From: a virus
Virus record (IMG/VR): IMGVR_UViG_3300028909_000017
Coordinates: 1 to 64,000 of that record
Direction: 5' to 3' (one strand)
Length of the DNA: 64,000 nt
Part shown: piece after piece, positions 1-64,000 of the stretch
How the letters are laid out: each line of letters begins with the position of its first letter
Position numbering within the stretch: the stretch's first letter is position 1
Position numbers and translations under genes: made by a program
The notes under the pieces: generated by a model
The model's input: only the letters and a program-made list of their open reading frames with translations
The model's database searches: none
What the model was told of the DNA's origin: nothing

Positions 1-146
1 AAATCCGCTATTTTTTTAATTAAATTAACAGAAGATAAGTTTTTTGGAGCAGATGAATCTGACTTGGATTTAATTTGTAATTTATTACCAAAGTCATTGA
101 TTAATCTTTTCTCGTTATATTCAAATAATAGCTCTGATATTTTCAT
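1..146 (-). CDS. Partial late protein (MKISELLFEY...), probable internal head protein; runs off window start
   Basis: Open frame from ATG at 146 to window edge; TAAATA at 152-157 exactly 5 nt upstream; M-K-I-x-E-L-L-x-E N-terminus shared with the 20-32 kb genes. Confidence 0.65.
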   Translation of the reverse strand, partial: MKISELLFEYNEKRLINDFGNKLQIKSKSDSSAPKNLSSVNLIKKIAD

Positions 147-186
147 AATTGTATTTATCTTTAATTGACTTAATTATATTCACTGA

Positions 187-855
187 TTACCAAATGTGTT
201 TAATTATCCAAGGCAACACACCTTTGGGGTGTGATAAATCATATTCTATTTTGGTAGATTGGATGGTAAATTCATTGGTATTGGTTATTAAATCATTTAA
301 ATTTTCTGGAATTTTTTTAATTTCGGTATTATTTTCAATTACATCTAGATCTGATAAATTTTTGTCGGCTCGACTAATTAATGGATTTACATTATCCACT
401 GTTTTTGATGAGGTTTTTAAAAATGTATTTACATTAGAAGTTATTTCTTTTTCTGAATTATCGGTTGTAATTGCAATTTTATTGGTATTTTTAATTAATA
501 AATTTGCATTATCTAAAATATTACCAAATTTTTTATAATAACCAGGAACAGTTTTTTCCAGATTAAATCTGTCATCTAATGATGCTGCATTAATATTATC
601 GATGGTAAGTCGCAAATCTAATAGGTCAGCACGAGTTATAGATAGTAATCCATTTTTGGAAACCAAATCTTCTGATGCAGTTTTTAAATTTATAGATGTT
701 TCATTTAAATTTTTAAGAGTATTATTAAGTGAATTAAAATCTATTCGTAAAAAACTAGTTCCAATGGAAATAGATCCAAAAGCGATAGCTATCCATCCTA
801 ATATTTTTGCATATGGTAAAATTACGGCTGAAATTGTATTTAATTTTTCAATCAT
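187..855 (-). CDS. Membrane-anchored coiled-coil hypothetical protein
   Basis: 222 aa; N-terminal hydrophobic helix (ILGWIAIAFGSISIG) followed by heptad-like N/L/T-rich sequence. Confidence 0.6.
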   Translation of the reverse strand: MIEKLNTISAVILPYAKILGWIAIAFGSISIGTSFLRIDFNSLNNTLKNLNETSINLKTASEDLVSKNGLLSITRADLLDLRLTIDNINAASLDDRFNLEKTVPGYYKKFGNILDNANLLIKNTNKIAITTDNSEKEITSNVNTFLKTSSKTVDNVNPLISRADKNLSDLDVIENNTEIKKIPENLNDLITNTNEFTIQSTKIEYDLSHPKGVLPWIIKHIW

Positions 856-872
856 TAACTTAATCTCATATG

Positions 873-901
873 AAAAAGGCCAATATTAAATTGGCCTTTT
901 T
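873..901. terminator. Rho-independent terminator
   Basis: AAAAAGGCCAAT-attaa-ATTGGCCTTTTT hairpin with A/T tails downstream of 921..1382. Confidence 0.7.
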
Positions 902-920
902 ATTAAACTGCAAATTATTT

Positions 921-1382
921 TTATGCAGTGGTTGTTGTTTTTACTGACGGAAGTAAAGTAAGAATAGCTTCGATTTCACCAATAATTGTGTTGACATATG
1001 CTGTAATTTCTGTAACTTTGGCTGAATTTTTTATAGCGGCGATTGATAATAATGCAGTGAAATTGGCCTTCAATGTTTCCAACGCTTCGGATAAATTAGA
1101 ACTTGAGTCTTCTTCTTTAATAAATTTGGTTACTACTGCCAAATCATTTTTGATTAGTGTAATTGCATTGGTAACTTCTGATCCTAGAGTTGCTCCTCCG
1201 ACCAGAGTAACAATATTTTCTACGATCGGAGCTCCAAATGCAATGTCCGTTTCAGCAATCTGTGCCCATGTTGGTTCTTCTTGAGAAAATTTTTTAAATA
1301 ATATTTTGATCTTTTCAAAATATGTTTTAAAAAATACTTTGGTCTTTTCAAAATATGTTTTTAGTGTAGAAAAAATTGACAT
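921..1382 (-). CDS. Hypothetical late protein
   Basis: 153 aa; AAGGAG RBS and TAAATA upstream; duplicated KTYFEK at N-terminus. Confidence 0.7.
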   Translation of the reverse strand: MSIFSTLKTYFEKTKVFFKTYFEKIKILFKKFSQEEPTWAQIAETDIAFGAPIVENIVTLVGGATLGSEVTNAITLIKNDLAVVTKFIKEEDSSSNLSEALETLKANFTALLSIAAIKNSAKVTEITAYVNTIIGEIEAILTLLPSVKTTTTA

Positions 1383-1450
1383 ATTTATCTCCTTGTTTTA
1401 TTTAGGAAGTTGATTTTACATTAACTGGAAAACATCGTTGTTTCATTTTG

Positions 1451-2014
1451 CTAGTTATTTTTGTGAGGAATATTATCGATGCCTGCTGCGTGCATTAGTG
1501 ATTGAATTAAATTATCTTGTGCTATTATACTTTCAGTTTGTATTCCTGCTAATGTTTGAATTTCAGTAATTGGTTTATTAAAACGTTCACGATATGCCCT
1601 AGGATATAATGGAACGCATGATTTTAAATTTTGTTTATTTAATTTGTGGTAATCTTCGTCATCCATATATTTGAATGACCAATCATTTATATTTAGTAAT
1701 GAACTTGCTGACAAGTCGGAAATTAATTTAAAAATTTGTTCTATTAATCTAAAACGTCGTAATACTTCGACAAAAACCAAATAGCTTCCGGGTTTAATTT
1801 CAGATTCAGAAATATCTGCGTCCAGTAAAAAGTCATATCCACGTTCAAAAAAATCAACTAAATCAATTCCTGCTTGTTTATCATTAATTAAAAAACTGAT
1901 AACTGCAATATTATCATCTTTGCCAATTTTACTGCAGAATTCATCGATATGCAATTTCGGCACTAATACTCGTGACAAATCTCCGACTTCAAATCCTTCT
2001 TTTAAATTATTCAT
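1451..2014 (-). CDS. Hypothetical phage protein
   Basis: 187 aa, overlaps the end of 2007..2558; N-terminal LKEG motif. Confidence 0.7.
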   Translation of the reverse strand: MNNLKEGFEVGDLSRVLVPKLHIDEFCSKIGKDDNIAVISFLINDKQAGIDLVDFFERGYDFLLDADISESEIKPGSYLVFVEVLRRFRLIEQIFKLISDLSASSLLNINDWSFKYMDDEDYHKLNKQNLKSCVPLYPRAYRERFNKPITEIQTLAGIQTESIIAQDNLIQSLMHAAGIDNIPHKNN

Positions 2015-2558
2015 TTGGAATTCCTGTTGTCACATTATTATCTTGGGTTGCAACAGCTTTTTGAACACCCGCATGTGTATTAAGATCGTCCGTATATGCA
2101 TCTGAAATATCATCCATATCTATTTCATCATCCATAATTTCTAAACTTCCTTTAGTAATATCTTTTATTAAGTATTTGGGCATATCAATTGTAACTAACC
2201 ATACGGGTGATTTAATTAATTTGGGTTTTTTGATAGCTGGGCGAAAATCCGATTCTGATCGAACTTTAATTGGATATACCATAAATGCTTTTTTATATTC
2301 AATTATAGCTCCATAAGGAATTAATCTTTCCCCACCTGCAGGATCTGGCATTTTTGTTAACGGTGAAGTAAATGTACATTTTACTCTATAAGCAGATATT
2401 TTTGGTCCATCAACAAGTTCTAAGGTTTTCCAATTGGCGAATGCATATAAACCATTTTCATCAATAACTCTTTCAAATTCTTGAAGAATTTCCATAGAGC
2501 TAGGACTTAAACTTACCTGTTTAATGTTGTCAAGTACCGATCTTATATCAAATGCCAT
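2007..2558 (-). CDS. Hypothetical phage protein
   Basis: 183 aa; AGGTG RBS and TAAATA upstream. Confidence 0.7.
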   Translation of the reverse strand: MAFDIRSVLDNIKQVSLSPSSMEILQEFERVIDENGLYAFANWKTLELVDGPKISAYRVKCTFTSPLTKMPDPAGGERLIPYGAIIEYKKAFMVYPIKVRSESDFRPAIKKPKLIKSPVWLVTIDMPKYLIKDITKGSLEIMDDEIDMDDISDAYTDDLNTHAGVQKAVATQDNNVTTGIPNE

Positions 2559-2688
2559 CTTTTCACCTAATTGTATTTAGTTTTAATTTATCGCCCAGTA
2601 TTATTTATCGAAAATATTGATATTTTAAAGTCAAAATTTATTTTTGTAAATAATAGTGCAGTGAACAAAATTGGGGGACCATTATTCT

Positions 2689-3447
2689 ATGTCTAGAGCC
2701 AGAAAAAACGCCCGTAATAATGTTAAAAGTTTCGAAACTCAACCGAATTATAACCCAAATAAAATAAATTATACTACAAAAACGGGAATACGAAAAGAAG
2801 TACGAATTATTCCTAGAAATATTCATCAAGAAGAATATTTAGAATATTTATTAGACCCAGAAAAAATGATAATTTTGGCACATGGGCCAGCCGGATCGGG
2901 TAAAACGACCTTGGCAATGTTAGCAGCTATCAAAGCATTGTCCGAAAAAATTGTTAAAAAAATAATTTTATGTCGACCTGCTATAGCTATTGATAATGAG
3001 TCACATGGATTTTTGCCTGGGACAATTGAAGAAAAGATGGCCCCGTGGTTAATTCCACTATTTGATATTTTATTTGAATATTATTCAAAAAAAGAAATAG
3101 ATTTTATGGTGGAAAATAAAATTGTTGAAGTTACCCCATTAGCTTTTATGCGAGGTAGAAATTTAAAAAATTGTTTTGTGATCTTAGATGAATCACAAAA
3201 TGCAAGTTTATCACAAGTAAAGACAGTCATGACCCGTTTATGTGATGGATCAAAATTAATAATTACCGGTGATAATGATCAATCGGATAGAAAAACGGGG
3301 GAAAATGGATTGTTATTTTTTAAGAATGCATTAGAAAAATATGGTGAAAATAAATATATTTCTTCAATAGAATTTGATCATTCAGATATAGAAAGACACC
3401 CAGTTGTGGGTGTTGTTTTAGATATATTTGATATGGCCACAAATTAA
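2689..3447 (+). CDS. phoH: PhoH-like ATPase
   Basis: GPAGSGKT Walker A, GFLPG, AFMRGR, ILDESQN, TGDNDQSD, RHPVV motifs; ATG at 2689 preferred over TTG at 2671. Confidence 0.95.
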   Translation: MSRARKNARNNVKSFETQPNYNPNKINYTTKTGIRKEVRIIPRNIHQEEYLEYLLDPEKMIILAHGPAGSGKTTLAMLAAIKALSEKIVKKIILCRPAIAIDNESHGFLPGTIEEKMAPWLIPLFDILFEYYSKKEIDFMVENKIVEVTPLAFMRGRNLKNCFVILDESQNASLSQVKTVMTRLCDGSKLIITGDNDQSDRKTGENGLLFFKNALEKYGENKYISSIEFDHSDIERHPVVGVVLDIFDMATN

Positions 3448-3450
3448 AAT

Positions 3451-3480
3451 AACAAAAGGCCCTATATAGGGCCTTTTGTT
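3451..3480. terminator. Bidirectional terminator
   Basis: Perfect palindrome AACAAAAGGCCCTATATAGGGCCTTTTGTT between convergent genes. Confidence 0.8.
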
Positions 3481-3938
3481 TCAGAGATTAATGTTTCTAT
3501 TTGTTCAAGTTTTTGATTAAAAAATACTATACCCCACTGAAATACTTTTTTTCGATCATTTAATACCATTATACCCATTACTTTATCTTCTAACGATTCA
3601 TCTATATATCCGTCAGTTAAAGATTCTTTATATTGTTCGCTGATAAAATCATTTTTATCGGTTGTGCTGTATGTTAATAATGCGTTAGGATGACTGTGAA
3701 TAGTTCCAAAATATTTTAATTTTGTTCCAGCCAATAATTCTTCAGATGCCCGATTATATATTAAATTTTCTGTTGTAGTTTTTATAACATTAATTTCATC
3801 TAATGCATGTATATATAAAGTTTCTAATATTTGCTTACCCATTAAAGCAGCTATACATTCACGCGGAAATGCGTTACGTGCTTTTTGTTTAAATTCATTA
3901 ACAATATCGTTATGAATTACAATTTGCTTTATAAGCAT
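3462..3938 (-). CDS. JAB/MPN (JAMM) metalloprotease-domain protein
   Basis: FPREC.A.L.G ... GTIHSHP...S..D matches the E-x(n)-HxH-x7-S-x2-D JAMM motif. Confidence 0.8.
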   Translation of the reverse strand: MLIKQIVIHNDIVNEFKQKARNAFPRECIAALMGKQILETLYIHALDEINVIKTTTENLIYNRASEELLAGTKLKYFGTIHSHPNALLTYSTTDKNDFISEQYKESLTDGYIDESLEDKVMGIMVLNDRKKVFQWGIVFFNQKLEQIETLISETKGPI

Positions 3939-3946
3939 ATTCGGAC

Positions 3947-4246
3947 CTAAATAGATATTGCTTGGTCAATTTGTGTTGGAAATTGTGAGTGATAATAATC
4001 GTAAATTTCGTGATATGTTGGATTATTAATTGATTTTCCATCAATAAAAAATCTACGACATTTTACTATTCGTTTTTCAGATAAATCTAAAATAATATTT
4101 GATTTCTTAAGATCGGAAAGTCGAATATTTTTAACGAGCGAAATACTTTCATCTGCTCCAAAATTTGATGGATCCTTGAAAAAATTTGGTTGGCTGGTTG
4201 ATTTTGGATTAACCGGATTAATTACGGTTGTTGAAGTTAGAAACAT
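3947..4246 (-). CDS. Hypothetical protein
   Basis: 99 aa, AAAGGAG RBS. Confidence 0.65.
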   Translation of the reverse strand: MFLTSTTVINPVNPKSTSQPNFFKDPSNFGADESISLVKNIRLSDLKKSNIILDLSEKRIVKCRRFFIDGKSINNPTYHEIYDYYHSQFPTQIDQAISI

Positions 4247-4257
4247 TTTTCTCCTTT

Positions 4258-5187
4258 CTACAATTGGGTTAATTCTATAAGTGTGGCTGATGCCAAAATT
4301 TCAGCATCTGCACAAACGGGTATTTGACAAAGATTTTTCTTAATAATCAGAATTGCCTGATCTGTTTGTTCTGTGGTTTCCCCCCATAAAGATAAATTAT
4401 CATAGCAAAATCTAAAAAAATCTTCTAATTCCTCGGGTCTAATCTGACTGCAAATCAATTGTCGCGCTTCTCTAATTTTTCCCGATTTAAATAATGAAAT
4501 AGCATCAATTTTATAATCACTAGTCGATGAATTTTCATCTGTTGGATTAATTAATTTTCCATTAATTGAATTCTGCTGGCAATTATTAATACATTTACGT
4601 AAATCTGGCCATGTTCCTTTTACATAGTCATCTAAAATATCAGGATCAAATTCAATATTTTCTGCTATTAAAATTTCGGCCATTTTAACAGTAAATTCAG
4701 TAATGTCGAGTTTATTAATAGTTAGAGATTGGGTGCGTGAATGAATGGCTGGAATAATACGGTGTGGATAATTTCCGGTAATTAAAAAACGACTTGTCAT
4801 GGAAAATTCTTCCATAATACCCCGGAGTGCCGGTTGGGCCGATAACTGATTAAGTCCGTCGCCCTCATCTAAAACTACAATTTTCATTTTTCCAAATGGC
4901 ATTGTACTAACAAATGATGTGATTCGATCTCGCATGATATCGATATTTCTTTCACGACTTGCATTAATCCATAAAACATCATATGGATCGATATGCAATT
5001 CATTAATTAGTACATATGCAATTGTACTTTTGCCGGTCCCTGGTGGTCCAGTTATTAATAGATTCGGTACATCTTGATCTTTAACCCATTTTTCAATTTG
5101 TAATTTTTGAGTAGCATCACTAAAAATATAATCGGATAATTTAGTTGGACGATAGCGTTCCGTCCAAAGGCTGTTTTGAATTGTCAT
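4258..5187 (-). CDS. Clamp loader AAA+ subunit (RFC small subunit / T4 gp44-like)
   Basis: LWTERYRP RFC box, GPPGTGKST, INAS, VVLDEGD, SRT; start moved to ATG 5187. Confidence 0.93.
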   Translation of the reverse strand: MTIQNSLWTERYRPTKLSDYIFSDATQKLQIEKWVKDQDVPNLLITGPPGTGKSTIAYVLINELHIDPYDVLWINASRERNIDIMRDRITSFVSTMPFGKMKIVVLDEGDGLNQLSAQPALRGIMEEFSMTSRFLITGNYPHRIIPAIHSRTQSLTINKLDITEFTVKMAEILIAENIEFDPDILDDYVKGTWPDLRKCINNCQQNSINGKLINPTDENSSTSDYKIDAISLFKSGKIREARQLICSQIRPEELEDFFRFCYDNLSLWGETTEQTDQAILIIKKNLCQIPVCADAEILASATLIELTQL

Positions 5188-5193
5188 ATTAAA

Positions 5194-5222
5194 ATTATAG
5201 CAGTTACTTGCCCATAATGCAA
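5194..5222 (-). promoter_or_regulatory. Sigma70-type promoter for clamp loader (leaderless start)
   Basis: TTGCAT-17-TATAAT with TG extension; ATG lies 6 nt after the -10 box. Confidence 0.65.
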
Positions 5223-5578
5223 TTATTTTTTGGGTCAATTTCAATAGATGAAGTTAAAAGAATATCTGTTGGATCAACCCGACGTAATACAAATTCTTCA
5301 TTACCTGAATTTATAGTGAACCCCCGGGACCATCTGCCGTGCGCGATTAAAATCCATTGTCCCGGCGTTACATCTTTATTTTCTGGGCCAACAGCATATA
5401 TTTTCGCCCATCTGGGATGAATACCACGATCCTTTTTATCGTCATCCATTACGACAATTCCCATAGGTGTTATTTGCTCACCAAAATATAAATTTTTTAC
5501 TAATACGTCTTTATGAAGTGGAATTATTTCGGTTGCATTTATTACAGGGGTAATTTCATTTTGCTTCATTTTTGGCAT
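5204..5578 (-). CDS. groES: Co-chaperonin GroES-like protein
   Basis: IIPLHKDVLV...T.MGIVV...AKIYAVGP...VTPGQWIL...DIL pattern of Cpn10. Confidence 0.85.
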   Translation of the reverse strand: MPKMKQNEITPVINATEIIPLHKDVLVKNLYFGEQITPMGIVVMDDDKKDRGIHPRWAKIYAVGPENKDVTPGQWILIAHGRWSRGFTINSGNEEFVLRRVDPTDILLTSSIEIDPKNNCIMGK

Positions 5579-5580
5579 AA

Positions 5581-5838
5581 TTATTTCCTATTTTTCTTTG
5601 GTCGATTGTCTTCAGATTTTGAAGTATCACTGATTGCAGGATCGGCGGATGTTACCGGCGCAGATGACGGTTTGACCGCATTTAATTTTGCCACGGTATT
5701 ACGAATAGACGTTATTTTTACTGGTTTTGCAGTTGGGGTTTTATTAATTGAAACTGGGTTCTTATCTGTATTTGCAGCCCGTAATGCATTCATATTTAGT
5801 TTTCTTCCTCGTGCGGTTACAACATAATTTTTAGCCAT
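5581..5838 (-). CDS. Basic hypothetical protein
   Basis: 85 aa, coupled to neighbours. Confidence 0.6.
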   Translation of the reverse strand: MAKNYVVTARGRKLNMNALRAANTDKNPVSINKTPTAKPVKITSIRNTVAKLNAVKPSSAPVTSADPAISDTSKSEDNRPKKNRK

Positions 5839-6392
5839 TATTTCTCCCTTAAGAAATCTCGTACATTAAGATTATATTTTAAACTATCTACCTTATGAAT
5901 TCCCAATAAAAATAAACAATATGAAGCGCACGAGCTACCGCGACCAACTCCCCATACTATATTATTTTTGCTTGCTGTTTCCCGAAGGTATTTAAGATAT
6001 TTTAGTAAATCTAATAATTCAAATTTAATATATAACGATACTTCGTCCATAACCCTGTCTATTTGCAATTGGGTATTACATTGTTGATATAACCATTTTT
6101 CAATATCTAAATTTTTATATTCATCAGGCATTAGCCATATTTTTTGAAGCTCTTTATGATATTTATCCGACGACAAATCATATGATCTTTGTTCCCATAA
6201 TTTGATTTCAGGAACATCCAAAAAAGTTTCCGATTGCGCATGTTGATATTTTTCCCCATCTATAATAAAAAGATTTTTGAAATCTAAAGATGGATTTATT
6301 CGTAATGATTCTACTATTTCATTTTCGGTATATCCGACGGAACCATATTCATCATTTATCATTGGTTGGAAGTTCCTTATTGTTTCCACCAT
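5838..6392 (-). CDS. dnaE: Stand-alone fragment of DNA polymerase III alpha (split DnaE)
   Basis: VWGVGRGSSCASYCLFLLGIHKVDSLKYNL..RDFL matches the DnaE G.GRGS.AGS...Y.LGIT.VDP..Y.L.FERFL motif; only 184 aa (start may be 6362). Confidence 0.85.
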   Translation of the reverse strand: MVETIRNFQPMINDEYGSVGYTENEIVESLRINPSLDFKNLFIIDGEKYQHAQSETFLDVPEIKLWEQRSYDLSSDKYHKELQKIWLMPDEYKNLDIEKWLYQQCNTQLQIDRVMDEVSLYIKFELLDLLKYLKYLRETASKNNIVWGVGRGSSCASYCLFLLGIHKVDSLKYNLNVRDFLREK

Positions 6393-7002
6393 CTAATACA
6401 ACAATTTCGGGTTGTTCGACTTCAGGATCAAATTCGACATCTAATTTTTCTTCGTCATCGGAAATTTCAGGGCGATTCCAGTCAAGGTCAATTTCTTTCC
6501 AGGAAATTGCTTGTGTTATTTGGTCAAAATCGGTTGTTGATATATCTGATCTATTCCACCACGGAATAATATCTCTGCAATTTTCGCAATCGCATTGTTC
6601 AAATTCTGAAAAATCATCCACGGTATATCCAACTTTGGATAAATCACTTTTAATAACAATATTATCAATTATTAAATGTTCTTCAATAATAGCTGATAAT
6701 TTATGATATAAAATTATTCCAATGATATGATCAATCGGATCTTCTGGGAAAATAGCTAAATGATTAGGATTCCATATATTTACAATGTCTTCTAATTTTG
6801 GGTGTTCCAACGAAATTAGAAGACTATTTTCAAATATTTCTTTGATAAAAAATATAATTCTTTCCAGTGCAATATTTTGATAAGAACTATTTTCATCTAC
6901 TGTTATGAGGTTAATTACAACATGATATTTATTTGGTAAAATTCTATCGTCTTCACAAGTAATAATAGAAAAATCTACGTTGTAATTAAGTTTGGTATCC
7001 AT
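6352..7002 (-). CDS. Acidic hypothetical protein
   Basis: 216 aa ORF in the replication operon. Confidence 0.65.
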   Translation of the reverse strand: MDTKLNYNVDFSIITCEDDRILPNKYHVVINLITVDENSSYQNIALERIIFFIKEIFENSLLISLEHPKLEDIVNIWNPNHLAIFPEDPIDHIIGIILYHKLSAIIEEHLIIDNIVIKSDLSKVGYTVDDFSEFEQCDCENCRDIIPWWNRSDISTTDFDQITQAISWKEIDLDWNRPEISDDEEKLDVEFDPEVEQPEIVVLDGGNNKELPTNDK

Positions 7003-7008
7003 TATATA

Positions 7009-7233
7009 TTATCCTATATTAATAATTTCGGTTAAATTAATACCTGATACATTAGAATATTCTTGAAATTGTCTTTCGGATCTCATATCTTGCTCTTCTA
7101 AATATGCAGGTAAAATATTACGCGCTTGCAAAGATAAATTGTAATTAGACGAAAAAACAATTTTTTGTAATTTATTTATTTTTTCGTCTAATTCTTCATC
7201 CGTTAATTTTGACATTGAAACATCGATGTGCAA
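7009..7233 (-). CDS. Hypothetical protein
   Basis: 74 aa, TTG start abutting dut stop. Confidence 0.55.
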   Translation of the reverse strand: MHIDVSMSKLTDEELDEKINKLQKIVFSSNYNLSLQARNILPAYLEEQDMRSERQFQEYSNVSGINLTEIINIG

Positions 7234-7779
7234 TTATTCCCCAGAACTTCCAAATCCTAACTCTGATCGTGTTGATTTTGGTAGTTCATTAACTTCAATA
7301 ATATTTACATCTGTTTTTACGGGCATAGGAATCATTTGAACAATTTTATCACCTGCGTGAATCGTATATGTTTTAGTTGAATTATTTGTTAGTAATACTT
7401 TTAATTCTCCAGTATAGCCGGCGTCAATTACTCCGCCCGAAACATTTATTCCCTTGGCGGCCATACTAGATCGATCTCGTAAAAGTAACCCGTAAGGCTG
7501 TGGCGAAAATTCTAGGCCATATTGTGAATCCCATACAAAATTTGCGGTATACCCATTAACACCGAGTATTTTTTCAATTAAATTTTTTGGCCTGTGGTGA
7601 TAATCAGGATCGGTATTTTCTATATATCTAGCGCTAATACCGGTATGAACCATATCCAATTGATGTGGTTTTAATGTAATTTCAGATAAGGCATATAAAT
7701 CAAATCCAAGATCTTCACCTGGAGTTGTTACTGTTGGTAATTTTGCATTTGATGATAATTTTTTAACAAGTAATGACAT
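7234..7779 (-). CDS. dut: Trimeric dUTPase with internal insertion
   Basis: Motifs GFDL, RDRSS, GVIDAGYTGE, GDKIVQ, RSELGFGSSG. Confidence 0.95.
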   Translation of the reverse strand: MSLLVKKLSSNAKLPTVTTPGEDLGFDLYALSEITLKPHQLDMVHTGISARYIENTDPDYHHRPKNLIEKILGVNGYTANFVWDSQYGLEFSPQPYGLLLRDRSSMAAKGINVSGGVIDAGYTGELKVLLTNNSTKTYTIHAGDKIVQMIPMPVKTDVNIIEVNELPKSTRSELGFGSSGE

Positions 7780-7834
7780 AAATCTCCTTCTATCATTAAA
7801 TTATAGCAGTAATGATAGAAGGAGTCAATATGAG

Positions 7835-8587
7835 TTAGAAAGAAGATAATGCGGATCTTTTCCAAATAGACGTTGTCCCATCATAATTGGAAGAGCAAAT
7901 ATATATGTAATTAGCATCATAAGTAACCATGCCTGAAGTATCACCTAAAACACCTATGCTTGATGTAGGAGTAGATGATTTGGCGACAGCCGAACTATTT
8001 TTTCGAGTTAATGTCCAATTTATTCCATCGGGTGTTCCTAGGGTAAGAAAATGTGGCCCCGCAGATTCAAAATTTATAATATTAGATGAAGAATTGAAAC
8101 CCGGAATTGTGTTTTTTGGGGTTAATGTTAATCCATTAAAACTTAAATTATGTGCGGTATTGGTGATTGTTATTTGTAAATTAAGTTCTGAATATCCTAA
8201 ATTAGGAAAATTAATAGGATTTACAATTGTTGTTAATGTAGATGACCCACCGAGAGAAATAGTATGATATGTTCCTAAATTAAAATCAAAATTTTCTGTG
8301 GTACCTGTGGTCAATACACCATGATTATATATTGTCAACCCGGAATTATTTATGCTAACATTTGCTATACCCATTCCACCAAAATTATTAACAGAAACAT
8401 TAGAATTTCCGTATGTTAATGGTGCTGTAACAACGACTTTATTTAATAGATCATTAATTTCAATAACTGTCTCTGCAAAATTTTGTTGTGTAGCTAAAAA
8501 ATTGGATCGAAAGCCCTGAGAGGATTGATTTACCCCGGCAATCGGATAAGTTGAATCAATTAAACTTGGATTAATTTGCGAACTCAT
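7835..8587 (-). CDS. Virion structural (tail/baseplate) protein
   Basis: IDSTYPIAGVNQSSQGFRSNF N-terminus and C-terminal YDANYIYIC...WKR motif typical of myophage tail proteins. Confidence 0.7.
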   Translation of the reverse strand: MSSQINPSLIDSTYPIAGVNQSSQGFRSNFLATQQNFAETVIEINDLLNKVVVTAPLTYGNSNVSVNNFGGMGIANVSINNSGLTIYNHGVLTTGTTENFDFNLGTYHTISLGGSSTLTTIVNPINFPNLGYSELNLQITITNTAHNLSFNGLTLTPKNTIPGFNSSSNIINFESAGPHFLTLGTPDGINWTLTRKNSSAVAKSSTPTSSIGVLGDTSGMVTYDANYIYICSSNYDGTTSIWKRSALSSF

Positions 8588-8609
8588 TTATTATCTCCTG
8601 CAAACTTAT

Positions 8610-11600
8610 TTATACGCCGACATTAGGACGGCCTATTAGTGATGAATTTTTGAATTTTAGATATATTGAGCCATCGTCTTCGTTTAAAAATTTGTCGCTC
8701 ACATCAAAAAATGAAAAATCATCAAACGATGTCCCAACAGTAATATTTGACGAATCAAATTTTGTTAGTTCTGATTCATTCCATTTATTATTTAACACAT
8801 TCCAGTTTTTTAAAAGTCCGGAATTCCATATATATCTATCTGTTTGTGCTTGTATAGTATTTAATGATGGACCAATATTATCATAATATTGTTGAAGATA
8901 AAATAATATTTTTATTCCTTGCCCGGGTAAGACATACAATAATGGGATTGACGGAATAAAACCTAATTGAGTTCCATTAGGTTGATTGTCAGTCATCCAT
9001 GTTGGCAGATATTTATCGTCAAATCCGTTTATTGTTTTATTTAATTGTGAGATCATATTTGGAATAGTTGCGGGATATAATTCTGTTTGTTTCGTCATAC
9101 TAACATCAAGAATATATGAGTCGGCATTTATTATAGTTTGATCGACTGTTATTTCGGGTGTCATTATATTTGTGGTTATTGGGCCGTAATATGTATTATT
9201 TTGATCATCCGTATATTCATCTTTGGGTTGGATATATATTACTTCGTAACCATCTGTTGTACTTTGTGCCCATTTTAAGTTTGTCAATAAAAATGTTTTA
9301 TTATTATGATATTTTGCCATTGCTGCAATAATATTGTCTGGTAATACAGGTGAAATTCCGTATGCCATTAGCATTCTTGCATGAGTTTGTTTACCAAAAT
9401 AAAAATCGTTCGGCCGATAAATTGCTGAATTCGGAACGATGGATTGAATATTTAATGGAGAAAATAATGTGTTATGATCGTTATCTGATAATAAGAATTC
9501 CAAATTTAAATTAGTTTTTGGTTGATTAGATACAAAATTAGATGTCGGACTTAACAAAATAGAAAATTGCTTGTCGGATGTGATTATGGTTTGATAATCA
9601 TTATCTGATATATCATTAATTTCTACAATGTCCGTTATCAAATAGATAATAGCTGTTAAATTGGAATCTGATGTTGTTAGATATAAATTAGTCGAGTCAC
9701 TGCCTGTAAACCAAATTTCTCCTGCGCTTGTCATTTGAATAATAGCAGCCGAAGGAGTAACTCCTAATCCGTGAGAAATAGATATATTTCCTGAAGTTGC
9801 TGGGGAAATATTTAATGGCGTAATTGTTGAATTTAAAATTGCTTTAAATTTGGATGGGGTTATCCACGGATTGTTGGGCAAAGGAAATTCTGATGTAAAA
9901 GATTTGTTGGTTCCGATTGATGCAGTAACATTAAATTTAAATTCGAGGTCAAATGTCGTAATGCTACTATCTAAAATAGTAAAATCATTAAAACTAAACC
10001 ATTGTGTACTCGGTATCCCAACAATTGTACCATCCGCGTTTAATTCCAATCCAACCGGCATATTACCATCTGCTAAGGAATAAAAAATTGGATTAGTGGG
10101 TGAAATATTTGTTTTTCCGATTATTGTTACATCCGGTACGGCTGTATAATATTCGCCAGGATATGTAACAATAATATTTGATATTTCACCATTAGAAATA
10201 GTTACAGTAGCATTTGCGCTTGCTGTTTCACCAGTATATCCAAAACCAACAGTCGCAGAATCATAAAATTTTCCAGTATTTGTTATAATAACCGAATCAA
10301 TACCAAAATTAAGATCAATTAATGCATTCTTTCCATTTGGATTTAACCAGGTAATATTTGACATATTAGGTAATGTTGTGTATTTTTGATTTTCGTTTAG
10401 TATATTTAAATCTGTTATAGTCCCATTTGAATCCACATTTGTTACAATAATTATTGCTTCATTAGAACATATTCCACCGGAAATAGTAAATGTATTTCCA
10501 TTAGAAAAATTATATCCACCGTCAATAATGTCTGCGCCAATTACTCTCATTGTTGCATACGCTGCGGCATTAGAACCATTGGGGATCTGAAATGGATCAA
10601 TAATATTAGCAGTTACCGATAATGTACTCGGCATACCCGGTATTATGTTACCCAGCAATGCTGGACTATTCCATTGAATATTTTTTTCCGAATCATTTTG
10701 CAAAGTCAAATATACAGGTAATATAGTTTGATATGGATTAGCTGAATGTGAATTTTCAGTAATAGTTTTAAATGCGCGTATTTCAAATTCATATGGATAA
10801 CTTTGTGCAAAAAAGGGATCAATATATCCTGTTAGCCATCCAGAAGAGGTATTAAGTATAATATTTCCGGGAATATTACTGCCATTAATTAATTGATAAT
10901 TTATTTCATCTGATTCAAAATCAATTGCATTAAATTTGTATTGTAATTTATCACCGGTTATATTTCCTATATTAATATATGAATTTCCGATTGCATCCAA
11001 AAAAATAGGAGAATGATAATTTGGAAGTGATGTATTTGCATGGATATTACTATATAGATCACTGCGCATTATAGTCATATTATAATTTGCGGATATTGTG
11101 TCGGTGTAATTAATTCCTATGGAAATATTGGCATAATCAATACTATTAGGTACATTACTTGTATTGGGTAAAATGTATAGAATTTCTGGATTAATAACCC
11201 CCGAAATTATTCCGTCGGATGTTAATGTAAGATTGGATGGTAAATTATTAATCAATGATAAATTAATATTACCGGGAAGAGTTGAAATTGGAGATACATT
11301 TGCAGAAATCCATGTTCCATCTGGAAAGATTCCTAAATTTTTCAATGGTAAAATTGGCATTAATTCGTTATCATTAATTACTATTGAAAATGTTCGGTCA
11401 GCGATATTACCATTGCTATCAATTGCTCGAATTGTAAATGAATAGTTTCCGGAATTTACAAAAGAATTTACTAATCCCCATACACCTGGAGTTGAACCTA
11501 TAATACCACCCGTGGGAAGAATTAAATCCCTGGGCAGACTTCCGGATATTATAGAATAAGTTGTATATAAATTTTCCGTGTCGCATGACAACGTAATATT

Positions 11601-11660
11601 TGCGTTAGCACCATGATCTAACGTCGCAATTATTCCGGGAGAGGTTATCCAATTTGCCAT
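8610..11660 (-). CDS. Large baseplate/tail structural protein with Ig-like repeats
   Basis: 1016 aa; repeated G.LP.GL.L...G.I.G Ig-like motifs; N/I/T-rich beta composition. Confidence 0.7.
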   Translation of the reverse strand: MANWITSPGIIATLDHGANANITLSCDTENLYTTYSIISGSLPRDLILPTGGIIGSTPGVWGLVNSFVNSGNYSFTIRAIDSNGNIADRTFSIVINDNELMPILPLKNLGIFPDGTWISANVSPISTLPGNINLSLINNLPSNLTLTSDGIISGVINPEILYILPNTSNVPNSIDYANISIGINYTDTISANYNMTIMRSDLYSNIHANTSLPNYHSPIFLDAIGNSYINIGNITGDKLQYKFNAIDFESDEINYQLINGSNIPGNIILNTSSGWLTGYIDPFFAQSYPYEFEIRAFKTITENSHSANPYQTILPVYLTLQNDSEKNIQWNSPALLGNIIPGMPSTLSVTANIIDPFQIPNGSNAAAYATMRVIGADIIDGGYNFSNGNTFTISGGICSNEAIIIVTNVDSNGTITDLNILNENQKYTTLPNMSNITWLNPNGKNALIDLNFGIDSVIITNTGKFYDSATVGFGYTGETASANATVTISNGEISNIIVTYPGEYYTAVPDVTIIGKTNISPTNPIFYSLADGNMPVGLELNADGTIVGIPSTQWFSFNDFTILDSSITTFDLEFKFNVTASIGTNKSFTSEFPLPNNPWITPSKFKAILNSTITPLNISPATSGNISISHGLGVTPSAAIIQMTSAGEIWFTGSDSTNLYLTTSDSNLTAIIYLITDIVEINDISDNDYQTIITSDKQFSILLSPTSNFVSNQPKTNLNLEFLLSDNDHNTLFSPLNIQSIVPNSAIYRPNDFYFGKQTHARMLMAYGISPVLPDNIIAAMAKYHNNKTFLLTNLKWAQSTTDGYEVIYIQPKDEYTDDQNNTYYGPITTNIMTPEITVDQTIINADSYILDVSMTKQTELYPATIPNMISQLNKTINGFDDKYLPTWMTDNQPNGTQLGFIPSIPLLYVLPGQGIKILFYLQQYYDNIGPSLNTIQAQTDRYIWNSGLLKNWNVLNNKWNESELTKFDSSNITVGTSFDDFSFFDVSDKFLNEDDGSIYLKFKNSSLIGRPNVGV

Positions 11661-12535
11661 TATATTCCTACTGTTACCAATGGAGTTATCGCATAATATA
11701 TATTTGATGCTTCACTAAATAAAAATTTTTGGGTGCTATAACTATTTGCATTTATATTAAAATTATCGGCATTAATATTTCCCGCTCCCAAAAAATTATT
11801 AGGCCATGTCCAGTAATTATTACCTGTACTCTGATTTATTAAAAAAGTATATTCACGCCCGTCAATTCCATTTAATATAATAGAAGAATCTATATTAGCT
11901 GTAAGAGTAATTATTTGATTTGTACTTGTTAACAAATTAATTATTGGAGAAGAATTTGAAATAGTAATATGTGATGGTGGTCCAAAAATAATATTACCAT
12001 TTAATATAATTTCATTAGTATTTATTAAATTTGTTGAAACAGATGTTGTTACTGACAATGAAGATCCATTAGATGTTATTCCGGATAGAGCTCCATATAA
12101 TCCATTTTGATTTACAATAAGTTGATTCGGCAATCCCGGAGCATCACTTCCTCCCCCTCCTCCACTCGAAATATTTGCCCACGATGTTGTTCCGTTTCCA
12201 TTACTTATTAATGATTGACCATATAATCCTGGGGTCATTGGTAAATAATATTCATCATTAATAATTAATGATCCAGCAAAAATTGATCCGTTTGCGGTTA
12301 GATTTGCAAAAAAACCACTTCCCGTGTTATCACGAACTACCAATGAATTAGGAATATCGGGTACAGATATATTGTTTAGGGCTGCAATAATAACCGGGGA
12401 AGCATTAGCTAAAACATTTGCAACTAATGACATATTTGAATAATTTGTATTAATTTTGGAGAATGCCGTTCGTAAACTATCTCCCGTATTATCATTAGCA
12501 AATTGCCCAATATTTATTGGCGTAAAAGTTCCCAT
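11660..12535 (-). CDS. Baseplate wedge / tail-fibre protein
   Basis: INIGQFANDNTGDSLRTAFSKINTN resembles the T4 gp9/gp10 N-terminus; TAAATA upstream. Confidence 0.75.
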   Translation of the reverse strand: MGTFTPINIGQFANDNTGDSLRTAFSKINTNYSNMSLVANVLANASPVIIAALNNISVPDIPNSLVVRDNTGSGFFANLTANGSIFAGSLIINDEYYLPMTPGLYGQSLISNGNGTTSWANISSGGGGGSDAPGLPNQLIVNQNGLYGALSGITSNGSSLSVTTSVSTNLINTNEIILNGNIIFGPPSHITISNSSPIINLLTSTNQIITLTANIDSSIILNGIDGREYTFLINQSTGNNYWTWPNNFLGAGNINADNFNINANSYSTQKFLFSEASNIYYAITPLVTVGI

Positions 12536-12572
12536 TGATTTCTCCGTATATTGTATTTATCTAATTACAATC

Positions 12573-12602
12573 AAAAAGGATGCCTAATATTAGGCATCCT
12601 TT
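12573..12602 (-). terminator. Rho-independent terminator ending the early small-gene array
   Basis: AAAAAGGATGCCTAATATTAGGCATCCTTT palindrome. Confidence 0.75.
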
Positions 12603-12789
12603 ATTGTGATAATTTTTCTTCTATTTCTTTTGCTATATATTGTCTAACACCCAACCAAGCATTTTGGTAAGAACTCATTGGAATTGAACATATACTCCAA
12701 TTATTAATTATTATTTGATAACCTGATCTTGATTTAAATAATTTTGCAGATGGATATATTGAAAGAACAAATTCTTTATCAGACATCAC
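12601..12789 (-). CDS. Small 'YP...AW' paralog family member
   Basis: MSDKEFVLSIYPSA...NAW...EKLSQ. Confidence 0.75.
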   Translation of the reverse strand: MMSDKEFVLSIYPSAKLFKSRSGYQIIINNWSICSIPMSSYQNAWLGVRQYIAKEIEEKLSQ

Positions 12790-12976
12790 TTTCTAATTTC
12801 TTTGCAATTTTATTTTTAATAGCAATTGCTACTTCTTCCCAGGCTGCCTCCTCGGAAATACAATAACCAGATAAATTTAAATCACTATTATTCCATACAA
12901 CATATAAATTTATCCATGTGGCTTGAATAATTTTTGCAGTTGGATATATTGAAAGAACAAATTCTTTATCAGTCAT
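12779..12976 (-). CDS. Small 'YP...AW' paralog family member
   Basis: MTDKEFVLSIYPTA...AAW...KKLESDV. Confidence 0.75.
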   Translation of the reverse strand: MTDKEFVLSIYPTAKIIQATWINLYVVWNNSDLNLSGYCISEEAAWEEVAIAIKNKIAKKLESDV

Positions 12977-13244
12977 TGGATTCCAATCTTTTCACCATAT
13001 TGCCTTGAATATTTTTCCAGGCAATTTCCCATAGGTTACTGTTGTTATCTAGTAAAACTCCTTCGGGATAATATATAGTATCGGTTAATTTAATTACATT
13101 GTCAATATCGTCTTCGGTGAAAAGAAGAGGAATCTGATTTGATAAGATATAGGCGTATGCTGGGCCAGCTTCCGGCCATCCATACCACCTTAAGGTAGCA
13201 TAAGGATAAACCTTTTTTACTTGTATTTTAAAATCTGTAGACAA
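12969..13244 (-). CDS. Small 'YP...AW' paralog family member
   Basis: VKKVYPYA...LWEIAW...KRLESND. Confidence 0.7.
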   Translation of the reverse strand: MSTDFKIQVKKVYPYATLRWYGWPEAGPAYAYILSNQIPLLFTEDDIDNVIKLTDTIYYPEGVLLDNNSNLWEIAWKNIQGNMVKRLESND

Positions 13245-13443
13245 TTCTGGCCTGTTCTAGCGAATAGGGAGATAACTCAAGTTGGACCTCATCTCCGGGT
13301 TCGATACGAATATTATTTTTTCGAAGTCTTCCGCCTAGATATGCTGTAACGGTTTGACCACTGGGAATTTCTACTTCCCATTTGGTGTTTGGTAATACTT
13401 TGGTAATTTTTCCTCGTAAGGAAACTTGTTCATCTGAAGGCAA
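13228..13443 (-). CDS. infA: Translation initiation factor IF-1
   Basis: G.ITKVLPN...V.....AYLGGRLRKNNIRIEPGDEVQLELSPYSL...RIVYRF is the IF-1 signature; AGGAG RBS, TTG start. Confidence 0.93.
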   Translation of the reverse strand: MPSDEQVSLRGKITKVLPNTKWEVEIPSGQTVTAYLGGRLRKNNIRIEPGDEVQLELSPYSLEQARIVYRF

Positions 13444-13458
13444 TTATATTCTCCTGTT

Positions 13459-13656
13459 CTATCTTTCTAACATATTTATCATTCGAAAATTAATTATTGA
13501 TTTGGCGTAATCCCATGCTTTATCCTCACTTGTCCAACTAATTGAAATTTGTGCATCATTAGATTTAATATAATGTAGTTCACTTAACAATGTTGATTTA
13601 GTGACGAAACATTTAGCATCCGGATAAATCGATTGTACGTATTCTTTGGAAGTCAT
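13459..13656 (-). CDS. Small 'YP...AW' paralog family member
   Basis: MTSKEYVQSIYPDA...KAW. Confidence 0.75.
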   Translation of the reverse strand: MTSKEYVQSIYPDAKCFVTKSTLLSELHYIKSNDAQISISWTSEDKAWDYAKSIINFRMINMLER

Positions 13657-13865
13657 GAGTTTATTTTTTCTAGGAATTCATGCATACATTTTCTTTTTGC
13701 ATATTCCCATGCTTGCATTTCGGTTTCATGAATTAATAAAGATAAAGGATATTCGTTTAAACAAATTCTGAAACCTACCGGTTTAACCTCGTCAGGGAAG
13801 CCAATGTATACCGTTATTAAATTGGCAGTTGGATAAATAGATTTTACGAATTCTTCATCATTCAT
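13653..13865 (-). CDS. Small 'YP...AW' paralog family member
   Basis: MNDEEFVKSIYPTA...QAW. Confidence 0.75.
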   Translation of the reverse strand: MNDEEFVKSIYPTANLITVYIGFPDEVKPVGFRICLNEYPLSLLIHETEMQAWEYAKRKCMHEFLEKINS

Positions 13866-14143
13866 AATAGCAATTTTATATATATTTCTGCTTCCTTGAG
13901 ATTATTAAAAATACCTATTTTAATTTTTTTATAATCGTTTTCCGAATAATAAGCATGAATTACTTTAATTTTTGGAAGTAAAATTCCACAATAATAAAAT
14001 TCATATCTATTAAATGTGTCAACCTTTATTGCTGTGACGCAATTATTATGAAATTCATTATATTTATTTTGAAAATAAAGGAATAATGAAAAACCAATAG
14101 AAAATGATGCAAATATTAAGGTAACATTCGTTATTATTTGCAT
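13862..14143 (-). CDS. Small membrane-anchored hypothetical protein
   Basis: N-terminal TM helix; ends F..L.EAEIYIKLLL. Confidence 0.6.
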   Translation of the reverse strand: MQIITNVTLIFASFSIGFSLFLYFQNKYNEFHNNCVTAIKVDTFNRYEFYYCGILLPKIKVIHAYYSENDYKKIKIGIFNNLKEAEIYIKLLL

Positions 14144-14349
14144 AATTTCTTTACCATTTCAATTTCCAAATTTCGTTTAGCTGAATGTCAAGCCAATTCA
14201 GGTGAACTACCCTATCCCAACATTCTGTTTCCATATTTTTCAAAATTTTCAACGGTCATCCGGTGTTCCCATATAACGACAAAACCATTGTGAGATGTTA
14301 TTTCGGCCAAGTCGGGATAAACATATTTAATTAATTCAACATCGGTCAT
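14134..14349 (-). pseudogene. 'YP...AW' paralog with two nonsense codons
   Basis: MTDVELIKYVYPD...MLG*GSSPELA*HSAKRNLEIEMVKKLCK; TAG at 14212-14214 and TGA at 14188-14190, the latter at the conserved AW tryptophan. Confidence 0.8.
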
Positions 14350-14353
14350 AGAA

Positions 14354-14551
14354 TCATCTTTTCCTCGAATGTTTAATTAATTTTGCATACCATTTCCAAG
14401 CTGATTGCTCTGATTGAAAACCTGATAATTTACCGCCATTTTGCAGTTCGGTTCTATAGTTTATGGGAGTTTCAATACAACATCCATACTTTTTGTAATA
14501 CATACAAATTGTTCTTGGATATACCGACAGAACAAATTCTTTATCCGTCAT
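14354..14551 (-). CDS. 'YP...AW' paralog (C-terminus probably frameshifted)
   Basis: MTDKEFVLSVYP...SAW; an alternative frame gives FEEKMIL* with the usual ATGA overlap at 14346-14349. Confidence 0.65.
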   Translation of the reverse strand: MTDKEFVLSVYPRTICMYYKKYGCCIETPINYRTELQNGGKLSGFQSEQSAWKWYAKLIKHSRKR

Positions 14552-14751
14552 GAATTTAATTTCCTTGCAAGTTGCTCACCAATTTTATCTTTTGCATTTT
14601 TCCATGCTTCAATACTCGTATTTCCTTCGCTTATCATTACAGAGTCGGCATTTCCCGGATAAGGAAAAGAAGAAAAAATTACGACACTGTATTGAGAGTA
14701 AGAAATTATTGCAGTTGGAATTATTGAAAGAACAAATTCTTTATCGGTCAT
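14548..14751 (-). CDS. Small 'YP...AW' paralog family member
   Basis: MTDKEFVLSIIPTA...EAW...RKLNS. Confidence 0.75.
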   Translation of the reverse strand: MTDKEFVLSIIPTAIISYSQYSVVIFSSFPYPGNADSVMISEGNTSIEAWKNAKDKIGEQLARKLNS

Positions 14752-14969
14752 AATATTAATTTATCTTTCATATTTTTCCGAATAAATTTTGCTGCTTTAT
14801 CCCATGCTAGTTTTTCCGATCTTGAGTCCAGTAGTATGCGCATCGTTCCTTGAACGTAAAAATTTTTATCGGTATTATTTGATCGATAAATACCAACAAT
14901 TTTTGCATCTGGATATACCGCTAAAACAAAATCCTTATTTGAGCAAATTGACATAAAGTTTTGCCTCAT
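14748..14969 (-). CDS. Small 'YP...AW' paralog family member
   Basis: NKDFVLAVYPDA...LAW...DKLIL. Confidence 0.7.
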   Translation of the reverse strand: MRQNFMSICSNKDFVLAVYPDAKIVGIYRSNNTDKNFYVQGTMRILLDSRSEKLAWDKAAKFIRKNMKDKLIL

Positions 14970-15183
14970 TCATGGTTTTAAATGTTGCAATTTTTTCCGA
15001 TGTACACTCCACCGATAAAATACTTGAAATTCGATAAACACCAATCAAGCGATATAAAAATCCACATCTTTTAAATTGATAGGATATTGTTGTTATTTCC
15101 ATCATGCGTGAAATAACATTCGATTTATTTTTAATAATGGCCGGAGTATGATGCAAAATTACTTCGGCCATTGAACTCTTCAT
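14935..15183 (-). CDS. Small hypothetical protein
   Basis: 82 aa; ends F.TMNEAKLYVNLLK like 13862..14143. Confidence 0.6.
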   Translation of the reverse strand: MKSSMAEVILHHTPAIIKNKSNVISRMMEITTISYQFKRCGFLYRLIGVYRISSILSVECTSEKIATFKTMNEAKLYVNLLK

Positions 15184-16370
15184 TACTTAATAGCTTTCAG
15201 TAGAATAGTATCCCCATTTAACCGTTCACGTAAATTTGTTTTAACAGATTTGATATTTTCCAGCCAGCGAACAGCAGCGGCTTTACCAAGACTGTTAAAT
15301 TGCTTTAGTTGCTCGGGCATTTTGCGTAATGTTTTTTGGATTGACTTTGCTGGATCAATGTTTAAAATTTTGCTGCCCTTAATATCCAGCGTTGAATTAC
15401 CCAACGCTACATAATGACCAATTTTTCTCTGTTTTACATTTACAACCCATAGTTCGGTTGATTTAAGGATTACAGTTGGATCAATGCTGGTCAGTCCTGT
15501 TTCGGGATGTATTGGTAAATAGCGCAATTTGCTAACAATTTTGGCAGGGGTTGTCGCTTTCTTCTTACGAGTTTTGCGGGTACTCTTCTTCATTTGACCG
15601 AAAGAAGAAATATCGGAAATAGCAGACTCCCACCAAGAAATGCATGCCTTAATCTGCCTGCGACTTAACTGACTGTATGCTTCTGTGATCTGATCATTCT
15701 TACCAATGAGCCTATACTCTTCCAAAAACTTATTGGCATAAGCAATAAGATCCTTTGTACGATTGGCCGGAACAGTTGTTTCGGGGTCGGCCAAAATATT
15801 CAGAATCGTGCGTTTGTTGGTTGATACATAATCATTTTGAATAAATTCATCAAAATGTGCATCGATTGTTCCCATTGCAATTTTCAATTTTGCGGCAATA
15901 AAATCTTGAATATTGGGTTTGTTAATTTTTTCAACAATTTCCCCGGTTTGCGCAGGCATATTGTCAAGACTTTTTCTGATCTGCTTAATCAAAAAACGAC
16001 GTTCGTGAAATCGGAGTCTAAGGCCAACATGAGCCATTCGAATGAGCCATGAAGGAGTGTGCTCCAATGGAGAATTGCTGTCTTTGAGAGCCGAGATAAG
16101 TTCAGGGAAATGGCCTGACATTCCTAACGCTTTCAACGCCAATTCCCGACCATGCTTGCCATCTTGATATGAATACCAGGCATATGCCTGCCCCAACTTC
16201 ATTTGATATTCATCATATGACCATGCATTCTGCTCTTCAACCGTGGGCCACGTTGGTTCCGTTAGGCCGATGTATTTTGCACCATCGCCATTGAAACGGA
16301 TCGGATGAACAGTTGAATTACGAACGTTTGCAAAAGACCTAATTGCGCGTTTTTGTGTAGTTGTTGCCAT
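15183..16370 (-). CDS. Early hypothetical phage protein
   Basis: 395 aa basic protein; TTGACA-17-TATGAT promoter at 16377-16405 with ATG 6 nt downstream. Confidence 0.75.
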   Translation of the reverse strand: MATTTQKRAIRSFANVRNSTVHPIRFNGDGAKYIGLTEPTWPTVEEQNAWSYDEYQMKLGQAYAWYSYQDGKHGRELALKALGMSGHFPELISALKDSNSPLEHTPSWLIRMAHVGLRLRFHERRFLIKQIRKSLDNMPAQTGEIVEKINKPNIQDFIAAKLKIAMGTIDAHFDEFIQNDYVSTNKRTILNILADPETTVPANRTKDLIAYANKFLEEYRLIGKNDQITEAYSQLSRRQIKACISWWESAISDISSFGQMKKSTRKTRKKKATTPAKIVSKLRYLPIHPETGLTSIDPTVILKSTELWVVNVKQRKIGHYVALGNSTLDIKGSKILNIDPAKSIQKTLRKMPEQLKQFNSLGKAAAVRWLENIKSVKTNLRERLNGDTILLKAIK

Positions 16371-16457
16371 GTATTAATCATATTGCTTTTGTACTCGTTT
16401 GTCAACCGTAAAAATGATATTTTTGAAAAAATATTTAGATGCATGTTTTTGTGATTT

Positions 16458-16587
16458 TAAGTTGTTGATTTTAAAGGGTCGATTTACGTAAAATGGCCCG
16501 CAATGGCTCCACTGGAGGTTTTATGTGTCCCACTAGCGTTGAAAAGAGCTTAACGACAGAGTAAAAATTAAGTCCTTTGTTTTCAAC
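16458..16587. repeat. ~125-bp inverted-repeat-bounded module, copy 1
   Basis: TAAGTTGTTGATTTTAAAGGG ... TAAGTCCTTTGTTTTCAAC ends; homologous modules at 32718, 39039, 42079, 60191. Confidence 0.75.
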
Positions 16588-16610
16588 AGTAATTATTTTA
16601 ACTTTTTCGG

Positions 16611-16653
16611 TTGCATTCGGTATCGACCTTTGCTATAATTATTTCAGTGAGAG
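16611..16653 (+). promoter_or_regulatory. Early promoter cassette (a second promoter TTGACA-17-TACACT follows at 16674-16702)
   Basis: TTGCAT-17-TATAAT followed by TATTTCAGTGAG, as in the other cassettes. Confidence 0.8.
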
Positions 16654-16726
16654 GAACACATTTCACGTAAGAATTGACAACGACATGCAACTTTGCTACA
16701 CTAAATGAGTAGTGAAAGGACAGTAA

Positions 16727-17764
16727 ATGGCGACAGTGAAAATCATCCGTGGTTCATACCGTAATAATGAGGTTAAGAACCAAACGTTTACTCTGCTGAA
16801 AGGTTTTACTGTAACGTCGACTGGGGCGCATGTAACGGTTGACGGTACTCAAGTTTTTGGTCGTGAAAGTGTTCGTGTAAGGGTTTCCGGACCACGTGAT
16901 TTTGTCATTGACGAAACAGTCGATGAAGTATCGGAACAAGAAATCAATGGTGTTATTGACGATGAGCCAGAAATTGTTGAAACAGATGAACAGATTTTGG
17001 CTCGTATTAGCAAGCGTTTTGATATTCTCAATAAGTTGACGTTGGGAGCCCGTCAGGGAGATATTCGTGCATTGTTTGTAACCGGTGCTCCTGGAATTGG
17101 AAAGACCTTTGGTGTCGAGCAAACTTTGCAGAGCGCTGGGCTGGCAGAAGTTTTTTCTGATATGCCGCCCACATATGAAATTATCAGTGGTGCCGCCAGT
17201 GCGGTTGGTCTGTACATGAAACTGTATGAATTTCGAGCGGAAAATAATGTCCTGGTGTTTGATGATTGTGATTCAATTTTCACCGACGAGCTTTGCTTGA
17301 ATCTCATGAAAGCCGCTCTTGATACAAGCAAGCGGCGGATGATCCATTGGAATGTTGAATCATTTTCCCTCCGTAAGGATGATGTTCCTAATTCGTTTGA
17401 GTTCCAGGGGAGTGTAATTTTTATCAGCAATATTAATTTCAAGAAGGTTCGGTCCGAACGGACTCGTAGTCATCTAACAGCCCTGATGTCCAGAGCGCAT
17501 TTTTTGGATCTCACAATTCATACCGATCATGAAAAGTTGCTTCGAATTGAAGATTTGGTAACCAATCATCGTATGCTCGAGCAGTTTAAATTGAATGAAG
17601 ATATGAGCGTTAAGGTTATGGCTTTTATTCGTGAAAATGCATCGCGTTTTAACGAATTATCCCTGCGTACGGTTATTAAATTGGCGGGCTTGGCTCGGAC
17701 GTTTGGTGAAAATGACGAATGGCGTGAAGTTGCTTGCCTCAGCATGATGGGTAATGTTATTTAG
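16727..17764 (+). CDS. AAA+/P-loop ATPase, early
   Basis: GAPGIGKT Walker A, VLVFDDCD Walker B, VIFISN sensor 1, SR finger, LSLR. Confidence 0.85.
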   Translation: MATVKIIRGSYRNNEVKNQTFTLLKGFTVTSTGAHVTVDGTQVFGRESVRVRVSGPRDFVIDETVDEVSEQEINGVIDDEPEIVETDEQILARISKRFDILNKLTLGARQGDIRALFVTGAPGIGKTFGVEQTLQSAGLAEVFSDMPPTYEIISGAASAVGLYMKLYEFRAENNVLVFDDCDSIFTDELCLNLMKAALDTSKRRMIHWNVESFSLRKDDVPNSFEFQGSVIFISNINFKKVRSERTRSHLTALMSRAHFLDLTIHTDHEKLLRIEDLVTNHRMLEQFKLNEDMSVKVMAFIRENASRFNELSLRTVIKLAGLARTFGENDEWREVACLSMMGNVI

Positions 17765-17782
17765 GAGGGGAAATCCCCTCCT
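17762..17782 (+). terminator. Hairpin/terminator after the ATPase
   Basis: TAGGAGGGG-aaa-TCCCCTCCTA-type stem followed by ATTTT. Confidence 0.55.
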
Positions 17783-17800
17783 AATTTTCAGTGGTGAAAA

Positions 17801-18052
17801 ATGGAAGAAACTTTAGGTAAATTACAGGATTTACTATCGTTATGGGAGGAAACTGGAATTCCTTTTTCGGCAGATTCTGCTCCACTTGAGGATAAATTGG
17901 ATGCGGTTAAACGAAATTATCGATCTATCGGTTGTCTATTAGATCAACCCGAAGATTTACAAATGGCAGCAGTTACTGCAGATTCAAGAGCATATACATA
18001 TATACGGCATCCATCAGAATCGGTTAAAATGTTTATGAAATTGCTGGGGTGA
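17801..18052 (+). CDS. Small protein with DUF4116-like repeats
   Basis: LDAVKRNYRSIG / QMAAVTADSRAYTYIRHPSE repeats like 59615..60118. Confidence 0.65.
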   Translation: MEETLGKLQDLLSLWEETGIPFSADSAPLEDKLDAVKRNYRSIGCLLDQPEDLQMAAVTADSRAYTYIRHPSESVKMFMKLLG

Positions 18053-18056
18053 ATTA

Positions 18057-18276
18057 ATGACTAACCGGGAATTTGTTCTTTCATTATATCCACTTGCAAA
18101 TGTTCGGATGATCATTAAGAAAGATAACGGCCTTAAATTATATAAGGTTATGGCTAAACCCCCATCATATATATTTCACTTCATGGATTTCCGGTTGGAC
18201 GGCAAATGAAGTAGAAGTATGGGATATTGCGTATCAGGCAATACAACGTAAATTTTTAAATCGGTTATCTAAATGA
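18057..18276 (+). pseudogene. Frameshifted 'YP...AW' paralog
   Basis: MTNREFVLSLYPLA... then second frame ISGWTANEVEVWDIAYQAIQRKFLNRLSK*. Confidence 0.7.
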
Positions 18277-18315
18277 ATTACAAAGAGTTGATTTTGAATT
18301 TATGTTCCAACTTAC

Positions 18316-18419
18316 GAGCGTAAAACCACCAACTTTAGTTAGTGAATATAAGCGAGTTAAATAGTTAATTTTAAAAGAATAAATACCCAAATGTTAAAGT
18401 CATTCAAATATCGATTAAT
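18316..18419 (+). mobile_element. Truncated remnant of the IS200/IS605 TnpB element (left end plus first ~9 codons)
   Basis: Near-identical to the reverse complement of ~21942-22045, including TAAATA-N5-ATGTTAAAGTCATTCAAATATCGATTAAT. Confidence 0.85.
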
Positions 18420-18622
18420 ACGTATCGATATGCAATTGGGACATATGTTGAATATAGTTGTGATTTAGAAGAATCCCATTCTCATTTTCATATAGGAAAA
18501 ATTACAGAGCGAATATATTGGAATAATTTACCGGCATATTGCAGGAGCTGGTATAGTTTTGGATGATGAAGTTATTCGAGAATTAACAACCGACGAAGCA
18601 ATGATTTACTTATTGGAAAAAA

Positions 18623-18835
18623 ATGGCATCTAAAAAGGCTAGAATAGCAAAACAAAAGGTATTGCAAATATATCCCAGCGCACAATTGCGTCGAAAAGGA
18701 TCATATTGTTGCATTGGTGGATTATTTGATTTCGGGCCTGAGATGCGAGGATATTTTGCAAGTAATTCTGATAAAGCGTGGATAGTTGCACAAGAAGAAA
18801 TAAATGAACGATTCGTGAATACATTAGCACAATGA
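18623..18835 (+). CDS. Small 'YP...AW' paralog family member
   Basis: KQKVLQIYPSA...KAW. Confidence 0.75.
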   Translation: MASKKARIAKQKVLQIYPSAQLRRKGSYCCIGGLFDFGPEMRGYFASNSDKAWIVAQEEINERFVNTLAQ

Positions 18836-19050
18836 AAAATTACAAAAATTTAGTTTTAGAAATATATCCTCTCGCTATATTGGTGAAATATGGATCAGGT
18901 GTATATAGAATAGTCAATAATGATTTATATGGATTTCATGGAACAGATGATTTAACCTATGATGGTGAATGGTCCGGAAATGAAGAAGATGCTTGGGCCG
19001 ATGCGTATAAATTTGTACAGACACAATTTTTAGAAAGGTTGTCCGAATGA
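18832..19050 (+). CDS. Small 'YP...AW' paralog family member
   Basis: KNLVLEIYPLA...DAW...ERLSE. Confidence 0.75.
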   Translation: MKNYKNLVLEIYPLAILVKYGSGVYRIVNNDLYGFHGTDDLTYDGEWSGNEEDAWADAYKFVQTQFLERLSE

Positions 19051-19283
19051 TGTCTGATGTTGAAAAAGCGGTCAGGGAAAATATCCCTCATAAATATGAG
19101 GTTAAAAATATATGTGTATCTATTAATCCCGTTAGATATCAAGTTTATCAATTTTTTGATTCTTATGAATTTCGATCTGTAGCTAAAGTTGCTATCGGAA
19201 TTGACTCTAATACATATGAAGGCGCATGGAAAAATGCCTGGGAATTAATGCAGGTTAGAATTCTGAAACGGTTATTGCAATGA
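19047..19283 (+). CDS. Small 'YP...AW' paralog family member (divergent)
   Basis: ...GAWKNAW...KRLLQ; ATGA overlaps. Confidence 0.7.
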   Translation: MMSDVEKAVRENIPHKYEVKNICVSINPVRYQVYQFFDSYEFRSVAKVAIGIDSNTYEGAWKNAWELMQVRILKRLLQ

Positions 19284-19582
19284 TGATGTTTCCTAGTAAC
19301 GATGTATATACCGTGGATGAATTATCTAGTGATGGAAAAATATCTAGAGATAAGGTACTTAAAATTTATTTCGATGCAGAATGTTTTGTAGTACCTGATA
19401 AAAATATAACAAATATCTTCAAGATTTGCCGGAAGAACAGTATGGTAAACAATCTTGAGGTTTATGATTTTCCAGAATATTCAAACATAATTTGTAATGG
19501 TTATTACGGAAGCGAAAATTCCGCTTGGATTGGCAGTTGGAAATACATACAAGAAAAAATAATGAGGCAATTAGAAAAATGA
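19280..19582 (+). CDS. Small 'YP...AW' paralog family member
   Basis: DKVLKIYFDA...SAW...RQLEK. Confidence 0.7.
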   Translation: MMMFPSNDVYTVDELSSDGKISRDKVLKIYFDAECFVVPDKNITNIFKICRKNSMVNNLEVYDFPEYSNIICNGYYGSENSAWIGSWKYIQEKIMRQLEK

Positions 19583-20091
19583 ATATTTTCTTTTCAAGCG
19601 ATCATCATTTCGATCATGATAGAATTATTAATTATTGCAATAGGCCGTTTAGATATGTTGAGGAAATGAATGAACGATTAATTCACAATTGGAATGTACG
19701 AGTTAAGCCCGATGATGAAGTTTATTATTTGGGAGATTTTGGCCTGCGTGGGCCGGAACAATTATTACCTTTTAGACGTCGTATGAATGGCAATTGGAAG
19801 ATTTTTGTTGCAGGAAATCATGATAGAAAAACTGTATTATCAGATGGTGAATTAGCGGATAAAATAATTAAATTTTCGCCAACTACTTTTCATTTACTGA
19901 AGCTCGACAATATTAACTTTAGCTTGAGTCATTGTCCATTGAATATTATACCGGGAACGACAATTAATCTTTTCGGTCATACTCATCAACCTAATGCGCT
20001 GCAATCATCCAATTCGATTAATATTGGTGTGGATGCATGGAATATGTTTCCCGTTGAATTATCGGAAATTAAAAATCTAATTAAACCTTAA
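19579..20091 (+). CDS. Calcineurin-like metallophosphoesterase
   Basis: SDHHFDH, LGDF, GNHD, LSH, GHTH motifs; ATG 19579. Confidence 0.9.
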   Translation: MNIFFSSDHHFDHDRIINYCNRPFRYVEEMNERLIHNWNVRVKPDDEVYYLGDFGLRGPEQLLPFRRRMNGNWKIFVAGNHDRKTVLSDGELADKIIKFSPTTFHLLKLDNINFSLSHCPLNIIPGTTINLFGHTHQPNALQSSNSINIGVDAWNMFPVELSEIKNLIKP

Positions 20092-20719
20092 AATAATTGG
20101 AAATTAAATCGATATAATATCTACTGATAGCTATATATTCTCCGTGTATAGCTATTTCGTTGCCTGATAATAAGGCTTCTGAAAGATTATTATTTTTAAA
20201 TCCAAAATCATTAATAAATTTATCTGATTCTTCTCTGGATGGAATATTTTTGATTGAATATTTTTTAACCGAATAGCAATTATATAATTCATTAGCTAGT
20301 ATTTTACTACTACCGATATCTGGTATTTTTTTACTCCAGGTAAAAGAAAAACCATTAATTGGGAATATTATATAGATCAATCCAAATTCCCTTGCCTGAC
20401 TTTCGGCAGTTGTGCATAAAATACTATTTGTCCTTAATGCAGTAAATCCTGATGTTTTTAAAAATAAATCTAACATTGCTTGCTGGGGTTGGGATTGCCC
20501 AGTGGGATTTCTATTTATCGGGGATTGAGTTTTGAATAATGGTGTTTTTGAAAATTTTGGATCAAGGCCACGATATAAAAAAGTTTCTGTTCCTTTTAAT
20601 GCCGTTAAAAATTCCGAGCAATTTTCATCAATATACTCTAGTGCCGTATAGATATCTTCTTCGGAAATTTCCGGTGGAGTCGGTTTTTTCTTTTTGAATA
20701 TTATTTCATTAATGCGCAT
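20081..20719 (-). CDS. ADP-ribosyltransferase-like paralog (probable internal head protein)
   Basis: FLYRG...RTNSILCT...NEIAIHGEY (R-S-E pattern); MRINEI start; TAAATA-N5-ATG. Confidence 0.6.
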   Translation of the reverse strand: MRINEIIFKKKKPTPPEISEEDIYTALEYIDENCSEFLTALKGTETFLYRGLDPKFSKTPLFKTQSPINRNPTGQSQPQQAMLDLFLKTSGFTALRTNSILCTTAESQAREFGLIYIIFPINGFSFTWSKKIPDIGSSKILANELYNCYSVKKYSIKNIPSREESDKFINDFGFKNNNLSEALLSGNEIAIHGEYIAISRYYIDLISNYFKV

Positions 20720-20727
20720 GTTTGTAT

Positions 20728-21970
20728 TTATCGGTGAACTACCACGTCCTTAAGGACGTGGTATCCAGGAGCAATTGCTCCAAGAATTTGTTCCTGCTTC
20801 AATAATACATAATTAGGTATACCAGTTACACCATTAGAGGTATCTCCACAGGCGTTATATTCGGACAGTTCCTGCCCTATAATTTTAAGACCGAATGCTT
20901 TAATATTTAATGCGGCATTATAATCCCGATCAATAGATAAACCACATGACGGGCAATTATAAGTTCGCAGATTTAAAGGCATTTTTTGTTTATAACCACA
21001 AGAAGAACATATCTGTGAACTAGGAGCAAAGCGATTTATTTTAATCAATTGCCCACCTGCCCATTCGAGTTTATAAAACAAATAACCCAGGAACTGCGAC
21101 CATCCCTGATCTGAAATTGCCTTTGCAAGGCAGTGATTTTTAGTCATGTTCTTTACTGCAAGATCTTCACAAATAATAATTGAGTTTTCTTTGGCTATCT
21201 GAGAACTAATTTGATGAAGAAAATCTTTTCTTTGAAATCTTACTTTTCTATGTAACTGAGCTAATTTAATTTTTGCTTTTAATTGATTTTTACTACCTTT
21301 TTGTTTACGAGAATATTGTCTTTGGTATTTCTTTAATTTCTTTTCACTTGCTTTAAGATATTTTGGTGATTCATAAATCACTGCATTACTATCGACTATG
21401 AAAGTTTTAATTCCGAGATCTATTCCAGTTATGTCATTACCAATACTTTCGACTTGTTTTACTTCCGGGCAATAATCCGTTTCACAAAGGCATGACACAT
21501 ACCACTGTTCCACATCTCGTGTTATAGTTATAGATTTTAAATTGCCAATCATTTCCCGATGGCGAATCCATTTAATTTCACCCAATTTCGGTATTTTAAT
21601 GAATTTGGGTCCTATTTTAATATGCCCATTTGTTTGTGACATTCGTATGCCACTTGGAGTTTTATGCTTAGATTTAAATTTCGGAAATCCAAATTTTGAT
21701 TTATAGCAGTTCTTTAGTGCTTGATCTAATTGAATGCATGTTTGCTGTAATGATTGACTTGGAGCACTTATCCAATTATATTGCTTTTTTAAATCGGGCA
21801 ATTGATTTGCCATATCAAATTTAAAAATGAATTTCTTTTCTGCGTTATACCTTGTTATGTTTTGGTTAAGAAATTGGTTCCAAATAAATCTTAATTGCCC
21901 CCTGCCATTCGATCAAAGTTTTCTCTTGTCCGTTGGTTGGCATTAATCGATATTTGAATGACTTTAACAT
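20728..21970 (-). CDS. tnpB: RNA-guided endonuclease TnpB; +1 frameshift in the G-run at 21898-21902 separates the N-terminus from the 361-aa body
   Basis: MLKSFKYRLMPT start at 21970; RuvC GIDLG / ICEDL / DRDYNAALNI and CSSC..CPSC zinc finger intact. Confidence 0.88.
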
Positions 21971-22045
21971 ATGTGTATTTATTCTTTTAAAATTAACTAC
22001 TTAACTCGATTATATTCACTAACTAAAGTTGGTGGTTATGCGCTC
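20734..22045 (-). mobile_element. IS200/IS605-family TnpB-only element (no TnpA)
   Basis: Left-end hairpin CACCAACTTTAGTTAGTG, right-end hairpin ACCACGTCCTTAAGGACGTGGT ending GTTCAC, tnpB between them. Confidence 0.85.
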
Positions 22046-22068
22046 GTGAATTAGAGATAAATATGTTT

Positions 22069-23004
22069 ATGGATAATTTAAACTTAATACCGGGTGAGCA
22101 AAAGATTTTTACTCGCACGCCAAAAAATATTGCAGCAAATAATATTTTTAAAACGAACGATAAAAATTTGCAGAAGAGATTAACCCATCTATGTAATTTT
22201 ATCGATGAAAATTGCTCGGAATTTTTGGGTTATGCAAAGCAAACCAAAAAATTATTATATCGTGGAATTAAAGATAAAACTGCCGGAAATATTTTTCTGG
22301 GATATTCAAGAAATAATCGCCATCCGAAGGATACAAATAGTACAATTCAAAAATTAGTTGATGAATATCTAACAATTGGTGGATTTAATGCATTGAGGTC
22401 AAATAGTATTTTTTGCATTGGAGATCCTAATGATACATCGGTATACGGTAAACCATTTTTAATTTTTCCGATTAATGGATTTGATTATTTATGGAGTATA
22501 GACCATTACGACTGGGTTATTTATCCTGCAACATTATCTCCCAATTTTCTAGAATTAGGTCAATTATTTAGTGATATTAGAAGATATTTTAATCATTCGG
22601 CACAATATGATGCTGTATCAGGAGATTTTAAAAATTTTTGGTATTCAGGACCAATCTATAATCTTTTAAATGACTTTATGAATACTTCAGATGGAGAAAA
22701 TTATATTTTTCAATTAGAACAATTGCAAAAATTATTTTCTGATATTGAAACAAAATATTCAGAATCTGGGCCAGCTATTACTAAATTTCTTGAGTCGAAT
22801 ATGTATTTTAAATCAGTTAATATGATTAATAATTCTTTAGATCCAAATATTGCATCTAAAGAATTTATACAATTTAATAAAATTACAAATACTCATTTCG
22901 AAACAGCTCTAAAACTTAATCATGAAATTTTAATTCATGGAAAATATGTAGCCGTAAATTATGAAATGTTTTATAGATATCTCAAAAATTATTTTTTGGA
23001 TTAA
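22069..23004 (+). CDS. ADP-ribosyltransferase-like paralog with ~100-aa insertion
   Basis: LLYRG...RSNSIFC...HEILIHGKY; TAAATA(22058-22063)-N5-ATG favours start 22069. Confidence 0.6.
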   Translation: MDNLNLIPGEQKIFTRTPKNIAANNIFKTNDKNLQKRLTHLCNFIDENCSEFLGYAKQTKKLLYRGIKDKTAGNIFLGYSRNNRHPKDTNSTIQKLVDEYLTIGGFNALRSNSIFCIGDPNDTSVYGKPFLIFPINGFDYLWSIDHYDWVIYPATLSPNFLELGQLFSDIRRYFNHSAQYDAVSGDFKNFWYSGPIYNLLNDFMNTSDGENYIFQLEQLQKLFSDIETKYSESGPAITKFLESNMYFKSVNMINNSLDPNIASKEFIQFNKITNTHFETALKLNHEILIHGKYVAVNYEMFYRYLKNYFLD

Positions 23005-23702
23005 TTTCGACGTTGACTATTTGGTCTGATATAATTTCTTCCAATACCGCTAGCCGGTTTAGATTTTACACCTTTCATAATTGCTTGGGCTTCAATACTA
23101 GGTGGTGTCAATAAAAATTTATTAATTTTCTTTCTAGCAGAGTTTAGTTCATTTATATCAATATCTTCATTGTTATTATGTACTAACGCAAAAGTATTAC
23201 CAAATAATAATTTATATAAATCAATATTTTTAGATGTATTTTCATATGCTTCTTCAAAATAATCAAGATCAACTTTACGATTAATATCTTCCGGATTATT
23301 TGATGTTACTAGTCTACTCTTAATTCTTTGTTGGGCGATATTTTTGTCTACCTCTATAAAAAGCATAAATGTATTATAATAATTTTCTTTTAATTTTTTA
23401 TTTAGTCGGATAATTGAATCTGCATTTCGTCCCGTTGCATTTGCAATTAATCCTAGATAATTATCAGCATATAAATTAAGTCTTTTTTCTGTTGTCTGAC
23501 CGGCTTGGGGATAAGAATGGTTTAATGATTGAAGATACATAATAGTTTTATCAACGTTTAATGATTTTAAGCCGAGCGTTTGTAGTCCTAATAAATGTTC
23601 TATGGTAGTTTTACCACTTCCCGGAGCGCCGCATAAAAATATTGATCGAAAATTATATCGATCATACGGCCCCTCATTTAATAACACTTCATTTATTTTC
23701 AT
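23001..23702 (-). CDS. P-loop kinase (zeta-toxin/AAA_33-like), probable internal head protein
   Basis: FLCGAPGSGKTT; MKINEVLLNEG N-terminus. Confidence 0.7.
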   Translation of the reverse strand: MKINEVLLNEGPYDRYNFRSIFLCGAPGSGKTTIEHLLGLQTLGLKSLNVDKTIMYLQSLNHSYPQAGQTTEKRLNLYADNYLGLIANATGRNADSIIRLNKKLKENYYNTFMLFIEVDKNIAQQRIKSRLVTSNNPEDINRKVDLDYFEEAYENTSKNIDLYKLLFGNTFALVHNNNEDIDINELNSARKKINKFLLTPPSIEAQAIMKGVKSKPASGIGRNYIRPNSQRRN

Positions 23703-24312
23703 TATTTTATCCCAAAATGTTTTGAAAGTAACTTATGGTATTTATCGGAAAGTGCAACATATTGGCCGTGAATTGTTATTTCATTTTTACTTTTAAGTGC
23801 CTGAGTGAAATTTGTATTCTTAAAATTCCAATATTTTATTAGTAAACTACCCGGATATGCCGTTAATGTATCTTCTATTTTACTGGCACCCATATCATTA
23901 ATTTTTGGGCTCCAAGTAAAAGAAAAACCATTAATAGGGAAAATATGAAATAATTCACCAAACCCATATTGATCATTATTGTCTGATGTGCAATACTATT
24001 GGATCGTAAAGAAGTGAACCCGGCTTGTTTTAAAATTTTATCTAATAGTATGATACTGTAGAAGCCGCTAACTGATTCACGATGGGTTGGAGTCATACTA
24101 AGAAATACTTTTGAAACGCCTGAATCATAATTTATTCTACGGTACAAAAATGTTTTTGCTTTTTTCATATCAATAATCGATTCATCACAATGAGAATCAA
24201 TGAAAGACATTATTTTATCGACATATTTTTCATAGCTTTTATATGCGCCATGCTCATCTGACCAATTGTCTGGAATTTTTTTCCCAAACGGTTTAATCTC
24301 ATCTATTCTCAT
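23702..24312 (-). pseudogene. Frameshifted ADP-ribosyltransferase-like paralog
   Basis: FLYRR...RSNSI in one frame, NEITIHGQY in another; intervening segment in a third frame. Confidence 0.7.
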
Positions 24313-25016
24313 ACGGTTATTCCAAAATGTTTTTGTATTTGCTTGCCATATTCAAAATTAAAAACTATAGCTACATATTGCCCATGAATTGATATTTCGT
24401 GGTTACTTTTTAATGCTTGTGATAAATCGTCATTTTTATATTGCATGTCTTTAACGAATTTTGCAACTGATGGTTTAGGTAGATTGCCTGTATTAATGTC
24501 AGGTCGATTTGCTTCTGGGAAGATATAATATTTCGGAAATAATTTCTTTAATGTAGAACTTAATATGGTTGACCCTCCTACATCTCTGATAAAATTGCTC
24601 CAAGTAAATGAAAATCCATTTAAGGGGAATATAAAATATGGTGTACCCCAATCTTTAACAAAACTTAGATCTGTTGTAGTGCAAATTGAATTGGTTCTTA
24701 ATGATAAAAATCCTGCACTAGATAAAATTTTATCAAATATTTGTTGATGTTGTAAGCCTTGCCCCTGTGGAATTCTATGTTTCGGAGAAGTTGCAATAAA
24801 AATTTGTGGAGCTTTACCTTGTGGTATTGCTCGATATAAAAAGTTGTTGGACCGCCGAACAGCCGAGCAAAATTCCGAACAATGATTTTCAATAAATTCT
24901 AAAACATTTTCAATTTTTTCCGAAGAATAATTATTAATTCCTCCGATGTCGGGAGAGTAGACATCTATAATATCCCTTTTATTATCAATCGGTTTAATTA
25001 TTTCAAATAATCGCAT
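24309..25016 (-). CDS. ADP-ribosyltransferase-like paralog
   Basis: FLYRA...RTNSICTT...HEISIHGQY; MRLFEI start at 25016 after TAAATA-N5. Confidence 0.6.
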   Translation of the reverse strand: MRLFEIIKPIDNKRDIIDVYSPDIGGINNYSSEKIENVLEFIENHCSEFCSAVRRSNNFLYRAIPQGKAPQIFIATSPKHRIPQGQGLQHQQIFDKILSSAGFLSLRTNSICTTTDLSFVKDWGTPYFIFPLNGFSFTWSNFIRDVGGSTILSSTLKKLFPKYYIFPEANRPDINTGNLPKPSVAKFVKDMQYKNDDLSQALKSNHEISIHGQYVAIVFNFEYGKQIQKHFGITV

Positions 25017-25024
25017 AATAGTAT

Positions 25025-25774
25025 TTATAGTTTTTTGAAATATGCCGGACCAGAAAACCAAATTTCATTATTTCCTGGAAAATTTTTAATTTCCGACAAT
25101 TTTTTAACCTTAAATTTATTTTTATTTGGATCAAGCATGGCGTCTAACACAGCAGTAAACGAATTATAGTGATTTGATGAAGATATGTACTGATCGATTA
25201 TTTCAAAGATGTATTTAAATTCTAAATCATTCTTCGGATGTAATTTATAATTTTTCCATCTTATATCAAGTTTTCTTATTTCAGATCTTAATATTGGTAA
25301 ATCATCTTTAAAATTTGTCCCAAAGCATACATTAAGATCGTAAAAAAGTGAAGAAAACTCTCCTAGAGAATCTATATTGTTTGATTTTTCAAAAGACCAC
25401 CATAAATCTCCATCGGGACAAATTCCAATTATAGGATCACCAACCGGAAATACTTGATAGATTTTTCCATATGCGGAGCAGTCAATCATATCTGAAGAAC
25501 ATATGAAACTGTAGGATCTTTTCGGATAAATTTTCCATTTAGGTAAAATATAATCCATTAATAATGTATAATAATTTTTTGTGTTTACAGAAGTTCTTTT
25601 AAATAATTTAGAATTACCATACAGTAAACTACGTTCATTACGAATTCCACGATAAATTTTAAATGGGGAATTAAACTCAATTGGACATTTTTTCGATAGA
25701 AATTCATCGATATTATTTTTTGGAATTTTAACAGTCGATGTTCGACTTTTTGCTAATATTTCGGTTATTCTCAT
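25025..25774 (-). CDS. ADP-ribosyltransferase-like paralog (divergent subfamily)
   Basis: IYRG...KRSYSFICSS...YG..Y.VFP...NEIWFSG. Confidence 0.6.
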   Translation of the reverse strand: MRITEILAKSRTSTVKIPKNNIDEFLSKKCPIEFNSPFKIYRGIRNERSLLYGNSKLFKRTSVNTKNYYTLLMDYILPKWKIYPKRSYSFICSSDMIDCSAYGKIYQVFPVGDPIIGICPDGDLWWSFEKSNNIDSLGEFSSLFYDLNVCFGTNFKDDLPILRSEIRKLDIRWKNYKLHPKNDLEFKYIFEIIDQYISSSNHYNSFTAVLDAMLDPNKNKFKVKKLSEIKNFPGNNEIWFSGPAYFKKL

Positions 25775-25776
25775 AT

Positions 25777-26451
25777 CTATTTCCTTTTAAATTTCGCGTC
25801 GATTAACGGTGCAAAATTATTATATGATATAGCTACATATTGCCCATGAATGGAAATTTCTTGGTTACGTATTAATGCTGCTTCGATATAATTATTATGA
25901 AATTTCCATTGGTCGATAAATTCTGTTGCATTCTCGTATGATAATTTTAGAATTGCACGATTTTCGTAGTTATCGCCGCTCGGCGCAAAATTTAATAGAG
26001 CTTGATGTAATTCATAATCTCCTCCGATGTCTTTAACTTTTTCACTCCAAGTATATGAAAAACTATTTAACGGAAAAATATAATATGGACTTCCCCATTG
26101 TCTTGCGGTCCATATTGTAGGTGTAACAGAAATTGATGTTGATCTTAATGATTTAAATCCAACTAATTTAAAAATATTATCCAATATTTTTTGTGTTGCC
26201 GGTGTTTGTCCTTGTGGCCGTCGATTAATTGGAGTCGTTGCAATAAAAATTTTGCCAGCAGAATTAATACCACGATATAGGAAAAAACCGGTTTGCTGAA
26301 AAACTTTAATAGCATCAGAACAATGCGTTGATATAAAATCTAATACATCTTTGATTTTATCGGCATCATACTGTTCAATATGTCCTACTCCCGCTTCCGA
26401 GTCATCAACTTTTTCAATATCAATCGGATTTATTAATTCAAATAATCTCAT
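25777..26451 (-). CDS. ADP-ribosyltransferase-like paralog
   Basis: FLYRG...RSTSISVT...QEISIHGQY; TAAATA-N5-ATG. Confidence 0.6.
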   Translation of the reverse strand: MRLFELINPIDIEKVDDSEAGVGHIEQYDADKIKDVLDFISTHCSDAIKVFQQTGFFLYRGINSAGKIFIATTPINRRPQGQTPATQKILDNIFKLVGFKSLRSTSISVTPTIWTARQWGSPYYIFPLNSFSYTWSEKVKDIGGDYELHQALLNFAPSGDNYENRAILKLSYENATEFIDQWKFHNNYIEAALIRNQEISIHGQYVAISYNNFAPLIDAKFKRK

Positions 26452-26488
26452 ACTTGTATTTATTTTTATTTTACTATATAATAATTAT

Positions 26489-27037
26489 ATGAATATTAAA
26501 AATTACCCCGATATAATGTTAGACCTGGAAACGCTGGCCACAACTCCAAATGCAAAAATTTTATCTATTTCGGCAGTTGCATTTGATCCACATGAATTAT
26601 CAGATGATTTAACACAAAATCCAAAGTTAGATTTACTATTGGATTTAGATGAACAAGAAAATCGGTACGAAGATCCTGATACCGTAGAATGGTGGGCAAA
26701 ACAAAGTCATGAAGTCCAGAATAAGATTTTTAGTGATACCGGTAGAGTAAAAGTTGATGATGCTATTTCTCAACTTTCAAAATTTGTATGGAATAAAGAT
26801 AGATTGTGGGCCCAAGGCATAGCGTTTGATTTTCCAATTCTTGAAAATTTATTTCGTGAACGCAAGAATAGTATTCCTTGGCAATATTATAAGGTTACTG
26901 ATAGTAGAACTATACGAGCATTGGTTGACTGTCCGGTATATAAAACATCACACGATTCTCTAGACGATTGTTATAATCAGATCAAGAGTGTCCAATATGT
27001 TTTACATGAATTAGGAATTACAAAATTTGTTAGATAG
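26489..27037 (+). CDS. DEDDh 3'-5' exonuclease
   Basis: MLDLETL, AFDFPIL, TDSRT, HDSLDD; ATG 26489 lies 6 nt after TATAAT. Confidence 0.85.
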   Translation: MNIKNYPDIMLDLETLATTPNAKILSISAVAFDPHELSDDLTQNPKLDLLLDLDEQENRYEDPDTVEWWAKQSHEVQNKIFSDTGRVKVDDAISQLSKFVWNKDRLWAQGIAFDFPILENLFRERKNSIPWQYYKVTDSRTIRALVDCPVYKTSHDSLDDCYNQIKSVQYVLHELGITKFVR

Positions 27038-27040
27038 ATA

Positions 27041-27676
27041 ATGGAAAATATTGAATTAACGGGTAGACAACGATTTAATGAAACCTGGCTTTTTGAAATG
27101 CCGTATGGGATAGGAAGTTTTCAAAATTTTGATGGAATTGTTTTTAATATTACCGATCTTTTAGATAATAGACAAATTCCGGAAAATTTGGGTAATAATC
27201 TTAATCGAATTCAATTGAACAATACTGCATATTTTTGGATGGAAAGAGATAATGTAATTCAACTTGGCGTGGAATTACAGAAACACCCAGAAGGATGGTC
27301 GGTTGCAATGACTGGAAAAAATCCACGGTTAAAAAGAAAACCACCATTTGCAAGTGATCTATATTGCGAAATTTTAAAATACCTAAAAAGTAGTATTCGA
27401 TTACTCAGCGATACACAGTTAAGCGATGAGGGTTTTGACATTTGGAAGCGTTTATTGAAGGATGGAAATACAATATCGATTTATGACAAAAATTTACCGG
27501 GAAAAACTTTTAAAACGATTCACACGGAAGAAGAATTAGAAAATTATTTTTCAAAGACAGATTTAAACTGCAAGGATTATCAATATATTTTAACCGAAAC
27601 TAGTTATTTGGCCGAAATGAGATCAAATTTTAATACTCGAAGATATCGAGAATTGTCAGGATTATTGATGGAGTAA
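27041..27676 (+). CDS. Hypothetical protein, possibly GNAT-fold
   Basis: LLSDTQLSDEGFDIWKRL resembles the C-terminal motif of phage GNAT-like proteins. Confidence 0.5.
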   Translation: MENIELTGRQRFNETWLFEMPYGIGSFQNFDGIVFNITDLLDNRQIPENLGNNLNRIQLNNTAYFWMERDNVIQLGVELQKHPEGWSVAMTGKNPRLKRKPPFASDLYCEILKYLKSSIRLLSDTQLSDEGFDIWKRLLKDGNTISIYDKNLPGKTFKTIHTEEELENYFSKTDLNCKDYQYILTETSYLAEMRSNFNTRRYRELSGLLME

Positions 27677-27705
27677 AAAAGGAGACCTATATAGGTCTCC
27701 TTTTT
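27675..27705. terminator. Bidirectional terminator
   Basis: AAAAAAGGAGACCTATATAGGTCTCCTTTTT palindrome between convergent genes. Confidence 0.8.
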
Positions 27706-28427
27706 CAGTCTTTAACAACGTTTCCATTTGGACCAAGTTTGCCCTCTACTCCAATAGTCGGTAATTCTAATAGATTGGGCCCATCAAAATATTTCAGCAA
27801 TAAATGTTCTATATCTTTATATTGATTAATATCGAGTGATGAAGTAAATTCTTCGATCATTAAATTGTATCTTGACAAAACCAATGATGTATTTTTTGCA
27901 TCCCATGACCATAACCGCGACATTAATTGATAAATTAATCCACCGGTAGTTTGTGGGGGGAATTGACTCAATCTTCGTTTACAAAAGATATATTTATTTG
28001 ATTTATTGAAATTTTCGATATTAAAACTGTCAGATAATAAATATCTTCCGCTAAGTTTAAAAACACGATCAATACCATTTAACATTTGTGGTTGTTTGGT
28101 TAGAATAAAATCCAAAGTTTTACATGTTACTATCATTTCGGTAAAGTTTTTAACTATGTCGAAATTTTTGCCATATAATTTATATATTTGTTGTACTGTT
28201 TTATCATCATTATAATTAATTAATCCGGTTAAATGAGGTCCAATTAATAATGATTCATTTTCAGATAATGCTGCTTCGGCTCCGCTGTCTGAAACAATAA
28301 TTTGAGCATCAGGAATTTTCGCTGTAATACTTTTTAATGTATCAATTGTTTGATTTAATCGTTCTTCGGCTGAAAAAACTCCATGAACTGTGTGGATGGC
28401 CGATGATACTAGAAATAATGTTTTCAT
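27705..28427 (-). CDS. Glycosyltransferase-like hypothetical protein
   Basis: SAI...ERL.QT..TL.SI...IP...FKLSGRY pattern. Confidence 0.5.
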   Translation of the reverse strand: MKTLFLVSSAIHTVHGVFSAEERLNQTIDTLKSITAKIPDAQIIVSDSGAEAALSENESLLIGPHLTGLINYNDDKTVQQIYKLYGKNFDIVKNFTEMIVTCKTLDFILTKQPQMLNGIDRVFKLSGRYLLSDSFNIENFNKSNKYIFCKRRLSQFPPQTTGGLIYQLMSRLWSWDAKNTSLVLSRYNLMIEEFTSSLDINQYKDIEHLLLKYFDGPNLLELPTIGVEGKLGPNGNVVKD

Positions 28428-28429
28428 TG

Positions 28430-29263
28430 TTACTCCAGATTAAAAATGTTAGGATATCTTTTAGCAAAGTTATTACGTAATAGAATCCAATGTTCTAATA
28501 ATTCAAAATGTTTTCCAGAAATTGCGGCTAATTTGATAGCTGACAATGCTCGTATTTCATCCATTATTTCTTCAGGTAATTTTGTTTTGTTTAATAATTC
28601 TTCTTTGGAATATTGATAAATTTGATATTTAATGCCGGATGAGATATTAAGAAAAATTGAAAGTAATCGTTCAATTACGAATGTATAATAAGGTAAAGAA
28701 CCGTTTGGTCCGTAATGAGCTCCGGTGTCAAACATTAATTTTGAATCATTTGGATTATTTTTAACTTCATTAATAAAGTTATTTACAAATTTAAGATAAA
28801 CAGGCCAAAAAATATTATCACCCACAAAGTAATTGCATAATGCAAATGAAGTTGAATCCATTAAAATTTGATCGACATTAATTGGAATATTCATTCGATT
28901 CATTACCCGCTGAATTAGATCTGTTAATCCGGGATGACAATTATTACCTTGTACAATTACCGATGGAAATAAACATTCATTAAGGGGGCATGGGTTTACA
29001 ATATAAACATTTGTACTTCCGGGAGTTATCCAGTCATAGAATTTTTGCTCAGTTAAACCAGATTTTTCTGAAAATTTCGGACTTAAAAACCCCCAGTAAT
29101 CTAGTTGTTCTTTTTGCGCTAATTTAAAGCCTTCGTTGAAAATTGGAAATTCACATAATTTTGGATTTTCATTTTTTAAATTATCATATGGTACAAATGG
29201 TTTTTTTACTTTTTCCATTTGATCATTGAGATAACATATTTGGTATAATTTAATTTTAATCAT
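28430..29263 (-). CDS. Glycan-modification-like hypothetical protein
   Basis: YQI.Y...WGFLSPKF..K...CNYFVG...FW...FVIERL pattern. Confidence 0.5.
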   Translation of the reverse strand: MIKIKLYQICYLNDQMEKVKKPFVPYDNLKNENPKLCEFPIFNEGFKLAQKEQLDYWGFLSPKFSEKSGLTEQKFYDWITPGSTNVYIVNPCPLNECLFPSVIVQGNNCHPGLTDLIQRVMNRMNIPINVDQILMDSTSFALCNYFVGDNIFWPVYLKFVNNFINEVKNNPNDSKLMFDTGAHYGPNGSLPYYTFVIERLLSIFLNISSGIKYQIYQYSKEELLNKTKLPEEIMDEIRALSAIKLAAISGKHFELLEHWILLRNNFAKRYPNIFNLE

Positions 29264-29307
29264 GATGATTAATTATAACATGTCTGACAATATAGATAAA
29301 TACAAAT

Positions 29308-30017
29308 ATGAAGATAAAAGAAATTATATATGAAGGTGGTAATGTATGGTCCGGTTAATTGGCGACCATTCGTATTCGTCGTGAGCAAGTTCTTCCGACA
29401 GTTAAATTTTTAGAAAAAGTAACTGGATTACCGCTAGAAAATAATATGTTGGGTTCTACGGGCATTAAAGAAACATCAGGAGACATAGATTTGGCCGTGG
29501 ACAAATCTATAATAACCAAAGATGAATTACTTGCTAACATTAGGAAATGGACGGAAAAACATAATGTTACAGATATAATGCCGGCTAAAAAAGTCGGTAG
29601 TAGTGTGACTATGCGATGTCCAATATCTGGTAACCCTAGAAATCAATTCGTTCAAGTCGACCTTATGTTTTGCTCCAATATTGAATTTGCCCGATGGGCA
29701 ATAAGAGCTAATACGGATAGCAAATATAAAAATTTAGTTAAAAATAAATTGCTTTATAATTTGGCAAAATCAATGAATTTACGGTATCAAGAGCAGGAAG
29801 GGTTAACAACATTAGATACTAAAAAACTTTTAAAGAACGGAAATAATCCTGATTTTATCGCCAAAAATTATTAAATACTAAAGCTACGAGAAAAGATATT
29901 GAATCAGTAGAGGGCATTATGAATGCACTAAAAAATGATCCAAAAAAAGAAGATAAACTTCGGTTTGCATATCCGGCAGTATTAGCCGAAACCGGTGTCG
30001 ATTTGAGACAATTATGA
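29308..30017 (+). pseudogene. Pol-beta-type nucleotidyltransferase (internal head type), disrupted
   Basis: MKIKEIIYEGGNVWSG*LAT...LGSTG.KETSGDIDLAVD...QVDLM; TAA at 29356-29358 and a frameshift in the A-run near 29863-29867. Confidence 0.75.
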
Positions 30018-30622
30018 AAATAAATGATTTTGAAAAATCTATTTCACTTCGATTATTGGAAATAGAAGAAGACGTAATAAATGATATTCTATCGAATTGT
30101 TCTAATTCGATTAAAGTCTTTAAAGAATATAATGAATTATTGTTTTCCGGGATGGTTAATAGAGGTACATATTTTACTTTTATAGATCATTCCCCAATTC
30201 ATAGGAGACCTAGGGGAATGTCGATAGATGAGCAGGAATATATAGATGAATGCCTAACATTAGCAGGTTTTAGCGCATTAAGAAGTAATAGTATATTTTG
30301 TATTTCTGATTATAGCCAGGCTAAAAATTTCGGAGATGCTTTTATAATTATTCCTATTAATGGATTTTCTTTTACAGGAATTAATAGCAGACGATATCTT
30401 AACTATGTCTCCCTTCCGGATATTTCAGGGGATGACGGTGTAACTATAGATATGGCAGATTTTATTGTACGTAACTATGGTTTTTTTCATGATGATTTTG
30501 CTCATGCAGTGTTTTCTGAGAATGAAGTAATGATTAATGGATCGTATCGAGCATTAAGATTAAAATCCCCCGGAACTAAGAGGATATTGAAAAAATTAGG
30601 GTTAGATATTAAACAAAGGTAA
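30014..30622 (+). CDS. ADP-ribosyltransferase-like paralog (YRG replaced by FSG)
   Basis: RSNSIFCIS...FG..FIIIPINGFSF...NEVMINGSY. Confidence 0.55.
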   Translation: MKINDFEKSISLRLLEIEEDVINDILSNCSNSIKVFKEYNELLFSGMVNRGTYFTFIDHSPIHRRPRGMSIDEQEYIDECLTLAGFSALRSNSIFCISDYSQAKNFGDAFIIIPINGFSFTGINSRRYLNYVSLPDISGDDGVTIDMADFIVRNYGFFHDDFAHAVFSENEVMINGSYRALRLKSPGTKRILKKLGLDIKQR

Positions 30623-30630
30623 ATATAATC

Positions 30631-32133
30631 ATGAGATACGTTGAATTATTAGAAAGCGGCAGTCGAGGATTGTTTGTAAGATGTCAAGAAGCCGCGGCTG
30701 GAAAAAAAATTGTTTTCAAAAGTCAAGAAGGAAAAACAATTACAGCTATCGGAGTTGCTGTTTTGCCGGAAAAATTTGCATTTTATGAAAACGATACTAT
30801 AAATGATTTGCCGATTAATGCAAGGTCACTTCCTCCCTTTGAACAAAAGAAATTGTTAAAAACTGGTCAACAAAAATTAATGGATTCTCTGGAACAATAT
30901 CGGTTGACTGCAAAAATTACAAATAATAATTGGAATATTGTTAATAGTAATGGACGTTCAGCACTTATTACTTTATGGACAAATAATCGCAATCAATTAA
31001 TTGCTTATGTTAAATTGTTTCAGCAAAAAAGTTTAAGTGCAATTCCATTTTTTTGGAGTAATAGTGATTTTTCTAAAGATACCGGTTTTTCCATTGAAAA
31101 TGTTTCTCAATTAAAGGCTGCATTGAATTTAAAGCCTTCTACGGTTGTTGGGGTGGATGCAAGATTTTCTATTGATGATTTATTAGAACAAGTTTCAATT
31201 AATATTGTTGAACATACTGAATTACCTGCAGAAGTTATTAAACAAGTTCCACAATTATTAAGAAATGTTCAGTCTGGGTTCAGTGAACCAACGGCGAATG
31301 CTGCTCAATATATTAACTCGTATGAAGTTGATTTAGGAGAAACTGCCGCACCCATTGCATTTATGACTGGTCATTTTGTTTCGGGCGCATATAAACAGGT
31401 TGAAGATCAGTTGTTAAAACCATTGGGATCTAGCTGGAAGAAAATTAAGACCTGTTCGTTCCCGATGGCAGGTAATGAGCAATTAGTTGATAGTTATCTT
31501 AATATAAATGCTTCAACCAAAATAGGAATAAGTTCAAAAGATTCTGGTGGCGGCGCGGCTGCGAGCGTGACAAGTTTATCTTCAGTAATTGAAAAAAATC
31601 CTGAACGTTTTAAAGATTTATTAAATAAAAAAAAATACAAGTATTTGTTTAATGTAATTAACTTGATAAAAGAAAAATCCGCCGTTGAAGGTCCATTGGA
31701 ATTGGGCGTATTATATGGAATAATTGATCGAGCAGATCAAATTAAAATTTTAGAGGCAACCAACGATCCACATTTAATTAAATCAGATGTAACTAAAAAA
31801 TTACAAAAGTTATTAAATAACCCGATTTATAAGCCCAATACAAAATCGCCTAATTATATGATTGGCTATCATTTATTGACCGCTGTTGCTAATTTAGTAA
31901 CGGAACATTTGAATGAACAAGAAGATACGGTGACTGCATTTTTTAAAGAAATTTTATCTCGGTCAAACATGGTTCAGTGTAAAACAATAATGAAGTCGAC
32001 TGGATCTGCCGCTGCATTTATAGATTTTAATATAATTTGGCCACCCGTTTTTGAAGGCAAAGTGAAGTTTCAAAGTCAAAAAAATTACGGTTCTGGAAAA
32101 CCTGGTGGAAAAATATGCTTTAAAATAGGATAA
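30631..32133 (+). CDS. Late 500-aa protein, possible PD-(D/E)xK nuclease-like
   Basis: MRYVELLES start after TAAATA-N5; DLGE...FP..GNEQLVDS...ISSK segment. Confidence 0.5.
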   Translation: MRYVELLESGSRGLFVRCQEAAAGKKIVFKSQEGKTITAIGVAVLPEKFAFYENDTINDLPINARSLPPFEQKKLLKTGQQKLMDSLEQYRLTAKITNNNWNIVNSNGRSALITLWTNNRNQLIAYVKLFQQKSLSAIPFFWSNSDFSKDTGFSIENVSQLKAALNLKPSTVVGVDARFSIDDLLEQVSINIVEHTELPAEVIKQVPQLLRNVQSGFSEPTANAAQYINSYEVDLGETAAPIAFMTGHFVSGAYKQVEDQLLKPLGSSWKKIKTCSFPMAGNEQLVDSYLNINASTKIGISSKDSGGGAAASVTSLSSVIEKNPERFKDLLNKKKYKYLFNVINLIKEKSAVEGPLELGVLYGIIDRADQIKILEATNDPHLIKSDVTKKLQKLLNNPIYKPNTKSPNYMIGYHLLTAVANLVTEHLNEQEDTVTAFFKEILSRSNMVQCKTIMKSTGSAAAFIDFNIIWPPVFEGKVKFQSQKNYGSGKPGGKICFKIG

Positions 32134-32320
32134 GACTAAGATGCCAGCATCTACACCTTTCGGCTCCGCTGGCATCATTCACTACTGATCGCTATTTTTA
32201 AGGTTTACATTTTTAATTTTGAAATAGTCAGGTCATGTCCTTTTTGCGCCGCCCAACGCTCGTTGGCCTCCGTATTGAAACTGCATCATCCGCCGCTCTA
32301 TATAGATTTAAATTTCTAAA

Positions 32321-32643
32321 TTACCTTAGATATGTTGCTCCGTATAAAGTAACGCTTATTCCCCATCCATAATCTTTATCAAAAATATTACCTCTCTTGT
32401 GTTTAGCCGGTGCATTCCACCCTGCCGCTTTTAAATATCTCCATTTTCTTTGTTCACAAAACAATGAACCGACCGAGAGCCGGCTGAAATTCGGATGATC
32501 TTATAAAATTTTCCTCCTTCGGTAAATTCAAATGTGGGAACCGATGAATTGTCAAAATGCTTTTCAAAATACAATGAGGTTTCGAGTTGAATCTTATCAA
32601 TGAATCCACGAAGTTGTGTTGCTACCGTTTCATTGGCTTTCAT
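32321..32643 (-). pseudogene. Frameshifted small early phage protein
   Basis: SVHCFVNKENGDI then, after a 1-nt loss near 32433, KAAGWNAPAKHKRGNI...YLR*. Confidence 0.75.
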
Positions 32644-32694
32644 ATCTGATCTCCTCACTGAAATAATTATAGCAAATTGCAACCGATAATGCAA
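32644..32694 (-). promoter_or_regulatory. Early promoter-RBS cassette
   Basis: TTGCAT-17-TATAAT-TATTTCAGTGAGGAGATCAGAT-ATG. Confidence 0.85.
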
Positions 32695-32717
32695 CCGAAA
32701 TAGTCAAAATAATCGAT

Positions 32718-32850
32718 GTTGAAAACAAAGGACTTAATTTTCGATATAAGGGGTTGGGGTTAATTTGACATATTCAACCATGATCAGGGTATAATTGGGG
32801 TGACATAGGGAATATTTGACTATTTTGGCTCTTTAATTTCAGTTATCTAC
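32718..32850. repeat. ~125-bp inverted-repeat-bounded module, copy 2
   Basis: GTTGAAAACAAAGGACTTA ... GGCTCTTTAATTTCAGT (degenerate distal end). Confidence 0.6.
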
Positions 32851-33090
32851 AAATGTGAACTACCACGACCTAAAGGACATGGTTTCCGAAGCCATATGGC
32901 TTCATCTTTTATTCCTGCTTACTCGGAAGAAATATTTCTTCCTTCAATACATATCTGGAAATTAATTTCTTAATTTCCCCATTAGAGATATCTCCACAGG
33001 CGTGTGAGGAATTACAAGTAATCCCGTTAATTTCCGAAGTTCCTTCGGTATTTTGAAATTATAATTGAGTTTCTTGGTTATCAAAACTCA
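32835..33090 (-). ncRNA. Putative stand-alone omega-RNA (TnpB guide RNA)
   Basis: Starts just after TAAATA (33095-33100); series of hairpins homologous to the tnpB 3' scaffold; predicted guide ATTTGTAGATAACTGAAATT. Confidence 0.55.
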
Positions 33091-33146
33091 ATAATATTTA
33101 CACAACTCGCTTATATTCACTAACTAAAGTTGGTGGTTTTACGCTC
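32855..33146 (-). mobile_element. Non-autonomous derivative of the TnpB element (left end + omega-RNA region + right end, no ORF)
   Basis: Left end matches 18316 and 22045 copies; CGCCTGTGGAGATA.CTCTAATGG and GTGGTAGTTCAC match the tnpB 3' end. Confidence 0.85.
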
Positions 33147-33157
33147 GTAAGTTGGAA

Positions 33158-33186
33158 TAAAAGCCAGTCATATATGACTGGCTTTA
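33158..33186 (-). terminator. Terminator after queD
   Basis: AAAGCCAGTCATATATGACTGGCTTT palindrome with T-tail on the minus strand. Confidence 0.7.
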
Positions 33187-33226
33187 AATTTTAATACAAA
33201 AAGAAAATATATAGTTAATTATCTTC

Positions 33227-33751
33227 CTAGGAAAGTCGATATTCCGCGGCAGATGAGGGAGTTTCTTTTAAAACAACCGAATATAATTTCGCTTGATTGC
33301 CAGTTGCTTCTGAAATTTTAGGGTTCAGAATGTTAAAAAAATGTTTGGCTAATGATTCGGCCGTCGGATATTCATTAATAATGTATGTTTTTCCAAATGC
33401 GGTTTGCCCATTCCAAAAACTATTTTCATTAATGGTGCTAGAAATTTCTTCAATCCAATCGTAAAAAATATGATCCATTAATTTTTCGTCATATGCCATA
33501 TTAATAAATTTGTCGTCTTTTAACGATAAAATTAATGCATGATCACAAAATGCATCGATATTTTGCATCATTATTTCTTTTAAAAATCCATAGTCAAATA
33601 CCATTTGAGACTGTGGACCCGATTCAAATAGATCCCCAGATAAATAAACTGTCATTGAATATCGATGTCCATGCAGATTTCGACATTTACTTTCATGCAA
33701 TGGAACACGATGTGCAGAATCAAATTCAATAGTTTTACTAATTATATTCAT
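33227..33751 (-). CDS. queD: 6-carboxy-5,6,7,8-tetrahydropterin synthase QueD
   Basis: FDSAHR...KCRNLHGHRY...MVFDYG..K...DH...PTAE.LA...ETPSS.AEY. Confidence 0.92.
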   Translation of the reverse strand: MNIISKTIEFDSAHRVPLHESKCRNLHGHRYSMTVYLSGDLFESGPQSQMVFDYGFLKEIMMQNIDAFCDHALILSLKDDKFINMAYDEKLMDHIFYDWIEEISSTINENSFWNGQTAFGKTYIINEYPTAESLAKHFFNILNPKISEATGNQAKLYSVVLKETPSSAAEYRLS

Positions 33752-33779
33752 TAAAACTCCTTGTATTAATTATAGCATA

Positions 33780-34184
33780 TTAAAGGAATAAACTGTCAAT
33801 TCTCATTCCGCATAAATTATTATTTCGATCATCAAGAAATATAACCTCAGATTCATTTTCAAAAATAAGTCTTTTATTTCGTTGATGTATAATTTTAAGA
33901 TTTGCATTGTTGATAATATCCTCATATATCTGGAAATTATTTACAATGATTATTGTTTGTTTATATTTTTCAATTTCATTAATAATATCAGAAATTTTCC
34001 ATTCACCGGGATACCATATATTATTATAATCAGACATTAATCGAGCGTATTGGTTACTTATTTGCTGTTTAATTCGAGATTCAATTATATTTAGATTTTC
34101 ATCATCCCATTCTTCCGGATGTGAAAATGGATTTAACATTTTAAGCAAAATACCTATTTCGATAGAATCTAAATTTATTATCAT
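33780..34184 (-). CDS. Hypothetical protein
   Basis: 134 aa, ATGA-coupled. Confidence 0.55.
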   Translation of the reverse strand: MIINLDSIEIGILLKMLNPFSHPEEWDDENLNIIESRIKQQISNQYARLMSDYNNIWYPGEWKISDIINEIEKYKQTIIIVNNFQIYEDIINNANLKIIHQRNKRLIFENESEVIFLDDRNNNLCGMRIDSLFL

Positions 34185-34753
34185 CCGCGAATTCTCCGAA
34201 GCATCTCAATGTGAAGTTTTGCGAGTGACCACGCATCATATAATGCATTATGCGGTGTTCCTTCAAATGGAACATTAAGGTATTTTAATGCTTTTGACAA
34301 AGTTAATTTTGGTTTAATTGCATAGGTACTTCTGAAAATAACACCCAAATCCCAAATTCCAGTTGAACCCCATGGATTATCACATTTATATAAATTACAA
34401 TGTTCTACGATTGGATCATTATCTGATCCCCAAGCAAATGTAACTTTATTTCGGGGGCTAAACTCATTTCGGATGGTATTCATTACGTCCGGAAATCGCC
34501 GCCCATCTTTAATAAGTAATTCTTTAGTAATTTTTGTTAAATTAGTACAATATTCACTGACTTCAAAATTTTTATTTTCTGGCCGTATATAATAATTAGC
34601 GGTTCTAGAAACGGTAAGTGAAATCGTGTCGATTTCAACCAAACCGATTTGGGTAATATGTTTGGTTTGATTTGCTGGACATTCGCCATTCGGCCAACAT
34701 AACATTTCTAAATCAATATATGCAATTTTTTGTGATGTTAAATTTTGAGACAT
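34181..34753 (-). CDS. DEDDh exonuclease (ERI/KapD-like)
   Basis: YIDLEM.C, AWG.D, WDL, FEGTPHNALYDA. Confidence 0.85.
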   Translation of the reverse strand: MSQNLTSQKIAYIDLEMLCWPNGECPANQTKHITQIGLVEIDTISLTVSRTANYYIRPENKNFEVSEYCTNLTKITKELLIKDGRRFPDVMNTIRNEFSPRNKVTFAWGSDNDPIVEHCNLYKCDNPWGSTGIWDLGVIFRSTYAIKPKLTLSKALKYLNVPFEGTPHNALYDAWSLAKLHIEMLRRIRG

Positions 34754-34766
34754 TTCTTTTTCTTTC

Positions 34767-34957
34767 TTAAAGACTTAATTTTTTAATTAGTAAGGCATCA
34801 TTTGCTTCTTGTTCGGTATCATATCGACCTTTAATATTAAACCATAGTCCAGAAATATTAACCTGAATTATGAATAAATTTTTTGAGGTACGATGCACTC
34901 GAGAATTGTTTTCAATAAGCAATTTATCGGATATATATAATGTAATAATTTTTTCAT
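34767..34957 (-). pseudogene. Frameshifted tandem paralog of 34954..35154
   Basis: Near-identical 3' end RYDTEQEANDALLIKKLSL; frameshift in the A-run just after ATG. Confidence 0.7.
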
Positions 34958-35154
34958 AATGATAATTTTTTGATTAGTAAGGCATCATTTGCTTCTTGTT
35001 CGGTATCATATCTATCTCTTAGCCACCACCATTCTTCACCAAATTGTACCTGAATTCCAAACAAATTACCTTTCGATGGATAAATTCTGGTCGTATGATT
35101 GAGAATTGCTCCATCCACCATATACCACTCCAACCTAGTTTTAATGGTTTTCAT
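34954..35154 (-). CDS. Small protein, 'EA..LLI.KLS' family
   Basis: 66 aa ending EQEANDALLIKKLSL. Confidence 0.7.
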   Translation of the reverse strand: MKTIKTRLEWYMVDGAILNHTTRIYPSKGNLFGIQVQFGEEWWWLRDRYDTEQEANDALLIKKLSL

Positions 35155-35156
35155 AA

Positions 35157-35335
35157 TTATTCCGATAATTTTAAAATCAATAAATAATCTTCTGCTTCTT
35201 TTCGGAAATTAAACGGTTTATCTACATATGTAAACCATCCGACTCTGAGAATATTTTTTATGCTGAAATAATGACGCCGCTCTTCAATTAAATATTCTTT
35301 ATAGAATTAATTCGAAGTCCAGATTTATCAATCAT
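35157..35335 (-). pseudogene. Frameshifted 'EA..LLI.KLS' family member
   Basis: Second frame ends RKEAEDYLLILKLSE*. Confidence 0.6.
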
Positions 35336-35340
35336 GTTCT

Positions 35341-35533
35341 TCACTCTTCTAATTTCAAAATTAATAGGTCATCTTCGGCTGATCGGAGGGTTTTTATATC
35401 GTTTATTCTTGTAAATCCATGCATATGCAACTTGATTTGTTCCAGCCGGGTGGTATAAAATCCTGAATTTAATAGACCATCAATTATTACCATACTGTTC
35501 TATTTTATATTCTTTATTAGTCCTAACATTCAT
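35341..35533 (-). pseudogene. Disrupted 'EA..LLI.KLS' family member
   Basis: In-frame TGA at 35480-35482 plus a frameshift; ends SAEDDLLILKLEE*. Confidence 0.6.
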
Positions 35534-35715
35534 TCTGATAATCTCGAAATCAATAAATAATCTTCTGCTTCCCTTTTTGTTGAAAAGGTTGGAACTAATA
35601 TTGATCCAATCGGCCATAACCAATACCATGTCGGTATATAATGTAACTCATCGATTGAATCTTTGAATTGAACCCCCCAACATTTTCCTAATGGGTGGAT
35701 TCTATATTTAATCAT
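35530..35715 (-). CDS. Small protein, 'EA..LLI.KLS' family
   Basis: Ends FSTKREAEDYLLISRLSE. Confidence 0.7.
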   Translation of the reverse strand: MIKYRIHPLGKCWGVQFKDSIDELHYIPTWYWLWPIGSILVPTFSTKREAEDYLLISRLSE

Positions 35716-35907
35716 TTTTGAACAGTTTTACTTTTCTTGGGAATATAGGTAACAAGAAAAGTAAAACTGCCGTCCTTATTTCTGGTATAATTCAACACAC
35801 CTTTAATTTTTTGGGTATGCAATTCATCGATAAAATCGAGCGCAGCAATAGTAGAAGTAAACTCAGAAATTTTTTCTTTCATTGTGATACCTTTCTTATT
35901 TGGATGA

Positions 35908-36156
35908 TTATGAAATTAATTTTTCGATTAAAATAGCAGCCTCGGCTTCTTCGCGAGACGAGAATATTTCAAATGAAGTAGAATGTAATGTTCTTGCAAA
36001 TAGTGTATCCCAATGTTTTACTTCGACTAATACACCGTTCGGAATAATAGACATATCATCTATAATTTCAAATGTTCGAACATATTTTGGGTTGACAATG
36101 TACGATAGCTTACCCATTATTGATATGCTTTCTTTTCCGGTAAGCCAACCAACCAT
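35908..36156 (-). CDS. Small protein, 'EA..LLI.KLS' family
   Basis: Ends FSSREEAEAAILIEKLIS. Confidence 0.65.
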   Translation of the reverse strand: MVGWLTGKESISIMGKLSYIVNPKYVRTFEIIDDMSIIPNGVLVEVKHWDTLFARTLHSTSFEIFSSREEAEAAILIEKLIS

Positions 36157-36407
36157 TCAATATTGATTTTGCGAATCTTTTCGGTTGGTTCACCTTCATC
36201 GAGTAATCCATTCCAAATAACAGCAAATTCACGGGTGGGTTTTTCGGGTGCATCTGTAACTAAAAATTGATCGGTTGAATAATCAAAAACATCAAACGAG
36301 TCAATTGGCGCAGAATCATTATGTGCCGGCATTACAATAACGTGGTGACCAGCAATTCGAATCTTTTCGTCAACTTCATTTTTTAATTCATTCATCCAAT
36401 TTGACAT
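36117..36407 (-). CDS. Hypothetical protein
   Basis: 96 aa, AGGA RBS. Confidence 0.6.
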   Translation of the reverse strand: MSNWMNELKNEVDEKIRIAGHHVIVMPAHNDSAPIDSFDVFDYSTDQFLVTDAPEKPTREFAVIWNGLLDEGEPTEKIRKINIEWLVGLPEKKAYQ

Positions 36408-36467
36408 ATTATCCTGCTTTCTGAACTATATAGTTCATTATCAGTTTAACATTATTTATACAATTTG

Positions 36468-36662
36468 TCAACGTGTAATTGAAGGTGACCAACCTAATCT
36501 TAAATTAAATCGTTGTACGGCTTTTTGCTTATGAAGATCGATTAATTCGACAGTATAAAAATCATCAACAATATCGCGTATTCGACCACGATAAAGAGAA
36601 TTACCTTCCTCAATTGAATGAACAGTGACAGCCGAACCGATTGAAAAGAATTCTTGTTTCAT
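36468..36662 (-). CDS. Small SH3-like beta-barrel hypothetical protein
   Basis: Paralog of 36741..37097 (G..VTVHS...RG.IR.I...Y.VE..D). Confidence 0.55.
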   Translation of the reverse strand: MKQEFFSIGSAVTVHSIEEGNSLYRGRIRDIVDDFYTVELIDLHKQKAVQRFNLRLGWSPSITR

Positions 36663-36740
36663 GGTGATCCTTTGTATGCTCGTTAATTATCGTTTGGATG
36701 CAAGTATCGACAGTATTTCTTCTGCATTTTTTACAAGATT

Positions 36741-37097
36741 TTAATTTTTGCATACACGATCACCAATTTTATAAATGCCGCCACTGCTTTTGCTTCCCGT
36801 AGCAAGATTATTTAATTCACAATTTGATTGATTTAGGGCAGCGCTCATTTCTTGAATTAGCCTAATAGTCTTTTCATTATCATCCAACTTTAACGGCCAA
36901 CCAACTTCGATGCAAGCAGCGGGAATTGTATAGGTATTATATGTAGAATTTTTGACAAATGTATCAACCATTTCTACAATGTAAATTGTAACGACATCTT
37001 TAACAGAAATTCCACGAATAATTCCACGAAATTCTCCGGGTGTTTCCAGCCCAAGTGAATGCACGGTTACCTTTGTACCAAATTCAAGATATTTCAT
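36741..37097 (-). CDS. Small SH3-like beta-barrel hypothetical protein
   Basis: GAGGAG RBS; paralog of 36468..36662. Confidence 0.6.
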   Translation of the reverse strand: MKYLEFGTKVTVHSLGLETPGEFRGIIRGISVKDVVTIYIVEMVDTFVKNSTYNTYTIPAACIEVGWPLKLDDNEKTIRLIQEMSAALNQSNCELNNLATGSKSSGGIYKIGDRVCKN

Positions 37098-37170
37098 TTA
37101 TCTCCTCTTTCGATTTCATACATTTGAGAATTCCGAGGTCCATTATTGTTCTTTGATCAAAATTGCATTT

Positions 37171-37353
37171 TTACGTATCACAATTCCGAACAGTGTTTGC
37201 TATAATTGCCCCCAAACCGATAAACCAACCACGATCAGTATAAATAATAGCAGGATCGTTTGGATGTGCAATGGCCCCATAGATAACCGTAATTCCCATT
37301 AAGATAAGAGCCATTGCCAATGATTTTAATGCCAAGTCAAATTGCTTCTTCAT
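37171..37353 (-). CDS. Small membrane protein
   Basis: Two hydrophobic segments. Confidence 0.55.
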   Translation of the reverse strand: MKKQFDLALKSLAMALILMGITVIYGAIAHPNDPAIIYTDRGWFIGLGAIIANTVRNCDT

Positions 37354-37356
37354 GGA

Positions 37357-38682
37357 TTACCTTTCAAACCAAATTTTAATTTGCACAAGAGCAACGGCCT
37401 GTTCTTTTGTTGTTATTACTCCATCGAGCTGAGCCGTTTCTACAGCTTCCAACAAAATTTTAAAATTGGGACCTGGCTTCATTCCCATTTCAATTAGATC
37501 ATTACCAGTGAGCAATCTTTCGGGTCTCAATTCTTCCGGGGCCATACTTTCCAGAAAATTTTTGCAAAAATCATGATCGGTCAAATTGCCATTGCTGCCG
37601 AGACTGTCAAATTTATTAAGTTCAAGCAATTCACTAAAGTTGTCTGAACGAACAAATCTTTTCAATTTCGAAACATTCATGTGCGACGTATTAAAAAATC
37701 GCATATGGTTTGCAACCAGATCCGTCACGGTATCGACAACTTCGTTTGAAAATCGAAGATCGCGTAATGTATTTTTGGTCATCTTTGCTCCAACATGTTC
37801 ATGACCAAAAAATTGATTATGTCCAGTTGACGGATTACGCTTTGCTGTTACAGGCTTTCCCACGTCGTGAAAAAGTACGCCAAGCGCGAGGGTCAGAGAA
37901 CAATTGGGCTTCAAAAAGGAAAGCATTTTCAATGTATGATTCCACACATTTCCTTCCGGGTGCCATTTTTCATTCTGATCTACACCACGCATCCTGCAAA
38001 AATCAGGCAAAACATACTGAAGAATACCGGTTTCATCGAACAATTTAAATGCAACATCAACATTACCTCCAGTAAGAATCTTGCTTAATTCACCAGCGAT
38101 ACGATCGGCGGGCAATGTTTTAACGGACGATGCAAATTCTGTAATTGCGGCTTTTGTTTCTGATTCGATTGTAAATCCCAATCGAGCAGCGAATCGTACT
38201 GCCCGAAGCAAACGCAATGCATCTTCTTTGAAACGATTCTTTGGATTCCCTACCGTTCTTACTACCTTGTTATTGAGATCATCCAATCCGCCAACAAAAT
38301 CAAATACCTTGCCATTTTTATCCATAAGCAAAGCATTGATTGAAAAATCGCGTCTCAAAACATCTTCTTTGGGATCGTTGGTAAATTTTACGGAATCTGG
38401 ACGGCGTGAGTCAGAATAACTGCCATCTAACCGAAATGTCGCAGTTTCGAATTCATCACCATTCATTTTTACGAGTGATACACCAAAATTCTCCCCAACA
38501 AATTTTGATCCAGGGAAAATTTTAGCAACCTGATCGGGAGTAGCGGAGGTCGTGATGTCGTAATCATGCACCGGCAGATCGAGCAATGTATCTCGTACAC
38601 CCCCGCCAGCCAAGAAAGAGGTAAATCCTTCATTTTCAAGAATTTGCATTACTTTCATCGCATTGTTTTTGGTTGTCATCAT
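37357..38682 (-). CDS. cca: CCA tRNA nucleotidyltransferase with HD domain
   Basis: GGGVRD, DYDITT, RRDFSINAL, EDALRLLRAVRF, HPEG..WNHT, LFHDVGK; ATG at 38682/38679 after GAGGGA. Confidence 0.93.
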   Translation of the reverse strand: MMTTKNNAMKVMQILENEGFTSFLAGGGVRDTLLDLPVHDYDITTSATPDQVAKIFPGSKFVGENFGVSLVKMNGDEFETATFRLDGSYSDSRRPDSVKFTNDPKEDVLRRDFSINALLMDKNGKVFDFVGGLDDLNNKVVRTVGNPKNRFKEDALRLLRAVRFAARLGFTIESETKAAITEFASSVKTLPADRIAGELSKILTGGNVDVAFKLFDETGILQYVLPDFCRMRGVDQNEKWHPEGNVWNHTLKMLSFLKPNCSLTLALGVLFHDVGKPVTAKRNPSTGHNQFFGHEHVGAKMTKNTLRDLRFSNEVVDTVTDLVANHMRFFNTSHMNVSKLKRFVRSDNFSELLELNKFDSLGSNGNLTDHDFCKNFLESMAPEELRPERLLTGNDLIEMGMKPGPNFKILLEAVETAQLDGVITTKEQAVALVQIKIWFER

Positions 38683-38734
38683 TCCCTCACTCACAAATAT
38701 AGTATAGCAATTTTTGGTTTAATTGTCAACCGAT

Positions 38735-38965
38735 TTAATTATTTTTCTCTACGGTACTGAGATAGAACACACTTCCGAACCCGCGTTCAGAATCGTGCTC
38801 AGTCGTTTGCCGGGTGATTTTAACAAGTCCTTTGTCTAACAAATTATTACGTGCATTAACGAGCCGCCCTCCAAAAGGACGTCTTTTAATGATCCCGTGC
38901 TCAATGTTTGCGTAGCCTTTCTTTTCAATTTCATCCATAATCATCTGTTCTGTCTTATTAATCAT
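38735..38965 (-). CDS. Small early protein (possible winged helix)
   Basis: MINKTEQ start after promoter cassette and GAGGT RBS. Confidence 0.55.
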   Translation of the reverse strand: MINKTEQMIMDEIEKKGYANIEHGIIKRRPFGGRLVNARNNLLDKGLVKITRQTTEHDSERGFGSVFYLSTVEKNN

Positions 38966-39038
38966 TACCTTTACCTCATTGAAATAATTATAGCAAAGTT
39001 CGGTACATATTGCAACCGAAAAAGTCAAAATAATTATT

Positions 39039-39174
39039 GTTGAAAACAAAGGACTTAATTTTCCATTTACGGGGATTATTTTAGCTTGGCATGGTTATAT
39101 ATGGTTGAATGGTTGCTAGGGCAATGTCGGGCAAATTCATTGTTAATGCGGTAATTAAGTCCTTTGTTTTCAAT
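39039..39174. repeat. Inverted-repeat-bounded module, copy 3 (136 bp)
   Basis: GTTGAAAACAAAGGACTTAATT ... AATTAAGTCCTTTGTTTTCAAT; early promoter immediately downstream at ~38987-39015 on the minus strand. Confidence 0.8.
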
Positions 39175-39177
39175 AAA

Positions 39178-39837
39178 TCACTGTGATAATTTATAGATCA
39201 TCATTTGTTCACGAGGCAATAATACTGAAGCGCTTGAATAAATTGTAGATTTTATTCGGCCGAATTTATTTTTACAGTCATTGTCTTTTCGGTAAATTTA
39301 ATCACTTCACCGATTTGCATTTCATTACAACTTGTAAATGCGATCCAATCTCCTAAATAAATTGGACTGCCGATAATATCCAGCATGAATGTTATTACGG
39401 GTTTCGGTGGGGTTGCAACTCGCTTCTTTTTTGCATCGATTCGATCAAGTTTGATGGCCGATTTAATTTCTGATAAAATCGGATCAGATGCATCAACTAC
39501 CATATATAAATCGGATGTTGACCGTGCCCGGCGACTGTAAACAATACCTAAATTATCTTGACTATTTTTAAAATCGCCGGCACCCGCTTTGGAATATCCG
39601 TATTTAGATAAAATCTTGGAAATTCTATCGGTGCCATTTATATTACTACTAATGACAAATTTATAAGCAAGTTTTCTTTCTTCGGTTTCACATATACTCA
39701 AAATATATCCGGCATATTCTTGATTACATATCGGACATGATTTTGCCTGATTATAATTTGAATAAGAATAATCTTGGTATAATTTTGATGTATAAAAATG
39801 TTTATTTTTTGCAATATGCTAGAACATATATGCTCAT
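39178..39837 (-). pseudogene. Doubly frameshifted paralog of 40065..40838
   Basis: MSIYVLAYC / KHFY...CPIC...DIIG...G.VIKF.EKT / ...EQMMIYKLSQ* across frames. Confidence 0.7.
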
Positions 39838-40043
39838 TCATCCTCCCAAAATCCTTGTCTTTCATCAGTAAATCTTCGATTAATATATTTGATAATTTGT
39901 GCATGGGTTCTTGCCAGTGAACGAATCTTTCTTCGTTCGTGTTGATTTGACAATTTAGAAAATTCCAATAACGCCAAATATGCACGTGAATTTTTGGGAA
40001 AACTCCATTTTTGTGCGAGTTGATTTGCCAGAGTGTTTTTCAT
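39834..40043 (-). CDS. Hypothetical protein
   Basis: 69 aa, GAGGT RBS. Confidence 0.55.
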   Translation of the reverse strand: MKNTLANQLAQKWSFPKNSRAYLALLEFSKLSNQHERRKIRSLARTHAQIIKYINRRFTDERQGFWEDE

Positions 40044-40064
40044 AATTTACCTCTTAGAGGAAAG

Positions 40065-40838
40065 TTATCCTAATGAAAGTTTATGTATCATCAATTGATT
40101 TTCATCCAGCACGACAATTTGGGATGAAGTAATGTTATATTTAATACATTGATTATTGGGGTTGCAATGCTCAATTTGAACAGTTTTGTTGGAAAATTTT
40201 AAAATTTTTCCATACCGTAAATAACCATATGCAACAAATCCGACATATTGACCCACGTGTAATTCCTTACCAATAAAATCACTGAACGTATTGATAATTT
40301 TGGGTTTTTTGGTAATGTTTGATTGCTGCTTTCGTATATTTGATAGCAAGCCAGCCATATCTTTTAATAATTTTGTATTATCCGATACGATAATCATTTT
40401 GATGGTTTTGTTTTTGGAATTAGGTATGAAGAAACAGAATTCATTGTCGTTTTGAAATGCAATTTCATAACCTTTACGGCTTTCATTAAGAACAAACCCA
40501 TATGAATTAATCAATTGGATGATTGAATTATTTGAAAATGATTTAATATATTTCATCGAGTCATGCGGTATATGGTCTGTAAATAAATTTACAGAAAATG
40601 TTTTGCAATTTATGGACGCCGAAGTATTTTTACGCAGGTCAACATAGTCAATTATCCAATCAGAAGTCGAATAGCCGAGTCTAATACAATCTGGGCAATT
40701 TCGGTCATACTTTAATTGAGCCAATCCCAGCCGTTCGATCCGTTCCTGATTGCAGACAAAATAATGATTATGACCGCACTTAGCCAATATCGGTTTAATA
40801 GTCAATATCGGTTTAAATGTACTATCAACATTTCCCAT
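40065..40838 (-). CDS. Hypothetical protein with N-terminal Zn-binding motif
   Basis: CGH...CPDC; ends LMIHKLSLG; GGAGG RBS. Confidence 0.65.
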   Translation of the reverse strand: MGNVDSTFKPILTIKPILAKCGHNHYFVCNQERIERLGLAQLKYDRNCPDCIRLGYSTSDWIIDYVDLRKNTSASINCKTFSVNLFTDHIPHDSMKYIKSFSNNSIIQLINSYGFVLNESRKGYEIAFQNDNEFCFFIPNSKNKTIKMIIVSDNTKLLKDMAGLLSNIRKQQSNITKKPKIINTFSDFIGKELHVGQYVGFVAYGYLRYGKILKFSNKTVQIEHCNPNNQCIKYNITSSQIVVLDENQLMIHKLSLG

Positions 40839-40890
40839 AAATTATCCTCCAGAAATTAAAAATCAGTGAATAGCCGAATATATCCAAAAG

Positions 40891-41241
40891 TTATCGTGGG
40901 ACGCAATAAAGTCGAATTTTTCCGTACGAATTTTTGATTTTAATTCCGAGAGTTTCCGCATATTGATCCAATTGATTAATATTTTGCACATTCGGCATAT
41001 AATTGATCGGACGATTTACGGCAACTGTGATGTGCGTTTTTCGATAATTAACAAACACTTCGGAATGAGGAAAGGCATCCATTGCTCGAGTGGAAATATT
41101 TTCGGCCAGACGAATCCTATCACGGCCATAAAGAGGACGATATTTTTCGTCGTCTGATTTCAACTGAATCATTGCATATACGGCTGAAGTTCGATTTACG
41201 CGCTCATCTGTTGAAACTTTCTGCATACTAACCCTTTCCAT
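40891..41241 (-). CDS. Hypothetical protein
   Basis: 116 aa ORF in early array. Confidence 0.55.
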   Translation of the reverse strand: MERVSMQKVSTDERVNRTSAVYAMIQLKSDDEKYRPLYGRDRIRLAENISTRAMDAFPHSEVFVNYRKTHITVAVNRPINYMPNVQNINQLDQYAETLGIKIKNSYGKIRLYCVPR

Positions 41242-41294
41242 CTGAGATCATTATTAGATTGTTGCTTCCCGTACTAATTCAGTTTACGATGTAA

Positions 41295-41486
41295 TTAAAT
41301 TTGAACATCGTACTGTGCAAGCTCCTCTTTAACCTTCTCGTAAGGATACGCACCCGCAATCGATAGAAATACATTGTCAATTACCCTGTTTGGTACACCA
41401 TGTTTCTTTAGGTCACGGCCAAACCTCCAGCTAAAAAATCGAAATCGTAGCGATTTAAAATTTCTCTTAAGCCAATTCCAATTCAT
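41295..41486 (-). CDS. Hypothetical protein
   Basis: AAGGTG RBS, TATACT promoter upstream. Confidence 0.55.
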   Translation of the reverse strand: MNWNWLKRNFKSLRFRFFSWRFGRDLKKHGVPNRVIDNVFLSIAGAYPYEKVKEELAQYDVQI

Positions 41487-41539
41487 TTAATCACCTTTTC
41501 TCAACAACATAATCAGTATAGCAAATATCGGTTTGAGAG

Positions 41540-41719
41540 TCAACTTATTTCGGGAAAAAGATCAACCTGATTAACGACAATGTCAATGAAGTTAGGCTTA
41601 AATCCAAAAGAATCTTCTAGTTGAGAAAGTTCATCATTTGACGGGTCATGATCAAAAGCTCTTAAAAATGTTGACCCGTCATAACCTTCGTCTTCAAATG
41701 CCAGCCAAATTTTTTGCAT
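41540..41719 (-). CDS. Small early protein
   Basis: MQKIW start directly after promoter-RBS cassette. Confidence 0.6.
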   Translation of the reverse strand: MQKIWLAFEDEGYDGSTFLRAFDHDPSNDELSQLEDSFGFKPNFIDIVVNQVDLFPEIS

Positions 41720-42036
41720 ATCTGATTTCCTCACTGAAATAATTATAGCAAAGTTCGGTTAATATTGCAACCTAAAATTGAATTTTTTTGATGCGAATTT
41801 GAGGTTCATTGAGGGAATTGATGAATGCAGTGATCTGATAGGTATTATCATCCGCAAAAATATTAACGTGTTCGCAATCACCCGCCCGAACGATCGCTAA
41901 ATTTTGGACTGATTCGACTGTAATTGCTTCAATTGAATTAATACTTTCTCCGATTAGCAACTTTTTCATATCTGAGTTCCTCACTGAAATAATTATAGCA
42001 ACGTTCGGTTAATATTGCAACCTAAAATTGAATTTT
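41720..42036 (-). repeat. Two near-identical ~67-bp early promoter-RBS cassettes (41720-41786, 41970-42036)
   Basis: ATCTGA.TTCCTCACTGAAATAATTATAGCAA.GTTCGGTTAATATTGCAACCTAAAATTGAATTTTT direct repeat. Confidence 0.85.
41772..41969 (-). CDS. Small early protein
   Basis: MKKLL start directly after cassette. Confidence 0.6.
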   Translation of the reverse strand: MKKLLIGESINSIEAITVESVQNLAIVRAGDCEHVNIFADDNTYQITAFINSLNEPQIRIKKIQF

Positions 42037-42046
42037 TTGCAATAAA

Positions 42047-42210
42047 TAAGTCCTTTGTTTTCAACAAAATTAATAATTGTTGAAAACAAAGGACTTAATT
42101 TTCTATTTTAGAGTATATTTTTAGATATGTATATAATAGTATAGCCGAGTGTTTATTGGGGTTATACCGAGCATTTTGTTAAAAATTACCCTTTTGCTTT
42201 CAACAGTTTA
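42047..42210. repeat. Inverted-repeat-bounded module, copy 4, plus an extra inverted half-site
   Basis: TAAGTCCTTTGTTTTCAAC (42047) / GTTGAAAACAAAGGACTTA (42079) ... CCCTTTTGCTTTCAAC (42204). Confidence 0.75.
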
Positions 42211-42211
42211 A

Positions 42212-42400
42212 TTATTCGTTTTCCTCGGTCTCTTCCTCATAATCTGCATGAATAAGATCCCGATATGATGGTTTATAACGAAGAGCCCGATCTTTCTTTG
42301 GGGTAATTGCAAATGACGCCTTGGGAGTTCCGATTCGATCTCGGGCGTTCGATTTGACAGCGCTTACTTTACTGAAAACATCCTTCTTTTTTCGTGTCAT
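42212..42400 (-). CDS. Small basic/acidic hypothetical protein
   Basis: 62 aa. Confidence 0.55.
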   Translation of the reverse strand: MTRKKKDVFSKVSAVKSNARDRIGTPKASFAITPKKDRALRYKPSYRDLIHADYEEETEENE

Positions 42401-42615
42401 TATCGACCCCTTCCCATTTGTCTCTTAATTTTTGCAGCCATACACATTGCCCAAAGTCCGCCAAAATATTCCAATGAGTGATTAAATCGTTCCTCTGGAG
42501 TGGCCGTTAGCATAAAGTGAATACGCCAGAGAACAATAAACAGCATGAATAAACAGAGGCCGGTGCATCCCAATAATGTTCCACCAATCAAAACCCACAT
42601 TACAAAATCAATCAT
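42400..42615 (-). CDS. Small membrane protein
   Basis: Long hydrophobic N-terminus; TTGACA-17-TATACT promoter upstream. Confidence 0.6.
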   Translation of the reverse strand: MIDFVMWVLIGGTLLGCTGLCLFMLFIVLWRIHFMLTATPEERFNHSLEYFGGLWAMCMAAKIKRQMGRGR

Positions 42616-42673
42616 GCAAACTCCATTTCCTAATCACAAATATAGTATAGCAAAGGTCGAACCGAATGTCAAC

Positions 42674-43285
42674 CTAAATTTCTGTTGTCTCTAACTCGTT
42701 GAGACATTGGAACTTGGTTCCATTAATTTCTTCAGTCAGAGATAAATGATAGTGGCCACAGAACCAATATTTGGGTTGGAATTGATCGAACATTGCTGAT
42801 AATGCTTGACCGGTTCGGGTGGGATGTAGATTGGCTGATCCGTCAATTGAATAAATGGATAATAGTTTTTTGGCAAATACCGAACACACATCATGTGTTA
42901 TCATGATTTCTGGTTTAAAATCTAAATATTGCTCCATGACTGTATCAAGTTCGGGTAGAGATAATTCTTCATCTCTCCACCATGACAGTCCTTCCCGTCG
43001 ATATTTATAATCTATCGACCAAGCACCGCCCATCCAAAATACTTTCCTATCTTCGATGATTTTACTTCCGTAATCACCCATATAATTGGGATGAATTTTA
43101 CAGACAGCAGGATTATCGTGATTCCCACGGAAAAATAATGCATTGGGTGGAAAAGTAGGAACGGTCGATTCACCGTGAAATCCAAGTCCAAAATCTCCGA
43201 TTTGAACTATTAATTTATCCGAATTTGTTACGGCTATTTTTTTAAATTCTTTAAATTTTCCATGAGTGTCGCCGCAAATTAGCAT
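42674..43285 (-). CDS. Calcineurin-like metallophosphoesterase
   Basis: GDTHG, IGDFG, RGNHD, ITHD, GHYH. Confidence 0.9.
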   Translation of the reverse strand: MLICGDTHGKFKEFKKIAVTNSDKLIVQIGDFGLGFHGESTVPTFPPNALFFRGNHDNPAVCKIHPNYMGDYGSKIIEDRKVFWMGGAWSIDYKYRREGLSWWRDEELSLPELDTVMEQYLDFKPEIMITHDVCSVFAKKLLSIYSIDGSANLHPTRTGQALSAMFDQFQPKYWFCGHYHLSLTEEINGTKFQCLNELETTEI

Positions 43286-43294
43286 AGGACTCCT

Positions 43295-43582
43295 TTACCC
43301 GTTGAAAAGAATGTCATTCGGGTCAATTAAATCTTTGCTGGTCGGTTTGGATGGGTGATTCCATTTTAATTTGTCGGTACGAAATTCTTCTAGTGCAATT
43401 TTTGCGAATCGACTTTGAACAATTTCTTCGTGCCCGGGATCGAATTCCGGACTTAATCCTTTTTTAACTGGGTAACCTTTAATTAGTTGATTGACACGTT
43501 TCATAATAATGCCAGCCAATACAAATCGTGAACCGGCTTTTGATTCATGTTCTTGAATGGTAAGAATTTTTTCGTTAAGCAT
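43295..43582 (-). CDS. rpoZ: RNA polymerase omega subunit-like protein
   Basis: SRFVLAGIIMKRVNQLIKG...KIALEEF...KL matches the RpoZ (S/N)R(F/Y).L......RA.QL..G....ALEE pattern. Confidence 0.65.
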   Translation of the reverse strand: MLNEKILTIQEHESKAGSRFVLAGIIMKRVNQLIKGYPVKKGLSPEFDPGHEEIVQSRFAKIALEEFRTDKLKWNHPSKPTSKDLIDPNDILFNG

Positions 43583-43606
43583 CGTTTTCCTTGTAATTAT
43601 TTATTT

Positions 43607-44362
43607 TTAATCGGAGTATACTTCTGGAAATAGAACTTGATCGTAGTATGGATTTACAATTAATTCGGCTTCTTCATAAATCGATCCTTTATGAAGGAAT
43701 TTGTGTGGTTTAACTTGCTCTGGCAATGGAATTGCATTAAAAAATTGTGGTAAATATGTACGAAAATATCGAAGTAGTGGAATGGCAATTTGCCTCATTT
43801 GGGGATGTGCTGCGACGGGTGTTCGTTTCGAAAGAAAATTATTCCAACTTCCCAAATTTAATGTTGCAGCATATTCTGTTTTAACTCCGGTTGGAAGAAA
43901 ATATCTAGTTTTTTCGGGAGTCCAAGATCTATTTCTCCACCGAGCATATCGTTCATCGTCTTCATGCAGGTCAGATAAAAATTCATCCCAATATTCTCCG
44001 CCAACAGACATCCAAGGTGGAAGAATATATGCTACTCCTTTACCACTATAATCACAGTACCTCGTAGATTCTTGCAGGTAGGCGGCCATTCTGTGACGAA
44101 CTCCCTCGTGGGAAATTCCGCGGTCTGTAATGAATGTTACTGAAATAAAACGGTGTTCAGCAATACCTGTATGCCTATTTGTATTGAAAATTCTTTCGGG
44201 AAATGTTTTATATGAATCCTCAGTCATCTTACCTTCGGATTTGTAACATTTTCTTGTGAATAGTTCGATTTTTTTGGCCATGTGATCCGCAAGTGTAACC
44301 CCATTGGGAAGGATCATTTCTAACGAATCTTCAACGATTACCATTGGTTTAATTAATTTCAT
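43607..44362 (-). CDS. thyX: Flavin-dependent thymidylate synthase
   Basis: RGISHEGVRHR...QESTRYCDY, R.FLP, AHPQMR. Confidence 0.92.
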   Translation of the reverse strand: MKLIKPMVIVEDSLEMILPNGVTLADHMAKKIELFTRKCYKSEGKMTEDSYKTFPERIFNTNRHTGIAEHRFISVTFITDRGISHEGVRHRMAAYLQESTRYCDYSGKGVAYILPPWMSVGGEYWDEFLSDLHEDDERYARWRNRSWTPEKTRYFLPTGVKTEYAATLNLGSWNNFLSKRTPVAAHPQMRQIAIPLLRYFRTYLPQFFNAIPLPEQVKPHKFLHKGSIYEEAELIVNPYYDQVLFPEVYSD

Positions 44363-44384
44363 TAAATAATGTATCCTTTTAATC

Positions 44385-44594
44385 TTAATTATTAATTCTA
44401 TGGTTAAATGATTTTTCGATTAAATCACCGCATGTTAGACATGTATTGTGAAAGTATTCCACCGAACCATCAGAATGTGCAGTTCCATAAAAATTGGCTG
44501 AAATATTTACGATGTTGGTAAGTTTCCATTTTGTTCCGTCATATGTATGAATATGAGGGGTAGTTGTTTCGATTAGACCCCAGAGTATTTTCAT
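44385..44594 (-). CDS. Small hypothetical protein with CxxC
   Basis: MKILW start after GGAG RBS; HIH...CLTC. Confidence 0.5.
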   Translation of the reverse strand: MKILWGLIETTTPHIHTYDGTKWKLTNIVNISANFYGTAHSDGSVEYFHNTCLTCGDLIEKSFNHRINN

Positions 44595-44610
44595 TATTTT
44601 ATCTCCATTA

Positions 44611-44644
44611 TTAAAAAAGGCAGGCATATGCCTGCCTTTTTTAA
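44611..44644. terminator. Rho-independent terminator
   Basis: AAAAAAGGCAGGCATATGCCTGCCTTTTTT palindrome. Confidence 0.8.
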
Positions 44645-44656
44645 GAGTAATTTAAA

Positions 44657-45151
44657 TTACTTTGCAGCTTCAACTGCAATGCGATTTGAAATCTTTGAAG
44701 AATGGGCAATGGCCTTTGCACGAATACTACCAGCCTTTGCGGCGCGGGCAGAGTTTACAATCGTATTGACCAGCGTCGATGACTCGGATGGGGTTTCTGA
44801 TTCAACCTTTGGTGTCTTTACAGCCTTCACCTTGGGTGTGGCAACCTTCTTTTCCTTCGGAACCTTAATTGCCTTCACCTTAGGTACCTTGGGAGTATTT
44901 GCCGCCACAATTGCGGTTTCCTTCTCTTCTATAGCTTGAAGATTAACTCCCTCGGGAGTATTTGCCTTAAGATATGCAATGGCGTCAATCTTTGTCATTG
45001 GTTCGGGGAGGTCAACGAGAACAATTTCGGAATTTCCGGCACGTTCAAGCATCTTCAGGCGTGTTTTACGATCATTGGCGAAACGTGCCTTGTAAGAGCC
45101 TTCAAAAAGTGCTGAACCTGCAAGTGCATAAAGCTTATTATCAATAGCCAT
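44657..45151 (-). CDS. Probable DNA-binding protein with histone-H1-like K/P/A/V tail
   Basis: KARFAND...DLPEPMTK N-domain; PKVPKVKAIKVPKEKKVATPKVK tail. Confidence 0.6.
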   Translation of the reverse strand: MAIDNKLYALAGSALFEGSYKARFANDRKTRLKMLERAGNSEIVLVDLPEPMTKIDAIAYLKANTPEGVNLQAIEEKETAIVAANTPKVPKVKAIKVPKEKKVATPKVKAVKTPKVESETPSESSTLVNTIVNSARAAKAGSIRAKAIAHSSKISNRIAVEAAK

Positions 45152-45542
45152 TTAATTTTTTCCTTTTCAGTTGAGTGCCGCTTTGCGGTCACCGGTTAAT
45201 GTTTTATGATGAATCGATCCGTCGCCGTAATCATCACAATTTCAATTACTTATATAGTATAACAAAGTTCGATGTAAATGTCAAATTTTATTTTTAATTA
45301 AATCGGCAATTTCAAGCATCAGCGACGCTATTCCAATTAGCATAAAGAAAAATGACAGTAACATTAGAAAAATTACAGAAAAATGCGGGAAAATACATGC
45401 GGTGCAACAAGCAAGAATGTTATACCAATCGTAAACCATCTGTATGTCCATTTATTTGTCATTTGATCTCCTCACTGAAATAATTATAGCAAACCAACAA
45501 CCTTATGTCAAGAGAAATTTTAAATTATTGAAATAATAGGAC

Positions 45543-45845
45543 TTATTCTACACTTCCTATACCCGGTACTTGATCGTAAACAGTACCAGTTGATTTAACT
45601 GCTCCTTCTCGAACGAGAAGCCGCCAACTACCATCTTTTATTCGAATTACATATCCCGATGGGATTTCTTCGGTTGGATTTGTTATTTTTCGCCATCCAC
45701 CACATGTACATTTGTAAGGCGGCATACGACCATTACAAGGATCAATGCATCCCCCAGCGATAACGGAACCATTTTTTACCATTCGATTGGCTTCAGAACC
45801 ACTTCGGGCCATTTTAAGGCTTACCAATGCTTTTACAATTTTCAT
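45543..45845 (-). CDS. S4-like RNA-binding domain protein with 4-Cys insertion
   Basis: LV.LKMARSGSEANRMVKNGSV matches the S4 L...G.A.S.SEARR.I..G.V motif. Confidence 0.6.
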   Translation of the reverse strand: MKIVKALVSLKMARSGSEANRMVKNGSVIAGGCIDPCNGRMPPYKCTCGGWRKITNPTEEIPSGYVIRIKDGSWRLLVREGAVKSTGTVYDQVPGIGSVE

Positions 45846-45995
45846 TTTCCCACCACTTAAATAAGTATAGCAAATTGATCAATAAATGTCAACCGAATAT
45901 ATATTCTTTATTTTTAGTAAAAAATCATAACCTTTTTAAATCAATAAAAAGAAAATTGCCGGTTGTTCGACATAAATACGAGTAGAGGATTATTC

Positions 45996-46661
45996 ATGTC
46001 ATTACATCAAAATTCCAAAGTCAAAGTTCGGGCAGGATTGCAACAAAATTTGCCGCAATTATCTAAGGGAGAACTTGGCTGGGCAATAGACACACAACGA
46101 CTTTTTATTGGAAATGGAGAAGTTGTTGACGGTGCCCCATACGCAGGTAATACGGAAATTTCAACTGTTCCAAATAGTCTTGCTGGTTCGGCTGGATATC
46201 CGAGAGCCGGAATCCCTACTGGAATTATTGATGGGGTAAATAAAATTTTCACAGTCCCATTTACGCCAATACCAGAAACATTAATTGTTTTTAATAATAT
46301 CGCATTAATTCCTGGTGTCGGGTTCACAGCTAAAGGCAATATAATAACCTATACAACTGCTCCTGTTGTTGATGATAAATTATATTATTATTGCTGGCAA
46401 TATTTGGTTTACGTATCATCCAATGTAAATAGTGGGTCTTCATTATACGGAAGTCCAGTGGTTAGTGGAATCACTAACGGGGTCAATACTCTGTTTAGTT
46501 TAGCATCATTTCCGTCACAACCGTCTGCACTTATTTTAACATTGGGAGGAATAGCATTAACTCAGGGAGTAGATTATGATTATACACTTTCTGGCATCGA
46601 TATTATTATGAATTATGCTCCACCAACAGATTCAATTTTACGGGCGTATTACACAATTTAA
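45996..46661 (+). CDS. Tail-fibre-associated structural protein (Mtd-N-like N-terminus)
   Basis: KVRAG...LPQLSKGELGWAIDTQRLFIGNG; G.N..F repeats; TAAATA upstream. Confidence 0.7.
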   Translation: MSLHQNSKVKVRAGLQQNLPQLSKGELGWAIDTQRLFIGNGEVVDGAPYAGNTEISTVPNSLAGSAGYPRAGIPTGIIDGVNKIFTVPFTPIPETLIVFNNIALIPGVGFTAKGNIITYTTAPVVDDKLYYYCWQYLVYVSSNVNSGSSLYGSPVVSGITNGVNTLFSLASFPSQPSALILTLGGIALTQGVDYDYTLSGIDIIMNYAPPTDSILRAYYTI

Positions 46662-46672
46662 ATGGGGAATTC

Positions 46673-48085
46673 ATGTTGAAAAAAATTTTATTTCTAACTT
46701 TTTTGTTATTTCCATTACTTGCCAGTTCTCAAACGGTTGCTGGAATACATAATGGTGGAACCGGAGCATCAACTGCTAATGGAGCAATGACTAATTTGGG
46801 AATGTCTCAGAGTGGAACAATCGGAACAGGATCCCAACACGATTCACTTTCAGGAACTCTTAATGTAGCTGGTACTATTATGTCGGGGACTTTACCAATT
46901 TATTCTGTACATATTGGACCATTGGGAATAATGACTTCATCTTGGAATTTTGACACAACTACGGCAGCATCGGCTTGCGCAAGTCTGGGAGCATGTGCGG
47001 GGGGAACAGTTACCTCCTTTACTGCATCTTCAGGCACTTGGCCGACATGGCTAGTTCCCACGATAACTAATTCAACTTCTGCTCCGGCTCTTTCGGTAGT
47101 CGCATCATCCATTCCTAATAGTGCTTTATTGAATCCTTCCACAACTGTGAACGGACAAACTTGTACATTAGGTGGAAATTGTACTATAAGTACAGGATCA
47201 GGCACAGTAACAATTTTTGGGGCGACAACGGGAAATTGGCCTTCTTGGTTGGTTCCATCTGTAACAAACCCTAATACGACTCCTTATTTATCAGTATCTG
47301 CTAGCGCAATTCCTAATAGTGCATTGGCTAACTCTTCAACTACAGTTAATGGGCAGAACTGCGTACTTGGCAGCAATTGTACAATAAGTATCGGATCAGG
47401 AACAATTACGGGTGTAAGTGCCGGAACCGGCCTTTCTGGTGGAGGAACAAGCGGTAACGTAACATTAACAAACTCCTCTCCAATGGTTTTTCCGGGATTG
47501 GCTGGTATTCCAAACTTTAATGGATCGGGATGGGGAACAAGTTATAGCACTTCGGGTAGCGGAACTGTTGTGGCTTTAGCAAATAATACTGCATTAACTG
47601 GAACTCCAACTGCACCAACACAACCATGCTTGCCTAATACCAATATTGCAACAACTGCATATGTTTCGAATTGCCCGACAGGAGCTGGTCAATCGGCCTT
47701 GAGTGCTCAGAGTGTTCGGCCGCTTTGCGACACTGTTACAGTCTCCGCTGTGACGGAAGTCGATTACACCGTGACCGGCGCGATCACGCTCTACGCCAAT
47801 GCCAGCTACTCGACTATCGCCGCAGGCATCACCGCGGCCGCCCAGAATCTTGCGCTTACACTTGCGGCAAACATCGAGCAGGACATAGTCCTGAGTCAGT
47901 GGCAATCAGCTCTCAGCGTGTCTGGCGTCTACGATATGCAACTGCCGCTAGCTGCGAACATCGGCGGTACACCACTCACCCCAACTTCTGACGGCAGTTT
48001 CTTGCTCACGGCGGGACAATGGGCAAACTGCACAGGCATCAACCTCACAATCGTTATGGGCACAACGAACCAACCAGTAAACTAG
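46673..48085 (+). CDS. Chimeric fibre-like protein: signal peptide, two ~66-aa repeats, LTGTPTAPT motif, P2 gpJ-like C-terminus
   Basis: MLKKILFLTFLLFPLLASSQ; VRPLCDTVTV...QDIVLSQ...LSVSGVYD resembles the baseplate J C-terminus and is GC-rich. Confidence 0.6.
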   Translation: MLKKILFLTFLLFPLLASSQTVAGIHNGGTGASTANGAMTNLGMSQSGTIGTGSQHDSLSGTLNVAGTIMSGTLPIYSVHIGPLGIMTSSWNFDTTTAASACASLGACAGGTVTSFTASSGTWPTWLVPTITNSTSAPALSVVASSIPNSALLNPSTTVNGQTCTLGGNCTISTGSGTVTIFGATTGNWPSWLVPSVTNPNTTPYLSVSASAIPNSALANSSTTVNGQNCVLGSNCTISIGSGTITGVSAGTGLSGGGTSGNVTLTNSSPMVFPGLAGIPNFNGSGWGTSYSTSGSGTVVALANNTALTGTPTAPTQPCLPNTNIATTAYVSNCPTGAGQSALSAQSVRPLCDTVTVSAVTEVDYTVTGAITLYANASYSTIAAGITAAAQNLALTLAANIEQDIVLSQWQSALSVSGVYDMQLPLAANIGGTPLTPTSDGSFLLTAGQWANCTGINLTIVMGTTNQPVN

Positions 48086-50720
48086 TCCACAAGGAGACTT
48101 CAGAATGAAACGACTCGCCGCACTGCTTTTCCTAATCAGTTCCACGCTTATGTTTGCGCAGACGCAGATTGACCCGACTTATCAGATTAAATGGAATTTT
48201 CTTTCTGGTTCTGGCGCGCCTTCGATCAGTTGCACGCAGAATGGCAACTACACCGTCTACCCCTATGGCGCAGAGTGGGGACAATCTTATCAGGACACGA
48301 CGAATAATGTCGAGTACAAGTGTACGACCTCTGGGTGGGTAAAAAATCTTCCCGCAACTGGTGGCACGATTAACGGTGACATCCAGGTTACAGGTGCCGT
48401 CGTGGCTGGCGCTTCGGGCACTACCGTCTTAGCCGATGGAACACTGTGGAGCACAGGCAAAGCATATCTTCATACATGGCAGGGCAAGACAGGTTTGGTC
48501 GGGTCTGGTGCCGGTGTTGGCGGGGTTATCAGCTTTGGGATGTTAGGGGATTCATGGGTCCAGAATGGTTCTACTCGCTGGCCTCTTGCGGGGATTCTTC
48601 AGGGCACGTTTAACACAGCGGGCATCGGGTATGTGGCGTTCGACACGGCCTCGCGCGATACCGGCATCGCTATGACCACGCTCGGAACGTGGACAGAATG
48701 CGGTACTGGGTCTGCCTGTTATGGTCCGAGTGCGTCTCATGTTACTAGCTCCGATGTGGCGACCCCGGCAAGCAAATCATTTTCAGCTACCGCGCAGACT
48801 ATCGTTATCCACTATTTGCAGCAACCGGGCGGCGGCTCTTTCGGGTATCAAACCGATGGCGGTAGTTTTACGACGGTCAACACGGCCAATGCAACTTTAG
48901 CCTACGGGACGGTGACGATTTCAGGCTTATCTTTGGCGTCTCATACGCTCAATATTGTGATTACCAGCGCGGGCACGGCGGGAGTTATTCTCATGGGGGC
49001 CGATTGCCAGATCAACGCCTACCGGGGTATTCGCGTCCATAACCTTGGACACTCAGGGGCGCAGGTTGCCGATTTCCTTCGCGTTCCGCCGGCGATGTTC
49101 GAGGCTGGATTGACTGCGCTTGGGCTGGACATAATGACGATGACACTCGCCACCAATGACCAAGCTGCAAGCGTCCTTCCGGCCACGTATGGTGCTGGCC
49201 TGGGTACATTGATTACAGAGGCTCGCGCCGCCATTCCAACGCTTGACGTAATGCTGACTCCTTCAGTGGATAACGGGCGTACCACAAATACCTATCCAAT
49301 GAGTCAATACGTATTGGCTGCGCAGACTACGGCGCTAGCAAACAACACGGCATTTGTAAACGCGCTGAAGATCTTCCCGTCTTACGCTCAATCAGCGGCT
49401 TTAGGTCTCCAGAATGGTCTCATTCATTTGAATGCTGGTGGGGGTACTTCATTTGCCCGCGCTGTTGCCGGCGTTTTAATGGACTCCGTAGGAATGGGTG
49501 GACCGGCGCTGTACTACCCAGCAGGAAGCAATTATATGCACTCCCTGTCTAGTCCGTTCACCGGGTATTACATCAATGAGCCAACATCGGGCGCAAGTGG
49601 AAGCGGTGGGACATTTTCATCGCTACTTAACGATGGGGGCGGCAACGGGGGCACCACCACCCTGAAAACTACCTATGCCAATATCCTGATAAACGCAGGA
49701 CAATCCGGCTCATTGCGAAAGATTGATATTACGAGCGCTGGAATCGGTGAGCATATAAACACATCGGGGTTTGCGAAGTTTGATGTGGGGATTGGAGTGG
49801 TTGAACCGACAAGCTCAGGGGGAGGGGGATATACGGGTTTTACAAATGATGGGGGCAGCAACGGGGGCACCACCACTTTGAGCACAGCCTATGCCAATTT
49901 GGTTTTGAATGCCGGTGGTAGCACTAGGACAGTCGCTCTCACTACGAATGGCGTAGGGCTACACCTCGCGTCGGGTGGCAATGCTTCAAGCGACAACCAG
50001 TTTACTGCGCCTGCGTTTTGTTGGACTGGCACAGGTGGTCCATGCGCTACCTATACGCCAACCGGCACCGTATGGGCGCTAAATGCTCCGTCCGCGAATA
50101 TCACAATACAGGCGGGAACAAGTGGGCAGCCGCGCACCTTGAGCCTCTTTGGATCAAACGGCACAGGTATCACGATTTCAAGCACGGGTCTGACCACGAT
50201 GTCTGTACCCGCTGTAACTCCGCTTTCGAGCCCCGCATCTTCGTCGGCGACATGCACGGCGGGTCAGATGTGGGCGGATGCAACCTATTTTTACGTTTGC
50301 ACAGCTACCAGCACGATCAAGCGTGCTGCACTGACAACGTTCTAGGCACCGCTAAACCGGCTACAGTTTCAAAGGAGAAGTATGAAGAAAATCGCCTTGC
50401 TTTTGTTTATTCTCGCAGCGTGCATAGTCGCTCGGGGGCAAGCTATCACGCTGCCCGGTTTCACAACTCGATCTCTCTCGCCGGCTACGTATTGGGTGGC
50501 AACAAACATCAGTGTCGATCCAGCGCATCAATCTATCAGTTACACGACGCAAGGATACGCAAACCAGGCCACCTCTTCTAGGGCGTGTAAAGCAACTGGA
50601 AATGGCAACCACGGCAACCACGGTGGCGGACATCGCAGTAAGTGACATTTACACCTATCTGCCGAAGGTGCCCGCGCCTGCTGCAATAACTAATTTGGGC
50701 GGCCAGCTTCTCGGTCCACC
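47690..50720. other. GC-rich horizontally acquired island
   Basis: Abrupt shift from AT-rich DNA to roughly 50-55% GC codon usage and back; boundaries approximate. Confidence 0.75.
48105..50345 (+). CDS. Signal-peptide fibre/adhesin-like protein with SGNH esterase domain
   Basis: LGDSW, NLGHSG, LATND, IHLN SGNH blocks; ends WADATYFYVC...KRAALTTF. Confidence 0.7.
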   Translation: MKRLAALLFLISSTLMFAQTQIDPTYQIKWNFLSGSGAPSISCTQNGNYTVYPYGAEWGQSYQDTTNNVEYKCTTSGWVKNLPATGGTINGDIQVTGAVVAGASGTTVLADGTLWSTGKAYLHTWQGKTGLVGSGAGVGGVISFGMLGDSWVQNGSTRWPLAGILQGTFNTAGIGYVAFDTASRDTGIAMTTLGTWTECGTGSACYGPSASHVTSSDVATPASKSFSATAQTIVIHYLQQPGGGSFGYQTDGGSFTTVNTANATLAYGTVTISGLSLASHTLNIVITSAGTAGVILMGADCQINAYRGIRVHNLGHSGAQVADFLRVPPAMFEAGLTALGLDIMTMTLATNDQAASVLPATYGAGLGTLITEARAAIPTLDVMLTPSVDNGRTTNTYPMSQYVLAAQTTALANNTAFVNALKIFPSYAQSAALGLQNGLIHLNAGGGTSFARAVAGVLMDSVGMGGPALYYPAGSNYMHSLSSPFTGYYINEPTSGASGSGGTFSSLLNDGGGNGGTTTLKTTYANILINAGQSGSLRKIDITSAGIGEHINTSGFAKFDVGIGVVEPTSSGGGGYTGFTNDGGSNGGTTTLSTAYANLVLNAGGSTRTVALTTNGVGLHLASGGNASSDNQFTAPAFCWTGTGGPCATYTPTGTVWALNAPSANITIQAGTSGQPRTLSLFGSNGTGITISSTGLTTMSVPAVTPLSSPASSSATCTAGQMWADATYFYVCTATSTIKRAALTTF

Positions 50721-50985
50721 TGTTGCGGGAGTAAATGCACTCGGAGATTCTATATGTAATAATACCGGATCGACAGTCAATTCACTTTCGTTTGTATCCC
50801 TTTTCATGAATCAGGTGGGTGGTACACTTAATAATTTATGTGTAAGTGGTCAGTACATTCAAGATGAGCCGATTGACCTTTTCAATTCGGGGATATTTCC
50901 GACAGTCGCAAATAATCCCATTGAATTGGAAGAAGGTGGAAAGAATGATGTCGTTCATATTAAGCAAGTAAAAGAATATTGTTGA
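50382..50985 (+). pseudogene. Broken signal-peptide protein joined to a truncated SGNH domain
   Basis: MKKIALLLFILAACIVARGQ in one frame; ALGDSI...N.CVSG...GKND in another, ending prematurely. Confidence 0.5.
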
Positions 50986-51013
50986 TAAATAATATCAATA
51001 AGAGGAGAAAATA

Positions 51014-51649
51014 ATGGTTTTAAAAATGAAATATTTTACCAACGAGTGTTTAGCAGGATTACTTATGTGCATTTTAATGTTGTCGGCTTCATTTATGACA
51101 ATTGGATGTACAACTGCTCAAATTACCAATGTCGAAACAATAATTACAACAGATTTACCAACAATTATTTCTGGTGTAACTTCAATTCTATCACTTATTT
51201 CTGCACTATCAGCAACGTCAGGAACTAGTAATTCAACTACTTCACTGTCGGCCATAATTGCAGAAATTCAAGCTAAAGGTTCAAATGTGGAAACAATTCT
51301 CGCTAATTATAAAGCTGGAACCTCAACATGGGCTGACGTGATTGCTGCCGTTGATGCATTATATGTATCATCTTCCGCCACAATTGATTTAAGCGGAATT
51401 AAAAATTCTTCTTCACAAGCTCAGGCTAAAATTTGGCTGGCTGCAATTGACCTTGCAGTTAATACAATATATACCGCAGTTTTAACAACCCAAAACACTT
51501 CAACAGTTAAAACAAAATTAGCAGCACACAAAGATACTCTTCGTATGCAGGTATCTCAATGGACGCCGGAGCAAAAGCAGGAATTTGTTTCACAACTTAA
51601 ACCAGTAACCGGACTTACTACATTTGCACAGTACCAAGCGGCAATGTAA
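51014..51649 (+). CDS. Putative lipoprotein, late
   Basis: Hydrophobic stretch ending in lipobox-like TIGC; GAGGAG RBS; TAAATA upstream. Confidence 0.65.
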   Translation: MVLKMKYFTNECLAGLLMCILMLSASFMTIGCTTAQITNVETIITTDLPTIISGVTSILSLISALSATSGTSNSTTSLSAIIAEIQAKGSNVETILANYKAGTSTWADVIAAVDALYVSSSATIDLSGIKNSSSQAQAKIWLAAIDLAVNTIYTAVLTTQNTSTVKTKLAAHKDTLRMQVSQWTPEQKQEFVSQLKPVTGLTTFAQYQAAM

Positions 51650-51670
51650 TTTTTAATAGTTTAAATCCAT

Positions 51671-51717
51671 TAAGCTATTAAAATGGGCTGATATGTTTAA
51701 TCATATCAGCCCATTTA
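51671..51717. terminator. Terminator hairpin
   Basis: AAATGGGCTGATATG-tttaat-CATATCAGCCCATTT. Confidence 0.65.
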
Positions 51718-51794
51718 TCGTTTCTATTTAATTTTTAAATACATAATTATATATTTTATGTTCGCGGTCAAAATATTTTCTTTTGACATGGAAA

Positions 51795-52010
51795 TTATGG
51801 CCGCTCTTCATCATTATCAATTATCACCGTTACATTATTTTTGCAATGCCATGTTTGCCATCCATACGAGATAATTTCTTTTCCTTCACTATCAACCATT
51901 ATTTCATTTTGACTAAATGAACCAGCCATTTTAACACAGTTATGCTCTGGATTACGAACATATTTTGCTTTCGATGAAATACATCCAGATATAAATAATA
52001 TCATAAGCAT
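51795..52010 (-). CDS. Small putative lipoprotein
   Basis: LFISGC lipobox-like. Confidence 0.45.
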   Translation of the reverse strand: MLMILFISGCISSKAKYVRNPEHNCVKMAGSFSQNEIMVDSEGKEIISYGWQTWHCKNNVTVIIDNDEERP

Positions 52011-52394
52011 GATAAGTTGTATTTTTTTATCATTTTCTACCTTTTATTAATTCCTTTTTCTTTTTTGACTAAAATAGATGTAAGAATATTTAGAATATGT
52101 TTTACCGTGGGCTCATCTGATTTGTTCGATAGATTGTCGACATCGTCAGTAGATGAAATTATATATGTAATATCCATTTCCAATTGTTGAATTTCGGCTA
52201 ACCGTTCTTTTGTGAATCCGGCGTCCGCTTCCTACGCATCTTCCAGAGTTTTATGTCCATAATGACCTTCCATAAACCCCTGAATAGTAATATGATACCC
52301 ATGATCTCGTTCTCCCCCAAAACGGAGAATTATAAGTCCAAGTTTCTCTTACAAATTTTTCAGCCGAAGACATTGTATTGAATTTTTCCATTAA

Positions 52395-52817
52395 TTATTC
52401 TTTCGAAATCTCTGAAATTACATAATTCTTGTAAACATCAACAACTTTACTTGGAATATTATATGCCGAAAGTGGATGATTTCGATTGCTGTCAACAACT
52501 ACACACCAATTACCATCGTGGCACCACGATTTAACTCTTTCCTCGGGAGATAAATTCTTGGAATTTCTTGCGGATATTATATTATTAAATAACATCCGAG
52601 CTACTTTTGGAATTGTTGGAGTTAATTCTATATATTTCCATTCTTCATCTGATAATTCATTAATTGGATATTGCAAATATTAAGCGGCCTTTTTGATCCC
52701 ATCTTTCCATGCTATTCGAATTTCATCTGGAGTATCTTCCCACCGTGAGTTACTGATGCAGTACGCCACTTCCGCCCCCAGTTTTAGTTGATTTTCTGTT
52801 AATGTTTTGTTTTGCAT
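52395..52817 (-). pseudogene. Hypothetical gene split by an in-frame TAA
   Basis: MQNKTL...IKKAA*YLQYPINEL; TAA at 52680-52682. Confidence 0.6.
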
Positions 52818-53016
52818 TATATCGTTTTCCTTAAAATTATTTAAGATTGGAATAGCCCTTTTCCAGCAAGATAATTATTCAAAAATTTTATTGATTCATT
52901 GATTCCCGCATTAAAACCTTGATTATATTCGTCTTTGGGACGTAGTGTCCGAATGGCTCCGATTTCTGTTTTAATTCCTTCTAAAACAGTTTTGGTTTCT
53001 TCATTGATTTCCATTA

Positions 53017-54108
53017 TTAATCCTCTCGAAATGTTTCAGTTGATTTGGGTTCAATTAATTTCCAGATGGTATTAGATACATCTTTCCCATCTAACAAACC
53101 AAATAAAATTGCTGAATAATATTTGTGATCTGATTGCAAGAAATATCTAGCAATGTCCTTACGTGTAGAGAATACTGGCATACGATCAAAAATTCGTTGT
53201 GCATCCGTTAGAATTGTGTAGTAATCACCATCTAATTGAGAATTCCATTTTCGTAGCCAGGTTATAAATCCTGACGGCATTTTAGGATCGGTTAGCCAAG
53301 ATGAAATTTCATCATCCTTGCTCTCTTTTTTCAATTCCCAAATGCTACGGGGATTTAATCCAGTTAAAATTCTATGGAGCTCGCAATAATTTTCGAATTT
53401 TAACTTTACTTTAAGACCATTGTCGAAAGTTGCGACATACCCTTCTTGGTTGGGAATATTTTCACTCATGCAGGTATTCAATAATTTTTTATGATCTTGC
53501 ACAAGTTTAAGATTCATTGCTTGACAATAGGATTTTAAATCTGAACGAGATAATTCTTTACCGGTTGAATTATTAATTGCCCCGATAACAATTAGTCCCT
53601 CAAAATCATATTCAACAACAATACGATTTTCGGGATAAATTATTTCGGTTAAAAGAGTATATTCTTTTAATAAATCAAGTCGGGGATAATTTTTTTGTAA
53701 CCAATTAGTTGCCCACAATGATTGATCGCTCGCAAATGATCCACGTGTTGCAACATAATTTTGATCTTCCCATTTATATAAAATTCCCAGAGAACCATCC
53801 ATTTTTGTCGTAATCGAAGAAATATTAGTGGGTAGATTTTTTTCTAAAGTTTCAGGATGCCGATCATCATTAATGTTCCAAAATTTTGGAAACGGCCTAG
53901 CGATAATTTCCATTGTTTCAGTATTAAAAATTAACCCTCGGCAGATGTTCATTTCCTGACCCCAAACCAAATCTTTATCATATTGAGCGGTTGGGGTATA
54001 ATTTAAAATTGCGAGAGGGAATGAAGAATGAAATTTCCTCGAAATTTGGCGAGAATTTATCAATGATTCAAGTATATCGATATCTAAGATTTCATTTAAT
54101 TTCGTCAT
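53017..54108 (-). CDS. rnlA: T4 Rnl1-like RNA ligase
   Basis: CRGLIF, RPFPKFWN, KMDGSLG, EIIYPENRIVV, EGYV, KVKLK. Confidence 0.9.
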   Translation of the reverse strand: MTKLNEILDIDILESLINSRQISRKFHSSFPLAILNYTPTAQYDKDLVWGQEMNICRGLIFNTETMEIIARPFPKFWNINDDRHPETLEKNLPTNISSITTKMDGSLGILYKWEDQNYVATRGSFASDQSLWATNWLQKNYPRLDLLKEYTLLTEIIYPENRIVVEYDFEGLIVIGAINNSTGKELSRSDLKSYCQAMNLKLVQDHKKLLNTCMSENIPNQEGYVATFDNGLKVKLKFENYCELHRILTGLNPRSIWELKKESKDDEISSWLTDPKMPSGFITWLRKWNSQLDGDYYTILTDAQRIFDRMPVFSTRKDIARYFLQSDHKYYSAILFGLLDGKDVSNTIWKLIEPKSTETFRED

Positions 54109-54234
54109 ACATATCTTCCTTTTTACATCCGTCTATCATGATTATACAAATTAATCCCATCATTATATTTGCTAATGTTGTCATTATATTCCTCCCAACG
54201 ATTATTATATGATACGAAACAGTTAATGTCAAAT

Positions 54235-54585
54235 TCATTCTTCTAATTTTTTTATTAATTCTTTGCTTTGTTCGATTTTGAAAAGTTCTACTGCCTTTAA
54301 CCCCCAATTCGGATCTTCCAACCATTCAATCGGCAATTTAAATTCATATCCACGCAAATAATTAATAATTATATAACTACTGTAAAATTTAATATCTATA
54401 ACGCCTATAACATCCGAGCCTTTTAAACGACTCCATATGTAACCTAAAGTTTTAAATCGAAGTTCTTGCCACTCCATATAAATTTGTGAAGCCCGATCTT
54501 CTATTGATTTCTTTCTTAGAAGAAAAGATCGATATGAACCTATAGTTGTTAGCTTATTCTGATAATTTTTCGATGAGAGCATCAT
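54235..54585 (-). CDS. Small paralog family member (W..PIEWL.D.NW)
   Basis: Ends ELIKKLEE; start uncertain. Confidence 0.55.
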   Translation of the reverse strand: MMLSSKNYQNKLTTIGSYRSFLLRKKSIEDRASQIYMEWQELRFKTLGYIWSRLKGSDVIGVIDIKFYSSYIIINYLRGYEFKLPIEWLEDPNWGLKAVELFKIEQSKELIKKLEE

Positions 54586-54880
54586 TTTGAATTTCCACTA
54601 GATAATTTTTTAGATTTAATTCCCAATTATTATCATTCAACCATTCAATAGGAATTGGAATTTCGTATGGAGTATTTCTATTAATCCAAACGTAACTTCC
54701 TATAATTATTGATGTTTTTACAGGCGTTATTTCATATGTAATTTCCTGCGCCCAACAAATTTTTCGAATTATTTCAAGATATATTTGCTGCCAACGAATA
54801 TATAATTGCTCGGCTTTACGCAAATCACGTTTATTTTTACGCCAAATACGTACATTAGAAATTAAGGTATCTAATATCAT
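54554..54880 (-). CDS. Small paralog family member (W..PIEWL.D.NW)
   Basis: MILDT start at 54880; ends ALIEKLSE. Confidence 0.6.
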   Translation of the reverse strand: MILDTLISNVRIWRKNKRDLRKAEQLYIRWQQIYLEIIRKICWAQEITYEITPVKTSIIIGSYVWINRNTPYEIPIPIEWLNDNNWELNLKNYLVEIQNDALIEKLSE

Positions 54881-54884
54881 TCTG

Positions 54885-55199
54885 CTAGTTTTTAACAAAT
54901 AATCGTTTTCTTTCACGCTCAAATCGTTTACGAAGCCAATCTTTCCAATTTGGATCACTTAAACAATGTTGCGGTATTTTAAGGGCTCCTTCTTTTCGGG
55001 CGTTAATGTAAACTTCTTTTTCATTATAGGTTATTGTGCGAATTGGAAAAATTGTTTTTTGGCTGTAATATCCTTTTCCTAAACCATGACCAACTTCTTC
55101 AAAACTGATTTTTTGCCAATCATTATAAATGATTTTTGAAATTTCTTTAATAATTTTATCATTTACAACTGTTTCTTGATAAGTTTTATCAGATATCAT
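54885..55199 (-). CDS. Small paralog family member; last codons probably frameshifted
   Basis: IP...LSDPNW; adding one A gives LFVKKLAE* with ATGA overlap. Confidence 0.6.
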   Translation of the reverse strand: MISDKTYQETVVNDKIIKEISKIIYNDWQKISFEEVGHGLGKGYYSQKTIFPIRTITYNEKEVYINARKEGALKIPQHCLSDPNWKDWLRKRFERERKRLFVKN

Positions 55200-56311
55200 T
55201 AAGATAAATCCTCTTCGGATGATTTATATTTCTGATTAAGCCATTTTAAATATAGCGGAAATCCACGTTTAGCAACTCTGGGAATTTCTGGAGCAATAAC
55301 AATTCCTTCTTTAATATGTAACTGCTTTCCAGATACTGTTTCCATACCGCCACTTAATTTTTCAAATACAGCGGGATCGAACGGTCCTCGATATAAAATA
55401 GGTACCCAATGTTGATTAATAAAATCATGCCCAAAATATTTTTCAACTTCATCAACCGAAAGTTCTCGACCATCAATTCTTAGTCGAAATAATTTAATAG
55501 TTGGAGATGTTTTCCCATAAGAAAAATTCTTTTGACACGGAATAACTTCCCCAATTAATTGTACATCGTGTTTGAATAAATAAAAATTCTCGGATTCAAC
55601 CCATTGGCATTGTATAAAATCAATTAATTTAGAATTTTCAAGTGCCTGCCAATATAAATTCTTTTCAGACCTTTCGATAATTTGATCTCTTGAATTAAAT
55701 CCTTTGCTTGAAACACCAATTTCCCCAGTTTTAGAAAAATAGGCATTTATTTGACTTCCATTAATTTTTTCCGAAACTATAACTTGCTCTTGTTTTCCAG
55801 TTGTGAATTCATCGGAAAACAGGCGGAATTGCTCGACATCGTGATGTGCTGCGGATGGTTCGAACTTAATTGAATCAAGGGAATTAATACTTCCTGCCAT
55901 ATTATAAGGAATTTGCGGTTCATATTTGTAAATATTAAGTTTTTCTGATAAGTCAATATTTAGAGGAATGTCATTAACCGAATCCCATTCAGGAACATTT
56001 TTCAGTACCCAATCAATAGGAATAGTAATTCCCTCGGAAAGTTCACCACGTAATCGAACCGATTTAACTCGATTTTTATCCGAACCAGAAAGATAACTAA
56101 TGCCTGTTTGGGAATTTACATATTCACTCTTAAGCGAATCCGGAAGAATAGCTCGTTCGGGAGCAAAGACAACTACATCCCCATTTTCATACTGTCCTTT
56201 TCCGACAACAAGTTGATGCATTCCAATTCGTCCAATTTGCATACGATCTGCATTCGGATGATCTAATAATTCAATTTTTGATCCAATAATTTCCCAAATA
56301 GCCATTTTCAT
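55199..56311 (-). CDS. RNA ligase, DRB0094/Rnl2-like with N-terminal OB-like domain
   Basis: HPNADR, VRLRGELSEG, SEKINGS, GEV, WVPILY.GPF, KEGIVI, LKW. Confidence 0.88.
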   Translation of the reverse strand: MKMAIWEIIGSKIELLDHPNADRMQIGRIGMHQLVVGKGQYENGDVVVFAPERAILPDSLKSEYVNSQTGISYLSGSDKNRVKSVRLRGELSEGITIPIDWVLKNVPEWDSVNDIPLNIDLSEKLNIYKYEPQIPYNMAGSINSLDSIKFEPSAAHHDVEQFRLFSDEFTTGKQEQVIVSEKINGSQINAYFSKTGEIGVSSKGFNSRDQIIERSEKNLYWQALENSKLIDFIQCQWVESENFYLFKHDVQLIGEVIPCQKNFSYGKTSPTIKLFRLRIDGRELSVDEVEKYFGHDFINQHWVPILYRGPFDPAVFEKLSGGMETVSGKQLHIKEGIVIAPEIPRVAKRGFPLYLKWLNQKYKSSEEDLS

Positions 56312-56339
56312 TTACTCCATACTTAAATTTTAACATGCT

Positions 56340-56612
56340 TTATTTTTGATGAGGCAAAGTTGTATTGACTTTATTTAAGAACTCCAATGCGTCATTTTTA
56401 TCATTTGTGCAGTATGCATCTCCATCGAAATGCCAGGTCCAATGTGATTCAACACAAATTCGAGTTTTTCCGAAATCACCATATGTTTTAAGATAGTAGT
56501 AATCGATATTTTTTGGCTCAAAAAATATTGTTACTATAAAAATTAATGCAATGGCAATTAACAAAAAATAGAATAATTTTTCAGTATCACTCCATTTCCA
56601 ATTTTTAAACAT
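56340..56612 (-). CDS. Small membrane protein
   Basis: N-terminal TM helix; AGGAG RBS. Confidence 0.6.
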   Translation of the reverse strand: MFKNWKWSDTEKLFYFLLIAIALIFIVTIFFEPKNIDYYYLKTYGDFGKTRICVESHWTWHFDGDAYCTNDKNDALEFLNKVNTTLPHQK

Positions 56613-56622
56613 TTATATCTCC

Positions 56623-57558
56623 TTAAAAATTTCCAATAGCTCCGCAAAATTCACAGGTTTTCTTTTGATCAATTCCTACATTTGGACAATTTAATGAATG
56701 ATGTGGAGTTCCTCTTACTGGAATACACATCAATCCATTTTTCCTCCAGCAATCAGCAATAACGCGATTTCGGTCGTCAATTGTAAATTTAATTTGATCT
56801 TTTGGAACCATACCCAGTAATTCATTAAGAATCTCTTCTTTGATAATAAAATCGGATCGATTGTCCCAACCGTGCCTCATGAAAATATGATGAAAAGGAA
56901 TATTGTTCCGATTCATCCAATTTATTGTGGAATCACCACAGGTCGAATGTCTGCCAGAAACAAAGAAAATTGTATGATCTTCATAAAGACTTTGCACCCA
57001 TTTAACAATTACTGGATAAATTTTATCTTTTCCAACATGCAATTCATCATAAGGACTACGAATTCCATCTGAATTAGAAACTGTTCCATCAATATCGACC
57101 AAAATAATTGGTCTATTAATATCAAATGGTAATCTTTTACTCAGTAAAAATTGACGGGAGATTACTGCTCGCCCGACGTGTGATTTTCCAACCCGAATAT
57201 TATCGTTACGAACACAATCATCGAAACTTGTAGTCATGCGATGAATTCGAAAATTTACATTGTTACCAGCAAAATTTTCCCACGTTTTAACCGTATTTGG
57301 ATTTAGATGTGTATTATCTAATAGAATTGACTTGCCCTCTTTAAGGGCATCCGCCGCTCTAGATCTTTCAACTTGCGCAACGAATCTTTCGAATTTAAAA
57401 CCTGATGGGGCAGTTGGATCATTAACTAATTCGGTTCTTAAATCATCTCGATTTAATCGAATATAATTTGAATTTTTATTGACAAAATCTTTGGCGAATG
57501 TAGATTTTCCACTGCCTGATTCACCAATTAAAAGTAAAATTTCTTGACTGTTTAACAT
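56623..57558 (-). CDS. pseT: Polynucleotide 5'-kinase / 3'-phosphatase (T4 Pnkp-like)
   Basis: GESGSGKST, NRDDLR, DNTHLN kinase; DIDGT, SGR, KEE, IDDR HAD phosphatase. Confidence 0.92.
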   Translation of the reverse strand: MLNSQEILLLIGESGSGKSTFAKDFVNKNSNYIRLNRDDLRTELVNDPTAPSGFKFERFVAQVERSRAADALKEGKSILLDNTHLNPNTVKTWENFAGNNVNFRIHRMTTSFDDCVRNDNIRVGKSHVGRAVISRQFLLSKRLPFDINRPIILVDIDGTVSNSDGIRSPYDELHVGKDKIYPVIVKWVQSLYEDHTIFFVSGRHSTCGDSTINWMNRNNIPFHHIFMRHGWDNRSDFIIKEEILNELLGMVPKDQIKFTIDDRNRVIADCWRKNGLMCIPVRGTPHHSLNCPNVGIDQKKTCEFCGAIGNF

Positions 57559-57570
57559 ACCGATTCCTTG

Positions 57571-58251
57571 TTAGAAAAAAATATTCAATTTTTGAAAAAA
57601 TGAAGTTATTCCAAAAAATTTTGGTGATAATAATTGCTGTTGTACCGCAGTAATGTCCGACAGAATTTTAATACTTTCCGTCTGAGGTAATTTTGAAAAC
57701 ATAATTTTCCCTAATTTGCGAGAATTATGCAATCTAACTCCTGAAGACAATGTAAGCCAAAGTAATGTTTTCATTACTGCATTGCTATCATACAGATTTT
57801 TACGGATTTGAATTCTTTCCTCTTCATTCATTAAATGAAGTCTAGAAAAATCAATAACGTCGCCCTTGTCTCTGTTGCATGTTGCACACATCGTTTGTAA
57901 ATTGCCAAGATTTGTCGGCCCACCCAAAGATTTTGGAAAAATATGATCTTGCGTTAGAAGAACCAATGATCCGTTATCATTTCTTCCATAAATATTGAAA
58001 TGATAACTTTTTGGATTATTTTTAAGGTCATTTTGAAAGGCTTCTAGTCTCGCAATTGTACCGACAATTCCACATGAAACACAAACCGGGCTGCGAGTAA
58101 TGCAGCGTAATCGAGTAGAATTAATATTTGGAAGATAAACCTTATCTCCTACCTGTATTTCAATTGGCGGCATTGATCCAATAAGATGTGGTCTAATGTG
58201 TTCAAAAATTTTATCAGCCGACATTTCAACTGCAACAGAAACATATTGCAT
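57571..58251 (-). CDS. HNH endonuclease
   Basis: CVSC...DHIFPKSLGG...NLQTMCATCNRDKG. Confidence 0.88.
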   Translation of the reverse strand: MQYVSVAVEMSADKIFEHIRPHLIGSMPPIEIQVGDKVYLPNINSTRLRCITRSPVCVSCGIVGTIARLEAFQNDLKNNPKSYHFNIYGRNDNGSLVLLTQDHIFPKSLGGPTNLGNLQTMCATCNRDKGDVIDFSRLHLMNEEERIQIRKNLYDSNAVMKTLLWLTLSSGVRLHNSRKLGKIMFSKLPQTESIKILSDITAVQQQLLSPKFFGITSFFQKLNIFF

Positions 58252-58268
58252 TAATTAAGACCTTTCTA

Positions 58269-58968
58269 CTATGAAATAACATCATTATAACGATAATGAT
58301 ATACTCTTTTTAATTGAGTTATTTTACCAATACTTTTTTCAGCAATTCCGGTTATATTATATATTTTTCCAACCTCATATTTCTGATCACTAAAAAAGAA
58401 AATAATGGAATAGGTTAAGTCAGGATAGGTAATAATTGCATTGGTTGCCCATGTTCCGAACCGGGCCTTGTAAATGCAATCAACAACATGAATTTGAAAT
58501 TCTTTTCCCCTTGCAAGATAATGGAACGCTATTTGAAATAAGGTCATCGAGATGCCGTCGTTGTTCCATTCGTTCATTATGTGTTTTATGTGATTCCGGA
58601 AGAGAAGCAATTAGTGGCAAGTCACCACCATTAATATCAATATTTTCAAGAGATGCAACTTTAACCGCAGCTTTGACAAAATTATTTGCATCGTCGGAAA
58701 AAACAAATCGAATCATTGCCCCGTAATCTTCTCGAATAGCTTTTCCTTGAGCGTAATCGTCTGATGTAATATCTGTTTGATCGCCATTGAGCAAAATTCT
58801 CATAATAGCAACATTAGTTAATTTACTTGACTGGGTTTTAATAGGGCTACGCAAGAAAGTGGAAACTATACTTCGTTTTACATATTCACCATTAATTCTT
58901 TGGGCAGCCGCTGCCGCTGCCCAAACCTGACTCGCCGGGAAAAATTTTTCAGTCATCATAATCTCCAT
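58269..58968 (-). pseudogene. Frameshifted phage protein (C-terminal OB-like region)
   Basis: ...PLSCKGK then KEFQIHVVDC... after one extra A near 58503-58506. Confidence 0.65.
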
Positions 58969-59019
58969 TCTGTTGTGGTTTGCACAGTTCTTTCCCGGTG
59001 GTTTAATTGAAAAATCTGT

Positions 59020-59202
59020 TTAGGTGATAATCAAAACAACATCGTTATCGGGATCCTTGACATTCAACACGCCATCAGGACGATAATGAAAATGCATGCC
59101 TTGCCCATGTAGAGCATGAGCCTTAGCAACAGTAATCTTTGTTTCGGTGCGTTTCGAATCACCGTTATCTACTACTTCGATGTAATCAGACTTCCTTGCC
59201 AT
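59020..59202 (-). CDS. Small hypothetical protein
   Basis: 60 aa, AAAGGA RBS. Confidence 0.55.
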   Translation of the reverse strand: MARKSDYIEVVDNGDSKRTETKITVAKAHALHGQGMHFHYRPDGVLNVKDPDNDVVLIIT

Positions 59203-59407
59203 TTTTGATTCCTTTCAATTAATGGGTAATTGTTGTGATGCGGTAATTAACCCTACTTTTCCATCTTGTCCAAAATAAATTCATATATTCGACAGATTAA
59301 TAATATTGCTATCAAAAATCCAATGGATTTGGCGAACGTAAAAATTTCAAACATATTATTCCTCTACTTTCAAATACAATTTTAACAGGGTTACAATTGA
59401 ATGTCAA

Positions 59408-59557
59408 CTACAACTTCGGAACCGTGCGCAAATAGTCAATAACCTGTGTAAATGCAGTTGCTTGCCCTTGTCCGTAATCATCACTCAGATCCTTATTTTT
59501 CTCAATGACCTCAGTAGTAAGCCATACGATAAATTCATCTAGTTGTTCCTTCGACAT
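59408..59557 (-). CDS. Small early protein
   Basis: MSKEQ start after promoter-RBS cassette. Confidence 0.55.
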   Translation of the reverse strand: MSKEQLDEFIVWLTTEVIEKNKDLSDDYGQGQATAFTQVIDYLRTVPKL

Positions 59558-59614
59558 ATCTGATCTCCTCACTGAAATAATTATAGCAAAGTTCGGTTTT
59601 AATGTCAACCGAAA
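59558..59614 (-). promoter_or_regulatory. Early promoter-RBS cassette (identical copy at ~60117-60173; related copy at ~45465-45511)
   Basis: TTGACA-17-TATAAT-TATTTCAGTGAGGAGATCAGAT. Confidence 0.85.
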
Positions 59615-60118
59615 TTAATCAACTAATTTAACATACAGTTGCACATTAATTGTTGGATTCCTGATAAAGTCAATTGACGAGCCATCTTGTTGAACTGCGG
59701 CCAATTGGACTTGTTCAGATGGATTTTCGATATTTTGAATTACCCACCCATCTTGTTGAACTGCGGCCAATTGTACTTGCTCAGATGGATTTTCGATATT
59801 TTGAATTACCCACCCATCTTGTTGAACTGCGGTCAATTGGACTTGCTCAGATGGGTTTATAATATGTTGAATTGCATAGCCATTTTCGTGAACTGCGGTC
59901 AATTGGACTTGCTCAGATGGGTTTATAATATGTTGAATTGCATAGCCATTTTCGTGAACTGCGACCAATTGCAGTTGTTCAGATGGGTTTTTAATATATC
60001 GAATTGCATAGCCATTTTGCTGAACTGCGACCAATTGTAGTTGTTCAGATGGGTTTTTAATATATCGAATTGCATAGCCATTTTCCTGAACTGCCGCCAA
60101 TTGTTCCAATTCATTCAT
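59615..60118 (-). CDS. DUF4116-like 22-aa tandem repeat protein
   Basis: Seven repeats of QL.AVQ.(N/D)G..I..I.NPSEQ (66-bp unit). Confidence 0.8.
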   Translation of the reverse strand: MNELEQLAAVQENGYAIRYIKNPSEQLQLVAVQQNGYAIRYIKNPSEQLQLVAVHENGYAIQHIINPSEQVQLTAVHENGYAIQHIINPSEQVQLTAVQQDGWVIQNIENPSEQVQLAAVQQDGWVIQNIENPSEQVQLAAVQQDGSSIDFIRNPTINVQLYVKLVD

Positions 60119-60190
60119 CTGATCTCCTCACTGAAATAATTATAGCAAAGTTCGGTTTTAATGTCAACCGAAATAGTTAAAATAATTAAT

Positions 60191-60320
60191 GTTGAAAACA
60201 AAGGACTTGATTTTCTCTTTAAGATGGTGGTGAATTTTCATGTACATTTGCTCGTATTTTGCCCTTAAGAGTCAAAAAGGGCCATTTTAACAAAAATGGC
60301 CCTTTTAAATCAACAACTTA
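60191..60320. repeat. ~125-bp inverted-repeat-bounded module, copy 5
   Basis: GTTGAAAACAAAGGACTTG ... GGGCCATTTT-aacaa-AAATGGCCCTTTTAAATCAACAACTTA. Confidence 0.8.
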
Positions 60321-60331
60321 AAATGTATGTT

Positions 60332-60580
60332 TTAGCGTACAAGAGATGCTCGTGACCCATACACGTCACGAGAACTTACCGCGTACTTTGTTCGACCATC
60401 AACAGTCTTTTGATCGGTACGAACAACAAGACCATAATTACGCAACTCTGAAATTCGAGCACGTAGATTATGAATATTATATAGTGTCTTTGCCTGTTCA
60501 GAAGTCAATGTACGTCCTGTTCCGCGCAGAAAATTATGCAGGAAAGAATTTTGTGAAACTGTAAGATTAGTAAAAGCCAT
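60332..60580 (-). CDS. Winged-helix DNA-binding protein
   Basis: GRTLTSEQAK.LY.I.NLRARISELR..G. Confidence 0.7.
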   Translation of the reverse strand: MAFTNLTVSQNSFLHNFLRGTGRTLTSEQAKTLYNIHNLRARISELRNYGLVVRTDQKTVDGRTKYAVSSRDVYGSRASLVR

Positions 60581-60627
60581 GTGTATTCTCCTTATATCTC
60601 AGAAATAAATAGCGTCAGAGGTGAGAT

Positions 60628-60783
60628 ATGAATGTAATTGTTATTGTTATTGTGGTTACGTTGATGATTATCTATGTATTAAGTGCGCAATCACCAGCAA
60701 AGAAAAAAGATATGATCGAACTCAAGAAATCTGCAAATAAAGCAGCCGATAAATTAGCGAAAGATGAAGATTCTAAAAATTAG
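60628..60783 (+). CDS. Small late membrane protein (51 aa)
   Basis: TAAATA, GAGGTG RBS, MNVIVIVIVVTLMIIYVL TM followed by a basic tail. Confidence 0.55.
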   Translation: MNVIVIVIVVTLMIIYVLSAQSPAKKKDMIELKKSANKAADKLAKDEDSKN

Positions 60784-61091
60784 GATTCTTTGACTTCTAC
60801 TTTTAATGGATACCCATTACATTGAGCTTCTATTAATACAAGTGAAGATAAATGGGTTGCCAATTCTTTGGTTAAGCCACTTGCCGCGACTCCTGATCCA
60901 GTTAAATCAATTTTTTCCGTTAATTCCACGGCATCATCAATTGTATAATTGAAAATTTGTATTAACGTTTCCGCAACAAAATTTGACGGTGTTTTTTCAT
61001 CATTCAAATATATAATAGAATAGAGTAACGGAGGATTAATAGAATTATTTACTTTAATTTTTGTTTCAACATCTGCAATTGCTTCAGCCAT
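60780..61091 (-). CDS. clpS: ATP-dependent Clp protease adaptor ClpS
   Basis: P.LYSIIYLNDEKTP..FV...L..IF...G.G...A...GYPLK. Confidence 0.85.
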   Translation of the reverse strand: MAEAIADVETKIKVNNSINPPLLYSIIYLNDEKTPSNFVAETLIQIFNYTIDDAVELTEKIDLTGSGVAASGLTKELATHLSSLVLIEAQCNGYPLKVEVKES

Positions 61092-61147
61092 AAATATCCC
61101 TTCTGTTGGGGTGGTAGATCAATTTACCACCCCTATTTAAAATTACT

Positions 61148-61588
61148 TTACTTGGTTGTAATGCTAATTTTTTGATTTTTCAAATGATCAGGCAATTTGT
61201 ATTCCAACTTAATACTCAAAATTCCATTTTGAAATTCTGCATTGGTTACAAATACATATTGATTTAATTTGAATTGTAAAAAGAATTCTCGGCGACCGAT
61301 TCCTCGATGAATAAATTCACGGGTATCGGTTGGTTTTTCCGAATTCTTAATACTTTCAATAGTTAGCAATCCATTTTCAGTTGAAATTGAAATATCTTTT
61401 GAATCAAAACCAGCAACCGCCAGTTCAACCAAATAATGTTCTTTATCAACGAGGATTAGATTAAACGGAGGGTAATTGCTTTCCGGCAAATGAAGGTCGG
61501 AAAATTCATCAGCGAATTTATCAAGTCCAATGAATAGTTTACGGAAGGTTGAATCAGAAAACGCAGGTGGAAGTAATAGTGTAGTCAT
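61148..61588 (-). CDS. ibpA: Small heat-shock protein (Hsp20, IbpA-like)
   Basis: NYPPFNL...ELAVAGF...HRGIG.R.F...NGIL. Confidence 0.9.
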   Translation of the reverse strand: MTTLLLPPAFSDSTFRKLFIGLDKFADEFSDLHLPESNYPPFNLILVDKEHYLVELAVAGFDSKDISISTENGLLTIESIKNSEKPTDTREFIHRGIGRREFFLQFKLNQYVFVTNAEFQNGILSIKLEYKLPDHLKNQKISITTK

Positions 61589-61686
61589 TTGTTTTTCTCC
61601 TATGTACAGCGAGTTTTAATTTTTGCTAGCCCTATCGGCACTAACAAACTTATTTATACTAATTATAATTTGTTTTTAAGTGTAAG

Positions 61687-62907
61687 TCAAGATTTTTTTG
61701 CAGCAGAATATAATTCTATCGATGGAATTTCACCGGATAATGTATTGGAATCAAAAATCATTTTGGAAATATTACGTGATTTATATTCAGATAGCAAATA
61801 TAAATGTTCCATCATAACAGATTCACATAATGTTCTTAAACCACGCACACCGGTTTTTTCTTTTTTGGATTTTTCAGCAACGGATTGTATAAATTCCGAG
61901 GTGAATTCTAAATCGATATTATCTATTTTAAAATAGAACTTGGTTTCATTCAATATACTATTATCTAATGTTGTTAGAATTTTTATTAATTCATCTACCG
62001 TTAACTCATTGGTATGCGTTTTAATAGGAAATCGACCAATAAATTCGGGAATTATCCCATATTCAATAAAATCATCGGACGAATATTCATTCACAACTTT
62101 TAATTTGGGTTGATTATTAAATCCAATACTCTTTTTTTGTTTTTCTTTAAGAGTAATAACATCTTTCATTCCAGAAAATGCTCCACCGGCAATGAAAAGT
62201 ATATTTGTTGTGTCGATTTCAACTGTCTGGGGAATTAATGATCTTTTAGATTCAGAACTTACAGGAATTCTTATTTTTGATCCTTCTACCATTTTTAATA
62301 ATGCAGATTGAATGCCGGCCACTTTGTTTTCGCCTGAACTGACTCTTCCGTGACCAATAGAAATTTTATCAATTTCATCTAAAAATACAATTCCATGTTC
62401 GACCGCATCAATATCACCATTCGCTTCTAAAACTAATCTGGAAATAATACTATCGACATTTTCACCAATGTATCCAGCTTCAGTTAATGTGGTTGCATCA
62501 ACGGTGATAAAAGGAACATTTAAAAATTTTGCAACCGTTCCGACTAATAAACTTTTTCCACTTCCACTCGGTCCAGTAATAATTAGATTACTTTTTTCGA
62601 TTTTTGCATCTGAATCATACAACATTCTTTTATAATGATTTGCAATAACAACACTAAGAGTTATTTTTGCTTCATTTTGTCCGACAATATATTTGTCCAA
62701 AAATTCACGAATTAGGATGGGATTTAAATGATCATTATTTATTTTTTCGGGTTTGTTTGTATCAGATTGATGTGTTGCTTTTGTTAATAGTTCGCTAAAT
62801 TTTGAAATACATTTGTCACAAATTAAATTTTCACCAATGCCGATTAATTTCGCACTTTCTGATCTAGTTTTATGGCAAAAATTACACTTGACATTATTAG
62901 TAGCCAA
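61687..62907 (-). CDS. clpX: ATP-dependent Clp protease ATP-binding subunit ClpX
   Basis: C4 zinc finger, GPSGSGKS, DATTLTEAGYIGE, FLDEIDK, IGF loop, PEFIGR. Confidence 0.95.
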   Translation of the reverse strand: MATNNVKCNFCHKTRSESAKLIGIGENLICDKCISKFSELLTKATHQSDTNKPEKINNDHLNPILIREFLDKYIVGQNEAKITLSVVIANHYKRMLYDSDAKIEKSNLIITGPSGSGKSLLVGTVAKFLNVPFITVDATTLTEAGYIGENVDSIISRLVLEANGDIDAVEHGIVFLDEIDKISIGHGRVSSGENKVAGIQSALLKMVEGSKIRIPVSSESKRSLIPQTVEIDTTNILFIAGGAFSGMKDVITLKEKQKKSIGFNNQPKLKVVNEYSSDDFIEYGIIPEFIGRFPIKTHTNELTVDELIKILTTLDNSILNETKFYFKIDNIDLEFTSEFIQSVAEKSKKEKTGVRGLRTLCESVMMEHLYLLSEYKSRNISKMIFDSNTLSGEIPSIELYSAAKKS

Positions 62908-62932
62908 TTAATTCTCCGGTTATAATTATATT

Positions 62933-63160
62933 TTAGAATACAAAAAAATATTTTTTAAATGGGAATCCGTTCCGTTTGTGGGCAATATACAACCATATCG
63001 ATGCAACTACAATCAATAAGCACAATAATAAAATATAATGGTCTGTTATTTCACACAGGAAGGTTAATGATAAAAATAGTATTAACGGTAGTTGTTTAAG
63101 TAATGAAAAAATCATGGTTGAAGATCTCGATAAGGGTATTATTTAACTCATATGTTTCAT
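62933..63160 (-). pseudogene. Small membrane protein gene with early nonsense codon
   Basis: TAAATA-N5-ATG at 63160, TAA at 63143-63145, in frame with hydrophobic ORF 62933..63115. Confidence 0.5.
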
Positions 63161-63194
63161 ATACATATTTATCCCTTATGTTAAAAATTCAGAA

Positions 63195-63662
63195 TTAAGA
63201 AATTGGCCGAAAATATTCTTCCCAGGTATAGTTACATAATTTTTTGAATTGATCGATTTTCATAAATTCACTATATAAACCAGAATCACAACATATTAAA
63301 ATACCAATACATTTTGCTTTGGGAGAGAATTTTTTAATAGAGGTAATTATTTCACATACAGTTTTACCTGAATCAATAAAATCATCCACAATAATATATT
63401 TTTTAGATTTTGAAAATCCTTCAACATCTTTGAGGCTATGAGAACCTGCGTTCTTTTTTCGTACCATAATCATGTTTTTATTTAATCGTAGGGCCATACT
63501 TGGTCCCAAAATAGTCCCACTCATTCCGCGGAAAGCAACACTATCATACGATAAATTAACAACACATTTTTTTGCTCGAATTAAAACCTTTCGAAGTGAA
63601 CCAGGATCTAATAATGCATCTAAATAAGAAGATTCAATATTGTCATTATCTAATCTTTTCAT
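63195..63662 (-). CDS. Type I phosphoribosyltransferase
   Basis: YIIVDDFIDSGKT PRPP-binding motif; RGMSG; VRK. Confidence 0.85.
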   Translation of the reverse strand: MKRLDNDNIESSYLDALLDPGSLRKVLIRAKKCVVNLSYDSVAFRGMSGTILGPSMALRLNKNMIMVRKKNAGSHSLKDVEGFSKSKKYIIVDDFIDSGKTVCEIITSIKKFSPKAKCIGILICCDSGLYSEFMKIDQFKKLCNYTWEEYFRPIS

Positions 63663-63663
63663 T

Positions 63664-64000
63664 CTACATCCTAACTAGAATGGCAGTTGCGTTATCATCT
63701 TTGGGAGTATTTTGAATAATTATATCGGCGGTTGTATCAGGATTATCAATTAGTTCAATCATATTATGAATTAATAAATCAGAATCGATATGTCCTGCAT
63801 CAAAAATTCCATCTGAGCCACACAAAATCCAACTATTTTCATTAATTGGGATTTGAAAAACTTCAGGATTACGATTTAAAATTGAATTAAAATCGGCATC
63901 ACCCAATGCTCGACTCATTTGCAATCCGCCATACCACGGTTTACGAGAATCACCAAGATATCCTTGCATAATAAATCCAGGATATTTTGTTACTGCTTTT
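63664..64000 (-). CDS. PP2C-family phosphatase, C-terminal part (5' end outside window)
   Basis: LQMSRALGD, GSDGIFD, DNATAILV. Confidence 0.85.
   Translation of the reverse strand, partial: KAVTKYPGFIMQGYLGDSRKPWYGGLQMSRALGDADFNSILNRNPEVFQIPINENSWILCGSDGIFDAGHIDSDLLIHNMIELIDNPDTTADIIIQNTPKDDNATAILVRM

Follow-up and report, generated by a model that had tools for sequence, protein, structure and literature searches.

Short C-terminal elements that bring unrelated proteins to one partner are known from the SspB tail on the ClpX N-domain, the clamp-binding tails of T4 and of bacterial replication proteins, and the C-terminal tip of SSB. The logic of these hub-docking tails is the one we propose for a recurrent tail on small phage proteins. 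However, they are flexible peptides behind linkers and their partners are known, whereas the phage tail is predicted to be helical, has no linker and has a hypothetical partner. In the ssrA tag, Leu is third from the end and the last residues are small and non-polar. ClpX reads C-terminal degrons, among which ssrA is C-motif 1, and these are described as unstructured (PMC12723719). The phage tail resembles ssrA in being a short, extreme C-terminal sequence on many unrelated proteins, with Leu at the third position from the end (-3), in phages that encode a ClpX. In contrast to the unstructured C-motif 1, models place it at the end of a structured helix. While ssrA ends in small non-polar residues, the phage tail has mostly Glu or Ser at -2 and mostly Glu, Gln, Lys or Ser at -1, with the exception of EKLAA at the end of one family C protein in the relative G006. 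Finally, ssrA is added to proteins, whereas the phage tail is gene-encoded and tolerates short extensions.

Lineage-specific expansions of small domains, for example about 35 zinc ribbons in Bacillus phage G, have been described in jumbo phages (PMC7824862). They likewise consist of tens of tandem tiny-domain paralogs, as do families A and B below. Those expansions are single-family, and the part of the review drawn on here mentions no motif common to several families and considers only two possible roles for ClpX, translocase and assembly chaperone.

The window analyzed here (64,000 nucleotides) covers the first 64 kb of a 125,414-bp viral record (G000), which is 59% complete and is a fragment of a jumbo-phage genome. 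Our own gene calls for the whole record gave 253 genes, 166 of them encoding proteins of up to 150 aa and 87 larger ones; two ORFs ending in IYKLSQ and LIEKLSE were left out by the caller, and automatic counts are given without them. C-termini were scored with a strict pattern, [LIVMFYW]..[KR]L[SEL].$ (hydrophobic-x-x-K/R-L-S/E/L-x-stop), and with a looser, broad one. Positions 1-50 kb of T4, 1-50 kb of T5 and 80 viral loci around ClpX homologs, a set containing two relatives, served as controls with the identical caller. Carriers and candidate partners are as follows.

12601..14969 (-): family A array (tails, tail-less HMM, fold model)
12601-12789 (-): family A carrier, EEKLSQ, then a terminator
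12779-12976 (-): family A carrier, KKLESDV (motif plus two residues)
12969-13244 (-): family A carrier, KRLESND (motif plus two residues)
13459-13656 (-): family A carrier, INMLER
13653-13865 (-): family A carrier, LEKINS
13862-14143 (-): interleaved in the array, IYIKLLL, hydrophobic N-terminus
14354-14551 (-): family A member without the tail
14548-14751 (-): family A carrier, ARKLNS
14748-14969 (-): family A carrier, KDKLIL
14935..15183 (-): singleton carrier, EAKLYVNLLK, broad pattern only
16727..17764 (+): 345-aa P-loop ATPase heading a tagged array (phrog_1250, function unknown, E 2e-85; Pfam AAA_16 weak)
17801..18052 (+): DUF4116-like small protein, KMFMKLLG (phrog_17056/5925), weak motif fit
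18623..19283 (+): family A trio (tails, tail-less HMM)
18623-18835 (+): family A carrier, VNTLAQ
18832-19050 (+): family A carrier, LERLSE
19047-19283 (+): family A carrier, LKRLLQ
34767..36156 (-): family C array (tails, HMM, alignment columns)
34767-34922 and 34954-35154 (-): family C carriers, LLIKKLSL
35341-35493 (-): family C carrier, LLILKLEE
35530-35715 (-): family C carrier, LLISRLSE
35908-36156 (-): family C carrier, ILIEKLIS
39181..39198 (-): end of a family-B-type domain, MMIYKLSQ
39252-39701: 149-aa Zn-motif ORF (family B HMM match)
40065..40838 (-): 257-aa Zn-motif protein, LMIHKLSLG (motif plus one residue); family B domain in the C-terminal ~75 aa (phrog_2251)
54235..54958 (-): paralog pair, 54235-54585 ending ELIKKLEE and 54554-54958 ending ALIEKLSE
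59615..60118 (-): DUF4116 repeat protein, QLYVKLVD (PF13475, E 5e-15), weak motif fit
61687..62907 (-): phage ClpX (PF06689 and PF07724, alignment), outside 12601-60118

All eight tail strings searched for among those reported in the initial annotation were located in the window at the positions it gave, including IYKLSQ at 39181-39198 (-) and LIEKLSE at 54557-54577 (-). The recurrence that it described stands, while its number of about 28 carriers proved somewhat high: we count 23 in the window by eye, including variants with one or two extra residues and the two ORFs missed by the caller. Automatic scoring of the 60 small ORFs in 12601-60118 gave 10 strict and 14 broad carriers, and further carriers lie beyond the window at 65, 81-84 and 97-124 kb. 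Since the MMIYKLSQ end and the Zn-motif ORF at 39252-39701 are in different frames, this gene is apparently split or frameshifted. The DUF4116-type endings (KLLG, KLVD), also listed as carriers in that annotation, fit less well: their residue at -2 is hydrophobic, and they resemble the initial half of a further DUF4116 repeat. The protein at 59615-60118 passes the PF13475 gathering score (55.1 bits against a cut-off of 24.9), and that at 17801-18052 is linked to DUF4116 via related PHROGs only.

Over the whole record, the strict pattern ends 19 of the 166 small proteins, a large enrichment over matched C-termini: the expectation is 0.15 from the internal rate in the same proteins (0.0009 per position) or 0.18 when the last 30 aa are shuffled (never more than 3 in 500 shuffles). 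None of the 87 proteins above 150 aa, taken together rather than split into enzymes and virion proteins, ends in it, in line with the earlier claim that core enzymes and virion proteins lack the tail. After collapsing paralogs, 12 of 130 families still contain a strict carrier, with 0.18 expected (maximum 2 in 1000). Leu occupies -3 in 56 of the 253 proteins versus 8.8% Leu overall. The strict pattern was found in none of 45 small ORFs in T4 1-50 kb, none of 57 in T5 1-50 kb and 3 of 1218 around the 80 ClpX homologs, where 95 of the 1218 have Leu at -3. The tail motif is real and clade-specific.

It also crosses folds. Bodies of the carrier families gave hhalign probabilities of 0.0-0.1%, and AlphaFold2 predicted two different folds; the idea that all carriers form one homologous family was not borne out, the folds being distinct and the profiles alike only in the tail. 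Family A (16-18 copies in G000, 44 in G009) has the consensus M-T-D-K-E-F-V-L-S-I-Y-P, then A-W-x-x-A, then the tail. Its model (pLDDT 80.9; helix 3-10, strands 15-18, 24-27 and possibly 35-36, helix 42-63) has the alpha-beta-beta-beta-alpha topology also seen in dsRBDs. It matches dsRBDs and HicB N-terminal domains with Z of 4-5.9 over 52-65 residues, a range that the tool calls common, and HicB-type models with a TM of 0.56. Family A models as a dsRBD/HicB-like fold. Pfam searches with two members gave no match, dsrm included, and there was no other sequence match. Typical dsRBDs carry a basic dsRNA-binding motif at the start of helix 2, from which the family A helix start, S/T-E-x-x-A-W-x-x-A, differs; its N-terminus (M-T-D-K-E-F-V..I-Y-P) and KLES end are also its own in comparison with dsRBDs and the HicB N-terminal domain (UPF0150).

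Family B (14-15 copies in G000) models as a putative KOW/SH3-like barrel plus helix (pLDDT 92.8; strands 14-17, 20-30, 33-37 and 42-46, helix 55-64). Its best Foldseek rows are Spt5/NusG KOW and PWWP domains (TM 0.73, 55-64 columns), and such KOW/chromo/PWWP barrels with a C-terminal helix align with the helix included, though at E of only 0.02-0.1. Family B has no Pfam match, while 3 of 14 members match phrog_2251; for 40065-40838 this match spans the barrel (profile 3-49 of 74), with the tail outside. Of the five invariant columns of family C, four lie in the tail helix and one is the start Met. Several singleton carriers, especially those ending in KLES in G009, could represent divergent family A proteins that the tail-less HMM missed, in which case the count of independent families would drop.

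Related phages show similar ends. Leu is at -3 in 28 of 94 small ORFs of G001, Met in 54 of 174 of G002, and the tails recur in G006 arrays. G009 (90% complete), which was found through family A and independently of ClpX, has 24 strict and 60 broad carriers among 443 small ORFs. In G001, five proteins end exactly in KLES, namely a family A member, a hydrophobic pair with a membrane-spanning look as judged by eye, a 236-aa protein and a homolog of G000 65329-65625. Tails of different families share 1.49 identities in their last four residues within a genome versus 0.95 expected, and 10 of 5184 label arrangements are as extreme. This co-variation sits at -3 and -2 (240 and 76 of 5184), with little or none at -4 and -1 (460 and 2434); it need not reflect a partner, because the signal lies at exactly the positions where relatives embed GGAG.

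We tentatively favor, as the best reading, a tail that serves as a common interaction surface, and we infer an intermolecular contact beyond the intramolecular one alone. The consensus (two hydrophobic residues, any residue, Lys or Arg, Leu, Glu or Ser, one more residue, stop) sits on small proteins with several unrelated architectures, which populate the tandem arrays of a jumbo-phage clade that encodes ClpX. Their bodies vary (dsRBD-like, SH3/KOW-like and others) and could give each protein its own target, while the conserved helix end would engage one common component, either a phage or host hub or the carriers themselves. In favor of this reading, hydrophobic residues in the G001 family B tails run over five or six positions in a row (A-M-L-W-M-L), which exceeds a single face of a helix. 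The fixed distance to the stop is probably not free-end recognition and more likely reflects gene packing, in which a protein would stop one or two residues past the last needed residue and the next gene begin within an ATGA overlap; in some relatives, codons -3/-2 (NTG GAG) double as the Shine-Dalgarno word of the next gene. The candidate partner named in the initial annotation, the 345-aa ATPase, is conserved in relatives (57% identity in G001, 43% in G002); a PDB search found no relative of it.

Nearly as likely, the tail is a scaffold helix end that lacks a common partner: it would cap its helix and pack against the domain to which it belongs, and the likeness would come from descent and from junction rules. 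Families B, C and several singletons would have kept an old 3' end through partial replacement, and genes would end soon after the last core Leu, with an NNA-TGA overlap and a Shine-Dalgarno word at -3/-2. In the models the tail forms the final two turns of a structured C-terminal alpha-helix, not a free peptide, which agrees with the amphipathic helix proposed earlier. The helix runs to residue 64 of 65 in family B and 63 of 65 in family A, with good confidence (block pLDDT 88 and 77) and no linker, and most of each model, tail helix included, can be aligned with solved KOW or dsRBD domains. Because the tail belongs to a predicted domain helix over which solved domains align, intramolecular packing alone could suffice to conserve its hydrophobic positions. 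The conserved flanks and hypervariable middle of family A look scaffold-like. Tails of families B and C, the sole hhalign signal between them, are near-identical within a genome (MLWMLEQ and MLKMLEQ in G001; FFLRKLEQ and FVLRKLEQ at locus L150), and ATGA overlaps (TCA TGA) occur at most junctions of the L151 array. Extensions are tolerated: residues follow the motif in 2 of 18 family A members of G000, and in G009 the Leu-[EASG] pair is followed by one residue in 27 members, two in 5 and three to six in 4 (8 unscored), so that about 9 of 44 run past the motif.

Nevertheless, this explanation does not account for the convergence of two folds (A and B), of proteins that apparently span the membrane and of a 236-aa protein on one seven-residue ending, nor for its restriction to this clade. 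Polar residues of the family A helix are as conserved as the core: across those best-scoring representatives that are 55-85 aa long (120), Leu at -3 carries 3.61 bits, Lys at -4 2.66 and Glu at -2 2.36, versus 0.6-1.8 for other surface columns, and the strict pattern occurs in 64 of 132 outside family A representatives. The fully scrambled codons imply that any shared origin is old and that the tail is still selected in every family, and which G000 genes are carriers does not follow from the junction rules.

A third and unlikely explanation is that the phage ClpX, together with host ClpP, recognizes the tail as a C-terminal degron or docking signal, for timed removal of early proteins or for adaptors that deliver host targets. 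As a candidate for reading C-terminal signals, the phage ClpX has a C4 zinc finger, an AAA+ module, a GYIG pore-1 loop and a ClpP-docking IGF loop, and reads S-K-R-S at what we take to be the position of the RKH loop of E. coli ClpX. Homologs occur in G001 (54% identity), G002 (47%) and G009 (56%), although this co-occurrence with the tail may only mirror the common ancestry of the phages. The Leu at -3 and the EKLAA ending recall ssrA, but the mostly polar last two residues do not. Since the models show no linker and a helix to within one or two residues of the end, and since extensions occur, the evidence speaks against recognition of the tail as a free C-terminal tag, for instance a degradation signal. 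In addition, ClpP was not found in the 125-kb record (59% complete), and 78 of the 80 ClpX-bearing loci have no such tails within 10 kb. We likewise doubt, but mention, that the arrays are a library of tiny fast-evolving binding domains with one helical C-terminal handle gripped by phage ClpX and host ClpP. If so, ClpX would clear phage early proteins on schedule, or carriers would drag host proteins such as defense factors to destruction, amounting to a phage-built, multi-specific targeted-degradation system.

A by-product of overlapping translation signals alone (the ribosome-binding site of the next gene, ATGA), with no protein-level meaning, is highly improbable and largely refuted for G000. 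A Shine-Dalgarno word is demonstrably built into -3/-2 in G001 and G002: Glu at -2 is GAG in 71% of G002 tails versus 21% in gene bodies (p 9e-15) and in 50% versus 11% in G001 (p 1e-4), and TG-ending codons are enriched at -3. In G002, GAG is used in 34 of 44 tails with an ATG close behind and 3 of 8 without; an ATG lies within 14 nt of the stop in 47 of 59 carriers versus 47 of 115 non-carriers, and GGAG occupies a single fixed frame in 38 of these 47 carriers. This explains part of the stop anchoring and most of the between-family co-variation. In G000, however, carriers are equally frequent at any distance to the next start (7/48, 4/35, 3/30, 5/52), Shine-Dalgarno-like words are no commoner in carrier ends (6/21 vs 16/51), and only 3 of 18 genes coupled to a carrier have one; the tail there is not supplying the ribosome-binding site of the next gene. 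Glu at -2 is GAA in 12 of 16 G000 tails, Ser, Ala and Thr are common at -2, positions -7, -6 and -4 fall outside any Shine-Dalgarno word, the carrier before the terminator (12601-12789) keeps its tail, and at KLES-ATGA junctions GGAG would be only 2 nt from the ATG. All six Leu codons are used at -3, and Ser is encoded by both AGT and TCN; because Leu, Ser and Arg codons are scrambled, selection on the tail acts at the protein level.

Recent DNA-level exchange, by gene conversion or cassette shuffling at conserved junctions, would suit the tandem, tightly packed arrays and the G001 family B and C tails, which by our own reading share 21 of 24 nt, but we give it very little credence: codon identity between G000 families at same-residue positions shows no excess (606 observed vs 560 expected, ratio 1.08, against 1.17 within families), and the KLES tails of G001 differ in their Leu, Ser and stop codons (CTG GAG TCG, TTG GAA AGT, CTA GAA TCC and TTG GAG TCT).

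The record that holds the window (its bases 1-64000) spans 125,414 bp at 34% G+C, is 59% complete by CheckV, and matched none of 50,697 deposited phage records at the nucleotide or protein level (blastn, and tblastn of the window genes). A simple codon-usage scorer called 253 genes in this record, 166 of them encoding proteins of at most 150 aa. These calls are crude: the scorer picks the first start per frame, which leaves C-termini unaffected, false small ORFs are possible, and two real carriers were dropped. The initial annotation had described a C-terminal tail, hydrophobic-x-x-K/R-L-S/E/L-x-stop, on about 28 small proteins between 12601 and 60118. All eight of its tail strings that we searched for were found in the window where it had placed them, and the recurrence held up with a somewhat lower number of carriers, 23 by our count. 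Its pattern, used unchanged ([LIVMFYW]..[KR]L[SEL].$, the strict pattern), ended 19 of the 166 small and none of the 87 larger proteins of the record; the expectation was 0.15 from the internal rate in the same proteins, or 0.18 when the last 30 residues were shuffled (maximum 3 in 500). Leucine stands at the third position from the C-terminus (-3) in 56 of the 253 proteins. Across the record, large clusters of tails also lie at 65, 81-84, 97-110, 112, 117 and 121-125 kb. With the same gene caller, the strict pattern was found in 0/45 proteins in the first 50 kb of T4, 0/57 in the first 50 kb of T5 and 3/1218 in 80 viral loci around ClpX homologues, where Leu(-3) in 95 of the 1218 small ORFs is close to the background leucine frequency. 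This near-absence indicates that the tail is not general to small phage proteins or to AT-rich genomes.

Paralogue groups among the small array proteins were delineated by iterated HMMs on proteins without their last 12 residues.

Family A, 16 members: N-terminus M-T-D-K-E-F-V-L-S-I-Y-P, further on A-W-x-x-A
Family B, 14 members: N-terminus M-x-D-K-N-G-x-x-L-x-I-G-D-x-V; also the C-terminal domain of a 257-aa protein at 40065-40838
Family C, 5 members: located at 34.7-36.1 kb

The carrier families had been taken to be unrelated, and our comparisons agree: in profile-profile alignment the bodies gave 0.0-0.1% probability for every pair, and AlphaFold2 predicts two folds. With tails kept, the sole alignment is that of families B and C, and it is confined to the tail (15 columns, 1.4%). 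The structural basis consists of two AlphaFold2 models, of families A and B, used without coordinates. In the family B model (pLDDT 92.8), a small beta-barrel leads into a single helix at residues 55-64 of 65, with KOW and PWWP-type barrels as best PDB matches (E 0.02, TM up to 0.74). The family A model (pLDDT 80.9) has a helix, three short strands and a 22-residue helix, with modest likeness to dsRBDs and the HicB N-domain (Z 5.9-4; TM 0.56). Pfam and PHROG scans of the carriers returned nothing for the scanned members of families A and C (no significant PHROG match), and family B matched phrog_2251 (function unknown). A precomputed Pfam label on two family B proteins, PF23835, was not reproduced at E <= 10. 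A homologue search with the singleton at 65329-65625 returned itself alone. Matches at E <= 0.05 to a 23-column HMM of the family A C-terminal helix were all A-like; of the best 40 sub-threshold matches outside family A, 17 were C-terminal and aligned over the last 7-11 columns only, so what is shared is a helix end rather than a mobile helix as a whole.

With paralogues collapsed, 12 of 130 families contain a strict carrier (0.18 expected) and 18 of 130 a carrier of a looser, broad variant (2.5 expected), counts that, for proteins this short, depend on BLAST and HMM thresholds. For a few singletons, divergence from family B or A is the probable origin, which puts the true number of independent families lower than these counts. 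Independent carrier types include at least two folds, very hydrophobic carriers that look membrane-spanning by eye, and several others.

Families A and B also start alike, with M-x-D-K (M-T-D-K-E-F.. and M-V-D-K-N-G..), despite their differing predicted folds; examples lie at 12601-14969 and 18623-19283 in the window and at 121-125 kb (locus L004). The family A residues T2, K4 and E5 reach 2.6-3.5 bits over 120 representatives, and this conserved N-terminus may be part of the same gene-junction grammar, or of the same surface, as the tail. No charge-swap pattern emerged when the tail of family A was compared with its N-terminus by mutual information; the top pair, T2 with -1 (z 3.8), may reflect array junctions. 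At 39178-39701 (minus strand), a Zn-motif ORF (39252-39701) and a family B domain ending in ..IYKLSQ lie in different frames; judged from the sequence, this is apparently a frameshifted or split paralogue of 40065-40838.

Related records were found by single-sequence searches with one family A protein and with the products of two window genes, which had been proposed as partners of the tail.

16727-17764, plus strand: 345-aa ATPase (phrog_1250, function unknown)
61687-62907, minus strand: ClpX

The principal records obtained were the following.

G001: 65 kb, CheckV 64%
G002: 196 kb, CheckV 53%
G006: 37 kb, CheckV 10%
G009: 360 kb, CheckV 90%, found independently of ClpX

These relatives are jumbo phages of up to 360 kb, fragmentary or nearly complete; smaller fragments were also found. 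Scanning metagenomes with the ATPase alignment turned up 12 loci, most of them short; among these, L136 is a near copy of L134. All related records carry the same families in tandem arrays, with 17 family B matches in G001 and 35 in G002, 44 family A members in G009 and at least 25 within 12 kb of locus L151. Each record shows the tail phenomenon again: Leu(-3) occurs in 28 of 94 small ORFs of G001. In G002 (loci L123-L133), Met replaces Leu at -3 in 54 of 174 small ORFs, and the ending reads ..S-x-E-E-x-L-Q-Y-x-M-E-Q. In G009 the strict pattern ends 24 of 443 small and 2 of 221 large proteins. Five G001 proteins end in exactly KLES, namely a family A member, the homologue of 65329-65625, a pair of very hydrophobic proteins and one of 236 aa, and the codons of these five tails differ for Leu, Glu, Ser and stop. 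In public metagenomes, family A comprises 760 clusters, as found when 1.84 billion representatives were scanned in full with HMMER. Among 132 outside representatives of family A, 100 have Leu(-3), 94 K/R(-4) and 65 Glu(-2); 64 match the strict pattern, and KLES is the most frequent ending (22 times). Of the best-scoring representatives, 120 have a length of 55-85 aa; in these, 3.61 bits fall to Leu(-3), 2.66 to the polar Lys(-4) and 2.36 to Glu(-2), compared with 0.6-1.8 for other surface columns of the same helix.

All six leucine codons are used at -3 in the window's own record (TTA 22, TTG 16, CTT 4, CTG 4, CTC 2, CTA 2), Ser(-2) is encoded by AGT and TCN, and K/R(-4) by AAA, AAG, AGA and CGG. 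Across families, positions with the same residue also agreed in codon 606 times, where codon usage predicts 560. Such scrambled codons are evidence against both an RNA motif and recent DNA exchange. Overlapping RBS/ATGA constraints had been named as a competing explanation of the tail, and in this record that explanation fails on both next-start distances and Shine-Dalgarno (SD) frequencies. Strict carriers make up 7 of 48 small genes overlapping the next start, 4 of 35 within 15 nt of it, 3 of 30 at 16-60 nt and 5 of 52 further away. Among coupled genes, SD-like words were present in the final 21 nt of 6/21 carriers and 16/51 non-carriers, and an SD is present for 3/18 carrier-coupled genes and 20/61 others. 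The gene at 12601-12789, although the last ahead of a terminator, keeps its tail. In this record the evidence points to selection on the protein.

Co-variation was assessed on last-four-residue profiles of families A, B, C and the Zn+B type in G000 (the window's record), G001, G002 and G006. Expected identities were 1.49 for different families within a genome, 0.95 between genomes and 1.09 for the same family across genomes, and 10 of all 5184 label arrangements were as extreme as the observed within-genome likeness. For example, MEQ ends both family A and family B in G002, and families B and C share MLEQ in G001 and LRKLEQ in locus L150. The signal lies at -3 and -2 (240 and 76 of 5184) and not at -4 or -1 (460 and 2434 of 5184). 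Codons -3 and -2 are where the relatives embed an SD word (NTG GAG, that is GGAG), so a translation overlay is real there. GAG encodes Glu(-2) in 71% of G002 tails, compared with 21% for gene bodies (p 9e-15); the corresponding figures are 50% and 11% for G001 (p 1e-4) and 25% and 12% for G000 (not significant). In G002, 34 of 44 tails use GAG if an ATG follows within 14 nt, and 3 of 8 if none does. SD use ahead of ATG starts climbs from 0.40 in G000 to 0.49 in G001 and 0.60 in G002. The G002 array genes are, on their sequence, a clear case of an SD word embedded in the last codons, and Met(-3) (ATG) would protect the G from loss by a synonymous TTG-to-TTA change. This overlay can explain much of the co-variation and part of the fixed stop spacing. 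Junctions in family A arrays mostly read ..GAA TCA TGA, overlapped by the next ATG; just 2 nt would separate a GGAG at this place from that ATG, too few for it to work as an SD.

The free C-terminus, going by the models and the endings, is probably not strictly read. Two G000 family A members have two extra residues past KLES/RLES from a longer next-gene overlap. In family A of G009, one residue follows Leu-[EASG] in 27 members, two in 5 and three to six in 4, with 8 unscored by the pattern; locus L154 has ..KLEGNSD and ..KLEYDS. The tail has no linker, and in the family A and B models the predicted helix runs nearly to the last residue. These extensions and the linker-free helix argue against a classical degron read via the terminal carboxylate and are compatible with a helix-surface contact.

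Our tentative reading is that the tail is a common interaction surface on unrelated scaffolds. This best explains the same seven residues on different folds, hydrophobic proteins and longer proteins, the clade restriction, polar positions conserved like core, and G001 family B tails that are hydrophobic on more than one helix face. It is possible, if somewhat doubtful, that the tail is a scaffold helix end, retained by descent and shaped by gene packing. A helix end of this kind covers the helical, linker-free tail, the tolerance of extensions, the likeness of families B and C and the translation overlay, but leaves the cross-fold, clade-specific convergence unexplained. The two readings remain close. 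Both proposed partners stay candidates. ClpX occurs in every sufficiently sampled array-bearing genome, including G009, but the phages are relatives, 78 of 80 ClpX-bearing loci have no tails nearby, and ClpP was not found in the 59% complete record. When two copies of the ClpX N-domain (residues 1-62) were modelled in complex with family B, the score was 0.00; run without controls, this prediction counts neither for nor against binding. The 345-aa ATPase is conserved in the relatives and has no PDB relative. Among further candidates considered, a membrane-targeting helix is disfavored by the acidic family A and B tails, a PDZ or tail-specific-protease ligand by the polar last residue, and a type IV secretion signal was set aside. 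The ssrA sequence, the SspB tail, clamp-binding tails and C-terminal stability rules served as background for comparison.

Jumbo phages carry tens of kilobases of tandem tiny ORFan genes; here the array genes are assumed from their layout to be early. A fold-crossing, protein-selected, clade-specific motif offers a concrete handle on such arrays, and from it a common partner, or self-association, is predicted. Should the tail serve docking or degradation, a phage would be seen to coordinate dozens of takeover proteins via one hub. If it is a scaffold end only, it would be a clean example of gene packing (ATGA overlaps, embedded SD words) shaping protein termini, an effect reaching a Leu-to-Met switch in one lineage. 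A literature search of article main texts found no description of a tail common to several small phage protein families. In the passages covered, a comparative review of jumbo phages treats ClpX solely as a candidate translocase or assembly chaperone, and the expansions it describes are of single families (PMC7824862). A 2025 paper sets out the five classes of ClpX degron and characterizes degrons as unstructured (PMC12723719).

Other genes in the window were assigned as follows.

37357-38694: CCA-adding enzyme
53017-54108 and 55199-56311: two RNA ligases (Rnl1-type and Rnl2-type)
56623-57558: polynucleotide kinase-phosphatase
20728-21813, minus strand: TnpB (OrfB_IS605 and Cas12f1-like TNB domains, E 1e-24)

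The CCA-adding enzyme, both ligases and the kinase-phosphatase make up a complete RNA-repair set, and no tRNA genes were found in the window. G002 has homologues of all four enzymes, and G001 of the CCA-adding enzyme and the Rnl1-type ligase. The TnpB-type gene lies inside the phage genome and has a 55%-identical copy in G002. A second paralogue family of nine larger proteins (63-313 aa) clusters at 20-30 kb (20081-30622) and is also placed at 67017-67799 of the record, many members ending in ..HFGI.. or ..YF... A 10-protein family at 90-98 kb and 118 kb of the record (loci L002, L004) and at 27041-27676 in the window has its own recurrent endings, ..ENNLPLE, ..NNLPLED and ..TPLGTDD; these apparently belong to one family and may be explained by ordinary paralogy. 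Within 46673-50345 (plus strand), a 746-aa gene contains a local rise in G+C, which reaches 0.54 at 48-50 kb (0.32 overall); by BLAST this gene is related to 7835-8587, to 46673-48085 (Baseplate_J match) and to a 1438-aa protein at 73.8-78.1 kb. Perfect palindromic hairpins with flanking A and T runs lie between convergent gene pairs at 3447-3462 (..AAAAGGCCCTATATAGGGCCTTTT..) and 27676-27705 (..AAAAGGAGACCTATATAGGTCTCCTTTTT..), and are likely bidirectional terminators.

Follow-up and report, generated by a model that had tools for sequence, protein, structure and literature searches.

A tnpB-less IS200/IS605-type element of a peat phage retains an omega-RNA scaffold under selection for structure

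The locus described here lies in an IMG/VR virus record of 125,414 bp (34% G+C, estimated CheckV completeness of 59%, no end repeats), the first 64 kb of which make up the analysed window, and the phage was found in many peat metagenomes. At 33156/7..32855 on the minus strand, this genome carries a tnpB-less derivative of an IS200/IS605-type element, 302-303 nt long, which we call mini1. Read along the minus strand, mini1 displays in order TTTAT, an LE hairpin, an A/T box, a 5′ hairpin, an omega-RNA scaffold, an RE hairpin and a TTCAC tail, and a guide derived from the flank comes right after this tail. All features listed in a preliminary description of the locus were found in the sequence, and its claim of both IS ends without tnpB stands; the length of 292 bp that it gave does not, since the 54-nt identity of the LE extends to 33157 and TTTAT occupies 33161..33157, which places the limit of the LE at 33156/33157 rather than at 33146. 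The longest ORF within mini1 spans 40 aa, and the longest open frame across the scaffold 49 aa. Mini1 bears subterminal imperfect hairpins at both ends without terminal inverted repeats, shows no flank repeat at the RE that would mark a target-site duplication, and is inserted 3′ of TTTAT, as is typical of the IS200/IS605 type. It is a non-autonomous element of this type, a PATE-like MITE. Among the terms proposed earlier, "guide-carrying MITE" describes it best, as it has both ends, lacks tnpB and keeps the whole omega-RNA scaffold.

Mini1 is flanked by QueD-like and DNA-polymerase-exonuclease genes, which belong to nucleotide metabolism and are not structural genes. Directly ahead of it, at 33160..33185, is a terminator-like palindromic hairpin (GCCAGTCA TATA TGACTGGC) with a T run that follows the QueD-like gene (33751..33227) and was scored by the terminator scan as 11 pairs on the plus strand. 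The TAM, TTTAT (33157..33161), is placed directly 5′ of the LE and doubles as the T-tract of this upstream gene's terminator. The LE (33101..33156) contains an imperfect subterminal hairpin, CACCAACT-TT-AGTTAGTG, at 33135..33118. At the other end, the RE (32855..32882) is formed by the hairpin S7, CCAUGUCC-UUUA-GGUCGUGG, and the tail TAGTTCAC. Written as DNA, the RE hairpin reads CCATGTCC-TTTA-GGTCGTGG and is like that of the LE, both being set in the same AAACCA..CTTTAG..GTG context, a likeness also found in two relatives from other contigs (L023 and L025). Beyond the tail, at 32835..32854, lies the predicted guide flank ATTTGTAGATAACTGAAATT, the first 16 nt of which correspond to 32854..32839; homology between copies stops at this point. 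The preliminary description had this guide overlap the end of module 2; the multi-copy repeat found beside it occupies about 32638-32753, some 80 nt away from the guide.

The record holds three such minis, together with a single full-length tnpB element and a solitary LE. Mini2 (100284..100007) and mini3 (86139..85898), both tnpB-less, are outside the window, and the resident full-length element occupies 20734..22056 on the minus strand, with its TTTAT at 22061..22057 and its tnpB gene at 21970..20728. The solitary LE, on the plus strand at 18299..18427, includes TTTAT and extends about 30 nt into tnpB, after which unrelated sequence follows. When the four scaffolds were used to build a covariance model, it matched exactly these four in the record. 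TTTAT precedes all five LEs (mini1 to mini3, the full element and the solitary LE), as it does in L023 and L025. The LE of mini1 shares 100% identity with the solitary LE over 54 nt (18305-18358) and 88% with the full element over 59 nt (22003-22061), and its RE part matches the full element at 20734-20766 (88%) and 20831-20855 (96%). The flanks of the four scaffolds bear no relation to one another, and the whole-record copy search, with its four scaffolds, agrees with the suggestion that several guides are present in one phage.

These relationships reveal how the minis arose. An internal deletion left only the final ~250 nt of tnpB, precisely the part encoding the omega-RNA, fused directly to the LE, and the product appears to have reached three or more sites of the phage, each 3′ of TTTAT, with mini3 being a further-deleted copy. 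The deletion junction GCGAGTT|G.. is common to mini1 and mini2, which occupy different sites, and points to a single deletion event whose product moved afterwards. Mini3 has undergone a further deletion, which took away the 3′ arm of its LE hairpin; its RE hairpin is likewise incomplete. Identity to mini1 amounts to 76% for mini3 and to 92% for mini2, in the latter case over the 5′ part only. Mini2 looks recombinant, with a 5′ half similar to mini1 and a part from S4 to S6 similar to the full element. Removal of mini3 restores an ATGA stop/start overlap between the flanking ORFs, on which basis the RE boundary was set after TTCAC. No joint skipping the element was detected in the DNA runs X3 and X10, and a pattern for the flank of mini1 had no match in metagenome_contigs, a collection from which near-identical records may be left out.

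All four scaffolds are intergenic, have the same orientation as the next gene and are found directly upstream of it. The RE of mini2 reads TTCAT instead of TTCAC, which recreates the ATG of the ORF at 100008..99622; the sequence AAGGAGG, found 8 nt ahead of this ATG, is part of the last stem of mini2. The RE of mini3 adjoins the AAAGGAG of the next gene. Downstream of mini1 are about 190 nt with a separate strong promoter for the next gene, TTGCAT-17-TATAAT, as read from the sequence.

The minus-strand RNA of mini1 folds with -71 kcal/mol (z = -4.40), and none of 200 shuffled sequences was as stable. In all four copies, folding is more stable for the sense than for the antisense strand, by 10-15 kcal/mol (z of -5.3 versus -3.0 for mini1), indicating a structure of RNA rather than of DNA. 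The G-U pairs of the fold make the structure strand-specific. To compare the copies within the record, the four sequences were aligned by MAFFT; a separate MAFFT alignment of 13 scaffolds was excluded from the counts, as S1 of the minis was misaligned in it. For the wider family, a covariance model (R1) built from the four in-record copies matched 45 scaffolds from 43 sources, about 30 of them from genome contigs, with scores of 190 bits for mini1 and 151 bits for the resident tnpB scaffold. In the resulting 45-scaffold alignment (A3), 93.2% of 1202 pair cells held standard pairs, compared to 65.8 ± 0.9% after shuffling, with 0 of 500 shuffles reaching the observed value; as A3 was fitted to the R1 structure, these pair counts lean towards that structure. 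Sliding the partners by 1-3 columns left 36-53% paired. Two-sided changes occurred in 35 of the 42 pairs of R1 across the 45 scaffolds.

The individual stems tell the same story of changing letters and maintained pairing. The 5′ hairpin H0 (33064..33092), with 10 bp between the arms ATTGAGTTTT and GAAACTCAAT and the loop GATAACCAA in the predicted folds, occurs in all three minis but is not a helix in the full tnpB element; mini3 keeps it through changes from G-C to A-U and from A-U to G-U. S1 (33034..33048; CCGAAG-GAA-CTTCGG) is the first conserved stem of the family omega-RNA. It differs from its homologue in the resident tnpB element, GGGCAG/CTGTCC, by three two-sided changes and one one-sided change, all six of its pairs covary across the 45 scaffolds, and relatives carry CCGTAG/CTACGG (L026) or the same CCGAAG/CTTCGG (L118, next to a full tnpB of 421 aa). 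S2 (33008..33025; GGGAUUA-CUUG-UAAUUCC, as DNA GGGATTAC..GTAATTCC) is an optional inserted stem, present in the three minis, with an A-U pair turned into G-C in mini3, and absent from the resident tnpB element; unrelated hairpins take its position in L025 and L027. S3 (32979..33003) is the near-invariant core ACGCCTGTGGAGATATCTCTAATGG, whose pattern recurs in other contigs, and its closing pair changes from C-G to U-A in mini3.

Further along the scaffold, S4 (32957..32978; GGAAAUUAA-GAAA-UUAAUUUCC) is a hairpin of variable sequence. It displays two two-sided changes among the four copies (A-U to U-A and U-A to C-G), and its position is filled by GUAACUGG/CCAGUUAC in mini2 and by other sequences in relatives, every time as a hairpin. 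S5 (32925..32942; GGAAGAAAU/AUUUCUUCC, as DNA GGAAGAAAT/ATTTCTTCC) is an insertion found in mini1 only, the other three copies having a gap there. S6 (32888..32903; GAAGCC-AUAU-GGCUUC) is homologous to GGAGC/GCUCC of the full element, with four pairs changed on both sides among the four copies and all seven pairs covarying in the family. Compensatory changes thus appear both in the family and among the in-record copies, in line with the proposal that substitutions preserve pairing. The related view of a dedicated, elaborated omega-RNA gene with new or changed stems needs qualification: H0 and the mini1-specific S5 are indeed additions, but most stems are ordinary for the family, and CCGAAG/CTTCGG is simply the homologue of GGGCAG/CTGTCC. 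On the minus strand, the RNA-coding part remains subject to structural selection, and this applies to mini3 as well. This copy is without the LE hairpin needed by TnpA, yet it keeps H0 and S1-S6, which suggests that the RNA gene was retained and not mobility. Rfam gave no match in the window at gathering thresholds, and nine weak matches in 32780-33220 were all far below threshold; no tRNAs were found.

Relatives of the scaffold are widespread. The S3 core pattern was found in 44 stretches of genome_contigs and 18 of viral_contigs. The best non-self R1 matches were viral contigs (75-82 bits), while the best genome matches scored 57-59 bits and had different RE tails. Among the 45 scaffolds, 19 accompany a frame of at least 300 aa, 14 are ambiguous and 12, including the three minis of this record, are without a long frame, a class in which some may be frameshifted genes. 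A parallel is offered by a different viral contig, where a full element (L086) occurs together with a mini that lacks tnpB but has the whole scaffold (L079). Like the phage studied here, this contig pairs one full tnpB element with one internally deleted copy, and L079, like our minis, joins an LE to the scaffold in its full extent, from a short distance ahead of S1 through TTCAC. Unlike them, L079 still has the promoter region of tnpB and its first ~30 codons but no H0, marking a separate deletion event. In metagenome_contigs, a pattern for S1 occurred in more than 118 stretches, with the scaffold in one of the 80 listed (L118). A blastn search of INPHARED phages with 601 nt gave no match, a long mini-specific pattern had none in viral_contigs, and the QueD-like neighbour protein, used as a route to relatives in viral_contigs, led to 10 pattern matches with none confirmed.

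We also looked for signs of expression. The A/T box TAAATATTAT (33091..33100) sits at the deletion junction and is a candidate -10 element; it reads TATAAT in mini2 and TATAAAT in mini3, and the alignment traces it to the Asp-Tyr-Asn codons GATTATAAT of the tnpB RuvC DRD motif. The TAAATA that had been described as pointing into the hairpin is present at 33100..33095, but by itself this motif is not significant, with 246 copies in the 125-kb record. The promoter scan found no two-hexamer sigma-70 site on the strand of mini1. The motif TATAAATA, which we take to be the T4-type late promoter consensus, is matched by the minis at 7 of 8 positions, but it was seen 24 times against 28.6 expected under a second-order Markov model, and was rejected as a candidate. 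The idea that mini1 is late-expressed finds no backing here, with TATAAATA not enriched, no sigma-70-like site on the strand and neighbours other than structural genes.

Coverage of the region 18000-33400 was assessed in the DNA runs X3 and X10 and in the metatranscriptomes X18 and X19. An X19 RNA contig of 232 nt (depth 5.9) aligns to mini1 at 33092..32977 with the three diagnostic differences of mini2, continues with the S4 letters of mini2 and then with a mini2-like part, and was assigned to mini2 on these grounds. Its 5′ end coincides with the first base of H0, that is, with the last two bases of the mini2 A/T box, and its 3′ end, if collinear with the genome, would fall at 99991, 16 nt past the RE (30 of the last 56 letters were compared and agree), with the reservation that contig ends in the X19 assembly need not equal RNA ends. 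The X19 depth was zero in 21 of 30 bins of this 15.4-kb stretch, which makes uniform carry-over of DNA unlikely. A second RNA contig of 101 nt (depth 18.5) has a mini1-like RE, with 2 differences in 34 nt, between other flanks. As it extends 57 nt beyond the RE, it represents another family member in a read-through form, not trimmed to a 16-nt guide. Neither X18 nor X19 contained an RNA contig specific to mini1 or one on tnpB (21084-22111), a result that does not amount to absence of such transcripts. The sister copy mini2 has a discrete RNA contig, and none is specific to mini1. The expression evidence is suggestive but thin.

The nuclease poses a difficulty. The resident TnpB, with its start at 21970, displays the Pfam domains OrfB_IS605 and Cas12f1-like_TNB and still carries the RuvC and zinc-finger motifs. 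The gene is frameshifted by one extra G in the G5 run at 21902..21898, after codon 24, so that the first 24 codons are out of frame with the remaining open frame of 394 codons; tblastn with the TnpB of a relative likewise yielded two pieces in different frames. An X3 DNA contig covers 20787-22069 with 0 differences, and X3 is not flagged as the source of the record, which makes an assembly slip unlikely. Programmed frameshifting at the G5 run appears unlikely as well, given the lack of both a slippery heptamer and a zero-frame stop nearby. The full element's own scaffold has lost the 3′ arm of S4 through a 6-nt deletion. There is only one tnpB in the 125-kb record, and Y1 TnpA (PF01797) had no match in this record, itself about 59% complete. 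With the sole tnpB broken, a working nuclease would have to be supplied by the unassembled 41% of the genome, by the host or through rare correction of the frame; otherwise, the system has only recently been switched off. The multi-guide TnpB system envisaged in the preliminary description therefore cannot work from this record alone. As for the guides, no second site for any of the four (16 nt, up to 3 mismatches, after TTTAT) was found within the record, and the only predicted target would be the element-free allele, as in other IS605-type elements.

Could the minis be inert relics, dead deletion derivatives whose stems seem conserved through youth or homogenising recombination? The frameshifted tnpB, the missing TnpA, the loss of the LE hairpin and of part of the RE hairpin in mini3, the recombinant look of mini2 and the lack of a mini1 transcript in X18 and X19 would all fit. 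We consider this improbable, since the copies are not young, judging from the 76% identity of mini3 to mini1 and the 92% of mini2 in its 5′ part only, two-sided compensatory changes separate the copies in H0, S2, S3, S4 and S6, the structure is strand-specific through its G-U pairs, and mini2 is covered by an RNA contig. An equally small chance is given to the scaffold having been exapted as a TnpB-independent cis element for the downstream gene, be it a portable promoter, a stabilising 5′ leader, an RBS or a terminator/insulator. The placement of the four co-oriented intergenic scaffolds directly upstream of the next gene speaks for such a role, as do the ATG that the TTCAT of mini2 supplies together with its AAGGAGG, the position of the mini3 RE beside AAAGGAG, and several stems that are terminator-like on the opposite strand. 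On the other hand, the mini2 RNA contig appears to end 16 nt beyond the RE and not to continue into the gene, a leader role leaves the full family-wide omega-RNA architecture and its invariant core unexplained, and the gene after mini1 has its own promoter within ~190 nt, so mini1 is not needed as a promoter there.

Least probable of all, in our estimation, is that the phage hijacks the nuclease of its host, keeping guides only for a host TnpB of the same clade and letting its own dispensable tnpB decay. This would agree with a broken phage tnpB beside three intact guide genes, and with a scaffold core found in many bacterial and archaeal genomes (the 44 stretches and about 30 of the 45 R1 matches already mentioned). 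It is at odds with the viral origin of the best non-self matches, the genome matches being weaker and having other RE tails, and the analysis gave no sign of a host TnpB with ends of the TTTAT/TTCAC type.

We consider it probable, with moderate confidence, that mini1 is a PATE-like MITE with an omega-RNA under selection and a retention mechanism that relies on TnpB in trans. Transcription would be driven by the junctional A/T box and yield a transcript of ~215-240 nt, opening with the stabilising 5′ hairpin and ending ~16 nt into the flank. This RNA would load TnpB provided in trans, and the complex would cut where TTTAT directly precedes the guide, that is, at the element-free allele, either in a co-infecting relative or after excision. 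Recombinational repair would then copy the mini back, resulting in retention or homing. A bolder reading, in which the minis are self-promoted omega-RNA genes that act as RNA-guided homing or exclusion elements with TnpB supplied in trans by phage or host, strikes us as rather doubtful, if slightly better placed than the alternatives discussed above. If it were true, related co-infecting genomes without the insertion would be cut at TTTAT plus guide, allowing the minis to sweep through the phage population together with the genes beside them. The minis would then be nuclease-free "parasites of a parasite" that are beginning to fuse with the expression signals of the phage.

These findings define the omega-RNA architecture of this TnpB clade, with TTTAT as TAM, TTCAC as tail, the stems S1, S3, S4, S6 and S7, and optional insertions at S2 and S5. 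They also provide a natural case in which a TnpB element shed its nuclease gene and kept a complete guide-RNA gene under structural selection, a first step towards separately encoded guide and nuclease as in CRISPR. The setting in a virus matters, as co-infection offers element-free alleles for RNA-guided homing. With the resident nuclease gene broken, any biological pay-off is putative, as is the role of the minis in guiding TnpB. A search of the literature, together with passages of a cyanophage tnpB preprint and of an OMEGA review, yielded no phage-borne elements consisting of an omega-RNA only. This kind of element is already in print for the bacterial PATEs, and what is new here is its phage-borne member.

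The ISDra2 TnpB system reportedly uses a right-end omega-RNA whose scaffold overlaps the 3′ end of tnpB and the RE, with a guide of ~16 nt that is said to be the DNA flanking the RE and a 5-nt TAM placed 5′ of the LE. The minis resemble it in the overlap of scaffold and RE, the guide taken from the flank and the 5-nt TAM, and the ~16-nt guide equals the inferred overhang of the mini2 contig. They differ from ISDra2 in the sequence and stems of the scaffold, in having TTTAT as TAM, and in that the RNA gene stands without an ORF.

The PATEs are closer. In the main-text passages of Meers et al. (2023, PMC10055086), these protein-less elements are reported beside tnpB elements in Geobacillus stearothermophilus, and they often encode omega-RNAs, which are necessarily used in trans. 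PATEs as described there and the minis have in common a tnpB-type LE and RE, no protein gene, and several copies beside full-length relatives; in both, an omega-RNA kept without a protein gene implies dependence on TnpB and TnpA in trans. The minis reside in a phage genome, in contrast to the bacterial chromosome that harbours the PATEs of those passages, and, compared with what the same passages describe, they have in addition the 5′ hairpin H0 and, where the deletion joined the two parts, an A/T box. Further differences from the PATEs so described are the frameshifted cognate tnpB and the absence of tnpA from the record, as well as one mini whose RE now forms part of the start signals of a phage gene.

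Finally, the proposed mechanism is reminiscent of the intronless homing by the free-standing homing endonucleases of T-even phages (Seg and Mob), as presented in a review (PMC13565253). In both cases, the element-less allele of a co-infecting relative would be cut and repaired from the element-bearing genome. Unlike Seg and Mob as presented there, the minis would rely on recognition by an RNA guide and a TAM instead of by a protein, and they would do so as nuclease-free elements.

The protein-less elements of this phage are IS200/IS605-type insertions that lack tnpB and keep the omega-RNA scaffold. In one of them, mini2, the right end (positions 100007-100013 of the whole 125,414-bp phage record) closes on TTCAT instead of TTCAC. 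The next ORF downstream, of 128 aa (99622-100008; right end and ORF together are locus L002, 1019-1410), begins at an ATG that is rebuilt from the last two bases of mini2 and a G of the flank, and an AAGGAGG lies 8 nt upstream, within the last stem of the element. Before the insertion, this ATG would have drawn on the AT of TTTAT, the motif found 5′ of left ends. The transposon end seems to have co-evolved into the start signals of this ORF. At the mini3 junction (86121-86144 of the record; locus L003), the element occupies a former ATGA stop/start overlap. The 106-aa ORF upstream now stops on a TAA within the left end of mini3, and a few of its C-terminal residues are therefore encoded by the element.

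The full tnpB element is flanked by two ORFs that both match phrog_11975 (window 20081-20719, minus strand, and 22063-23004, plus strand; E values of 8e-28 and 1e-30), and their opposite orientations indicate divergent paralogues around the insertion. The tnpB frameshift lies at a run of five G residues (window 21898-21902), where relatives imply four; the same five are also present in an independent DNA run.

The metatranscriptome run X19 yielded a 101-nt contig (depth 18.5), placed at window 32854-32887, with a right end identical to that of mini1 at 32 of 34 positions. Both of its flanks differ from those of mini1, so another family member is transcribed, either in the missing part of the genome or in a relative. 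Among MAG contigs of Spirochaetota, Omnitrophota and Planctomycetia, seven loci (L040, L041, L059, L067, L072, L030 and L068) displayed a short hairpin followed by S1, the first conserved omega-RNA stem, ahead of the same omega-RNA core, with no tnpB coding sequence there. These look like more protein-less minis, belonging to a sister subfamily with the right end GTGGAACGG.

The genome carries at least 10 copies of a roughly 100-nt intergenic module, with 78-100% identity (window 32638-32753, 60110-60223, 38974-39074, 16564-16651, 41714-42106, 45461-45493 and 59555-59590; outside it, 107574-107660, 108441-108526 and 125289-125358). The module contains a promoter-like TTGCAT-17-TATAAT pair upstream of minus-strand genes, and its depth in metagenome contigs is very high (76x in bin 32392-32905 versus about 10x). 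This may be the module whose end, in the preliminary description, was overlapped by the predicted guide of mini1.

Two RNA ligase genes (window 53017-54108 and 55199-56311), an HD-domain gene of the CCA-adding/poly(A) polymerase family (37357-38694) and a ClpX-like ATPase (61687-62907) together resemble a set for RNA repair and host takeover, all within the window. The window also encodes a QueD-like 6-pyruvoyl-tetrahydropterin synthase (33227-33751; phrog_2389, E value 3e-28), a hint that the phage may modify its DNA with 7-deazaguanine. Such a modification, if present, could alter cutting by RNA-guided or restriction nucleases.
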